Origin: Mobula hypostoma
Taxonomy: Eukaryota
DNA length: 64,000 nucleotides
Reading direction: 5' to 3'
Assembly: GCF_963921235.1 (NCBI RefSeq)
Contig: NC_086097.1
Coordinates: 28,956,001 to 29,020,000 of the forward strand
Shown here: positions 1-64,000 of the stretch, piece after piece
How the letters are laid out: every line of letters begins with the position of its first letter
Numbering within the stretch: the stretch's first letter is position 1
Position numbers and translations under genes: made by a program
Notes under the pieces: generated by a model
The model's input: only the letters and a program-made list of their open reading frames with translations
Database searches by the model: none
Told to the model about the DNA's origin: nothing

Positions 1-445
1 CTTTCCAAAATCTGCCTCCAAATCTGCTCCTCTGTATCTCTGCTGCTACCAGGGGGCCTATAGAATACCCCCAGTAGAGTAACTGCTCCCTTCCTGTTCC
101 TGACTTCCACCCATATTGACTCAAAAGAGGATCCTGCTACATTACCCACCCTTTCTGTAGCTGTAATAGTATCCCTGCCCAGTAATGCCACCCCTCCTCC
201 CCTTTTTCTACCCTCTCTATCCCTTTTAAAGCACTGAAATCCAGGAATATTGAGAATCCATTCCTGCCCTGGTGCCAGCCAAGTCTCTGTAATGGCCACT
301 ACATCATAATTCCATGTATGTATCCAAGCTCTCAGTTCATCACCTTTGTTCCTGATGCTTCTTGCATTGAGGTACACACATTTCAGCCCTTCTACCTTAC
401 TGTCTTTACACGGTTTATTCTGCTTCTCTTTCCTCAAAGCCTCTC
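1..445 (-). mobile_element. CR1 endonuclease-region fragment
   Basis: Reverse strand resembles the APE N-terminal region of the other CR1 copies (YDVVAITETW-like segment, RGGGVALL). Confidence 0.7.
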
Positions 446-2615
446 CGTATCACTGCAAGGTGTTTGGAAAAGATTACATGGAGGATGTTAGAGTTAAGTT
501 TTTTTACACAGAATGGTGAGTGTGTGGAACGCCCCACCAGGAGTGCTGGTAAAGAGACATTGAGAGACTCTTGGATGGGCACATGAGTGAAAGGAAAATA
601 GAGGGAAGGGTTAGTTTGATCTTAAAGTAGGTTAAAAGATCAGCATTGTAGGCTGAAGAGCCTATACTGTGTTGTTACGCTCTATGACACTGCTGATCAA
701 CTTTGTGCTACTTACTACGAGGGGAGGGCCGTGGATATGCACAGACGGTCCGTGATATTAAACAAGGATGTTGCCGGGTCTGGAGGACCCGAGCTATAAG
801 GAAAGATTGAATGGGTTAGGACTGTATTCTTTAGAACGTAGAAGATTGATGGGAGATTTGATAGAGGAATACAAAATTATGAGGGGTATAGATAGGGCAA
901 GTGCAAGCTGGCTTTTCCACTGAGGTTGGGTCGGACTGCAACCAGAGGTCATGGTTTAAGAGTGGAAGGTGAAAAGTTTAAGGGGAGCATGAGGGCAAAC
1001 CTCTTCACTCTGAGGGTTGTGAGGGTGTGTGATGAGCTGCCAGCACAAGTGGTCCATGCGAGTTCGATTTGAACAGTTAAGAGAAGTTTGCAGGTACACG
1101 GATGGTAGGGGTAGGGAGGTCTATGGTCCTGGTGCAGGTCATTGGGAATAGGAAGCTTAACTGGTTTCTGCATGGATGAAATGGGCTGAATGGCTTGTTT
1201 CTGTACTGTACCCCTCTATGACTGCATATTGTTGCCATCACTCTGACAAGATCGAAATTTAAACAGGACCGCCCTGGGGTATAGAATTTTCAGCTGTGGC
1301 AGGAAGTGGTAAAAGTGGGAGAAGTACTTCACTGTTCATCAAAGACTGCATTACAGCTGCACCAACCGGGTCTCTGGCACTGATCCTGCCTCTGTGGCTC
1401 AGGAAGGAAGTAGAGAGGAGTGCAGTAGTGATAGGGGATGTCAGAATTAGAAAAGAAAGCAGATTCTGTGGATGTGATAGAGACACCTGGATGGTACACT
1501 GCCTCCCAGGTGCCAGGGTCAGGGACATCTTGAATATGGTCCACAGCATTCTGAAGAGGGAGGATAAACAGCCAGAGGTCATGATACATATTGGTACCAG
1601 TGACATAGGTAGGGAAAGGGAGTCGAAATAGGGAGACAGTCAGAAAGCTGAAAAGCAAGCCCTCCAGGGTTGTACTCTCTGTATTGCTGCAATTCACCCT
1701 GCAGTTTGAGAAGGGGAAGCTAAAATTGGATGTATGAATATTACAGTGGAGTAATTACCGAGGAATTACAGAGGGTTGGGAGAAGAGCTTTTCAAAGTTG
1801 GTTGGAAGGGGGCACGAGCAGGGATGAAGGCAGATCAGCAAAGGCTGGTGTTTCTGGGGGCAATCTGGGAGGCTCAGGAAAGATATATTCCAAAAATGAA
1901 GACGTATTCTAAAGGGAAGTCAAAGACAGCATAAAAACAAAAGAGAGGGCATATACTATTGCAAAAATTAGTGGGGTTAAAGGATTGGGAAGCTTTTAAA
2001 AACCAACAGAAGGTAACTAATAAAACGACAAAGAGAGAAAAGATGAAATATGAAGGTAAGCTAGCCAATAATATAAAAAGGTTACAAAACTGTTTTTTGT
2101 TTCAGATATACTGGTCCCTTTGTACCTTTTCAGTGTGGGAGACCCCAGCAGAAATGGCAGAAACGCGAGAGTGTCGGGGACAGACAAGAGTATTGTTGCT
2201 ATTATGAAGGAGAAGGTGCTTGGGAAGCTGGAAAGTGTGAAGGTGGATAAGTCACCTGGACCAGGGGGACTCCACCCCAGGGTTCAGAAAGAGGTTGCTG
2301 AACAGATTAGTGATGAACTTTCAAGAATCACTAGATCTGGAATGGTTCCCGAGGGCTGGAAAAGTCCAAGTCTCACTCCAGTCTTTATGAAGTGAGTGAG
2401 GCATAAGAAAGGAAATTATCGGTCAGCTAGCCTGACCTCAGAGGATTTGGGGTACATGATAAAATAGGCCAAAATCAGCATGATTTCCTTCAGGTGAAAT
2501 CTTGCCTGACAAATCTGTTGGAATTCCTTGAGGGTTTAATATGCAGGATAGACAAAGGAGAGTCAGTGGATGTTGTTTACTGGGATTTTCATAAACCTTA
2601 GATAAGATGCTGCAG

Positions 2616-2808
2616 CATACATCAAAGTTGCTGGTGAACGCAGCAGGCCAAGCAGCATCTATAGGAAGAGGTACAGTCTGTCCTGACGAAGGGTCTCGGC
2701 CTGAAACGTCGACTGCGCCTCTTCCTATAGATGCTGCCTGGCCTGCTGCGTTCACCAGCAACTTTGATGTATGTTGCTTGAATTTCCAGCATCTGCAGAA
2801 TTCCTGTT
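2616..2808 (+). mobile_element. Short palindromic Penelope-derived insertion in a CR1 RT region
   Basis: About 60-bp inverted arms around a hammerhead. Flanked by a 14-bp direct repeat ATAAGATGCTGCAG (2602-2615, 2809-2822). Confidence 0.8.
2680..2713 (+). ncRNA. Minimal hammerhead motif
   Basis: GTC CTGACGA AGGGTCTCGGCCT GAAAC GTC GAC. Confidence 0.75.
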
Positions 2809-3884
2809 ATAAGATGCTGCAGATTAGGCTACTTTAACAGGATTGTTATTATGGGAGTGATGTAAGGCATGGATAGAAGATTGACTGACTGTCAGGGGGC
2901 AAAAACTGAGAATAAAGGAGGTCTTTTCTGGTAGGCTGCTGGTGGCTAGTGGTGTGCCTCAGGGGCTGGTGTTGGGATCGCTTCTTTTCATGTTATACTG
3001 TATATCTATGATTTGGATGAAGGAATTGATACATAGTGGAATTGATGGCTTTGTGGCCAAGTTTGCTGACGATATGAAGGTAGGTGGAGGAACAGGTGGT
3101 GTTGAGGAAGCATGATGTCTGTAACAGGACTTCAACAAATTGGGAGAATGGGCAAAGAAGTGGCAGACGGAATATTGTGTAGGGAAGTGTAGAGTCAAGC
3201 ACTTTGGTAGAAGGAATAAAGGCATAGATTATTTTCTAAACAGGGAGAGAATTCAAAAATCAAATGTGCAAAGGGACAGAGACTTGGGAGTTCTCATGCA
3301 GGATTCCCTAGAAGTTAAATTGCAGCTTGAGTTAGTGGTAGGGAAGGCAAAAGCAATCTTAGCATTCATTTCGAGAGGACTAGAATACAATAGCAAGGAT
3401 GTTATGCTGAAGCTTTGTAAGGCACTGGTCAGATCACACTTGGAGTATTGTGAACAGTTTTGGCCCTTACCTAAGAAAGGATGTGCTGGCACTGGAGAGG
3501 GTCAAGAGGAAGTTCACGAGAATGATCCCACAAATGAAAGGGTTAACCTACGAGGTGTGTTTGATGGTTCTGATCCTGTACATGCTGGAGTTTAGAAGAA
3601 CGAAGGGAGTGTTCATTGAAATGTATCAACTAGATAGAGTGAATGTGGAGAGAATATTTCCTATAGTAGGGGATTCTAGGACCAAAGGGCACAGCTTCAG
3701 AATTGACATTGCTTTCGAACGGAGATCCCTTCAGTCAGAAGGTCGTTAATCTGTGGTATTAATTGCCTCAGACAGCTGTGCTGGCCAAGTCATTGGGTAT
3801 ATTTAAGGTGGAGGTTGATAGCTTTTTGGTCAATCAGGACATAAAAGCTTATGTGGAGAAAGCAGAAGAATGGGACCAATATAT

Positions 3885-5850
3885 AAATATTTGGATAGAC
3901 ATGGAGCGATTAAGGATAGCCAGCATGATTTTGTGTGTACTAGGTCACATCTAACCAACTTATAGAATTTTTTGAGGAAGTTACCAGGAGAGTTGATGAA
4001 GACAAGGTAGTGGATATTGTCTACATGGACTTTAGCAAGGCATTTGACGAGATCCCACATGGGAGGTTGGTCAAGAAGGTTCATTTGCTGGGCATTCAAG
4101 ATGAGGTAGTAGACTGGATTAGACATTGGCTTTTTGGGAGAAGTCAGAGAGTGATAGTAGATGGTTGGCCTCTCTGACTGCAGCCCTGCAGGGATCGGTG
4201 CTGGGCCCTTTGTTGTTTGTCATCTATATCAACAATCTGGATGATAATGTGATTAACTGGATCAGAAGTTTGTGGATGACACCAAGATTGGGGATATAGT
4301 GGGTAGCAGAGAAGGTTATCATGGCTTGCAATGAGATCTGGACCAAAAGGAGGGAGGAGAAGATGGCGGCGCAACGCAGTGCACGCGGCCGCTCCAGAAA
4401 TGATATCGGTATTTGTTAAGTAGGTACCGTGCACAATTCTGATTTGATGGAGACAGACATGAGAGCACGGAGGAACATCTGGTGAAACTTCTGAAATGCC
4501 TGTTTCGCTGCCGCTGCTACTGTGTGATCCGGAATCTCCGGAGGAGAAGGCCTCTGAGTCCTCGGCTTTGTGTGTTTCAGCGGCCGTGATGAGGTCGAAG
4601 GAGCTCGGCAGAGGATGACGCTTGGGAGGCTGTATCGGAGGGGCTGGTCGGAGGCTCGAAGTTTTCGGACGGACTCAGAGTCAGCTGTCGGGTGCTTCCA
4701 ATGCACCCGCAGTTGTCAGTTGTCGGTGCTTGGAGGTTTATGGCAGGGAGAGTTTCTCCCTTTTTGCCGCCTGCTATTGGGGACTATCGGAGTCGATCGG
4801 GACTTGAGACTTTTTTTTACCATGCCCATGGTCTGCTCTTTATCAAATTATGGTATTGTTTTACATTGCTGTAACTATATGTTATAATTATGTGGTTTTG
4901 TCAGTGTTAGTCTTTGGTTTGTCCTGGTTTTTTTTGTGATATCACTGGAGGAACATTGCATCATTTTTTAATGCAAGCATTTCTAAATGACAATAAACGA
5001 GGACTGAGTGTCTTCATAATCTAATCTAATCTAAATGGAGAAAGGAACTGAAAAGTGGTAGATGGAACTTAATGCAGACAAATGAGAGGTGTTGCATTTT
5101 GGTAGGACCAACCAGAGTAGGTCTTACACAGAGACGGTAGGGCACTGAGGAGTGCAATAGAACAAAGGGATCTGGGAATACAGGTCCATAATTCATTGAA
5201 AGTGGTGTCACAGTTTGATATGGTTGTAAAGAAAGCTTTTTTTTTGGCACATTGGACTTCATAACTCAATGTATTGAGTACAGGGGATGGGATGTTATGT
5301 TGAATTTGTATAAGACATTGGCCGAATTTGGAGTATTGTGCACAGTTTTGGTCACATCCAGTAGGAAAGATGTAAATAAAGTTGAAAGAGCACAGAGAAA
5401 ATTTACAAGGATGTTGCCTGGCCAGGAGGACATGATTTACATGGAATGATTGAATAGGTTAGGAATTTATTCCTTGGAATGTAGAAGATTGAGAGGAGAT
5501 TTGGTAGAGGAATACAAAATTATGAGGGGTATAGACAGGGTAAATGCCAGCAGGCTTTTTCCACTGAGGTTGGGTGGGACACAACCAAAAGTCACGGGTT
5601 AAGATGAAAAGTTTAAGCGGAACCTGTGGGGAAACTTCTTCACTCAGAGGATGGTGAGAGTGTGGAATGAGCTGCCAGCACAAGTGGTGCATGCGAACTT
5701 GATTTCAATACTTAAGAGAAGTTTGGATAGGTTCATGGATGGTTGGGGTATGGACCCCAGTGCCGGTCGATGGGAGTAGGCAGTTTAAATGGTTCGACAT
5801 GGACTAGATGAGCCAAAGTTCCCGTTTCTATGCTGTACTTTTCTCTGACT
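3885..5850 (+). mobile_element. CR1 RT/3' fragment interrupted by a non-coding retroposon
   Basis: VDIVYMDFSKAFD motif near 4010; ERAQRKFTRMLPG; CR1-type 3' UTR. Confidence 0.8.
4350..5035 (+). mobile_element. Non-coding retroposon with an AAGATGGCG 5' end and (TAATC)n tail
   Basis: Related copies at 29551-30175 (+) and 53427-53808 (-, 5'-truncated). Confidence 0.75.
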
Positions 5851-6354
5851 CCAATGGGTTGAGAGAAATAAAAAAATATCAGCCATCAGCCGGGAGAGCA
5901 GGCCCGGTGGGCCGAATGGCCTACATCTGCTCTGATGTCTTATGGTCCATGGTCTTATTACGTCAGGTCTGGGGGAAGGTAGTCCTGGTGACTCCTCAAG
6001 TGAGGCCATGTTAGTAGAGATTTGAACCTGTAGTCCAGTATGGACTCGCTAGTAAAGAGGGATGTATTACAGACTCCCCAACCATCAGTAGGGTTTGCAC
6101 AGGTGAAATGTCTGTATGATCTGTTTCCCTGCCATGATATTCTATGATTCTACGTAGAGTACCCAGCCAGGTGGGAGGTTGGGGACAACCATTTGCCAGG
6201 CCCTTTCACTTTTAGCGGTGAATTTCTGTCAAATGAATGGTATGATGTAATCAGATGGGCTTTGATATCAGACGCACATCAAGTGCTGAATCACACTCAG
6301 GACTGCCCAGGTCAGTTTCCCAATAGTCGCTCATCAACATAGCACCCTCAATTA

Positions 6355-6715
6355 ACAGGTGACAGGGTGGAGGTACGTCTCTACCAAAGGAGGCTTAAGG
6401 TGTTCCTTCCCTCCACTAGCCTGCAGGTCACCCTTGGGCAAGGTATAGCACCTGCTTAGCCCCTCCAATCAGAGTCACGTGAAGCCGTATGAGCAGCTGG
6501 TGTATGTCACAAGTCCTGGTTATGCGACCAGCGACGCCAGGCAGACAAACTCTGAAGAGTATTGATAATGGCTGGGGTCACCCATCTTGTAAAGACACTG
6601 CACAGAAGGAGGGAATGGTCAACCACTTCTGCAGAAAAATTTGCCAAGAAAAATCATGGTCAAGACCATGACTGGCCACTACGTACGACAGAGCATATAA
6701 TGATGATGATGATGC
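6355..6715 (+). mobile_element. Short RTE-related retroposon with a (TGA)n tail
   Basis: Ends ATAATGATGATGATGATG; interior resembles RTE-type UTRs. Family assignment is inferred. Confidence 0.45.
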
Positions 6716-7701
6716 ACCAAAACAAACGTGCAAAATGGATCCATCTTCCAGGCAACACACGCTCACATACTGTAATGAAGTACACACAAACTGCCAAAGA
6801 TCTAGCATTACACTGTCACTAACGTAGGCTGACATCCAAGATGCTGGAGGAACTCCCCAGGTCAGGCAGCATCTAAGGAGGGAAATCGGTGAATGTGTAA
6901 GATCTTCCTTTCCATTCCTGATGAAAGATCTCAACCTGAAATGTTGACTGTTCACTCACTTTCAAAGATGCCTCCTGGCCTGCTGAGTTCTTCCAGCATT
7001 CAACCTGGATTAGAGAGCATGTCTTACGAGGATAGGTCTTTGCAACGAAGTAGGTCGAGAGATGACTTGATGGAGATGAATGAGGTGATAAGAGCCACAG
7101 ATCGAGTGTACGGCCAACACCTTTTCCCCGGGGCAGAGATGGCTAATATGAGGGAGGGGGGCATAATTTTATGGTGATTGGAGGAAAGTATGGCAGAGGT
7201 TAATTTTTTTTTTAATTTTATGCAGAGTGGTGGGTGTGTGGAAACCGTTGCCAGGGGTGGTGGTAGAGGCAAACATATTAGGAACATTTGAGAGACTTAG
7301 ACAGGCACATGGATGATAGAAACTGAAGGGTTACGTGAGGGAAGGGTTACAGTAGGTTAAAAGGTCGACACAAACGTCACGAGCTGAAAACTGTGTGTGT
7401 ACTGTATGTTCCATTTAGTATGGTAGACTGTTCTCGTACCACACTCTGCTCTTCAGTTCAATGTCTTGTTAGTAAAGTAAACATGGACAGAACAGCCCAT
7501 GTGAATCACTTGTGAACCATTGATTGACCAGCCCTTGTGAACCCCTCATGAGGCCACTGATTGACTAGCCCTGCTGAATCCCTTGTGAATGACCGATTGA
7601 GCACCCCCCGTGAACCACTGATCGACCAAAATCGCTATTTTTAAGGGTGTGTAGACATTTAATGTATGGTTGGGCAGGCCATGCTGAGGAAGTGACCTTA
7701 C

Positions 7702-7809
7702 CAGAGTCTGGATGAAGCAGTTCTCTGCTAACATTTCCATCAGGTACTGCACCCCCTCGGCGTCAATCCCATTGTGTTCCAGATCCAGTATAGTGACTGC
7801 TGTATTGGT
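7702..7809 (-). CDS. LRRC74A: LRRC74A-like coding exon (TNTAVTILDLEHNGIDAEGVQYLMEMLAENCFIQTL), RI-like LRR
   Basis: ttttcttcAG acceptor, CTG|GTAAGG donor, 108 nt, phase 0 to 0. LxLxxNxIxxEG LRR consensus. No later exons were recognised; they probably lie left of the window. Confidence 0.88.
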
Positions 7810-7927
7810 CTGAAGAAAATCAAAGGTTGTGTTTATTCCATCTACCCAGCACTCTTTGCCTCACGCAACACACATCAAAGTTGCTGGTGAACGCAGCAGG
7901 CCAGGCAGCATCTCTAGGAAGAGGCGC

Positions 7928-7963
7928 AGTCGACATTTCAGGCCGAGACCCTTCGTCAGGACT
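7928..7963 (-). ncRNA. Minimal hammerhead motif with a GAAAC>GAAAT change
   Basis: Reverse complement reads AGTCCTGACGAAGGGTCTCGGCCTGAAATGTCGACT. Confidence 0.65.
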
Positions 7964-8720
7964 AACTGAAGGAAGAGTTAGTAAGAGATTTGAAAGTGGG
8001 AGGGGGAGGGGGAGATCCAAAATGATAGGAGAAGACGGGAGGGGGAGGGATGGAGCCAAGAGCTGGACAGGTGATTGGCAAAAGGGATATGAGAGGATCA
8101 TGGGACGGGAGGCCTAGGGAGAAAGAAAAAGGGGAGGGGGGAAGCCCAGAGGATGGACAAGGAGTATAGTGAGAGGGACAGCGGGAGAAAAAGGAGAGAG
8201 AGAAAAAAATATATAGACATATCAGAATGGGAGTGGGCCGTGGAAGCCACACACATTTTAATTCCACGTCCCATTCCCATTCTGATATGTCTATCCACGG
8301 CCTCCTCTACTGTAAAGGTGAAGCCACACTCAGGTTGGAGGAACAACGCCTTATATTCCGTCTGGGTAGCTTCCAACCTGATGGCATGAACATTGACCTC
8401 TAGCTCCCGTTAATGCCCCTCCTCCCCCTCGTACCCCATCCGTTATTATTTTTTTTATTTTATATATATATATATTCTTTTTCTCTCTCTCCTTTTTCTC
8501 CCTCTGTCCCTCTCACTATACTCCTTGCCCATCCACTGGGCTTCACCCCTCCCCCTTTCTTTCTCCCTAGGCCTCCTGTCCCATGATCCTCTCATATCCC
8601 TTTTGCCAATCACCTGTCCAGCTCTTGGCTCCATCCCTCCCCCTCCTGTCTTCTCCTATCATTTTGGATCTCCCCCTCCCCCTCCCACTTTCAAATCCCT
8701 TACTCACTCTTCCTTCAGTT

Positions 8721-8756
8721 AGTCCTGACGAAGGGTCACGGCCTGAAACGTCGACT
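8721..8756 (+). ncRNA. Minimal type-I hammerhead ribozyme motif (PLE-associated)
   Basis: AGTC CTGACGA AGGGTCACGGCCT GAAAC GTC GACT: stem I AGTC/GACT, both core boxes, palindromic ACGT stem III, GUC cleavage triplet. Confidence 0.8.
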
Positions 8757-9539
8757 GTACCTCTTCCTAGAGATGCTGCCTGGCCTGCTGCGTTCACCAG
8801 CAACTTTCATGTGTGTTGCTTGAAATTCAAGCATCTGCAGATTTCCTCGTGTTTGCCTCTCTTTGCCTCACCTTTTTTCCAGAGTACCTCTTCCCACTCT
8901 CACTGTAATCAGACTTTTATACCAGACTTTAAAGGCCTTTTCTGCCTGGGGTAAGGGTGTAGGGTTAGGAGCTGGGGAGTGCCATTCTGATCAGCTATAA
9001 CCCTTCCAGCACTGCCTGCCCATGCACGTTGCTGCTCGCAGGTGAATTTCAGTGCCTGCCGAGATGCTGGCACAGAACGATACAGCCCTTCGGCCCATGA
9101 TATGTTGTGCCAAACACAATGCCAAGTAAAACTAAACTCAACCACCTGCACATCAAAGTCAAAGTAAATTTATTATCGAAGTAAGGTTACATCACCATAG
9201 ACAACCCTGAGATTCATTTCCTTGCAGGCATTTACAGGAAAATAAAGAAATACAATAGAATGTTTGGAAATCCATACATAAACAAACAACCAGAGTCCAA
9301 CTGAAGACAAATCATGCAAATACTAAAAAACAAATAAATTATACTGAGAATATGAGTTGTAGATCCCTTGAAAGTGAGTCTGTAGGTTGTGGAATCAGTT
9401 CCGTGTTGAGATGATTGAAGTTATCCACACCGGTTCAGGAACCAGATGGTTGTAGGGTACATGATACACATCCCTCCATTCCCCCCAATTCATTTCTCAT
9501 TTGAGTGCTACTTTCATACCATCACCCTGGCAGCCCATT

Positions 9540-12500
9540 TGGGATTGCTACCTGAGCCACGTGCAATTTGGCATGGGGTCAAGGAGGTCAGAGAGTTAAG
9601 TGCATGGCTCAAGGATTGGCGTGGGAGAAGTGGGTTTGAATTCATGGGAAATTGGCACCAGTATTGGGGAAGGAGGGAGTTGTTCCATTGGGACAGGCTC
9701 CGCCTGAATCATGTTGGGACCTGGATCCTTGCGAATCGCATAACTCAAGCTGTGGATAGGGCTTTAAACCAAGTAGTAGGGGGGTGGGTTCAACAGGATT
9801 GGAGAAGTAAAGTAAAAAAGAAAAGTGTTGATAAAGTTAAAGAAAAAGCAAAAGATTGAAAAGAGAAAAGTAGGAGTGGAGTGAAGAAAAGTCAAGTTCA
9901 AAAGTGTGAAAGATTGTAAGATTTTAAAAGCACGATGAGTGCAAGGGCACTTTATTTGAATGCCCGTAGTATTCAAAAGAAGGCCAGTGAACTTGCAGCA
10001 CATATCAGTACAAGGGGCGATGATCTAATGGCTTTTACAGGGACGTGGATGCAGGATGGAGAGGATTGTGAATTAAATATCCAAGGATATCAGGTAATAC
10101 GGAAGGATAGGCAGGAAGGGAAGGGAGGTGGGGTAGCGCTGTAAATTAAAGATCAGATCAGGGCGATAGTGGAAGACAATATGAGATCTAAGGAGCAGAA
10201 TATTGAATCTATCTGCGTAGAGATTAGGAATAGTAAAGGGGAAAATAGTCACTGGTGGGAGATGTCTAGCAGCCACTGAATAATAACATTACAATGGCAC
10301 AGGCAATAAACAGAAATACTTGAGGCATGCAAGAATGGAACAGCAGTTATTATGGGGGACTTTAATTTGCACATAGATTGGGTGAATCAAGTTGGTCCAG
10401 GTAGTCTTGAGGAGGACTTCATAGAATGCATCTGTGATGGCTTTCTTGAACAGCATGTTACTGGACCTACAAGGGAATATGTTATCTTGGATCTGGTCCT
10501 GTGCAATGAGATAGGTAAAATTAGTGATCGTGTAGTTAGGGATCCTCTTGGAAAGAGTGATTACAGTATGATTGAGTTTTTCATAGAAACGGAGGATTCA
10601 ATCAAAAACCAGTGTATTATGCCTAAACAATGGAGACTACAATGGGATGAGGGAGGGAGGATTTGGCTAGTGTAGACTGGGAAAACAGGTTATAGGGTGG
10701 AACGGTTGAGGAACAGTGGAAGACTTACAAAGAGATTTTTCACAGTGCTCAACAAAAGTATATTCCAGTTAAAAGCAGGACAGTAAGGGTGGGTAGAGCC
10801 AGCCTTGAATAACTAAGGAAATTAAAGAAGGCATCAAACTAAAGCTCGTGCATACATAGTCACCAAGAGTAGTGGAATCTGGAAGATTGGGAAAACTTTA
10901 AAAAGCAACAAAGAACCACAAAGCAAGCAATAAAGAAAGGGAAGCTAGGGATGAAAATAAACTCACTCCAAAAAACGAATAGTAAAGGTTTTTATAATTA
11001 TATAAAGCGGTAAAGTGTGGCTAAAGTGAATGTAGGTCCCTTGGAGGATGAGAAAGGGGAATTGATATTGGGTAATGAGGAAATGGCCGAGGCTTTGAAT
11101 GACTATTTTGTGTCGGTCTTCACCGTGGAGGACACAGCATGCCAAAGAGAGATGTTATGGATGTGATGGGGGGTGAGGACCTCAATACATTTGCTATCAT
11201 TTAAGAGGTAGTGCTGATCAAACCTATGGGCCTAAAGATAGGCAAGTCTCCTGGTCCTGATGGAATGCATCCTAGAGTACTGAAAGAAATGGTAGAAGTT
11301 ATAGTAGAGACTCTGGTGATGATTTACCAACATTTTCTGGACTCTGGGCAGGCCCCAGTGGGTTGAAAGATGACGAATGTCACACCACTGTTCAAAAAAG
11401 GCCAGTTAGCTATAGGCCAGTTAGTTTAACATCTGTAGTTGGGAAAATGCTTGAAGCTATCATTAAAGAAGAAACAGTGAGGCATCTGGAAAGAAATGGA
11501 TCCATCAGGCAGATGCAGCATGGATTCAGCAAAGGCAGGTCCTGTTTGACAAACTTACTGGAGTCCTTTGAGGATATAATGAGCGCAGTGGATAGAGGGG
11601 AACAGATGAATGTTATTTACCTGGATTTCCAGAAGGCCGCATAAAAGACTAATCCACAAGACAAGGATGCGTGGGGTTGGGGGTGATGTATTAACATGGA
11701 TAGAGGATTAGTTAATTAATAGAAAACAGAGAGTTGGGATACATGGGTGTTACTCTGCTTGGCAATGAGTAGTGAGTGATGTGCCGCTGGGGTCGGTGCT
11801 GGGCCTGCAACTGTTCACAATATACATTAATGATCTGGAAGAGGGGACCGAGTGTAGTGTATCTAAGTTTGCTGATGATACTAAATTGAATGGAAAAGCA
11901 AATTGTGCAGAAGATACGGAGAGTCTGCAGAGAGATATAGATAGGTTAAGTGAGTGGGCAAGGGTCTGGCAGATGGAGTACAATGTTGGTAAATGCGAGA
12001 TCATTCACTTTGGAAGGAAAATTGAAAGAGCAGATTATTATTTAAATGGTAAAGACTTGGGAGTGGTTGTGCATGAATCACAAAAGATTGGTTTGCAGGT
12101 GCAGCAGGTTATCAAGAAAGCAACTGGAATGTTCATTGCTCGAGGGACTGAACTTAAGAGCAGGGTGGTTATGCTGCAACTGCACAGGGTACTGGTGAGG
12201 CCGCACCTGGAATACTGCATGCAGTTTGAGTCTCCTTTCCTGAGGAAGGATATACTGGCTTTGGAGGCAGTGCAGAGGAGGTTCACCAGGTTGATTTGAG
12301 AGATGAGGGGTTTAGACTATGAGGAGAGATTGAGTTGCCTGGGATTGTACTTGCTGAAATTCAGAAGAATGAGAGGAGATCTTATAGAAACATGTAACAT
12401 TATGAAAGGGATAGATAAGATAAGAGGCAGGAAAGTTGTTTCCACTCGTAGGTGAGACGAGAACTAGGGGACATAGCCTCAAGATTTGGAGGAGTAGATT

Positions 12501-12775
12501 TAGGACGGAGATGAGGAGGAACTGCTTTTACCAGAGAGTGGTGAATTTGTGAAATTCTCTGCCCAACGAAGCAGTGGAGGCTATCTCAGTAAATATATTT
12601 AAGACAAGGTTGGGTGGAGTTTTGCATAGTTGGGGAATTAAGGGTTATGGGGGAAAGGCAGGTAGGTAAAAATGAATCCATGGCCAGATCAGCCATGATC
12701 TTATTGAATGGCGGAACAGGCTCAACGGGCCAGATGGCCGACTCCTGCTCCTATTTCTTATGTCCTTATGTTCTT
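9540..12775 (+). mobile_element. Long degenerate CR1 LINE (ORF1 esterase end, APE endonuclease, RT, 3' UTR)
   Basis: WHQYWGRRELFHWDRLRLNHVGT (esterase); YLNARSI, MGDFN, LDLVL (APE); YRPVSLTSVVGKMLE, QHGF, FADDTK (RT). Many frameshifts. Confidence 0.9.
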
Positions 12776-14023
12776 TGGCCCACAATGCTGTGACAACCTT
12801 TTAACCTACTCCATGATCAATCTAGCCCTTTCTTTCTACATAGACTCCATTTTTCAATTGTCCAAGTGCCAATCTAAGAGAGGTCCCTTCATGCACTGCC
12901 TCTACCACCACCCCTGGCAGCACATTCCATGCACCCACCACTCTCTGTGTAAAAAACTTAACTCTGACATCCCCCCCTATACTTTCCTCCGATCTCCTTA
13001 AATTCATACCCCCTCGTATTAGCCATTTCCACCCTGGGAAAACGTCTTTGACTGTTCAGTTCTTATCATGGCATCTTAAAACACCCCCCAACCTTAAAGG
13101 CACATCCTGTTTTATTTGATATTTTCTACCCTGTAAACATTTAAAGATTCTGACTGTCTACCCTATACTTCCCTCAGGGTTGACCAGACAGACCAATAAT
13201 ATTATGAGCCTCTGTTAATCTTATATACTTCCATCAGGTCACCACTCAACCTCCTTCACTGTAGGGAAAATGAGCCCAGCCTATCCAATCTCTCTGCACA
13301 ACTAACGTCCCCCAGAGCATCCAGCATCCTGGTGAATCGCTCCCGTACTCACTCCAGCGCACAGTTGACCACCATCTAATCTGATACTCCTGCTCTCTGT
13401 CATTTTTTTTTTCGACCCCTGAAGAGTTCTTTCTTTCAGCGTACCCTCAGGGCTAGGGATAGAGTGCCCGGTGTTTGATTAGCTTTATTTCTAACGTACA
13501 TTGAAAAGTCCAGTGAAAAGCACTGTCTGTGTCAATGACTAACACAGATGTGCCGGGGGCAGCCTGCAAGTGTTGTCGTGTTTCTGGCACCAGCCTGGCG
13601 CGGCCACAGCTCACCAACCCTAGCATCCACATATCTGGGATGTAAGAGGAAGCGGAAGCACCCAGTGGAAATGGGATGAACGTGCATACAAACTCCTTAC
13701 AGACAGCGGTGGTAATTGAACCGGGGTTGTTGATGCTGTAAAGTATTACCCTAACCATTATATTACCATGCTGCCCTCACTGACTATTTAAGGTCAATAC
13801 CCACAGAATGCTGGGGGACCTCAACAGGTCAGGCAGCGTCTATGAAGGGGAATAAATAGTCGACGCTTCGGGTTGGGTCCCTTCATCAGGGCTGGAGAGG
13901 AAGGGGGCGGAAGCCAGAATCAGAATCCCTTGTGTTTACAACCATTTCAGATAGTCAGTCTGCAATCCACACTCACCCCCTTTCCCCGACACCTAGCTGC
14001 TCACCACAGCACCAGATACCTAC

Positions 14024-14196
14024 CACAAGCGCGATCGACAGGGCCTTCAGAGCTTTGGCTGACATACAGCGGTAGTTCAGGTTAAGCCGAGTGTCGTTGT
14101 GATGTCGAATGAAGTAAGACATGGGGCTGACTCCCAGTTCCTCACATGCCAGGCGATAGATCTGCTCCTCGCTTGGAGTTTCTCCTGTGGGCTTCA
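14024..14196 (-). CDS. LRRC74A: LRRC74A-like coding exon (VKPTGETPSEEQIYRLACEELGVSPMSYFIRHHNDTRLNLNYRCMSAKALKALSIALV)
   Basis: taaAG acceptor, GTG|GTAGGT donor, 173 nt, phase 1 to 0, compatible with both neighbours. Peptide resembles recalled LRRC74A '[20 protein letters not shown]...NLNHHGLG...KAIAIALV'. Confidence 0.88.
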
Positions 14197-14645
14197 CTTT
14201 ACAGCAAGTTGGGAGATTAAAATCAATTGATTATTGAATAATCATAATGACAGAGAATTACATAGAACATAGAACAAGATAAAGGGATTAGCTTTATTTG
14301 TCACATGCACATCAAAACATTGAAACAAACGGTGAATTGCATCATGACAAACACAGTTGGAGCGTGTGCTGGGGGCTGGAAGCATGGCGTCACTTATGGG
14401 GTGCCCCCAGCACAATCCTCGATGTGTGTTGGTGGTTGACACCAAACAAAGCATTTCTCTGTATGTTCCCATGTTTGTGACAAATAAAGCTTTTTTTTAA
14501 ATCTTTATCAGAGCAACACACAAACTGCTGGAGGAACTCAGCAGAGTGGGCAGGGAATAAACAGCTGACTCTTCGGGTTGAAACTGAAGTTCCTCCACCA
14601 TTTTGTATGTGTGTTGCCCGGGATTTCCACGATGGATTTTCTCAC

Positions 14646-14766
14646 CGTCGTTTTCCAGGTCAGTATCAAAATCATCCTCGCTCGCCTTTTCCAAGATCTT
14701 ATCCACGTTTTCTTTGCAGAGGGACTTGACGCTTTCAATGTCGGCCACACCAGAGCTTTGATCCAT
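14646..14766 (-). CDS. LRRC74A: LRRC74A-like coding exon (MDQSSGVADIESVKSLCKENVDKILEKASEDDFDTDLEND-G); exon 5' boundary at 14779 or 14790
   Basis: ATG at 14766. The acidic 'DFDTDLE' motif matches the segment before the LRR region in LRRC74 proteins. Ends GAC G|GTGAG (phase 1). Upstream acceptors ctccAG and tttAG. Confidence 0.75.
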
Positions 14767-15408
14767 AATGGTGCGAGAGCTGGAGAGATACTAAAGCACA
14801 GGCAAGTGTGAGCGGGGTCCCAGAGCACCGTTCCATCCCAACGAGTGGTCATGTACACGTAGAGACAGAGAGTAACACAGCTCAGGAAACTATCCATCAC
14901 AATTGTCACATGTTGTGGAGCCCTTTCCCCAGGCGTGAGACTACTGAATTCCCTGCTACCACCACGTCTCATCGTGTATGAAGCACCAGTAGGAAATAAC
15001 GTTTATTTTCTGATGTGTGTCATAAATACCACTTATTATTTGTTAACTTATTTGCGGTGACCATGCCTTATGTGTGATGTGTGAGTTATATGTACTGTGT
15101 TGTACACCTTGGTCCAGAGGAACGTCGTTTTGCTTGCTGGTATACATGTACATGGTTAAATGACAACAAACGTGAACTAGGGTGTACTGAGGCATAGCGA
15201 AAAACTTTGCCAACGCATCACTTCATCCCAACCGTCCGTTAAGAGAGTACAAAGGAAAAGCAGTAACAGAACACAGAAGGAAGTGTTGGAACAGGCTGGG
15301 AAAAAAGCTGCAGAGTCGTAGACTCGTCGAGGGCACAACCCTCCCTACCATCGAGGACATCTTCAAAAGGCAGCATTCATCATTAAGGACTCCACCAAGC
15401 AGGGCAAG

Positions 15409-15717
15409 CTCTCTCCTTATCACTGCCACCGAGGTGGCACAGGAGCCTGAACCAGGGCACGCTCTCTCCTTACCACTGCCACCGAGGTGGCACAGGAGCC
15501 TGAACCAGGGCACGCTCTCTCCTTATCACTGCCACCGAGGTGGCACAGGAGCCTGAACCAGGGCACGCTGTCTCCTTACCACTGCCACCGAGGTGGCACA
15601 GGAGCCTGAACCAGGGCACGCCCTCTCCTTACCACTGCCACCAAGGTGGCACAGGAGCCTGAACCAGGGCACGCCCTCTGCTTACCACTGCCACCGAGGT
15701 GGCACAGGAGCCTGAAG
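15409..15717 (+). repeat. 53-bp minisatellite, about 6 copies, derived from a Rex1-like LINE 3' segment
   Basis: (G/A)AGGTGGCAC recurs at 15431, 15484, 15537, 15590, 15643 and 15696 (period 53). Confidence 0.95.
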
Positions 15718-15856
15718 GCACACACTCAGCATTTCAGGAACAGCTTTTCCCCTCTGCCAAACAACAGGAATTCTGCAGATGCTGGAAATTCAAGCAACAC
15801 ACATCAAAGTTGCTGGTGAACGCAGCAGGCCAGGCAGCATCTCTAGGAAGAGGTAC

Positions 15857-15892
15857 AGTCGACGTTTCGGGCCGAGACGTTTCGTCAGGACT
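15857..15892 (-). ncRNA. Minimal hammerhead motif with disrupted stem II
   Basis: Reverse complement reads AGTCCTGACGAAACGTCTCGGCCCGAAACGTCGACT, inside a PLE end fragment at about 15765-15925. Confidence 0.6.
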
Positions 15893-16233
15893 AACTGAAG
15901 GAAGAGTGAGTAAGGGATTTGATTTCTGAACGGACAATGAACCCGTGAACACTACCTCAATATTTCTGCTCCTTTTCCACTACTTATCTATCTTCTCTAT
16001 ATGTATATATTTCTTATTATAATTTAAGATAGATTTTATGTATTGCACCATACTGCTGGCACAAAACAACAAATTTCATAATAATAGATGATAATAGTGA
16101 GAATAATCCTGATGCTGATTCTAATTCTGATTCTAATTATTGTCACATGACTGAGGTACAGCAAAAAGCTCGTCTTGCATACTGTACAAACAGGTCAAAT
16201 CGTTACACAGTGCACCGAGGAAGATCAAGGTAA

Positions 16234-17146
16234 GTGAAGAAGATAGGTGGAGGGGCCGGTAGTGCTGAGGAAACGGAGAGTCTGCAGAGAGACTTGGATA
16301 GATTGGAAGAATGGGCAGAGAAGTGGCAAATGAAGTATAATGTTGGAAAGTGTATGGTTATGTACTTTGGCAGAAAAAATAAATGGGCAGACTATTATTT
16401 AAATGGGGAAAGAATTCAAAGTTCTGAGATGCAACGGGGCTTGGGAGTCCTCGTACAGGATACCCTTAAGGTTAACCTCCAGGTTGAGTCGGTGGTGAAG
16501 AAGGCGAATGCAATGTTGGCATTCATTTCTAGAGGAATAGAGTATAGGAGCAGGGATGTGATGTTGAGGCTCTTTAAGGTGCTGGTGAGACCTCACTTGG
16601 AGTACTGTGGGCAGTTTTGGTTTCCTTATTTAAGAAAGGATGTGCTGACGTTGGAGAGGGTACAGAGAAGATTCACTAGAATGATTCTGGGAATGAGAGG
16701 GTTAACATATGAGGAACGTTTGTCCGCTCTTGGACTGTATTCCTTGGAGTTTCAAAGAATGAGGGGAGACCTCATAGAAACATTTCGAATGTTGAAAGGC
16801 ATGGACAGAGTGGATGTGGCAAAGCTATTTCCCATGATGGGGGAGTCTAGTACGAGAGGGCATGACTTCAGGATTGAAGGGCACCCTTTCAGAACAGAAA
16901 TGCGAAGAAATTTTTTTAGTCAGAGGGTGGTGAATCTATGGAATTTGTTGCCACGGGCAGCAGTGGAGGCCAAGTCATTGGGTGTATTTAAGGCAGAGAT
17001 TGATAGGTATCTGAGTAGCCAGGGCATCAAAGGTTATGGTGAGAAGGCGGGGGAGTGGAACTAAATGGGAGAATGGATCAGCTCATGATAAAATGGCGGA
17101 GCAGACTTGATGGGCCGAATGGCCGACTTCTGTTCTTTTGTCTTGT
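16234..17146 (+). mobile_element. Young 5'-truncated CR1 LINE; uninterrupted 276-aa ORF2 C-terminus plus 3' UTR
   Basis: LQRDLDRLEEWAEKWQMKYNVGKC...[13 protein letters not shown]...FFSQRVVNLWN. GGTAA direct repeat at 16229 and 17147. Confidence 0.9.
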
Positions 17147-19227
17147 GGTAAAACAATACCAGAATGCAGAATGTAGGAGAAAGTGCAGTGCAGGTAGACA
17201 ATAAGATGCAGCAGAGAAGAGTTCATTTTATCGTACTAGGGAATAGTTTAATTGTCTTAAAATAATGGGCTGGAGGCTGTCCTTGAACCTGGTGCAATGT
17301 GTTTTCATGCTTTTGTATCTTCTGTCTGATGAGAAGGGGAGAAGAGAGAGTGCCCAGGGTGGGTTAGTCTTTGACTTTGCCGGCTACTTTACTAAGGTAG
17401 CGAGAAGTGTAGACAGAGTCCATGGAGGGGAGGCTGGTTTCTGTGATTGCCCAGCTGTGTCCACAACATAGAATGCTTTCTCTGGTGTATCAATAAGAAT
17501 TGATGAGCATCAACGTGGACACGATGACTTGATTTATCTTTATGAGGTAGCGGAAGTCTTGTGAGCTTTCTTGGCCACAGCGTCAACGTGGTTGGACCAA
17601 GACAGGCTATTGATTGTGTTGTTGTGGCGTTCATTCCAAAGTACTTGAAGTTCTCAACCCTTTTGGACTCAGCACCACTGATATAAACAAAAACATGTGC
17701 ACTGACCTCTTTCCTGAAGTCAGTGACCATCTCTTTTGTTTTGCTAACACTGAGGCAAAGGGTGACTCCATGTCAGTACGGTCTCTACCTCTTTCCTGTA
17801 CTCTGACTCATCGATATTTGAGTTTTAACCCACTACAGTGAACTATCAGCAAACTCGTACATCTGAGCAAAGAGTTGACATTCCCCCCACCCTCGGTTGC
17901 TATTAAATCTCCCCTCTCATCTTAATCTTAAACTTATGCCCTTTAATTCTTTATTCCCAATCCTGGACAAAGACTGAGGGCATTCACCCTATCTATCCCC
18001 CCCATGGCTTTAAACAGTACACGTCTGTAATATAACCCCTCAGTTTCCTACATGCCGAAGGATAAAGTCTTAACCTGCCCAATCTCTTCCTGGAATTCTA
18101 TTCCTTGAGAAGTTGGGTATCCTTGTAGAATCAAACTCAGATTTATTAATCTCATGTACATTGAAAGATACAGTGAATGCGTCATTTGCGCTAACAGCCA
18201 TCACATCCAAGGATGTGCTGGGGGCAGCCTGCAAGTGTTGGCACACATTTTGGCACCAACACAGCATGCCCACGATGTTCAGCAGAACAACACAGAACAC
18301 AACTAAACAAGCCCCTTTCCTTCCTCACACTCACCTACGTACACATACAGTCCTCCAAATCCAGAACAGGCCTTCAGGGTTTTTCCACTGGGTTACAGCT
18401 TCTGGACTTCTGACTGACCTCCAGCTTTCAATCTTCGGTATTGACCCCAGGACAAACCAATGATGGGACCCTGCAGCTCAAACTTCAAGCGCACTGACTG
18501 ACTGGCCTCATGCCCTCTGCTCAAACGAACATGTGCTGACCTGGGACAGCTGCACAACCACGGATGTTCTTCATCCCCACGTCCACATTGCTGACCTTTT
18601 GAGCCCAGGGCAGAGGTCTGGCCTCCGGATGCCTTTTGTCCCGTGTCCACATCACTGGCTCTTCGAGCATGGAGCAGAAGCCTCGACTCTGAATGTCCTT
18701 CGCCACCTATTCACGTCAATGGCCTTCAAATGTGAAGTGCGGAGCGGAGGCCTGACCTCTAGATCCACCATCCCTATCCCTAAACCCTGATCTGACCCAT
18801 AACTCCTCACATCACTGTCCTTACACCCTAACCTGACCCCGAACTCCCTCTCTGTTCCCACAACCATCCTTACAAACTTAATAAAAAACAGCTTACTCTG
18901 AGGCACGATCTCAACAGAAACTGCAGCTCGGCACCATCTTGAAGTAAATCTTTGTAAATCTTTTCTGTGATATTTCCAGCATAATGGCACCTTTCCAATA
19001 ACAGGGCGACCAAAACTGAACAGTGCAGTTACCAGCGCCTTGTACAATAGCAACATAACACATAAGTCCTACGTTCAATGCCAAGACTGAGGAAGACCAT
19101 GTGTCTGAAACCTAACACAGGCCTCACAGTTCTCTTTAACAGGTATACATGAGGGAACGTTCCCCTCAAATACACATGATGTATGAGGCTGTGACTTTTG
19201 TAATTAATAAGGGACTTTGTCTATCCA

Positions 19228-19850
19228 TGGATTCCGGTTAATTGTGCCATTGGATAATTGGGGCAACTGCTTATTTGGGACAACTCCTAAAGAACAGAAA
19301 CTAATCATGAAAGTATCTGGGATTCCCTTTGTTTATTTGGGACATTGTATCATTTAATTGAGGCAGAGACTGTTGCCAAACAGTTTCTAACTAGTGTCTG
19401 ATGCATGCATTTGTGTGGCTGTTAGACACTACTTTGTGCTTCGAGTGAACAGTTTTTAAAATGGGTCTGTTGCTCGTGCTCAAAAGCAGTGATTTTTGTT
19501 GCTGATGATTGGCGAGGAATAAGCAGTAAGACAATTCAGAACCATTTTGCTAACTGTGGTTTCAAGCATTCTGACTTGGGGATGCCAGAAACGGCCAAGA
19601 GCGAAAATGAACAATTTCACTACTTCAACAAGTTAGGAATGACGAAGAATTTGAAAGTATCGACAATCATCTTGAATGTTACAATGAAAATGAAGATTTG
19701 GAGAATGCAAATGTCATTGTATGAAGGCAGTCCATTATCTGTACTGAGGTGTCCGAGCGATTTTGTTCATTTACAGTCAATCAAAAGAATGCACCACCCA
19801 TTGGGCACGGCGTTCACTGGTTGAATTCCTCCACCAATAACTATTAGGAG
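19228..19850 (+). mobile_element. Tigger/pogo-like DNA transposon remnant
   Basis: ORF 19489 'IFVADDWRGISSKTIQNHFANCGF' resembles a pogo/CENP-B DDE C-terminus. A related end (TA-CAGTAGATTCTGGTTAATTGGGAC, 20044) hosts the SB-like insertion. Confidence 0.6.
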
Positions 19851-20193
19851 CCAAAACCAGGTCGGCCATTATGAAATGGCGGAACAGACTCGATGGGCGA
19901 AATGGCCTAATTTTGCTCCATACCTTATGGTCTTATACTGTAATCGGGATCATTCCCGGAACTCTCATAGCCAGCACCTAGAATCTGAAAGTTAACTCTC
20001 TGTAAACTGAATCAGATACGGCATTGACATAATAATATAAATACAGTAGATTCTGGTTAATTGGGACACATCAAGACCAGTACATTTCAGCACAGTAAGT
20101 GGCTGCCCCAATTAGCCGAAGCTTCATGGAAATAGATAAAAAGGCATAAAAAAGATAAACTACTGTTTAACTGAGAAACATATTATATATTTA

Positions 20194-21833
<1,640 letters not shown>

Positions 21834-21984
21834 TCAATGAAATACAGAACAAATTGAAGCAGTTCTATAGTATTGTAGTACTATTGGTAGTGTTCTAATT
21901 TGTTCTGTATTTCATTTAAATACATAATTTGTTACTTAGTTAAGTGGCAGTTTATCTTTTTTATACCTTTTCAACTATCCTAGT

Positions 21985-24240
21985 CCTTTTTAAATGAATG
22001 CAAGCATTGCATTTTCCGTCCTCACCACTGACTCAACCTGCAAAATAACTTTTAGGGAATCCTGCACAAGGACTTTGCGCACCTCCGTTTTTTTTTTGTA
22101 TTTTCCTTTCATTTAGAAAATAGTCAATTAACTTCATTTCTTCTACCAAAGTACATGACCATACACTTCCTGGCATTGTATTCCATCTGCCACTCTTTGC
22201 CCATTCTCCTAATCTGTCTAAATCCTTCTGTAGCCTCTCTACTTCCTCAAAACTATTTTCCCCTCCACCTATCTTTGTATCATCTGTAAACATTGCAACA
22301 AAACCATCTATTTCACTATCCAAATCATTGCCATTTAACATAAAAAGAAATGGTCCCATCACAGACCCCTGTGGAGCACCACTAGTCACCGACAGCCAAC
22401 CAGTAAAGGCTCCCTTTATTTCTTCTCTTTGCCTCCTGCCAATCACCCACTGCTTTACCCATGCTAGAATCTTTCCTGGAATGCTATGGGCTCATAGCTT
22501 GTTAAGCATCCTCATGTGTGACACCTTGTTAAAGTCCTTTGGAAAATCCAAGTACACAACATCAACCGATTCTCCTTTGTCTATCCTGCTTGTTATTTCT
22601 TCAAAGGATTCCAACAGATTTGTGTGGCACCATGCTGATTACAGCCTATTTTATCATGTGTTTCCAAGTGCCCTGAGACCTCATCCTTAATAGTCAACTC
22701 CAACACCTTCCCAACCCACTGCAGTCAGACTAACTGGCCTATAGGTTGCTTTCTTCTGTCTCTCTTCCTTCATGAAAAATGGAGTGATATTTGCAATTTT
22801 CCAGTCTTCCAGAACCATTCCAGAATCTAGTGATTCTTGAAATATCATAATCAATGCCTCCACAATCTCTTCAGCCACTTCTTTCAGAACCCTGGGGTGC
22901 ACGCCATCCGGTCCAGGTGACTTATCTACCTTCAGCCCTTTCAGTTTCCCAAGAACCTTCTCTCTAGTAACATTAACCACACACCTCATGACTCCTGACA
23001 CCTGGAACTTCCACCAAACTGCTAGTGTCTTCCACAGTGAAGACTGATGCAAAATATTGATTCAGTTTGTCCGTTGTTACATTGACCCCCATTACTACCT
23101 CTCCAGCATCGTTTTCCAGTGGTCCAACATCCACTCTCAGCTCTCTTTTGCACTTTATGTGTCTGAAGAAACTTTTGGTATCCTCTTTAATGATACTGGC
23201 TACCTTACATTTATATTCTGTTTTTACCTTCTTAATTACTTTTTAGTTGCCTTCTGTTGGTTTTTGAAAGCTTCCAAATAGTCTAACTTCCCATTAAACT
23301 TTGCTCTATTACATGCCCTCTCTTTGGCTTTTATGTTGGCTTTGACTTCTCTTGTTAGCCACAGTTGTGTCATCTTGCCTTTAGAATTCTTCGTCCTCTT
23401 TGGGATGTACATATCCTGTGTCTTCTGAATTGCTTCCAGGAATTCCAGCCATTGCTGCTCTGCCATCATCCTTGCCAGTGTTCTCTTCCAATCAATTCTG
23501 GCCAATCCTCTCTCATTCCTCCGTAATTCCCTTTACTACACAGTAATATTGTGACATCTAGCTAGCTTCTCCTCAACTTTCAGGGTGAATTTGATCGTAT
23601 TACGATCACTTGTCCCTAAGGGATCTTTTACCTTAAGCTCTCTAATCAATTCTGGTTCATTGCACAACATCCAATCCAGAATAGCAGATCCCCTAGGAGG
23701 CTCAACCATGAGATGCTCTAAAAAGCCATCTTGTAGGCACTCTAGAAATTGCCTCTCTTGGAATCCAGCACCAACCTGATTTTCCTAATCTTGCATATTG
23801 AAATCCTCTTTGATGATTGTAACATTGCCCTTTTGGTGTGCATTTTCTATCTCCTGTTGTAATTTGTAGACCACATTCTTACTATTGTTTGGGGGTCTGT
23901 ATACAACTCCCATCAGGGTCTTTTTACCCTTTCAGTTCCTTAGCTCTACCCATAATGATTCAATACCCTCAGACTCTATGCCACCTCTTTCTAATGATTT
24001 GATTTCATTTTTTACCAACAGAGCCGTGCCACCCCTTCTGCCTTCCTGCCAGTCCTTTTGATACAATGTGTATCCTTGGATACTAAGCTTTCAGCCATGA
24101 TTCAGTGATGCCTACAACATCATGCCTGCCAATCTGTAACTGTGCTACAAGTTCATCTATCTTATTCCGTATACTGTGCGCACTCAAATAGAACCTTCAG
24201 TTCTGTATTCGCCCTTTTCGATCTTGTCCACCTTTTTACA
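21985..24240 (-). mobile_element. Degenerate CR1 LINE (APE and RT)
   Basis: KVDKSPGPDGVHPRVLKEVAEEI; GAPQGSVMGP; FTDDTKIGG. Confidence 0.88.
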
Positions 24241-26609
24241 TTGCAACTGCAATTAATTTGAACCCTCCCAAGCAAGTCTAGTCTGCCTGCAGGGATTATT
24301 CTGGAAATGAGCAGGTTTGATGGCTTTGGGCCTGTACTCACTGGTGTTTAGAAGAATGAGTGGGATATCACAGAAATTTACCAAATACTGAAAGACCTAG
24401 ATAGAGTGGGCATGAGAGGATGTTTCTATTCGAGGGCTCAGCCTCAGAATACAAGCAGATGAAATTATGACAGAGATGAAGAGGAACTTCCTTAGCCAGA
24501 CGGTGGTGAATCTGTGCATTCATTGCCACAGATGACTGTGGAACCCATGTTATTGTGTATATTTAAAGCAGAAGTTGACAGGTTTTTGACTTTCAAGAGT
24601 GTCAAAAGGTTAAGGGGAGAAAGCAGGAGAATGGGATTAAGAGGTAAAATAAATCAGCCGTAATCTCAACTCAACTCCAGAGCAAACTAGTTCTGCTCCT
24701 ATGCCTTATGGTCTTATGGTTGAAACTGGCACACTAACAACACTTGATAGGTATTTACACAGGAAATTGGATAGGAAATATTTAGAGGGAGGTGGGCCAA
24801 ACGCATGTATATGGGACTGCGTTAGATGGGAATATTGGTCGGCATGGACCTGTTGGGCTGAAGGGTCTGTTTCTGTGCTGTATCACTCCAAGCCTCTGTG
24901 TAACAAAGGGCTTAAGGATAAACAAGGTTATAACGTGGCAAATCTTTGCATGCAGCTCCAAAGGGAATCATCGGGAGGACTTCTACAGCTGAAATCTACA
25001 GTCACAGCCATTGGTACTTCATTAAGCAACATTACTTAAAGACATTTATAAAACCTATTGATCCTGAAAATCGGTGGACTCCAGGTAAAATTGAAATGCA
25101 GGGCCCTGAGAGCCCCAGTTCCTAACATCCTGTTGGCACTTTTTGCACAACTTACTTAATATGTTTATATATTTCTTATTGTAATTTATAGTATATTTTA
25201 TGTACTGCACTTGCACTGTCCAGTTACTGCAAAAAAACAAATTTCATGACATATGCCAGTGATAATAAACCTGATTCTGATTCACTGCCCCACTCCAGAT
25301 GGTTCATTTCAGTATTTACCGCAGGACTCCGCTTGAGAAGGTCCAGGTCCGGACTGGGATGGATGTTCACACTGGGTCACCAATTCTGAGCAGGTTGTAC
25401 ATGAAACAGAGTTGTTGCCCCATGGTTGTAACTTAGTGCCCTTCCTTAACCGATCTTTTGAAACTCGTTGCCTCTTACAATGGTCAGGAGCAAAAGGAAG
25501 CTGCTGCACGAGACTGCAGAGTGTAACAAGAACAGGTAACTGACACTCCCTGCCTCTCAGTCAGCTGATACCCAGGTCTTGGTTCCTGCAAATTCTATTC
25601 TGTGCATCATCGTTAGGATAAATTAACTACTCCTTCCGAATGAGCTCACCACTTACAGAAATGACTTCTCAAACTTCCGGTAATTTCTCCCTCCTCCCTC
25701 TTCCTCTCTTTTTCCATTCCCTATTCTGGTTCGGATGGCATGGAAGTGTAGCGGTTAGCGCAATCATTTTTCCAGCGTCAGCAATCAACCGGATCCTTGC
25801 CGCTGTTTGCAAGGGGTTTGTGCATTCTTCCTGCATGACTGTGTGGGTTTCCTCCAGGTGCTTCAGTTCCCTCCCATATTCGAAAGAGGTACGAGTTAGG
25901 GTTAGTAAGTTGTGGACATGCTACGTTAGCGTCAGAATGCGGCAGTACTTCTGGGCTGCCCCTCAGCTCAATCCTTGGACTGTTTTAGTCATTGTCACAA
26001 AACAATACATTTCACTGCATTGACATTTCCATATACATCTGGCAAATAAAGCTAATCTTTATGAAGCTGATCTATTTTTAAATGACATAAGAAGTTTTGG
26101 TGCTGTCGGATTAATATGCTGGTTCAACTGTTAATAGGAAGGGAAGTGGTATGTTCAGCCTTATTTCAAGAAGATTTGAGTACAAGTGTAGAGAATTCTT
26201 ATGTAGAGCCCTGCTGGGATATTTTTCTACTGGCATTGTGACATGTACAGAGATATGGTAAAAGTCTTGCCTCATACAGATCAAACATTAAGTGCCTCCG
26301 TATTATTGTACAGCAAGAGGGTGATGAAGATTTGCCCGATTGATTGCTAGAAGAGGATTTAATTCGTTCATTATTGACACATTTATTGAGGTACAATGAA
26401 AACCTTTGTTTTGCATGCCATCCATACAGATCACTTCATCACATCAGTGCATTGAGATAGTAAAACGTTAATCAATAACAGAATGCAGACTGAAGTATTA
26501 CTGGTGTGTATTTAATATTTCAATAATATTTGAGTAATCTTGTGTGTATGTATGTATATATATGTTGATTAAACATTCTTGTTTGCTTAAATAATTCATT
26601 CTGGGTTAT

Positions 26610-28320
26610 ATTTTGATGATGGAATTGACAGCTTTGTGATTTGATGATGGAATTTACAGCTTTGCAATTTGGATGATGGAATTGACAGCCTTGTTGCAAA
26701 GGTTGCAGACGATATGAAAATAGATGGGGGCAGGTAGTTTTGAGGAAGTAGAGAGGCTACAGAAGGACTTAGATTAGGAGAATGAGCAAAGAAGTGGCAG
26801 ATGGAATACAGTGTCGGGAAGTATTTGGTCATGCACTTTGGTAGAAGAAATGAAAGGGTTGACTATTTTCTAAGTGGAGAGAAAATACAAAAAAAGACCT
26901 GAGGTGCAAATGAACTTGGGAGTCCTTGTGCAGGATTCCCTAAAGGTTAATTTGCAAGATGAGTCAGTGGTGAGGAAGGCAAATGCATTGTTAGTTTTAA
27001 TTTCAAGTTGACTGGAATATAAAAGCAAGGATGTAATGTTGAGACTTTATAAAGCATTGGTGAGTCACTTGGAGTATTGTGAGCAGTTTTGGGCCCCTTA
27101 TCTTAGAAAGGACATGCTGAAACTGGAGAGAGTTCAAAAGAGGTTTACAAAAATGATTCCAGATTGAATGGCTTATCATATAAAGAGTGTTAAATGGTTC
27201 TGGGTCTATATTCACTAGAATTCAGAAGAATGAGGGGTGACCTCATTGAAACCTACTGAATGGTGAAAGGCCTTGATAGAGTGGATGTGAAGAATATTGT
27301 GGGAAGTTTTGGTCCCCTTATAGAAACATAGAAAATAAGAGCAGGAGTAGGCCATTCGGCCCTTCGAGCCTGCACCGCCATTCGGTATGATCATGGCTGA
27401 TCATCCAACTCAGAACCCTGTACCAGCCTTCCCTCCATACCCCCTGATCACTTTAGCCGCAAGGGCCATTCCTAACTCCCTCTTAAATATAGCCAATGAA
27501 CCGGCCTCAACTGTTTCCTATGGCAGAGAATTCCACAGATTCACCACTCTCTGTGTGAAGAAGTTTTTCATAATCTCGGTCCTAAAAGGCTTCCCCTTTA
27601 TCCTCAAACTGTGACCCCTCGTTCTGGACTTCCCCAACATCGGGAACAATCTTCCTGCATCTAGCCGGTCCAATCCCTTTAGGATTTTGTACGTTTCAAA
27701 AAGATCCCCCCCCTCAATCTTCTAAATTCCAATGAATATAAGCTAGTTGATCCAGTCTTTCATCATATGAAAGTCCTGCCATTCATCCATCAAAGAAAGG
27801 ATGTACTGAAAATGGGGAGGGTTCAGAGGAGATTCATAAGACTGATTCCAGGAATGAAAGGGTTACTATATGAGGACTGATTGATGGCTCTGGGCCTGTA
27901 CTCACTGGAATTCAGAAGAATGAGAAGGGATCTCATTGAAACTTATCAAATATTGAAAGGCCTGAATAGAGTGGATGTGGAGAGGATGTTTCCTTTGGTG
28001 GGGAGAGTCTAAGACCTGAGGACACAGACTCAGAATACAGGGGTGTCCATTTAGAATGAAGATAAGGAGGAATTTCTTTAGCCAGAGAGTGGTGAATCTG
28101 TGGAATTATTTGCCACAGGCAGCTGTGGAGCCAAATCTTTACGAATATTTAAGGCAGAGGTTGATAGATTCTTGATTGCTCTGGACATGAAGGGATATGG
28201 GGAGAAGGCTGGAGATTGGGGCTGAGAGGAAAATTGGATCAGCCATGATGAAATGGCAGAGCAGACTTGATAGGCAAAATGGCCTTTTGTGCTCCTATAT
28301 ATTTTCGTCTTATGGCCTTA
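26610..28320 (+). mobile_element. CR1 3' fragments with a nested antisense CR1 3' end at about 27322-27785
   Basis: RT C-terminal motifs on the plus strand. The inverted insert begins with the reverse complement of a CR1 3' tail. Short triplication at 26612-26692. Confidence 0.8.
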
Positions 28321-29550
28321 TATGTTTAAGTACGTGATTACATATGTCATCACACCAACACGTTATGTGTATCCCTAGCTTAAAGTAAACACAAAGTTAA
28401 TGTTTTGAAGTTGCATAACTGCACAGTTAGTTACGGAAAAAGTACAGGCAGGTAAACAATAAGGTGCAAGGCCATGCCAAGGTAGCTGTGGAGTCAAACG
28501 TTCATCGTATTGTACTAGGGAACCATTCAATAGTCTTAAATCCACAAGTGTTTCAACAGATGCTGGAAATCTGTGTAACAGTGGGATAGGCAGTCAGTCC
28601 TGATGAAGGGTCTCAGCCCGGAACTTCAACTGGTTATTCCTTTCCATAGACGCTGCTTAATTTGCTGAGCCCCTCTGGCATTTTGTATGTGTAACAGCAG
28701 GGGAGAAGCTGCCCTCGAGCCTGGTGGTAAGTACTTTCAGGCTTTTGTAGCTTCTGCCTGATGGGAGGGGGAAGAGAAAACGTCCAGGGTGGGTGGGGTA
28801 TTTGATTCTACTGGCTGCTTCACTGAGGCAGAGAGAAGTGTGGACAGAGTCCATGGAGGGGAGGCTGGGTTCCGTGGTGTGTTGAGCTGTGTCCACAGTT
28901 TTCTATGGTTTCCTTGAGGAAAGATTAAGCAGACGTGCCCCCATATTCTGGAGACTGGAAGAAGTGGCGATCTCCCCGAAACAAACAAAATTCTTACGGA
29001 GTAATGCGGAGTTAATATTGCTTTGGGCAGGGTCACGAACTAAGGGCCATAGAACTTAAAATAAGTGTTGGCTGTTCGGGACAGAGATGGGGAGACATAG
29101 CTTCACTCAGAGGTGACAAATAGGCAGAGTAGCGTAGTGATTAGAGCAACGCTTTACGGTGCCAGCGATCACTGACTGAAGTTCAATTCCCGCTGCTGCC
29201 CGTAAGGAGTTTGTACCTTCTCCCATGTCCACATGGATTTCCTCTGGGTGTCATAAAGTCATCGTGTCATGGAGCACTACAGCACTGAATCTGGCTGTTA
29301 GGCCCATCTAGACCATACTGAACTGATATTCTGCCTAGCCCCGCTGACTCATTCCAGGACAGTAACCCATAAAGTCATAACGGGTTCTCCGGCTTCCTCT
29401 CACATTCCAAAAATGCACAGCTTAGGGTCAGTGAGTTGTGGGCATCCTATGTTGGTGCCGGAAGCAGAGTGACACTTGCAGGCTGCCCTCAGCAAATCTT
29501 GGACTGTGTTGGTTGTTGATCATACAACACATCTCAATATCTGTTATGGT

Positions 29551-30175
29551 GGGAGGAGAGAGAAGCAGTGCGCCGCGCGTGCGCAGCCCTCCGGTGAAAA
29601 ATGATATCATATCTGTTAAATAGGGGCTGTGGACAATTCTGATTTGATGGAGATGGATGTGAAAGCACAGAGGAACGTCTGGAAAAATTTCTAAAACGCT
29701 CATTTGCTGCTGTCGTTACTGCGCGGTCGGAAATCTTTCAGAGGGAAGGCCTCAAAATCCCCGGCTTTGCCTGCTGTTGGCGACCGAGAAGGAGGTCGAA
29801 TCGTTTGGATAGAGATGGCGCTCGGTACTCGGTGTCGGAGAGCTGATCAGAGCTCGAAGTTTTCGGATGACTCAGAGTCGGACCGTGGTTGGGTATGGTG
29901 GGAGAGTTTTTCTTCCTTCTCCCGTCTGCGTGAGATGTGGGACATTTGAGAGACTTTGAACTTTTACTGTGCTCATGGACTTCTTCACCAAGTTATGGTA
30001 TCATTGCACTGTTGTAACTATATGTTATAATTATGTGGTTTTGTTAGTTTTTTCAGTCTTGGTCTGTCCTGTGTTTTGTGATATCACACTGGAGGAAATA
30101 TTGTATCATTTCTTAATGCATGCATTACTAAATGACAATAAAAGAGGACTGCGTGTCTTCATAATCTAATCTAAT
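29551..30175 (+). mobile_element. Second copy of the (TAATC)n-tailed retroposon family
   Basis: Shared 5' GGGAGGAGA..., shared 3' ...AAATGACAATAAA...GTCTTCATAATCTAATCTAA. Confidence 0.75.
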
Positions 30176-33100
30176 GTGACAAATAAAGCTAATTTTTAAT
30201 ATCATTGGAAGTCTATCTTCAACAGAAGTTTAACACCATTCAGCAAACATTCTACCTATTATCCTAAATACTTGTTCCCTCCAGCACGTGGACACAGTGG
30301 CGGCTGTGAGTACCTTTGATAAAATGTGCACACCCAATACTCTGGCAGCACCTCTCAAATCCATGATGTCTACCAACAAGAACGATGCGGGCACAGGGAA
30401 ACAGAACGTAGAATATAGAGCATAGAACAGGATGACACAGTACAGGCACTTCCCCTGGCAGCTCGTTCCATCGACTGACCAGCCTCTACATGAAGAAGTT
30501 GCCCCATTGTGTCCCTTTTAAATCTTTCCCCTCTCACTTCAAGCCTATGTCCTCTCATTTTTTGATTCCATTTCTCTGGGTGAGAGGCTGTGTGCAGTCA
30601 CCCTATCTATACCCCGCTTGGGACACAACAACGGGCCGTGTGTATTCTGGTTTGGATAGCACGGTAGCGTAGCAGTTGGCGTAAAGACGTTACATCGCCA
30701 GCGACCTGGGTTCAATTCTGCCACTGTCTGTAAGGAGTTTGTCGGTTCATCCGTGATTCTGTGGGTGGGTTTCCTCCTAGTTGTGGCTTTATAAGGCTTT
30801 GGTCAGACTACATTTGGAGTTTTGCGAACAGTTTTGGGTCCCATATCCAAGAGTGGATATGTTGACATTGGAGAGGGTTCAAAGGAGGTTCATGAGAATA
30901 ATACTGGGAAAGAAAAGTTTAACATATCAGTAGACTTTGATGCCTCTGGGATTATACTTACTGGAGTTTAGAAGAAAGAGGGGGATCTCATTGAAACCAA
31001 CTGAATATTGAAATGCTTAGATAGAGAGGATGTTGAGAGGATGTTTCCAGTAGTGAGAAGGTCTAGGACCAGAGAGCACAGTATCAGAATTGAAAGACGC
31101 CCCTTTAGAACAGAGGTGTGGAATTCATTGCCACAGACGGTTGTGCAGACCAAGTTATTGGGTATATTTAAGGCACGTGTTGATAGCTTTTTAATGAGTA
31201 AGAGTGTCAAAGGTTATGGGGAAAAGGCAGGACAACAAGGTTGAGAGGGATAATAAATCAGCCCTGATGGAAGGTGGAGCTCAATGCTCCTATTTCTGAT
31301 GGTCTTATGATGCTCCGGTTCCCTCCCACATTGTAAAAAAACATACAGGTTAGTGGGTTAATTGGTCACATGGGTGTAATTGGATTGCTTGTGTTTGATG
31401 GGCTGGAAGTGCCCATTACCATCTTGAATCTGTAAATAAAATAAACTCAGGAGATTAATTTCTTGTCCAGGAGATGCTAGGACAATCTGGGTAACTGGAA
31501 ACATCATCCATTGCTATGCACTTACCCTATTAACTATGTCTAGTTTTGAACTTGTGTTAATTCCTTCTCGCACTGCTTGATCATTTTTTCCCCTTGCTGG
31601 GTGACAAACTAACTCTTGAAAAATTCCTTATGTATCTTTTAGCAACATCACAGGCCCTGATGTCACAGTAAGGCCAGTGATGGTTTCAGTAGACCCTGGT
31701 GTTACCCTGGAAACACATGGGACAAATGATCACCCCTGACTGCTCAACGGCATAGTATTTCAAGGATTGACAGCTGGATAGGTACCTCGATTGGTTACAA
31801 GTGGGAACGTCATGAACTGATGTGGCCTCCCCACCATCGAGCATATCTACACAGAGCACTGTCACAGAAAAGAAACCCACCACCGGGGCCATGCTCTCTT
31901 CTCACTGCTGCCGTTGGGAAGGAGCCTTAGGTCCCACACCACCAGTTTTAGGAACAGTTATTAACTTACAACCATCAGGCTCCTGAACCAGTGTGGATAA
32001 CTTCACTCACCTCAACTCTGAACTGATTCCACAACCAATGGACTCACTTTCAAGGACTTTACAACTCGCGCTTAATGTTATTTCTTTATTTGTTTCTTTG
32101 CTTGTTTATCCATTTTCCTATTTATTTATTTGTTGTTGTATTTGCAGTTCCTCTTCTTTTGCGCATTAGTTTGTCAATCTTTGTTTGTGTGTAGATTTTC
32201 ATTGATTCTATTGTATCTCTTTGTTCTATTGTGAATGCCTGCAAGAAAATCAATCTCATGCTAGTATATGGTGACATATACGTAGTTAATAAATTTACTT
32301 TGAACTATGAACTTGAAAATAAATCAGAAGAGGGAGACACGAGAGATCTGGAGCAACACACTGTTATAGAGAAAAGAACCATGAGGTCTAATAACTAGTA
32401 AACAGAGATGTGAATTCTGCTAATGCCATAACAGGGAACTGCGGACAAAAATAGAGACATGGAATGCAGCAGCGATGACACCTAAGTTTCAGGTTTCAAG
32501 TTTCATAATTCACTAATTATGTTATAGCGTGCACCCATTGTTGTAATAGAAAACTGGATTTACTGTTAAGCCTGTAGACGATCATTTTATCCTGTAATCA
32601 GGACCTAATCTGCTACATAATTAAGTCTTCCTGCAGCTACCATTCTGTTATCAAAATGTAATTTTACTGGGAACCTTGTCAACTGAGAATATAAAAGCTC
32701 TACCAAGTTCAAGTTCATGCTCAGGTCAACCACTTCCAGTCAAGATGGCGCCAGTGTACAATGTCGATATCTTCCAGATAGTCCACAAAATTGGTTATTT
32801 CACTTTTGTATCTGCTGTTTATCTTAAGTGTATTTCTCCAACTGTTTGAGCCTGCAATTCACAGTTTTGAAGGTCGATTGAGTGATCTAGAGCTTCGCTG
32901 TCTCCGAGAAGACTCCAGGAAGCGTGTGTGAGCGCGAACAGCTTCTAGGAAGCTTAGAGATGGGGTGCGAGCCCGTTAGAGTCCATTTCACTGATTAAAG
33001 CATTGAGGAAGATTGAAACATTGAGGTGAATGCGGAAGGCAAGCGAGGATTCAGAGCTGACTATTCAGTGATTTATAGATTAGAGTGTGGACCGTGGACT

Positions 33101-33972
33101 CTTTCATTCCTATGGTTTTTATATTCTGTGTTTTCTCCCATTTTTTCTTGTTGCTGCTAGGAGATTCTCAGAGTATTTTTGTGCAGGGGTTGGTTTGGGG
33201 GCTGATGTTCTTGTGGCTGTGTGGTGCGTTTTGTTCGTTTTTTTCGGCGGGGAGGGGCTTTGATGTTGATGGACGTGTTGCTTTCTTTTTTGTGCAGGGG
33301 AGGGGGGTATAATGTTTTTCTCGAACGACTCCATGGTTTTTATTGTTTCATGGCTATCTGGAGAAGGTGAATCTCAGAGTTGTATACTGCATACATACTT
33401 TGATAATAAATGGACCTTTGACTGGTATCCTGATGTCATCTGTTATTTTGAACACCAGCCCCCTGTGATCTTTCAGTTTGCTCAGCAGGTCAGGCAGCAT
33501 CTATGGACATAAGACACAGAGTACCTCAGGCGAGTCTAAGCACTTCAGCCTATGAGGTTGTGCCAACCTATTAACCTGGTATGGTAGATACAATACATTA
33601 TAGATGCCGTCTATTCCTCCTTGGACAGAGATGAGGAGAAAGTGCTTTTCCCAGCGAGCAGTGAATCTGTGGAATTTCCTGCCCAGGGAAGCTTTACAGG
33701 CTACCTCATTGAATGTTCTTAAGACACAGTTAGATAGATCTTTTCATAACGGAGGAATTATTCACATTTGAAGCATTATGTGCAACTTTGGGCCCCTTAC
33801 CCAAGAAAGGATGTGCTGGCATTGGAAAAGATCCAGAGGAGGTTTTCAAGAATAATCCTGAAATGACAGGGTTAACATATAAGAAGGATTTGATGACTCT
33901 GGGCCTGCACACACTGGAGGTTAGAGGAATGAGGGGGGAATCTCATTGAAACTTATTGAATATTGAAAAGCC

Positions 33973-34914
33973 AAGGGAACTTCAACTTTCCCTACCTATA
34001 GAGAAACGGGATAAAATTTTTCAATTAGTCAGAACTTCCTCTATATGTGCTAAACATACATTAATACAATTTAAAGTAGTGCATAGAGCCCATATGTCTA
34101 AAGATAAATTAGCCTGTTTTTATTCCCATATGAACCCTATTTGTGATAGATGTCACTCTGAGGTGGCTTCTTTAACTCATATGTTTTGATCCTGTCCTCT
34201 TTTGGAAAAATATTGGAAAGGTATTTTTGATATTATCTCAACAGTTCTGTGTTTTGATTTACAACCCCATCCTATTATGGCAATTTTTGGATTGCTAATG
34301 GTAGAATATAGATCTTTGTCTTCTTCAGCCTGTTGGATGATTGCATTTGTTCCTTTAATAGCCAGAAGATCTAATTTATTGAACTGGAAGGAGACCAATC
34401 CTCCTACTACATTGCAATGGTTTTTCCAAACTATATTATGTTTAAATTTAGAAAAAATTAGAAGTGATATTTTTGTTCCTTCAGTTAAATTTGAAGAGAC
34501 TTGGAAACCATTTATTCAACATTTTCATATGATGTAATTTGACCTTTCCAAATCCTTCTTATTAACTTAAAATATATGAATAGAGGAGCAGAGTTGACGA
34601 CATTACTGAACCTGTTGGATTTAAGATATTGGTCTAGCCTTGTTTTGTTCCGTTTGCTTTTTTGGGTTTAGTATTTAGTTCTTTTTTCTGTTTTTTTGGT
34701 GGGGGGGGTTTCTTTGTATTTTTTAAATTTTCTTTTCTCTATGATTAATTACATCATGAGTTTGGAAGTCTATTATACCTGTGTTATCTGAAATCTTTTC
34801 TGTATATGTTTATTAACAATAAGATTATTCCAATCTCTTCGTATCAACGTTGTTATCTTGTTTATAATCTTGGAAAAATTAATAAAAAGATTTAAAAAGA
34901 AAGAAAGAAAGAAA
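33973..34914 (+). mobile_element. 5'-truncated L1-clade LINE inserted in a CR1
   Basis: ORF2 C-terminal CCHC region LIQFKVVHRAH...CDRC...LTHMF*SCP. T-rich 3' UTR, AATAAA and (AAAG)n tail. TSD GAAAAGCC (33965-33972, 34915-34922). Confidence 0.88.
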
Positions 34915-37900
34915 GAAAAGCCTAGATAGAGTGGAGGTGCTTCCTATAGTGGGGGAGTCTCGGACCAGAGAATACAGCCTCAAAAGAGAAGAATATCCTT
35001 TTAGAACAGAGATGAGGTGGAATTTCTTTAGCCAGAGGGTGGCGAATCTGTGGAATTCTTTGCCACAAACAGCTGTGGAGGCCAAGTCATCAGGGTAAAT
35101 TTATAGTGGAAATTTATAGATTCTTGATTATTAAGGGGTCAAATGTTACAAGGAGAATGCAGGAGTTGAGAGGGACAACAAATCAGCCATGATGGAATGG
35201 TGGAGCAGACTCAATGGGCCGATGGGCCTGATTCTGCTCCTACGTCATGGTCTTAAGGGTTATGGGGAAAAGACAGGTAGGTGGAGATCAGTCCTTGGCA
35301 GATCAGCCATATTTTTATTTAGTGGCACAGCTGGCTCTATAGGCCAGATGGCCGACTCCTGTTCCTAGTTTTTACGTTCTTATATTCTAAAAACAAAGAA
35401 GTATGTGTTTGAGGTGAGAGGAAGGAGTATTGAACAGTACAGGCCATCCAGCCCACAATGTTGTGATTCTGAAGGGGATGTTCTTTTCTGAAAGGGTGGT
35501 TGACATCTGGAATGTGCTGCCAGAGATGGTGGTGGAATCAGACACAGTTACTACGTTTGAGAGGCATTTATACAGGTACTTGAATAGGGAAAGCATGGAA
35601 AGTAATGGATAGGAAAGGGTGAGAGGGATATGGGCCAGATGCAGTTAGCATAACACTATTAGTGTCCGAGACTTGGGAACAATTCCCGCCACTGCTTGTT
35701 AGGAGTTTGTACATTCTCCCATGACTCTGGGAGTTTTTTCTGGGTGCCCTGGTTTCCTGCCATGTTCCTAATGCTACGGGGAGAGTACCTGGGGAGACTA
35801 CCAGTTAGTAGGTTAATTGGTCATATGGGTGTAATTGGGCAATGCAGGCTCATTGGGCTAGAAGGGTCTATTACTGTAATGTATCTCTATATAAAAATAA
35901 AAATTTCAATAAATGGGACAAGCTTATATAGGTAACACACAGAAAATGCTGGAGGAACTCAGCAGGTCAGGCAGTGTGTATGGAGAGGAATAAAGAGCTG
36001 ATGTTTCAGACTGAGGCCCCTTACAGAAAGTCTTCATGGGTGTCATCATTGGCAAGGACCACTTGGCTCAAAGAGCCTGTTTCCGTGCTTAAAGCCTTTC
36101 GGACTCTATGATACAGCCCTAATCAGACAAATGGGATTAGATTAGAGATGGGCAAGAAAGGTGGGTGATGGGCTGAAGGGCCTGTTTCTCTAATTATAGA
36201 AAATGCTGGGAAGTACTCAGCAGGCCTGTGCAAAGAGAACCAAAAATAACATTGCAGTTAAAATCTGCTACATGGTATGTGTCAAAGTTGTTATATTTAT
36301 AATATTAACCTGATGGCTTTTTGCTAGAGTCTGTTCAATGCCAAGTTAGCCAAACACACAATGGACATGTGATCACTTTTGAAGGTCGAGAGATTTATGA
36401 GTCACTTGATTTTGGCTTCCCAGAGGAAATACTGGAAAACAAAAGTGTGGTCACATTACCGGTATTGTCCAATCTCATGTCTAACGATGGCATACTAGTT
36501 AGAACTGTCATGTGATAGATATTGGATGACTAGGAGTAAAGTTGCCATTATGGGAATTGTACTGCTTCATAAACCAGTTCAAAATTACAGGTATCAATAT
36601 TTTAATAAACACTCAGTGGCCACTTTATTAGATACCTCCTGCACCTAATGAAGTGGCCACTGTGTGTATGCTAATGGTTTTCTGCTGCTGTAGTCCAACC
36701 CCTTCGAGGTTCTTAGTGTTCTTCAAAGAAAGTTCAAAGTTCAAAAGTAAATTTATTATCTAAGTACATATATGTCACCATAATACAACCCTGAGGTTCA
36801 TTTTATTGTGGACCTACTCAATAAATCGATAATAGATTAATGACCATAATAGAATCGGTGAAAGATCTCACCAACTTGGGAGTTTAACCAGAGTGAAGAA
36901 GACAAGAAACTGTTGAAGTACAAAAAGAAAGAATTAATAATAATAAATAAATAAGCAATAAGCATTGAGAACATGAGATGAAGAGTCCTTGAATGTGAGT
37001 TCGTTGGTTGTGTGAAAATTTCAACGATGGGGCAAGTGAACTTGAGTGAAGTTATCCCCTTTGGTTCAAGAGCCAGATGGTTGATGGTAGATGTTTTCTG
37101 AACCTGGTGGTATGAGTCCAGAGATTCTTGTGCCTTCTTCCTGATGGCAGCAGCGAGAAGAGAGCACGTCCTGGGTGGTGGGTGTCCCTTATGATGGATG
37201 CTGCTGTCCTGTAACAATGTTTCATGTAGATGTGCTCAATGGTGGGGTGAGCTTTACCCACCATGGACTGAGCTATATCCATTGCTTTTTGTAGGATTTT
37301 CCATTCGTGGACATTGGTGTTTCCTTACCAGGCTGTGATGCAGCCAGTCAATATACTCTCCACTATACATCTAGAGAAGTTTGTCAGAGTTTTAGATGTC
37401 ATGCCAAATCTTCACAAACTCCTAAGAAAGTAGAGATGCAGCTATGTTTTCCTCGTAATTGCACTTACATGCTGGGCCTAGGACTAGTCCGTGTAAATTT
37501 TCTTGTTCAGAGATGTTGGGCACACCACTGTTGTAACAGGTGGTTATTTGAGTTACTGTCACCTTCCTGTCAGTTTGAACCCATCTGAACATTCTCCTCT
37601 GACCTCTCTCATTAACAAGGCATTTTTGCTCACAGAATTGCAGCTCATTGGATTTTTTTTTTGTTGTTTTGTTTTAAACACTACTCTCCGTAAGCTCTAG
37701 AGATTGTTGTGCATGAAAAGCCTAGGATATCAGCAGTTTCTGAGATACTCAAACCACCCGGTGACACCAACAATGGTCAGAGTAACTCAAGATTTCTTAC
37801 CCATTCTGCTGTTTGGTCTGAACAACTACTGAATCTCTTAACCATGTCTACATGCCCTACAACGCACAAGTTGTTGCCACGTGATTTGCTGATTAGATAC

Positions 37901-39354
37901 TAGCATTAACGAGCAGGTGTATATGTTCCTAATAAAGTGGGCACAGAGTACTTGGCTAATTCAGCTCTAATCAAGGTTCAAATGCTTTATTCATGAAATG
38001 TAGATTCGTGGAAGTAGGGTTTTATAGCTTTCAATAATTTAGTGTTCCACTTTATCTCCATGCTATCTCTAATAAGTGATCAGGTCAAAGTCAAGTTTAT
38101 TGCCACAAGCACAAGTACACATGCAATGAGAAACTCACTGCATCTCCTGCCACAGCATCAGATAAGCAGCACTTGCAAGAAAGAACACGTTAAACATAAA
38201 TAATACACCATTTTTACAAGAAAGAACACAGAACAAAATCAAAGTCCATTTTATTGGTATTGTTATTAGTTCACTATTGTCACATGTACCAAGGTACAGT
38301 GAAAAGCTTGTCTTGCATACTGTGCATACAGATCAAATCATTACACAGTGCATTGAGGTAGAACAAGGTATAACAATAACAGAGGTGTAAAAATTACAGA
38401 GAAGGTGAAGTGCAGGTAAACAAAAGGTGCAAGATCATAACGAGGTAGATTGTGAGGTCAAGAGTCCATCTTATTGTACAGGAGTCCATCGTATACAAGA
38501 AGTAGCGCATGTGATTAACGTGGTCATAGTGTTGTTCAACGGTAATGGTTACGGTTGTGCTGGTTGGTTCAAGAATGTATTCACTCTTCAAGAGGGTAAT
38601 TCTGTTAGCTCCAGCTTGTTCTTTTTCTCTTTTTGCAGAATTTACCCTTAATGTCCTTTGGGCTCATCTGAAAGGTGGGTCTCCAGATCCTAACCGCTGT
38701 TGGTTCTGGAGGTGATATTGTCCAGAAGGTTAACATACCATAGTACAACATAGTACAGGCTCTTCAGCCCACAATGTCGAGCTGACCTTTTAACCTACTC
38801 AATCATAAACCTAATCCTTCCCTCCCATACAGCCATTGTTCTATCATCCCTGTGCTTATCCAAAAGTTTCTTAAACGTCCTAATGTATCTGCCTCTACCA
38901 CTACCGCTGGCAGTGTGTTCTACGCACTCATCACTCTCTGCGTAAAAAACATAACTTTGACATTAGTATTAGTTATTTCCACCCTGAGAACAAGTCTCTG
39001 GTTGTCCACTATCAATGCCCAGTGCCATGAATGGAAAAGCCTGCAAACACCCCAGTCCATCACAGGAAAAGGCCTCCCCATCATTGAGCTCCTCTACAAG
39101 GAGCACTGCCTCAAGATAGCAGCTTCTATCATCAAGAATCCCCACCATCCAGGCCATGCTCTCACCTCAATAGAGCCATTGGGAAGAAGGTCTTAGGTCT
39201 ACATCACCAGGTTCAGGAACAGTTGTTACCCTTCATCCATCAGGCTCCTGACCAGCATGAGATAACTTCACTCACCTCAATACTGAACTTATTCCACAAC
39301 CTGCAGACTCACTTTCAAAGACTCAATATTACTTATAACATATTTATTATTATT

Positions 39355-40200
39355 TGACAGACAAATTAGGAGAATGGGCAAAGAAATGGCCGATGGAATG
39401 CAGTGTTGGGAAGTGCATGCACTTTGGTAGAAAAAAATGAAACAGTTGACTATTTTTTAAATGGAGAGAAAATACAAAAAACTGAGGCGCAAAGGGACTT
39501 GGGAGTTCTTGTGCAGATTTCCTTAAAGGTTAATTTGTAGATTGAGTCTATGGTGAGGAAGGCAAATGCAATGTTAGCATTCATTTCAAGAGGACTAGAA
39601 TATAAAAGCAAGGATGTAATGTTGAGAATTTATAAAACATTGGTAAGCCTCACTTGGAGTATTATGAGCAGTTTTGGGCCCCTTATCTTAGAAACGATGT
39701 GCTGAAACTGGAGAGGGCTCAAAGGAGGTTCATGAAAATTATTCCAGGATTGAACGGTTTGTCATATGAAGAGTGTTTGATGACTCTGGGCCTGTATTCA
39801 CTAGAATTCGGAAGAATGAGGGGTGACCTTATTGAAGCCCATTGAAGGTCTTGATAGAGTGGATGTGGAGAGAATGTTTCCTATGATGGGAGAGTGTAAG
39901 ACCAAAGGACACGGCTTCAGAATAGAGGGGCATCCTTTTAGAATGGAGATGTGGAGGAATTTCTTTAGCCAGAGAGTGGTGAATCTTTGAAATTATTTGC
40001 CACAGACAGCTGTGAAGGCCAATTTATGTATATTTAAGGCAGAGGTTGATAGATTCTTGATTGGTCAAGGCATGAAGGGATACGGGGAGAAGGCAGGAGA
40101 TTGGGGCTGAGAGGAAAATTGGGTCAGCCATAATGAAATGGCGAAACAGACTCGATGGGCCAAATGGCCTAATTGTGCTCCTATATCTTATGGTCTTATT
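39355..40200 (+). mobile_element. CR1 3' fragment
   Basis: EYYEQFWAPYLRNDVLKLERAQRRF; 3' UTR shared with other CR1 copies. Confidence 0.85.
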
Positions 40201-40486
40201 ATTGTTATTTGTTTTTCTTTTTGTATTTGCATAGTTTGTTGCCTGTCTTGGCTTCTGGATAATTTTTCACTGATTATATTGTGTTTCTTTGTTTCTGCTG
40301 TGAATGCCTGCAAGAAAATGAATCTTGGGGTAGTATGTGGTGACATTCACATACTTTGAGAATAAATTTACTTTGAACAATGACTCTTATCATCTTGTAT
40401 ATCTCTATTAAGTCACCTCTCATCCTCCTTCACTCTCAAACTACCCTCATGAAATATATTCTGTAATTCTGGCAACATCCAGGTAA

Positions 40487-43400
40487 TGTTAAGATGCCTT
40501 ACCCAAAAGTAGAGCAGTGGTGGTGATTTAGCTGTGAATGATATTTTACTCATAAACTGCAAAATAACAAGCCATGAGGATGCCAGAAAACAAAAGGGAG
40601 TGGATACTTAACACAACAGGGCAACAAGGTAACTGAAGGCTAGAAGCTGTTGGCTGGTTTGATGAGTGAACAAAGGACTGTGGGTGAGAACTAGATTTAA
40701 ACAGGCTGCAGGTGACGAGTTGGGAATGAGTGACAGGTGACTCCTGTTAGCTGGGTGGAAGCAGGCTGGTGCCCATCCGAGCAGCTCTGAAAGCATCCCC
40801 TTCCTACAACTGGCACCCAATGGCCTAGGGTGATCCGGTTGGGACCGGTGGGTCCATGAGCAATGGATCCAAGATGGAACTGGAAGGCACTCAAGTCCTC
40901 TCCTCTGGGCTGCACCCTTCCCAGTCGACAGGTACTGCACACACCGTTCAAGTCCACGTGAATCCATCAATCTGAGAACTGTGGACACTGGACCGCCTTC
41001 CACCATCCTTGTTTACAGAAGTGCAGGTTCTGGGTTGATTTGTTCATGGACAACGAGCTTGAGGTAGGGCACTTGAATGGTAAGTGTGATCCTGAGGGAT
41101 GGTGGTAGCTGGAGATGATAAGTGGGTTGAAGTGATGGGTAATCTTAAAGAGACCGAAGGACTGGGCAAAAGCTAGCAGGAATCAGAAATTTATAGACTT
41201 TCTAACCTGCAGTACAGTTGGTTTACTAGGAGACACTGAAGGACTGAATGGACTTCATAGATGTGATCTTGGAGAAGACGAGGAGTTCGCTGAGGTAGAT
41301 GAATACATACCCATGTAACATGTCTCGGAAGATCTCATTGATGTAGGCTTGTAAAACAGCTGAACTATTGGAAAGTCAGAAAGACATCACTAAGTATTTG
41401 CAGTGGTCAGTGGATGTTATGAATGCGGGTGCAGATGAGGTTGTACATGCTCCTTAGATCCAGTTTGGGGAAGATCTGGGCCCGTGGAGTGTTTCAAATA
41501 CTCTATCCATCAAGGGGGGAGGGTATCAGCTCTTAATGGTGATTTTGATAAGTTCACGGTAGTCAATGAAAGGACTAAGACTCCCATCTCTCTTTTTGTC
41601 AAAGAAGAATCCTGCACCTGCTGGGGACTGGGATGGTTGAATGAAGTCGTACTGTAGCACTTTGTCGATGTAGTCGTTCATGGCTTGATTCTCAGGAGGT
41701 GAGAGGGAGTCAAATGACCTCGGAGAGGGGTGGCACCCAGGAGGAGGTCAATTGCACAGCCATGTGGCCTATGAGGTGCCAAGGTGCTGGCTTTCTGTTT
41801 ACTGAAAGCAATGGCTAAATTGTGGTACTCTTGTGGGAGTTTGGTGAGGTCGCATTTCCTCCATCTCCGCGGATTTATGGGATGAACTCAACTGAGGTTG
41901 CGGGCAGGTGGGTCCCCCACTCAGCAATGAACTGGATGACCAGGAAAAGTGAGGGTCGTGAGTTGAGAGCCAGGAGTAACCCAAGATGAGAGGAGTGTTG
42001 GGTGAGTTGTTAAGGAGAAATTGGATGGACTTGCAGTGCTCTCCAATTCTCTTGTGTGCAGGCTGTGTGTGTGTGCTCTGATGATCCCAGAGACCAAGAG
42101 ACGTCGATCAATGGCCAAGACGCAGAAGGGGTGAGAGATGGGCATGGTAGGGAGTCCAAGCTGTGCACACAGTCCAGTCTAGAAAGTAGCCTGTTGAGCA
42201 GAATCCACTAGAGCCTCTCTGTGTGTAGAACCATTGGGATGTGGAGGAGGACGGAGTGAGTGCATTGGGCTATGGTGCTGCAATGACTGACTTGGGTGAA
42301 CTTACCAGGTGGAAGGCACCTCTCCTTGGTGGTGCCTTTTCCCTGGACACAGTGGGCATTTGATATGCGGGTAATCGGCGGCTCTGCAGTAAGCGTACAG
42401 CTTCTCCCCCCCCCCCCCCAACGCACACACTCTGTGGTTAAGGGAACTCTTCCTGCCCGCATGGGTTATGAAGGTGCTGATGATGAGGGTCCTGCTGCTT
42501 GAAATGGTTCTGGGAACGGAACTGGGGTTCCTCCTGTTGATCTGGAGGGTCATTCCACATGACGCTTGTCAATTCAGAGTGATGAGGTTTTCGAGATCGG
42601 TGGGCATCTCCCGGGGAGGCAGTCATTTCCAAGTATCCAAGAGGCCGTGATGGTAATGGGCCAAAAGTGTTTGCGCATTCCAGTCACACGGTGCTGCAAG
42701 GGCCCTGAATTCCATGGTGTAATCTAGCACCGAGCGTGAGCCTAGACACAGGCACAGTATCTGATCCGCTGACCCCTTACACTATCTGGATGGTCAAAAA
42801 CCCTCGCGCCCAGTGGCGAATTCCTCATATTTATTGCAACTGGTTGTCTGGTTGTGCTAGTTAGCGGTGGCCCGGGTCAGAGTTCGCCCAGGCAGGAGAG
42901 AGGTGATGAAGGAATACAGAGATAGCAGGAGCTCGAAGTGTAAGGCGCACTGGGACAGGAAAGAGCAGCATCAGAGTGTTGGGGAACTGGAGTCCAGGGA
43001 TCTGAGGGAGGAGGTTGACTGGCGCTGAGTTGTTGTATCAAGTCAGGGAGCTGGTTGAGAGAGATGGACAATGGCTTCCTGCTGCTACAGTATCGCGTGT
43101 TCCTGTCGACGGACAACTTCCTTTTGACAGGCATACCTCTGCTGGGTCCATTGTGGGTTCTCCCATCCTGTCAGGAAATGTAGAGGAGGCTTGCAGTGCA
43201 GCGGAGACGATTCAGCAATAATTGATATTTTATATTTTAAAACAAGCCACAAGAAGCCATAAAACAAGAAAGAACAGATATGAGGGGTGATTAATAAGTT
43301 CGTGGCCTAAGGTAGAAGGAGTCAATTTTAGAAAACCTAGCACATTTATTTTTCCTACATTTACACACTTAGTCCAGCGGTCGTGGAGCATATGGATCCC

Positions 43401-43949
43401 TTCTTTGTAGAAGTCGGTGTCTTGGACCTCCAGAAAGTGGTGATTGATAAGTTCGTGGCCTGAGGTAGAAGGAGATAGGTTATTAACTTAAAGCTTTCTG
43501 CATTTTCCCTCAAAGAGTTGAACTGCACGTGCATGTAACAAGAGCTGTATAACTCATCTCCTTCTACCTTAGGACACAAACTTATCAATCACCCCTGCTG
43601 TGGACCACTTCTACAAAGAAGGGATCCATATGCTCCATGACCGCTGGACTAAGTGTGTACATGTAGGAGGGGACTATGTTGAAAAATAAATGTGCTAGGT
43701 TTTCTAAAATTGACTCCTTCTACCTTAGACCATGAACCTATCAATCACCCCTCGTACTTAACACAACAAGGCAACAAGCTAACTGAAGGCTAGGAACAAC
43801 TGGTTAATGGCTGGTTTTATGGGTGAACAAAGGACTGCACATGCGAGCTGGGTTTAAATAGGCTGCAGGTGATGTGTGGAAACGAGTGGCAAGTGACTCC
43901 TGTTAGCTGAGTGGAGACTAGAAGGTACCTGGCTGTGCAGGCTGGACAG
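40487..43949 (-). mobile_element. Degenerate Gypsy chromovirus-like LTR retrotransposon, internally deleted
   Basis: LTR-like blocks about 40487-40795 and 43169-43949 share long similar stretches. PPT-like GGAAGGGGA next to the 3' LTR. gag start ATGGACCCAGCAGAG near 43150. RT remnants 41200-41800. Chromodomain-like VEGGPVSTVLRLMDS...VQYL at 40830-41010. Confidence 0.75.
43281..43754. mobile_element. Mariner-derived fold-back MITE
   Basis: TA TSD on both sides. About 75-bp TIRs (TGAGGGGTGATT...ATCACCCCTCG). Remnant FYKEGIHMLHDRWTKCVHVGGDYVEK* matches a mariner transposase C-terminus. Confidence 0.88.
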
Positions 43950-45201
43950 GTAAATCTCCTCTGCACCCTCTCTAAAGCTTTCACATCCTTCATATAATGA
44001 GCTGGCCAGAACTGAACACAATATTCCAAGTGTGGTCTAACCAGGGTTTTATAGATCTCCAATATTATCTTGCAGATCGTGAACTCGGTCCTAAGTTCTT
44101 TAGAAGCCATGAATGAGGCTTAAACCTCGTGGTTTAGAAAGAAAAGTAACCAACTCAGTCTAGTAAGAAAGACTAAGAATTTTGCTTCATTGACAACTTT
44201 ATACTGAAAACTAACTCAAACTAGACAGATAAGAAAATTCTTGTGATGCTAGCAGCGTGTGGGACAAATGCAAGAGATCTTACAGATGCTGGAAATCTTG
44301 AACAACACATAAAATGCTGAAGGAACTAAGCATATCGGGCACCATCTATGGAGGGGAATAAACAGTGAATATTTTGGGCTGAGATCTTAAATCAGGACTG
44401 GAAAGGAAGGTGGCAAAGCCAGTATAAGAAGGTTGGGGGTGGGATGGAGAATGAACTGATAGGTGATAGGTGAAACCAGGTGAAAGGGAAGATGGGTAGG
44501 TGAAGATGAAGTAAAAAGATGGAAGAGGATAGGTGGAATAGGTAAAGGGTTGAAGAAGAAGGAATCTGATAGGAGATGTCAGTGATTCATAGAAGAACGA
44601 AAAGAGAAGAGGAACCAGGGAGAGGTGAAGGACAGGTAAGGAGATGAGATAGAGTGAGAGGGCAACCAGAATGGAGAATAGTAAAAGAGAAGGAGAGAGG
44701 GGAGAGAAATTAGTTGAACTTGGAGAAATCAGTGTTTGTAGCAGCAGTACAGTGCAAAACATTAAAAAAAAGCTATAAATGACAAAAATAAGTAGTGCAA
44801 AAGACACATAACAAGGTAGCGTTTATTGTTTCATGGACCATTCAGAAATTTGATAGGAGGGGAAGAAGATGTTTCTAAAAATGTTGAGTTTGGGTCTTCA
44901 GGCTCCTGTACCTCCTCCCTGATGGTGGTAATGAGAAAAGGGCATGTCTTGGATGGTGAGGTTCCTTAGTGATGGATGCTGGCTTCCTGAGACACCACCT
45001 GGGATATTCCTTGGCCCAAAATATTGGAGATATCCTTAATAATGGATGCCAGCTCCTTTGCTAGCTATAAGTAGGACTTATCAGCACTTTATACCCTTTG
45101 AATCATGATATGGCAATAGGTTCAGGGACAGCTGTGTGAAAATTGTCCTGCTGTTACACGACCTAAGGTTTATTTTATTGAATAAACAAAAACTGATTGT
45201 A

Positions 45202-45768
45202 CACTCAGTGGCCACTTTATTAGCTACACCTGTACACCAGCTTATTACTGAAAATAACTATAATCAGCCAATCATCTGGCAGCGACTCAATGCATAAAAG
45301 CATGCAGACATGGTCAAGCGGTACAACTGTTGTTCAGACCAAACATCAGAATGGAGGAGAAATGTGATCTTGGACTGTGGAATGATTGTTGGTGCCAGAT
45401 AGGGTGATTTGAGTATCACAGAAACTGTTGATCTCCTGGAATTTTCACACACAACAATCTTAAGGCTTTAAAAAGAATTGTGCAAAAAAAAACATTCAGT
45501 GAGCAGCAGTTCTGTGGGTGAAATGCCTTGTTAGTGAGAGAGGTCTGAGGATAATGGCCAGACTGATTCAAGTTGAGAGGAAGGTGCCAGTAACTCAAAT
45601 AATCACCCTTTACCACAGTGGCGTGCAGACGGGCACCTCTGAATGCACGAAACATCGAAGCTTGAAGTGGATGGGCTACAGCAGCAGAAGAGCACAATCA
45701 AACCCTCAGTGGTCACTTTATTAGGTACAGGAGGTACAGGAGATGCCTAATGAAGTAGACACTGAGTA
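45202..45768. mobile_element. Non-autonomous Tc1-like element; related copy at about 36610-37950 split by a LINE
   Basis: TIR CACTCAGTGGCCACTTTATTAG preceded by TA; the interior reads like a decayed Tc1 HTH region. Confidence 0.7.
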
Positions 45769-46689
45769 TTTGCACAAAGGATAAAATTTACTGTTTACTA
45801 AATCTGATTAAAGAAGAATACAATGAAATGCCAAGAGTAACCAATATCTTTGACAAATAAATAATTAATCCCCAGCGTTAGTCCAATGAATGCTCTGTGG
45901 GGGCTTTGTTGTACTGAGAGGGCACTAAGACCCAGGAGAAGCAATGAGTCACAGCTTCTGTTACAGTACACTGCACAGAACAAGAGGCACCCCTACCAGT
46001 GAATAATTTAAGTGAAACCAATAAACTAAATAGACTGTAGAAATATAATACAGCTTCCTGCCACTGAGAGAACTCCTTGAACTTCGGCAAATCTACTGGT
46101 GTGGTAATTGGCACAGTGGGTAGAGTCGCTCCCTCACAGCTCCAGTGATGGGTTCGATCCTGACCTTGGGTACTGTCTTTGTGGACTTTACCAGTTCTTC
46201 CATTGGTGGTGCTGGGTCCCTCTGGTTTCCTCCTGTATCCCAGAACAGTGCGGGTGGTGGGGTAACTGGCCACTGTAAATTAAAGATAAGTACTTAAAGA
46301 TCAGCTTTGTTTAGGCCAGGATTAAATCAGCAGGTTGCTGGGTGGCACGGTTCAACGTGTATCTCTACATAAATAAAAATGAATAAATTTATCACATGTA
46401 CGTCGAAACATCAAAGCATATGGTGAAATGTGTCAGTGACCAACAGAGTGTGAGGATTGTGCTGGGGGCAGCCTACAGGTGTTGCCACAATTCTGGCGCT
46501 AACATAGCGTGCCCAGAACTTGCTAACTCAAACGCTAACTCTACATCTTTGGAATGTGGAAGGAAACCGGAGTACCCAGAGGGAAACCATGCGGTCACAG
46601 GGAGAACTCCTGACAGACGGTGGTGGGAATTGAACCCTGAGTGCTGGTGATATAAAGTATTGCACTAACTGCTATGCCACTGTCCCATC

Positions 46690-48360
46690 CTCTGTACTAC
46701 CTTGCCACCCTGGTGTTGGGAGGGTTTTACTCCGATGTGCTGGGCTGAATCCACTATCTTTTGTGGGATGTTCCACTCAAAGACGCTGGTATTCCCATAC
46801 CAGGCCATAATGCAGTCAGTCAGCACACTTTCCACCACACATCTATCGAAGTTTGCCAAGGTTTTCGATGGCATGCCAAACCTCCGCTGATTCCTGAGGA
46901 AGTGCTGGCACTGTCATACTTTCTTTGCGATAATACTTATACGATGGGTCCTGACATCTGCATTTTTGCTGTCCAGATGTTCCAGGATTGTCTGAAGAGC
47001 CAATGAGATAGCATCTGCTGTAGACCTGTTGCTTCAGAAGGCAAATTGGAGCGGATTGGAGCGAATCCAGTCAGACGGCTTCTGATATGCTTCAAGATCA
47101 GCCTCTCAAAACACTTGATCACTGTGGATGTAAGTGCCACTGGGCAATAGTCATTTGGACAGGCTACCACGCTCTTCTTGGGCAGTGGTACAATTCAAGC
47201 TTGCTTGAAGCAGTTGGGTACCACACACTGCCAGAGCGAGAGGTTGAGGATATCTGCCATTACACCAGCCAGCTGATTAGCACAGGTCTTCAGTACTCGG
47301 CCAGGTACTCCGTTTGGACCGGATGCTTTCCTTGGATCCACTCTCTCGAAAACAACCCGCACGTCATCTTCAGATACTGAGACCAAAGGATTATATGGAG
47401 ACATGGGGGTGCACGATGGTTCCTCCCTGTTCTCGTGGTCAAAGTGAGCACAGAAGGCATTGAGCTCATCTGGAAGTGAAGCTCTGCTGTCCCCTACGTT
47501 GCAAAATTTAGCTTTGTAGGAGCTTTCGGCATTCAAACCCTGCCACAGCTGTCGAGCATCCCTGGTTGATTCCAGTCTGGTCTGGAATCTCCACTTCACC
47601 TGAGAGATGGCGTTCCAGAGACCATACCTCCACCTCTTGTAGCATTCTTGCTCTCCAGACTCAAATGCCTCTGATCTGCCTCTCAGCAGATTCTGGATTT
47701 CATTGTTCATCCAGGGCTTTTGATTGGGGAAAACTCTGAACAAATTCATCCACAGCTGTTTTAGTAAAGTCTGTAACAACCCTGGTGTAGTCAGTCAGGT
47801 CCTCAGATGAGCTCTTGAACAGGCAAAGTCCACAGACTCAAGGCAATCCTGTAACCATTTCTCAGCCTCCTGCGACTGCCTCTTAGTTGTCTCGATCTCG
47901 AGAGCCTTGCTCTTCAGCAAGGTATGCAGGTATTGGGAGTACAGCGAAATGATCTGATTTGCTAAAATGCGGTCTTGGGAAGGAACAATAGGCATTCCTT
48001 ATCGTAGTGTAGCTGTTGTCCAGTGCAACAGGTTACGTGCTGGTGATAACTGGGCAGGGTTTTCTTCAAATAGGCCTGATTAAAGTCGCCAGCTATAATA
48101 CAGTCACCACCTCAAGCTACCTGCCGGCCTCGTCTTCATATGGGAGCCCAAGCACGGGAGGATGAACCCTGGGCTCCCTCCCAAGACTATGGTCAACACG
48201 CTCCTAGAAGACAGCGGCGCGGCTAATGTAGATGAACTGAACACACTGATGAGGCAGAGGGAGAAGTGGAGAGTCCGTCATCGTGCCCGACGCCGGCCCC
48301 CTAGGCCTGAGTGAACATAGTAGTAGTAGTAGCAGCTATAATTTGAAATGCATTAGGATT
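46690..48360 (-). mobile_element. Rex1/Babar-like LINE RT fragment
   Basis: FPNQKPWMNNEIQNLL...KASGPNGVPGRVLKTCANQLAGV...NDYCPVALTS; ESVLTDCIMAWYGN. Confidence 0.8.
48100..48332 (+). mobile_element. RTE-like LINE 3' end
   Basis: IWEPKHGRMNPGLPPKTMVNTLLEDSG...MRQREKWR; (TAG)n tail; 10-bp TSD CAGCTATAAT (48090-48099, 48333-48342). Confidence 0.8.
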
Positions 48361-49409
48361 TATAATGTGCATGACAGTTTAGGTTACAGGGAAATGAGTG
48401 GTGAAATGGGGTTGCTTCTAGAGCCCAGATAAACTCAATAGGCCTTCTTCAATGTCCTCCCTGAGGTCCTGATTCAGGGTCTTGACTCAAAATATCAACT
48501 CACACTTTATCTTCACTGCTTGTCCCGCTGAGTTCTTCTAGCGTCCTGTTCATTGTTCCAGGTTCCAGCATCTGCAGTTGCTTTCAACAGGCATAGACAA
48601 AATAATGGAAGAATTCAGCAAATCCAGTAGCATCTATGGAGGAGAATAAATGGTGCCTTCAGTATTCAGATCAGGGATTCAATTGCTAATGTGTTATCAT
48701 CATTGGTGGACCATATAATCAGTGGTGGACCAACTCAACAAGATGAGGACGATCTGGGCTAACTGTACTGAGGCACTCTGCTACTGATGGACCGCGGGAA
48801 TACTAATTGAATTCACCGAGGACTATCATTTAGGAATGCTTTTTTCCAACAGAATATGCGTTCATGTGGTCCCTTTTAGATCTTGCAAACAATGTCTCCC
48901 CTTCTGCTCAGTACAGAGTACAGTGCAGTACAGGCCTTTGACCCAGAATGTTGTACCCACCCATTAACTTTCTCTAAGATCAATCTAACCCTTCTCTCCA
49001 CTTTTCTTTCATCCATGTGCTTCTCTAGGCGTCTATTAAGTGTTCCTTATGATCACATAATGTACGAGTCTGGGTGCCCTTGCAGGCAGGCAGTTTAATG
49101 AAGCACGTTCCAGTCAATTGGTGTTTCATTGTGGTTATTTAACTCCTTTTCTTTTGTTTCAGTCTTGTTGAATCTTGGCCAAAGCACAACAACGGCTGCA
49201 CTCCCTGCTTACTTTGATCCATGTTCTAGGAAAGAAGACTACATCTAGGATTGTTGCAGTAAAGGAGTGGGATTAATTTAGTATTCAGTTACTGTTTCCA
49301 AGCTGCAGTTTCAGTGTTGGCTTTAGTTTGAGTTAATGGCCCAGTTGGCCTATCATTTATTATTTTTCCTTTTGTTCTGCATATTTCTTAGTAAAGTTGC
49401 TCAATACTC

Positions 49410-50695
49410 TAACAATAGGCCATAGTCAGCATGGTTTCCTCAAGGGAAAATCTTGCCTGACAAATCTGTTGGAATTCTTTGGAGAAGTAACAAGCAGGCT
49501 AGACAAAGACGAATCAGTTGATGTTGTGTACCTAGATTTTCAGAAGGCTTTTGACAAGGTGCCACACATGAGGATGCTTAACAAGCTACAAGCCCATGGT
49601 ATTACAGGGAAGATTCTAGCATGCATAAAGCAGTGACTGATCGGCAGGAGGCAAAGAGTGGGAATACAGGGAGCCTTTTCTGGTTGGCTGCTGGTGTCTA
49701 GTGGTGTTCCACAGGGGTCTGTGTTGGGACTGATTTTTTTTATATATGCTGTATGTCAATGATTTGAATGATGGAATTGAGGGCTTTGTTGCAATGTTTG
49801 CAGACGATATGAAGATAGGTGGAGGGGCAGTTAGTTTTGAGAAGTAGAGAGGCTACAGAAGGACTTGGACAGATTAGGAGAATGGGCAAATAAATGGCTG
49901 ATGGACTACAGTGTATATCATGTGATTTGGTAGAAGAAATAAAAGGGCTGACTATTTTCTAAATGGACAGAAAATACAAAAAACTGAGGTGTAAAGGGAC
50001 TTGGGAGTCCTTGTGCAGGATTCCCTAAAGGTTAATTTGTAGACTGAGTTTGTGGTGAGTAAGGCAAATACAATGCTACATTCATTTCAAGGGGACAAGA
50101 ATATAAAAGCAGGGATGTAATATTGAAACTTTATAAAGCACTGGTGAGACACTTGAAGGTATTGTGGGTAGGTTTGGTCCCCTTATCTTAGAAGGGATGT
50201 GCTGACACTGGAGAGGGTTCAAAGGAGATTCACGAAAATAATTCCAAGATTGAATGGGTTGTCATATGAGGAGTGTTTGATGGCCCTGGGCCTGAACTCG
50301 CTGGAATTCAGAAGAATGAGGGGTGACCTCATTGAAACGTAGCGAATGGTGAAAGGGCTTGATACAGTGGATATGGAGAGGCTGATTCCTATGGTGGGAG
50401 AATCTAAGACCAGAGGACACAGCCTCAGAATAGAGGATCATCCTTTTAGAATGGAGATGAGGGGTAATTTCTTTAGCCAGAGAGTGGCGAATATGTGGAA
50501 TTTGTTACCACAGGCAGCTGTGGAGGCCAGGTCTTTATGTATATTTAAGGCAGAGGTTGATAGATTCCTGAATGGTCAGGGCATGAAAGGATACGGTAAG
50601 AAGGCTGGAGCTTGGGTCTGAGAGGAAAATTTGGTGGAGCAGACTTCATGGGGCAAATGGCCAAATTCTGTTCCAATATCTTGTAGTCTTATGGT
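49410..50695 (+). mobile_element. CR1 RT-to-3' fragment inserted in the Gypsy 5' LTR
   Basis: SQHGFLKGKSCLTNLLEFF...YLDFQKAFDKVPH. Confidence 0.88.
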
Positions 50696-52290
50696 ATTCA
50701 GTGTCCCTCCCTCTGGACTTGGGCCATCACAGCACATCCCTGTCAGTAAGACTTGACCACCAAAATGGACCCAGTGGAGAGAGAACTGCTGACCAAGGCC
50801 TGGACGTTTGTTGGTCAGGTAGGAGAGAAGTTAACGTCACTTGGAGGCTGTGTTGGCAGAGGTGACAACTACTTACAGAACAGTAAGTCCAGCCTAAGTC
50901 GAAGTTCATGGAGCAGAAGTTAAAGTCAGTGGAGACCTGGATGGCAGAAATGCCTCTCATAGTGTGACAATTACTTTCAGAGCAGCTAGCTCAGTCCACA
51001 CAGAAAGAGTGGATATCAGCACCCACAGCAACTCCACCCCAGACAGCCGGAATCAGGTGGCGGCCATTACAGGTCTCCCTGATGCACTGCAGGACAGTCC
51101 CACTCCCACTTCCTTCCCTTTAACAGTCTCACCTGCCTCAGCTACTAATGCCCATGACTGCGCCCAGGATAGAACCGAGTATTCCTCTACCAGGCAGATA
51201 CTCTGGAGACCCCAATGGCTGTAGGAAATGTATTACCCAGTGTGAGCGGACTTTCTGAGTCCAGCCAGGTCAGTTTGGTGATGATGCGTGCAACCTGGCT
51301 TACATGGTGAATCCCTTAGACAGACTCCCGACTCAGCCTGTTCAATGCTCTATGAGAACAAGGCTCCACTGCACCCCAGTCTTTCCAGCAATTTGCAGTC
51401 GAGTTCAAGAGAGTGTTTGATCTTCCAGTACAGGGTCAGGAGGCTGCCCACCGACTCCTGGACCTGCATCAAGAGAAAAGGGCAGCAAGGGACTAAACAG
51501 CAAAGTTCAGCACACTTACGGTTGAGACTGAGTGGGACGAGAGACCCCTCATCACTGCCTTCCAGCACGGGCTGAGCACAGGGGTCCAGCATGAGATCAC
51601 CGTGCACGACAAGCAGGACAACCCGGATGACCTGATAAATCTGGCCGTTACTAATGACAACTGGGCAACTGAGTGCCCCTGAGACGGAATGCCCTGAGCT
51701 TCCTACTCTTTAGATCCCTGCCTGTCTTCACCCTTCCCTTGTTACCCAGTGCACAGTCTGCAGAGAAGCCATGCAGGTGGGGTACATACATCTATCTCAG
51801 GGTGATCTCTGTAGCACCCAGGTTTCATGTCCCAAGTACCCAGTGAAAGAGAAAACCTGTCAGCAGGAGTTCTGACAGGTCAATTCTCCATGCCAGCATC
51901 TTCCCCTAATCATGTAATGCTCCCAACGTCCTTATCGTGGGGCTCCCAGACCCACGAGCTTCAGGCATTTATTGACTCTGGGGCAGCCGGGAACCTCATG
52001 GATAGCTCTCTGGCTCAAAGATGGAAAGTTCCAACTCAGCAATAGAGAGAGAACATCAATGCCAAGGCTCTGGATGGTCAGCCTCTGGGCACTGGCAAGA
52101 TCCACCTTTCCACACAACCCCTCCAACATGTGCTAGAAGGCAACCATGGCAACAGCTCTCGTTCCGTCTTGTTGATTCGCCTGAACTGCTGCTGGTATTT
52201 TGCCTTTCCTGGTTATCTCGACTCAACCCACTGATTGATTGGTTCTTAATGGCACTCCAAGAGTAGGGACTGGCATGCCTCTCTACCTGT

Positions 52291-53100
52291 GTGAGTCCAG
52301 CTCAAGTCCTTGTCAGTGTATCCCCTCCTGTACCATTTGCTAATGTGGACCTCTCTGGTGTTCCAGCTGAATATGCTGACCTTCTTGAGGTCTTTAGTGA
52401 GAAGAAGGCCACCTCCCTGCCTCCACACCACCCATACGACTGCAGCATTGACCTCTTACCCAGTACTAGTCCTCCTCGGGGCCATCTCTATTCCCTCTCT
52501 TGTCATGAAATGGTGGCCATGGAAGAATACATGAATGAGGTATTGGTCTTGGGAATTATCCATCCATCAACCTCACCAGCAGGAGCGGGCTTCTTTGTGA
52601 GCAAGAAAGATGAGAAGTTCTGTCCTTGCATTGATTATCGACCCCTCAACAACATCATGGTGAAGAACCACTCCCCTCCTTCCCTGCTTGCCTCAGCGTC
52701 TGAACATCTCCAAGGAGCAACCATGTTCTCCGAGGTAGACGAGTGCAATGGTTACAGCCTGATTCGCATCCGAGAAGGGGACGGGTGGAAGACAGTATTC
52801 AGCACTTCCATTGGCCGTTATAGGTACCTTGTGATGCCATTTGGTCTGGCAAACGCCCCAGCTGTTTTTCAGGCCCTGTTCAACAATGTGTTCCAGGACA
52901 TGTTGAATCAGTTTGTTTTTGTGTATTTGGACAATGTTCTTATCTATTCCTGTTCTCACCAGGAACACATTCAGCATGTCCAGAGGATTCTCAAATGGTC
53001 CCTTGAGAACAACCTTTATGCCAAGCCAGAGAAGTGGGCTATCTCCTCAACCCATGTAAAGGTCAGGCACTCACAGAGTGGCCCAAACTTTCCACAGTGA
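52291..53100 (+). pseudogene. Gypsy reverse transcriptase remnant (YLDD changed to YLDN)
   Basis: 269-aa ORF with Gypsy RT motifs, flanked by frameshifts and stops. Confidence 0.85.
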
Positions 53101-53426
53101 AACAAGTGAGGCAACTCACAGGGTGTGCAAACCTCTCTCGCCGCTTCATCATAAACTTCAGTTCCATTACGGCCCCCAGAAGTGCACTCACCAAGAAGAC
53201 CTTTGCAGGATTCCTTTGGACAAGTGAAGTATCCTCACAACTAAATCGATGCTTCACCACTGCCCGGAGCTGCAACATCCAGACCCATCCTGTTCATTTG
53301 TCATTGAGATTGATACATAAATGTCAACGTTGGGCCCGTCCCCCCCCAGCGCTCTTCCGTGGATAATCGGCTGCATCCCTGAGCTTTTTTTTCCCTAGTT
53401 GCTTGACTCCTGCCATGTGTACTATC

Positions 53427-53808
53427 AGATTAGATTAGATTATGAGGACACGCAGTCCTCTTTTATTGTCATTTAGTAATGCATGCATTAAGAAATGATA
53501 CAATATTCCTCCAGTGTGATATCATAGAAACACAGGACAGACTAAGACTGAAAGACTAACAAAAACCACATAATTATAACATGTAGTTACGACAGTGCAA
53601 CAATGTCATAACTTGATGAAGAACAGGCCATGGGCACAGTAAAAAAAAGTTCAAAGTCTCTTGAAAGTCCCACATCTCACGCAGATGGGATAAGGAAGAA
53701 AACTCTCCCTGCCATGCCCAACCACAGTCCAACTCTGAGTCGTCCGAAAGCTTCGAGCTCCGGTCAGCCTTCCCACACCAAGTACCGAGCACCATCTCTG
53801 CCGAACTA
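53427..53808 (-). mobile_element. Truncated third copy of the (TAATC)n-tailed retroposon, inside Gypsy pol
   Basis: Starts AGATTAGATTAGATTATG and is highly similar to the reverse complement of 29810-30175. Confidence 0.75.
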
Positions 53809-54719
53809 TGCTTTAAACTGAGAATTTCTGGCTGTCAAGGAAGCCCTGGAGGCATGGCAACACGTGCTGGAGGGGGCAGAGCACCCCATTCTGGTTTGGA
53901 CAGATCACAAGAGCCTCTCCTACATTCATGGTACCACTCCACTCCACTCCTGTCAAGCTTGTCGGGCTCTGTCTTCACCTAGTTTACTTTCACCCTAACC
54001 TCCCGTTCGGGCTGCAAGAATACGAAGGCCGGTGATCTCTCCCACAGGTTTCAGATCACTGAGGATGCCAGTCCAGAGACCATCCTTCCTCACTCATGCA
54101 TTGCTGCTCCGGTGACTCGGGGAATAGAGGCAGAGGTGAGGGCTGCCCGACACTCAGATCCAGGCCCAGGTGGGGACTTTCTAACCCGCTGTTTGTCCCT
54201 GCCATTGTGCTCCCCAGAGTGCTGGAGTGGGGTCACTCTTCCCATCTGGCTGGCCATCTGTAGATTCAATGGACCCTGAAGTTTATAAAGAGATGACTTT
54301 GGTGGTTGTCTATATCTATATCCCAGAATGTCCACGAGTTTGCCTCTGCCTGTCCCACTTGTGCGCACAAGATATCATGTCAATGTCCTGCCGGTCTGCT
54401 CTGCCTGCTGCCTGTGTCTCGCCCCCACTGGTCCCATCTCTCGGTGGATTTCATAACGAGCTTGGTGGAAACACCACCATCCTGGTGGTTATGGACTGGT
54501 TTTCCAAAGCTGCTCGCTTCATTGCTCTCCCCAGGATCCCGTTGACTTGTGAAACTGCTCCCCTCATGGTTTAGCACGTGAGCAGGCTGCACGGCTTCCC
54601 TCAGGGCATGGTGTCTGACTGCGGACCACGGCACATGCCCTATTTCTGGAAGACTTTCTGTTCTCTTTCGGGAGCCACAGCCAGCCTCTCGTCTGGTTTT
54701 CACTCCCGATCAGGAGCCG

Positions 54720-55395
54720 GAGACAAATTTCAAAGTAAAACTTATTATTAAAGTACATACATGTCACCACATACAACCCTGAGATTCATTTTCCTGAGGG
54801 AATACTCAGCAAATCTATAGAACAGTCACAGTAAATGGGATGAATGAACAAGAAGCTGCAAATGTAAATATAAATAAATAGCAATAAATAACGAGAGCAT
54901 GAAATAACAAGATAAAGAGTCTTTAAAGTGAGATTATTGGTTGTATGAACACCGGAAATAGAATGTGTGTAGTTATCCTCTTTAGTTCAAGAGTCTGATA
55001 TTTGAGGTGTAGTAACTATTCTTGAACCTGGTGGTGTGAATCCTGGGGCACTTGTACCTTCTGCTGGATGGCAGCAGAGAGAAAAGAGCATGGCCTGGGT
55101 GGTAAGGATTTTTGATGGATGCTGCTCTTCGATGGAAATGTTTTATGTAGATGTGTTTAGTGGTTGGGAGGGCTTTACCTGTGATGTACTGGGCCAAATC
55201 TACTACCTTTTGTAGGATTTTCCACTCAAAAGCATTGGCGTTCCCATACTAGGGTGTAATGCAGCCAGTCAATACACTTTCCACCATCCATCTATAGAAG
55301 TTTGTCAAAGTTTTTGAAGATATGCCGAATTTCAGAAGACCCCTGAGGAAGTAGAGGCTTTCTTGGCTACTATATTTATATAATGTGTCCAGAAC
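54720..55395 (-). mobile_element. Rex1/Babar-like 3' fragment; related pieces near 17270-17870, 28690-28910, 31810-32310, 36730-37490, 39020-39350 and 57960-58490
   Basis: HPGHALFSLLPSSRRY...TTRFKNSYY; ESVLTGCIT. Confidence 0.75.
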
Positions 55396-55586
55396 AGGTT
55401 CTCTGAGATTGTGACACCCAGGAGCTCCCAATGGGTTCCAGCAAAGATTGCCCACAATAACTGCCAGTAATTCTCCACTGTCATATATCAAAGTATATTT
55501 ATTACCAAAGAATATATAAGTTAAACTGCCTTGATATTTGTTTATTACAGGCAGCCACAAAGCAAGGAGCCCAATTTTAAAAAAAA

Positions 55587-55851
55587 CACAAACACGAGGA
55601 ATTCTGCAGATGCTGGAATTTCAAGCAACACACATAAAAGTTGCTGGTGAATGCAGCAGGCCAGGCAGCATCTCTAGGAAGAGGTACAGTCGACGTTTCG
55701 CATCTCTAGGTAAAGGTACAGTCGACGTTTCAGGCCGAGACCCTTCGTCAGGACATCTGACGAAGGGTTTCGTCCCGAAACGTCGTCTGTACCTCTTCCT
55801 ATAGATGCTGCCTGGCCTGCTGCATTCACCAGCAACTTTTATGTGTGTTGT
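55587..55851. mobile_element. Palindromic Penelope-derived end fragment
   Basis: Same family as 2616-2808 and 7865-8835. Inverted arms with an internal short duplication. Confidence 0.75.
55720..55787. ncRNA. Back-to-back hammerhead motifs (minus 55720-55754, plus about 55757-55787)
   Basis: Minus: GTCCTGACGAAGGGTCTCGGCCTGAAACGTCGAC. Plus: CTGACGAAGGGTTTCGTCCCGAAACGTC. Confidence 0.7.
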
Positions 55852-57058
55852 TTTTAAAAAAGAAACATCTAGACCAACCCCCAATGTGCAGAGAAAGAGA
55901 AAAAAAAAACAAATCATGTAAACAATAGAAGCAAGCAACAACAGCAGCATTTTGAACCAAATTGTGACCCCAGGTCCAAATCCCCAGAGCAGCTCTGAAT
56001 AGCCCCAAAGCTTCGGTGTTCAGTTCATCATATTAGGTGGACAAATCACCATGAAGTTTTCAGAGATGAAGCACAGAAGCTGGGGGCAGTGTCGCGGAGA
56101 GAGGAGCCCCCAGTCTATCTGGGTCAGTGTTTAAATCGCCCAAATAGTGGATCGTACCTTGCATTAGGACCCAGGCTCTGCCGCGATGAATCTCTCTGGG
56201 CCGAGATCGCACTGCTGAAGGACTTCTCCAAGTCGGCTTGGCACCCAGAGTGATCCAACCTCCCCCGACTCTCGACATCCTGCATTTTCCCCCTCTGATC
56301 CCAGAAGGCATTCCAGCCACCATTCTTCCCTGACCAAGATATTGACAAGGGAGATCTTGCTCCAGAGCATTTGGTCCAGTGCTACAACCACACATGGAGA
56401 CGGGCCAGGGCTTCTCTGGTATGCACTCAGAAACGCTATATGCCTGGCAGGTTGATTGGCTCCACTGACAGGTGAAGCCTCCTGAGCCGGGGGTGGGGGG
56501 AGAGAAATGTCAACTGGTATCCAGAGATCTTCCTTTGAAAGTTGAAAGCCGTAAGTTACCCCCACGGTTTGTGGGGACCATTCCTGGTGGAGACTATCAA
56601 CAGTCTCATGTGCACCTTTCATCATCAATGAAGATCCATCCAGTGTTCCATGTTTCCTACCTCAAGCAGATGACTACCTCCTGCCTTGCTCCAGTCACCC
56701 CCCCCCACGTGGGGGATGGGTCCCTGGTCTACACTGTGTGGCACTTGCTGACATCTCCTCAGGTGTGGGACAGAGTCCAGTATCTTGTGCGTTGGGTGGC
56801 CCTGAGGAATATTCTTGGGTTCTGGCTTATGATATCCTGGACAAGTCTTTCATCCTGGACTTCCAGAGGATTCAGGGAGGGTATATAGTAGCACCTTGGG
56901 AGGGTTACAATCATGGACTCTGCCACAGGGTCTGGGCACCCTTGCGAGCAGACAGCTGAACAGGATCAACAATCATGCTCATGAGTTTGCATGTTCCAGA
57001 CAATTAGTATTTCACTGTGGTTCTATTTAATTCCCCTCCTTTTGATTCAATCTTGTTG

Positions 57059-57620
57059 CCTGGTTCGGAAATTGCACCATCTCGGATCGCAAGACCCTGC
57101 AGCGGATAGTGAGGTCAGCTGAGAAGATCATCGGGGTCTCTCTTCCCGCCATTACAGACATTTACACCACACGCTGCATCTGCAAAGCAAACAGCATTAT
57201 GAAGGACCCGACGCACCCCTCATATAAACCCTTCTCCCTCCTGCCATCTGGAAAAAGGCACCGAAGAATTCGGGCTCGCATGACCAGACTATGTAACAGT
57301 TTCTTCCCCCAAGCCATCAGACCCCTCAGTACCCACAGCCTGGCTCGACACCACCCTACTATACCCTCTACTGTGCCTATTGTCTTGTTTATTATTTATT
57401 ATTATTTATTGTAATGCCTGCACTGTTTTGTGCACTTTATGCAGTCCTGGATAGGTCTGTAGTCTAGTGTAGTTTTTGTGTTTTTTCTTATGTAGTTTAA
57501 TGTAGTTTTTGTATTGTTCATGTAGCACCATGGTTCTGGAAAAAGTTGTCTCATGTTTAATATGTTCTGTACCAGCAGTTATGGTTGAAATGACAATAAA
57601 AAGTGACTTGACTTGACTTG
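57059..57620 (+). mobile_element. Rex1/Babar-like 3' end inserted in the Gypsy 3' LTR
   Basis: RSAEKIIGVSLP...KDPTHPSYKPFSLLPSGKR...NSFFPQAIR; (ACTTG)n tail. Confidence 0.8.
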
Positions 57621-60329
57621 TTGAGTCATGATCAAAGCACAGCAATTCCTGCACTCCCTACTTATCTTAGCCCTTGTTCTGGGAAAAAGACTGCAGCTCC
57701 AATTGATACTGTAAAGGAGCAGAATTAATTTAGTATTAAGCTACTGCTTCTGAACCACAATATCGGCAATTGCTTTAGTTTGAGAGTTTTAGTTAGTGGT
57801 CCTGTTGGCCTAGCATTGTTTAATTTTCCTTTCGTTCTACAAAGTTCTTAGTAAAATTCGGTGAACTGTTTAATATCTCCCTCCCTCCCATCTTTATGTT
57901 ATGTTCCCATCTAAATGTGCAATTTATAATAAATATTATGTACAACAGGATAGTTAATATAATATAGAAACACAATTGTGTCAGCATGAATTAATCAGTC
58001 TGATGGCCTGGTGAAGAAGCTGTCCGGGAGCCTGTTGGTCCTGGCTTTTATGCTGCGGTACCATTTCCCGGAGAATGACAGCTGGAACAGTTTGCGGTTG
58101 GGGTGACTCGGGTCCCCAATGATCCTTCAGGCCCTCTTTACACACCTGTCTTTGTAAATGTCCTGAATAGTGGGAAGTTCACATCTACAGATGCACTGGG
58201 CTGTTCGCACCACTCTCTGCAGAGTGCTGTGATTGAGGGAAATACAGTTCCCATACCAGGCAGTGATGCAGCCAGTCAGGATGCTCCCAATTGTGCCCCT
58301 GTAGAAAGTTCTTAGGATTTGGGGGCCCATATCAAACTTCCTCAACCGTCTGAGGTGAAAGAGCTTTTTTTTTAATGTACAAACCACATTAGATCCTTGG
58401 TGATGTGTATGCCGAGGAACTTCACCCTCTCAACCCCAGATCCATTAATGTCAATAGGGGTTAGCCTGTCTCCATTCCTCCTGCAGTCCACACATCGCTG
58501 TCAGTATCTGCCTCTACCACCACCTTTGGTAGGGCATTCCTTCTGAGTCAGGAACCTACTTCTGACACTCCTCCTATACTTTTCCCCCAAATACTTTAAA
58601 GTCATGCCCTCCCCCTTGTGTTAGACATTTCTGCCTTGGGAGAAAGTCTGACTATCCACTCTCTCTATACCTCTTATCATCTTGTACACCTCTATCCATT
58701 AGTCAAAATGCTGCTGAGTCCACACCTGGTGCATTGCTTCCACTTCAGGTTACCTTGTCTATAAGCCAAAAAGAGTGCAAAAAAAAAGTTTCACAAGAAT
58801 GTTGCCAGGACTCAAAAGCCCGAGTTATACAAAGGGGTAGGTAAGCAAGAGCTTTACTGACTGTATTATGGTGTTGGGCAGAAGCTAAAAGCATTTGCCA
58901 TGATTATCCAGGTTTATTGATGGCTCTGTCTGTATCTCCTCCATCCAGCTGGTGTGGTTGGAATGTTCATTTTCCATATAAAGTCACAGGTAACACAAAA
59001 GAGAAGGCCCTTCAGCCCACTGAGTGTGTGCTAACTCTCATCCACCCATTTACGCTTTGATCACTTTGCACTGAAATAGACTTAGTTTTTTGCTCTAATT
59101 GTTTTTTTTTGTAAAAATTATTTAGTTTGTGTTTTTCTTGTGGACGCAGCTTGTATGACGCTATATGTTGCAAGTAAGATATTTCATTGTACAGCAATAA
59201 GCTCAACTTTTACTAAACCCAAAATCAATCCCATTTCATTCCCCTCAACTCCCCCCAGCTTCTGACACTTGCGGGGACAATTTACAACAGCCAATTAACT
59301 CACCAACATTTTTTTGGACTTCACTATATTTCATCCGGAGTTTGAAGAAATTTGGTGTGAACTAGAGTGGATAACTTCACTCACCAAAACATTGAATTGA
59401 TTCCACGACTTATGGACCTGTTTTCAAGGACTCTACAGCTCACGTTCTCAGTGTTATTAATTATTTGTGTTTTTTGTACTTGCACAGTTTGTCTTTTGCA
59501 CATTGATCGTTTGTTCGTCCTTGTTTGTGTAGTATTTCATTGATCTCTCTGTTCTGTTATGAATAGCTGAAAGAAACTGAATCTCTGCGTTGCGTTTACT
59601 ACTACAGTAATAAATTTACTTTGGACTTTGTTACTGCCACCCGATGAGTGAACAGTCCGGCACACAGTGTCCTTACATCACAGTCTGTGAACTCCAGGAA
59701 TTGTTTGTACGTCGTGAGCTCACCTGATGTCGGCAAGCTTCTTTAAAGCTCAAGTAAACATGACTGCAGTGTGCTAAGCTCTGAATTCTCCAGAGATTGT
59801 TCCACAAGGGCACTTTGAGTCCCTGTTTATGTAGATAAGGACAGGTAACATTAGGTGGAAATGTGCAATTGTTGCAATCATTGGGATACGTTTAGAAGGG
59901 CTGGACTAGTCACTCAACATTTCAGGGTTTATACTCTGTGGCACGATGGGGTGGGGGTGTCAAAGAGGAGGGGGCATTACATTATTGCTCGAAGAGACCA
60001 TCGCTACAGAAATGAGGGAGGATGTCTAAGAAGGCTTTTCAAATGCCTATTCGCGTAATAAAGGCGCCACAGTAGCCCGGCGGTTAGCCTGACACCGGTG
60101 CAACTTGTGGCTTTGGAGTTCAGAGTTCAGAGTTCAATTCTGGCACCTCCTGTAAGTTTGTACGCTGTCCCGGTGACTGTGTGGATTTCCTCCGGGTGCT
60201 CCCGCAGTCCAAAGGCGTGCTGGTTATTAGGTTAATCGTCCTGCTGGGCGCTGTGGCTCATAGTGCCAGAAGGGCCTGTTTTGCGCTGTGTCTCTGAATA
60301 AAATTGAATGGGTTTTTAGGATAAAACGG

Positions 60330-61005
60330 AGCACTTTGATGGGTTTATATAACAGGCCCCCTAACAATCAGTGGGAGATAAAAATGTAGAGAAGTCACAG
60401 GGATGAGTAAGAGGAATAGAGTTTTAGCAGTAAAGAATTCACTTTCCCTAATATTGTTTTAGTCTGAAAGGATTAGATGGGGTGGACTTTTTAAGGTGCA
60501 TTCTTAGCAGCGTGGAGGAATTGGTGAGGCCTGGTATTGTGTGCGACTCTGGTCACCTACCTAAAGGAATGGTTGAAAGTGTACAGAGAAAAGTTATAAG
60601 GATGTTGCTGAGACTTGAGGACCTGAATTAATTGGGTTAGGACTTCATTCCCTGGAGCGTAGGAGAATGAGGGGAGATTTGATAAAGGTACACAACATTA
60701 TGAGGGGTGTAGATAGGGTAATTGCAAGTATGCTTTTTCCACTGAGGTTGGGTGAGACTGGAATCAGAGGTCATAGGTTAAGGGTGCAAGGTGAAATGTT
60801 TGAGGGGAACATGATGAGGGTGGTGCAAGTGTGGATCAAGCTATCAGTGGAATTGGTGGATGCAGTTCCATTTCAACATTGGAGAAATTTGGATAAGTAC
60901 TTAGGAGGTATGGAGGACTATGGTCCAGGTGCAGGCCGATGGGAATAGTTTGGCATGGCCTAGAAGGGCTGAAGGGCCTATTCCTGTGCTGTGGTGCCCT
61001 ATGAC
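60330..61005 (+). mobile_element. Old CR1 fragments
   Basis: MRGDLIKVHNIMRGVDRV motif and CR1-type 3' end. Confidence 0.7.
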
Positions 61006-61915
61006 TAATTTTCTTGTGAATGTTGTGTCCCTGATGCTCTCTGCCTGTGACGCTGCTGCGAGTAAGCTTTCCATTGCATCGGGTAGTAAACTCGACTTTG
61101 AGATGTGCCAAATGTGGTACAGCAGCAAGACTAAGCCAGGAAATCATGTAGTTGGAAATTACTAGACAAAAAAAATCTTCAGGACAGGATTGACATGCTC
61201 TCAAAAAGGCAGAGATTGAGCCGGGTTAATCAGAATGGATTTAGTTACAGAGACAAAGACTCTGAGAAGTGCGTGTTACACTTGATATCATTCGGTTCCC
61301 ACCTATTATTACTGGGGCTATATGCAGCCCTTCCAAATTGAATTGGTGTCTTGCAGAATATGATACAATCTTGCGATTAACAAAATGCCAATATGATTTA
61401 TTCTGGGGAAATTTGGAGTTTGTATCATGCAATAAGAAAAAGGAAACACCATATCATTGAATTTCTGGGTTCGGTATTTCTATATACTACACTCCGCTCC
61501 ACGATAACCCGGGACATCTCGCAGCGGGAAGCCCAAGCACTAGGACTGCCTCGTCCCGTGGTTCCCCGCGCCGTGTCGATACCACCCGCCCGGGATCACC
61601 CAGGATTCCCCCATTCTGAGAACCCCCGAGACACCACACACCTGCTTCACTTCGGAATTGCCCTTCCCTCCAACTCCGGGATCTCTCTTCCCCCACCCCC
61701 AGGTCAAACTCCAGGAGTGCCCCCTCCAATTCCAGGAGCTCTCCTACCCCCACCCGCTCAAACTCGTGTTCACCCCCAAACTCCGGAATCACCCCCCCCC
61801 CCGCGCGCACACACACACTGGAAATATCCCAAATTAGTACAGCTCCAGCATCGCCCGTCCTTCCACTCGGCGATCTCTCTCCCCTCCCAAACTGCTGAGC
61901 TCGCCCCTCCCTCCG

Positions 61916-62094
61916 CACTCCGGGATCACCCCCACCACACACACACACACACAAACACAACTCCGGGATCACACCGCCACACACACACACACAACTCCGG
62001 GATCACACGACCACACACACACACACACAAACACAACTCCGGAATCACACCGCCACACACACACACACACACACACAACTCCGGGATCACACCG

Positions 62095-62128
<34 letters not shown>

Positions 62129-62150
62129 CCACCCCTCCGGGATCACACCG
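61916..62150 (+). repeat. Compound tandem array: ACTCCGG(G/A)ATCAC units separated by (CA)n tracts
   Basis: Six units near 61916, 61958, 61992, 62033, 62076 and 62134; degenerate units further upstream at 61590-61795. Confidence 0.9.
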
Positions 62151-62209
62151 TCGTGCCCGTCGCGTCGACCAACAAAGCGGCGGCCGCGGCGCATGCTCGG
62201 TGCGGCGGC

Positions 62210-62273
62210 ATGGTGGGCTCCTTGCTGTGTTATGTGTTGGCGCCGCTCGCCACTCTCCTCAGCCGGATCACAG
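62210..62273 (+). CDS. ANGEL1: ANGEL1-like first coding exon (MVGSLLCYVLAPLATLLSRIT-G)
   Basis: Strong Kozak context ggcATGG, 64 nt, ACAG|GTGGGT donor. Peptide resembles the recalled human ANGEL1 N-terminus MIASCLCYLLLPATRLFRALS-D. Divergent orientation to LRRC74A matches the human gene order as recalled. Confidence 0.75.
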
Positions 62274-63306
62274 GTGGGTGGCGGCTGGGGCCGGGACCGG
62301 GATCGCTCTGCGAGCGGGAGGGTGGCTGACGGACCTGGCAACTCCGGCTGGGTGTGACTCTCTCCGCTTCCAGCTCTGTTTTCGGCCGCCCGGGCCAGTT
62401 GCCCCGTGCGCCGTTTGGGTTGAGGCCTGGCCTCGGGGTATCCCGGGATCTTATCCCCTCCCTCCCTCCCTCCCTCCCCACTCCTTTCACCATCACCGAC
62501 TACGTCCCCGTCACCGTCCCGCCTTCCATCTCCCGGTTCCCTTGGTCCCCTTCCCCCCCGACCTTTTCAAATCCTCTGCCCTGCCTCCTCACACTCCTCA
62601 TCCTTACCCCCGCACCCTCCTCACCCCACACCCCCCTCACTTCCTCACCCAGCTCACTCCTATCGCTCCCGAACCCCCTTATTTTTCACGGAAGTTAACA
62701 AAAGGTGCAGAAATGGAGAGAAATTGCCAAGTAATGGGAAAAAATAATGTAAACACGAGGAATTCTGTAGATAATGTTATCGTTTGTATCGGGATATGTC
62801 TGCAAAAGTAGATAGGTTAAACTTTAACTTGTGAAAACACATCTGGAGTGTTATGTACAGTATTGACATTCTTATTAAAGATGTTCTTATGAAAAGGTGG
62901 ATTAGTGATCTCAGTGTACCTCAGTCTGGGATTGCTCCTTATTGTCTACCTGTACTGCACCTTATTCTGCATTTTGATACTGTTTTCTTGTGTGTTACCT
63001 CAATGCACTTTGGAATGCCATGATCTGTATGTATGGCATGTTTTTCCCTGTATCTCTGTACATGTAACAATAATAAATCTACCAGTTTGCCGATTTTACC
63101 AACTTAATTGCTATTGGTTTATTACAGAGATACAGCGAAACGTTTTTGTTTGTGTGCCATGCATTCGGATTATGCTCTATACTATACACAAAATGTTGGA
63201 GAAACTCAGCAAGTCAAGCAGCATCTATGGAGAGAAATGTGTTTCAGGCTGAGACCCTTCATCAGGACCCCTGATGAAGGGTCTCAGCCTGAAAGGTCAA
63301 CTATTT

Positions 63307-63342
63307 AGTCCTGACGAAGGGTCTCGGCCTGAAACGTCGACT
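63307..63342 (+). ncRNA. Intact minimal hammerhead motif in ANGEL1-like intron 1
   Basis: AGTCCTGACGAAGGGTCTCGGCCTGAAACGTCGACT, preceded by two further degenerate cores at 63238-63302. Confidence 0.8.
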
Positions 63343-64000
63343 GCGCCTCTTCCTATAGATGCTGCTTGGCCTGCTGCGTTCACCAGCAACTTTGATGTAT
63401 GTTATTTCCTCCTTAGATTGATTTGCTGAGTTCCTCCAGCATTTTGTGTGTATTGCTCAGATTTGCAGCTTCTGTGTTTAAGATCATTCCTTATGTAAGT
63501 ACATTGAGGTAGCAAAATGAAAAACAGCGTGCAGGAACAGCTGTAGCTACAGGAAAAAGTGCAGTGCAGGTAAAGAGTGCAAAGGCCGTGACAAGGTAGA
63601 TTGGGGGTTCAAAGTGCTAATGCAGGTACAGTACAGCAAGCAAGTAGGAAAACCTGCAGAATGTTATCCACTGTATTCAGAAGATTTGCAAAGTTAGAGA
63701 GGTTATACTTGCTTCAGGTACTGGTAAGAACATATCTTGAGTACTTTGTTCAGTTTGATCCTATTTAAGGAAGTGTGTATATGTGTTGGAAGCAGTTCCA
63801 AGATGTTTTACTGCACTAAATCCTGGAATGTATAAAGAGTCATAGAGCACTACAGCACAAAAACAGGCCCTTCGACTCATCTAATCCATGCTGAGTTCTA
63901 CCTAGTCCCATTAATCTGTACCTGGGCCATAGCCCTCCCATCCATGTACTTATCTAAACTTCTCTTAAATGTTGCAGTCAAATCTGCATATACCACTTCC

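Follow-up and report, generated by a model that had tools for sequence, protein, structure and literature searches.

Minimal hammerhead ribozymes of type I have been described in the pseudo-LTRs (pLTRs) of metazoan Penelope-like elements (PLEs), including the fish Neptune, Poseidon and Xena. As presented in the text of that work (PMC4209133), they display both core boxes with an extra base between positions 9 and 10.1, a 4-bp stem I and a loopless stem III palindromic at 15.2-16.2, lie in both pLTRs and occur mostly as solo copies or close opposite-strand pairs; their monomers did not cleave and their dimers were weak. The vertebrate maxima reported there are 4,000 copies in the coelacanth and 9,000 in Xenopus (Cervera and De la Pena 2014), and its main text includes no cartilaginous fish, some of which may appear in its alignments or species table. 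Neptune-clade EN+ PLEs encode a reverse transcriptase (RT) followed by a GIY-YIG endonuclease (EN) in a single ORF, are defined by a CX2-5CxxC zinc-finger linker between the two, and are described with pLTRs, 5' truncation, an adjacent inverted copy and, at one of their ends, a tail of 30-40 bp (Craig et al. 2021, PMC8557442). In PAc, a Poseidon element of the green anole, internal RT initiation at two start sites downstream of the hammerhead defines the tail, uncut RNA is the main template, both strands are primed, hammerhead mutants still insert and cleavage needs the element's protein (Frangieh et al. 2024, PMC11167929). In D. virilis, transcription of Penelope begins far upstream, with 46 bp separating the start from a 75-bp intron (PMC2377424); the end of this intron meets helix I (PMC4209133). 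Finally, animal non-LTR retrozymes are described as pLTR-derived, hammerhead-bearing, non-coding pieces organized as tandem units (PMC7229834; bioRxiv 2026.07.22.740005).

Here, we analysed a 64,000-nucleotide stretch of Mobula hypostoma DNA (hereafter the window), in which a preliminary description had listed seven copies and six decayed versions of such a motif; all of them were recovered at their places and on their strands (Table 1). These copies are probably truncated insertions, decaying neutrally and with little or no predicted cleavage, of a young and very abundant Neptune-type Penelope-like retrotransposon whose pLTRs carry a minimal type I hammerhead. Both the motif class and the carrier are already known, and it is the scale that is unusual. 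Below, numbers such as -32, +65 or +101 are positions relative to the predicted hammerhead cut site.

Table 1. Hammerhead-bearing insertions and associated features of the window; hammerheads are named after the position of their core nucleotide C3.
Feature	Coordinates	Strand	Remarks
Fold-back mini insertion	2612..2808		inverted arm 2612-2678, forward arm 2680-2808
Minimal hammerhead, C3 2683	2679..2714	+	predicted cut after 2710; stem I 3 bp; antisense to LRR gene
Decayed older-lineage copy	6832..7000		C3 6918(+)
Inverted 5'-truncated pLTR copy, hammerhead C3 7959	7861..8222	-	palindrome damaged
GIY-YIG endonuclease, C-terminal 48 codons	8251..8394	+	translation matches end of intact element ORFs
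3' pseudo-LTR	8395..8856	+	pyrimidine-rich stretch, acceptor-like and initiator-like motifs, hammerhead, tail
Flawless minimal hammerhead, C3 8725	8721..8756	+	predicted cut after 8752; antisense to LRR gene
Decayed older-lineage copy	13795..13905	-
Short copy (about -62 to +102), C3 15888	15763..15922	-	stem II broken
Decayed older-lineage copy	28590..28690	+
Decayed older-lineage copy	44282..44398	-	core lost
Head-to-head pair, small internal duplication	55597..55853		C3 55751(-), 3-bp stem I; C3 55757(+), no stem I, stem II damaged
Older head-to-head pair, decayed hammerheads	63183..63300		C3 63265(-), 63271(+)
Short copy (-34 to +65), flawless hammerhead C3 63311	63305..63404	+	predicted cut after 63338

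The minimal type I anatomy ascribed to the motif was borne out, the structure descriptor passing five of the seven window copies. In all seven, the cut site has UH and both core boxes, CUGANGA and GAAA, are present; five combine stem I with a stem II preceded by an unpaired base before 10.1, as in the published minimal hammerheads, where stem I has 4-5 bp. Only copies 8725 and 63311 are flawless: stem I is reduced to 3 bp in 2683 and 55751, in 55757 stem I is missing its 5' strand and the stems are damaged, stem II is broken in 15888, and in 7959 a C15.2-to-U change spoils the perfect ACGU palindrome that forms stem III in this element family. The C/T variants, and the loop changes across which stem II pairing was previously said to survive, correspond within the window to CpG decay, point changes or lineage differences and are not compensatory. 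An Rfam scan returned 17 matches at E<=1, comprising sub-threshold miRNA-like hairpins and no hammerhead family, as expected for a motif devoid of stem III, and this is not counter-evidence. The inverted arm of the fold-back insertion begins with the base right after the cut site, and a 14-bp target duplication can be read on each side of this insertion. Sense placement in an intron concerns only two of the seven copies: 7959, with its damaged palindrome, lies about 50 nt upstream of an LRR exon, and 63311 is likely in intron 1 of an ANGEL-family gene. A candidate upstream exon had no database match; of 62 unique frames flanking the window, 26 were without a counterpart in Pfam.

The Penelope origin put forward in the preliminary description was supported by the succession of a GIY-YIG end and a sense hammerhead in the window, and by a full ORF-bearing sister copy, a partial tandem in which a 1014-aa RT-endonuclease ORF separates two hammerheads 3512 nt apart. 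The element is organized as pLTR, 1014-aa ORF (RT, CX4CX2C linker, GIY-YIG) and pLTR, and 4 of 20 fetched stretches carry uninterrupted ORFs of 1010-1014 aa. Pfam matches of this ORF are both weak and under curated cut-offs (RVT_1, E 2e-5; GIY-YIG, E 0.002), and the GIY-YIG tail of the window is too short for a match of its own. Homologues with the same domains number 552, the closest named protein being from the bamboo shark (72%), and RT candidates 45,818. Since the linker occurs in all intact ORFs, the element appears Neptune-type, an assignment based on this linker, which Nematis shares. Further features of EN+ PLEs are the pLTRs, the inverted 5'-truncated partner (pair 7861-8856, flanked by a 13-bp target duplication), the 30-40-bp tail and two classes of 3' end separated by about 36 nt, near +65 and +101, which recall the two RT start sites of PAc. 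Unlike the Neptune-clade elements as described in PMC8557442, this family shows 10-15-bp target duplications at AT-rich sites with no evident microsatellite bias, and a strong pile-up of 5' ends at the front edge of the hammerhead. It also differs from PAc, which belongs to another clade and whose ORF starts inside the hammerhead, by a first ATG located 138 nt behind the cut site.

The very large family anticipated from the window is real. Genome-wide, 49,641 exact 32-nt copies were found against 0 for the reversed pattern, and an unbiased 1 Mb contained 30 descriptor matches against 0 in the reversed control, so that the motif is not due to chance; about 100,000 descriptor-intact copies are expected in the genome. 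This is about ten times the vertebrate counts reported in PMC4209133. Compared with the ribozymes described there, stem II has 4 bp, as opposed to 7-8 in Schistosoma, the dominant lineage is near-uniform with a G-U at 10.1-11.1, and an older lineage carries A6C, while the 4-bp stem I, the loopless palindromic stem III, the presence in both pLTRs and the solo or close opposite-strand arrangement are shared. Larger counts or such variants may be reported by Lunse et al. on PLE hammerhead dimers (cited in PMC6765202).

The 5' ends of insertions cluster between -36 and -22, about the start of stem I, and seldom fall at the cut site: among 51 unbiased copies, 16 ended in -35..-22, 11 in -290..-36 and 0 at the cut site. 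In nested genome counts, the loss reached 6.0% per base at -33..-30 vs 2.4% at -39..-34, a drop to which base -33, different in older lineages, may add. A spike of ends at the cut site, considered as a sign of in vivo cleavage, was rejected (3 of 211 ends, all in inverted-pair arms). The position of these ends at the start of stem I and not at the cut site suggests uncut templates beginning there, and the front edge of the motif likely marks the start of the element RNA. An initiator-like YYANWYY lies at -32 in young and old lineages; in the 3' pLTR of the window, putative branch-point/acceptor-like and initiator-like motifs, recognized from consensus, occur just before the hammerhead. Spliced templates were rejected, since in no solo copy is the acceptor-like site preceded by element sequence in sense orientation. 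The family was also seen in four of 22 sequencing runs, all kept as contigs, with loose ends near -32/-31, +66 and +100; such contigs can reveal neither transcription nor where it starts. Of the 40 joints, the 15 displayed included none of intron type.

An RT stop or a cDNA fold-back at hairpins around the 3' hammerhead could produce the same pile-up without any RNA start at -32, and we grant this explanation a considerable, if not prevailing, probability. In its favour are the arms of inverted pairs, which represent 42 of the 81 short copies, the junctions, where microhomology is frequently provided by stem I or by the inverted repeat lying upstream, and the three full-length copies reaching the 5' motif, whose ends (-427, -280 and -21) share no visible -32 start. 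An RNA start at -32 is also at odds with the upstream start of the Penelope transcript in D. virilis. However, solo short copies pile up as well (14 of 39 at -36..-29, with target duplications of at least 8 nt in 15 of 39), the initiator-like motif lies at this very place in both lineages, and the pile-up occurs at the far edge of the structure, when RT usually stops at the near side. If the RNA does start at the front edge of the motif, its 5' end would roughly coincide with the base that opens stem I (-32), and it would be copied uncut. Priming at +65 or +101 in the 3' pLTR would then yield long, ORF-bearing copies, and priming near the RNA 5' end, with run-off after 95-135 nt, would yield short copies and fold-backs. 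As in PAc, uncut RNA would serve as template, and priming of both strands would fit the inverted pairs. We tentatively extend this scheme to the possibility of a position-dependent switch, in which the hammerhead constitutes the first 36 nt of the element RNA, is masked by the upstream pLTR in read-through and 3' copies, and can fold solely in RNA whose start or splice join falls at -34 to -32; priming of such uncut RNA at the 5' tail site would then give rise to the 95-135-bp ribozyme-only insertions, in their tens of thousands. To cleave, the motif would have to engage a second copy via the ACGU palindrome or be assisted by the element protein, and cleavage would serve the element, in the processing of tandem transcripts, and not the host.

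Compensatory pairing was found across related elements and not among copies inside the genome. Sense core boxes lie behind the ORF in 19 of 37 usable related loci, the other 18 having no core within 900 nt. Stem II pairs in 18/18 distinct related elements (shuffled mean 4.6) and stem I in 12/18 (shuffled mean 3.2), and 0 of 2000 partner shuffles, which ignore kinship, reached the observed pairing of either stem; in 13 of the 19 loci stem III is a palindrome, of which four distinct ones occur. That core, stems and palindrome are kept with different letters indicates master elements under selection. Successful masters nonetheless carried weakened versions. G-U at the conserved 10.1-11.1 pair is fixed in the dominant, youngest lineage, G10.1-C11.1 occurs in the older ones and in 9 of 42 young copies, and CpG decay was ruled out as the origin of U11.1 (G12-to-A in 0 of 42 young copies vs 34 in old copies). 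With these variants, the motif might in this lineage be vestigial or act as a structural signal (for protein binding, as a promoter or as a folding switch), cleavage being irrelevant even to the master element, a reading that we find rather doubtful. The A6C master did spread (3,625 genome matches vs 79,154 for A6; 23 of 121 older sampled copies) with a change that made another hammerhead very slow in Mg2+ (PMC7151607), templates appear uncut, and Naiads are reported to thrive without hammerheads (PMC8557442). But distant elements retain every other core base, the two stems and the palindrome, with G10.1-C11.1 in 14 of 18, the A6C lineage looks extinct, and natural A6C ribozymes still cleave according to PMC7151607.

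Another reading holds the short 95-135-bp copies to be a separate self-replicating, non-autonomous family (SINE, MITE or retrozyme), since about half of the young copies are short (27 of 51) and bear target duplications, and animal retrozymes derive from pLTRs (bioRxiv 2026.07.22.740005). It appears very improbable: the breakpoints vary from copy to copy, the letters match the autonomous pLTR, both 3' end classes are common to short copies and autonomous element, and, unlike the tandem units described for retrozymes, these are dispersed truncations and inverted pairs, with no tandem array of the unit in the window or the loci examined.

The preliminary description had further envisioned a large family of self-cleaving motifs inside introns; that the dispersed copies form such a family and are maintained is not supported. 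In dispersed copies the core boxes decay as fast as the flank: 1.06% vs 1.16% of positions changed in young copies (4/376 vs 25/2162, p=1). Older copies (60/688 vs 465/4080, p=0.04) show a slight excess in favour of the core, which we count against our best explanation. An initial comparison (4/418 vs 156/2962, p=1e-5) was discarded, its flank excess arising from lineage-diagnostic sites and vanishing once these were left out. Both boxes are intact in 57 of 156 sampled copies spanning the motif. As selection acts on master elements, equal decay of core and flank refutes host use and not ribozyme identity; the core is not kept by selection at the insertion site in young copies, and a few intronic hammerheads may be host-exapted. 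Folding predictions point the same way, the hammerhead fold being masked in the element context and the active dimer (-10.9 kcal/mol) lying far above the inactive duplex (-29.7 kcal/mol), hence not favoured. It is very improbable that host RNA is shaped by the cutting of pre-mRNA at intronic copies, in the tens of thousands, acting singly or paired in one transcript. In favour, about 100,000 intact copies would place two in sense in many long genes, a flawless copy is likely sense in an ANGEL-family intron, and a slightly better fold is predicted for copies truncated at -32, without the upstream masking stretch (mean stem II probability of 0.24 for n=10, vs 0.06 for n=34). Against it, core decay is neutral, the commonest lineage carries G-U at 10.1-11.1, the predicted monomer pairs its core with the cut triplet, published monomers were inactive (PMC4209133) and no Anolis RNA-seq ends fall at the site (PMC11167929).

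Its roughly 50,000 exact copies make this near-uniform young family a source of unusual statistical power, and its intact ORFs provide a Neptune-type element that can be cloned. The role of PLE hammerheads is presented as an open question in PMC8557442, and the insertion ends described here bear on it, with apparently uncut templates stopping at the front edge of the motif and masters with weakened ribozymes spreading well. If true, the reading of the hammerhead as a position-dependent switch would explain both the origin of pLTRs and the tolerance of a vertebrate genome for about 100,000 ribozyme copies.

A loose search for the hammerhead core returned 15 places in the window, including all seven main copies (C3 at 2683(+), 7959(-), 8725(+), 15888(-), 55751(-), 55757(+) and 63311(+)), and inspection of the window confirmed their coordinates together with those of the decayed copies. 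In the numbering used here, 0 marks the base immediately 3' of the predicted cut, with C17 at -1, C3 at -28 and the start of stem I at -32. The motif runs from a 4-bp stem I through CUGANGA, one extra A, a stem II of 4 bp with a 4-nt loop, and GAAA to an ACGU palindrome without a loop, then GUC. A structure-only descriptor accepted five of the seven copies, two of the seven being flawless, and an Rfam scan of the window gave 17 weak matches, the hammerhead family not among them. Across the 3.48-Gb genome, exact matches to the 32-nt motif form numbered 49,641 (0 for the reversed control). A sample of 100 10-kb stretches, drawn from fixed positions along large contigs, yielded 30 descriptor motifs (control 0), which extrapolates to ~100,000 genome-wide (Poisson range ~70,000-150,000). 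This sampled megabase also held 18 exact 32-mers, 14 being expected, and 250 remnants of the pseudo-LTR (pLTR) by profile search, 156 of which span the motif, with both boxes kept in 57 of these 156. Both genome-wide figures bear out the very large family proposed in the preliminary description.

The Penelope origin also held. The end of a GIY-YIG endonuclease is encoded at window 8251-8394, followed in sense by a hammerhead, with an inverted partner copy at 7861-8222; at L083, a sister copy elsewhere in the genome, one hammerhead lies on either side of an ORF, spaced 3512 nt apart. Pfam matches of this ORF (RVT_1, E 2e-5; GIY-YIG, E 0.002) were both under cut-off, among its named homologues a protein of Chiloscyllium punctatum ranks first (72%), making a shark or ray the likely host, and its CX4CX2C linker is of a type given, in sections of PMC8557442, as a mark of Neptune and Nematis. 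An RT piece from a sister locus retrieved 45,818 candidates, with frames >1000 aa in 6 of 150 scored and an unbroken start-to-end ORF in 4 of 20 fetched stretches. Element 3' ends near +65 and +101 represent the PLE tail, and 15 of 39 solo short copies show a target duplication.

Among 80 metagenome loci of related elements, the descriptor detected 27 motifs against 0 in the control, and 25 of the 27 are in sense orientation. A second search, avoiding circularity, looked behind the ORF for nothing but the core boxes: from 44 loci with a match reaching the C-terminus, minus 7 with too short a tail, 37 were retained, and 19 carried sense core boxes. With relatives treated as independent, stem II was present in 18/18 distinct motifs (partner-shuffled mean 4.6) and stem I in 12/18 (mean 3.2), and none of 2000 partner shuffles equalled the observed pairing of either stem. 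The compensatory pairing anticipated earlier is thus found across related elements, which argues that hammerhead structure is kept in the master lineages. Stem III was palindromic in 13 of the 19 loci; longer palindromes, of 6 and 8 nt, in the metagenome loci L271, L273, L278 and L292 indicate variable length within this group. With CpG and lineage-diagnostic sites excluded, the core of young dispersed copies decays like the flank (4/376 vs 25/2162 differing sites, p=1); older copies, of mixed lineages and profile-biased, differ at 60/688 core and 465/4080 flank sites (p=0.04). Judged by sequence, the dispersed copies are not kept by selection.

Sequence variants further indicate that master elements tolerate weakening of the hammerhead. 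U11.1 is fixed in the youngest master, and G10.1-C11.1, termed highly conserved in a passage of PMC4209133, is present in 14/18 relatives. An A6C core variant occurs in an older master lineage with its own flanks (L311-L330; 23/121 older copies), with 3,625 genome matches (CpG-tolerant) vs 79,154 for A6; in another hammerhead, A6C sharply lowered the Mg2+ cleavage rate (PMC7151607, in part).

Three of 211 usable 5' ends, from 220 young alignments, lay at the cut site (0/+1), all three being arms of inverted pairs. Because many of these loci were chosen via the motif, the unbiased subset (n=51) weighs more: 16 ends fall at -35..-22, 11 over -290..-36 and 0 at the cut site. Nested genome counts were 69,308 (-12), 51,012 (-21), 37,833 (-29), 29,805 (-33) and 25,779 (-39), with a per-base loss of 6.0% over -33..-30 vs 2.4% over -39..-34 (both without CpG; background ~1.1%), and solo copies pile up too (14/39 at -36..-29). 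This accumulation around the front edge of the motif, and not at the cut site, suggests uncut insertion templates. By comparison with consensus, L083 bears an initiator-like motif at -32 and, just upstream, branch-point, pyrimidine-tract and AG motifs. Extracts of PMC11167929 report that RT begins within the 5' portion of a PLE RNA, that both strands are extended and that cleavage is dispensable; run-off of RT from such a start site would generate the short copies observed. That the pile-up reflects an RT stop or fold-back, and not an RNA start, is a live alternative: the 5' ends of three full-length copies (-427, -280, -21) speak against an RNA start near -32, as does the Drosophila virilis Penelope transcript, which starts upstream of an intron in the portion of PMC2377424 considered.

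Folding predictions for the 39-mer on its own give stems I and II (P ~0.9) along with pairing of the core to the cut triplet; dimer energies are predicted at -10.9 kcal/mol for the active form vs -29.7 for an inactive duplex, in a model ignoring core contacts. Upstream pLTR from -60 or further would mostly abolish the stems (P 0.00-0.04), a start at -34 or -32 would give probabilities of 0.3-0.96, and a start at -30 would lose stem I. Shuffled versions of the upstream piece also masked the motif in 16 and 7 of 200 cases, and random ones in 34 and 9 of 200, so the predicted masking is only modestly specific. In the young lineage, upstream pLTR bases and the first core box form a near-perfect inverted repeat (window 8710-8735(+), L083), serving as microhomology at many fold-back junctions.

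Host-gene exons, several of them putative, around the hammerhead copies
Feature	Position	Strand	Evidence
LRR exon	7693-7809	-	Pfam LRR_6
Likely next LRR-gene exon	L045 (stretch left of window): 247-378	-	weak, E 0.47
Candidate upstream LRR-gene exon	near 14643-14770	-	unconfirmed
Likely first exon of ANGEL-family gene	62210-62273	+	candidate
ANGEL-family exon	L046 (stretch past window end): 7357-7623, 7.4 kb beyond window	+	E 7e-16

We take the LRR gene to be LRRC74A-like and the ANGEL-family gene to be ANGEL1. Hammerheads 7959 and 63311 probably lie within introns in sense orientation, and 2683 and 8725 are probably antisense, gene placement covering four of the seven copies. The inverted pLTR at 7861-8222 carries, in sense, a branch-point/acceptor-like motif ~170 nt upstream of the LRR exon's real acceptor, with which it could compete. 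ANGEL2 removes 2',3'-cyclic phosphates, the end left by a hammerhead; the flawless sense copy at 63311 lies in the likely first intron of the ANGEL-family gene, probably a coincidence given copy density. A 42-bp CA-rich array (61932-62167) lies just upstream of that gene's first exon.

Elsewhere in the window, 401-nt inverted repeats (95%) and a frameshifted transposase at 20189-21838 presumably belong to a Tc1/mariner-type DNA transposon, and decayed RT, integrase and chromodomain-like frames at 52267-56959 to what we take to be Gypsy-type LTR retrotransposon pieces, within which a Penelope pair (55.6-55.9 kb) and a LINE piece are nested. A 53-bp tandem array of 6 copies occupies 15344-15767, and a weak U6-like match at 5354-5461(+) (24 bits, E 0.09, under the Rfam threshold) adjoins a LINE fragment.

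The minimal hammerhead and its PLE carrier are of a known kind: excerpts of PMC4209133 define the motif class, report it in fish Neptune elements, count 4,000 genome-wide in coelacanth and 9,000 in Xenopus, and describe monomers as inactive and dimers as weak. A retrozyme survey, in the part considered, covers a single cartilaginous fish, and the tandem copies it reports peak at 14,255 (bioRxiv 2026.07.22.740005). A literature search on Penelope hammerheads, sharks/elasmobranchs and cut-site truncation found no paper on this family or its 5' pile-up. From the preliminary description, identity and scale stand, and an active self-cleaving intronic family is unsupported, the core of young copies decaying like their flank. 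The value of the finding lies in the scale of the family, and the insertion ends provide a testable clue to PLE RNA start and copying.
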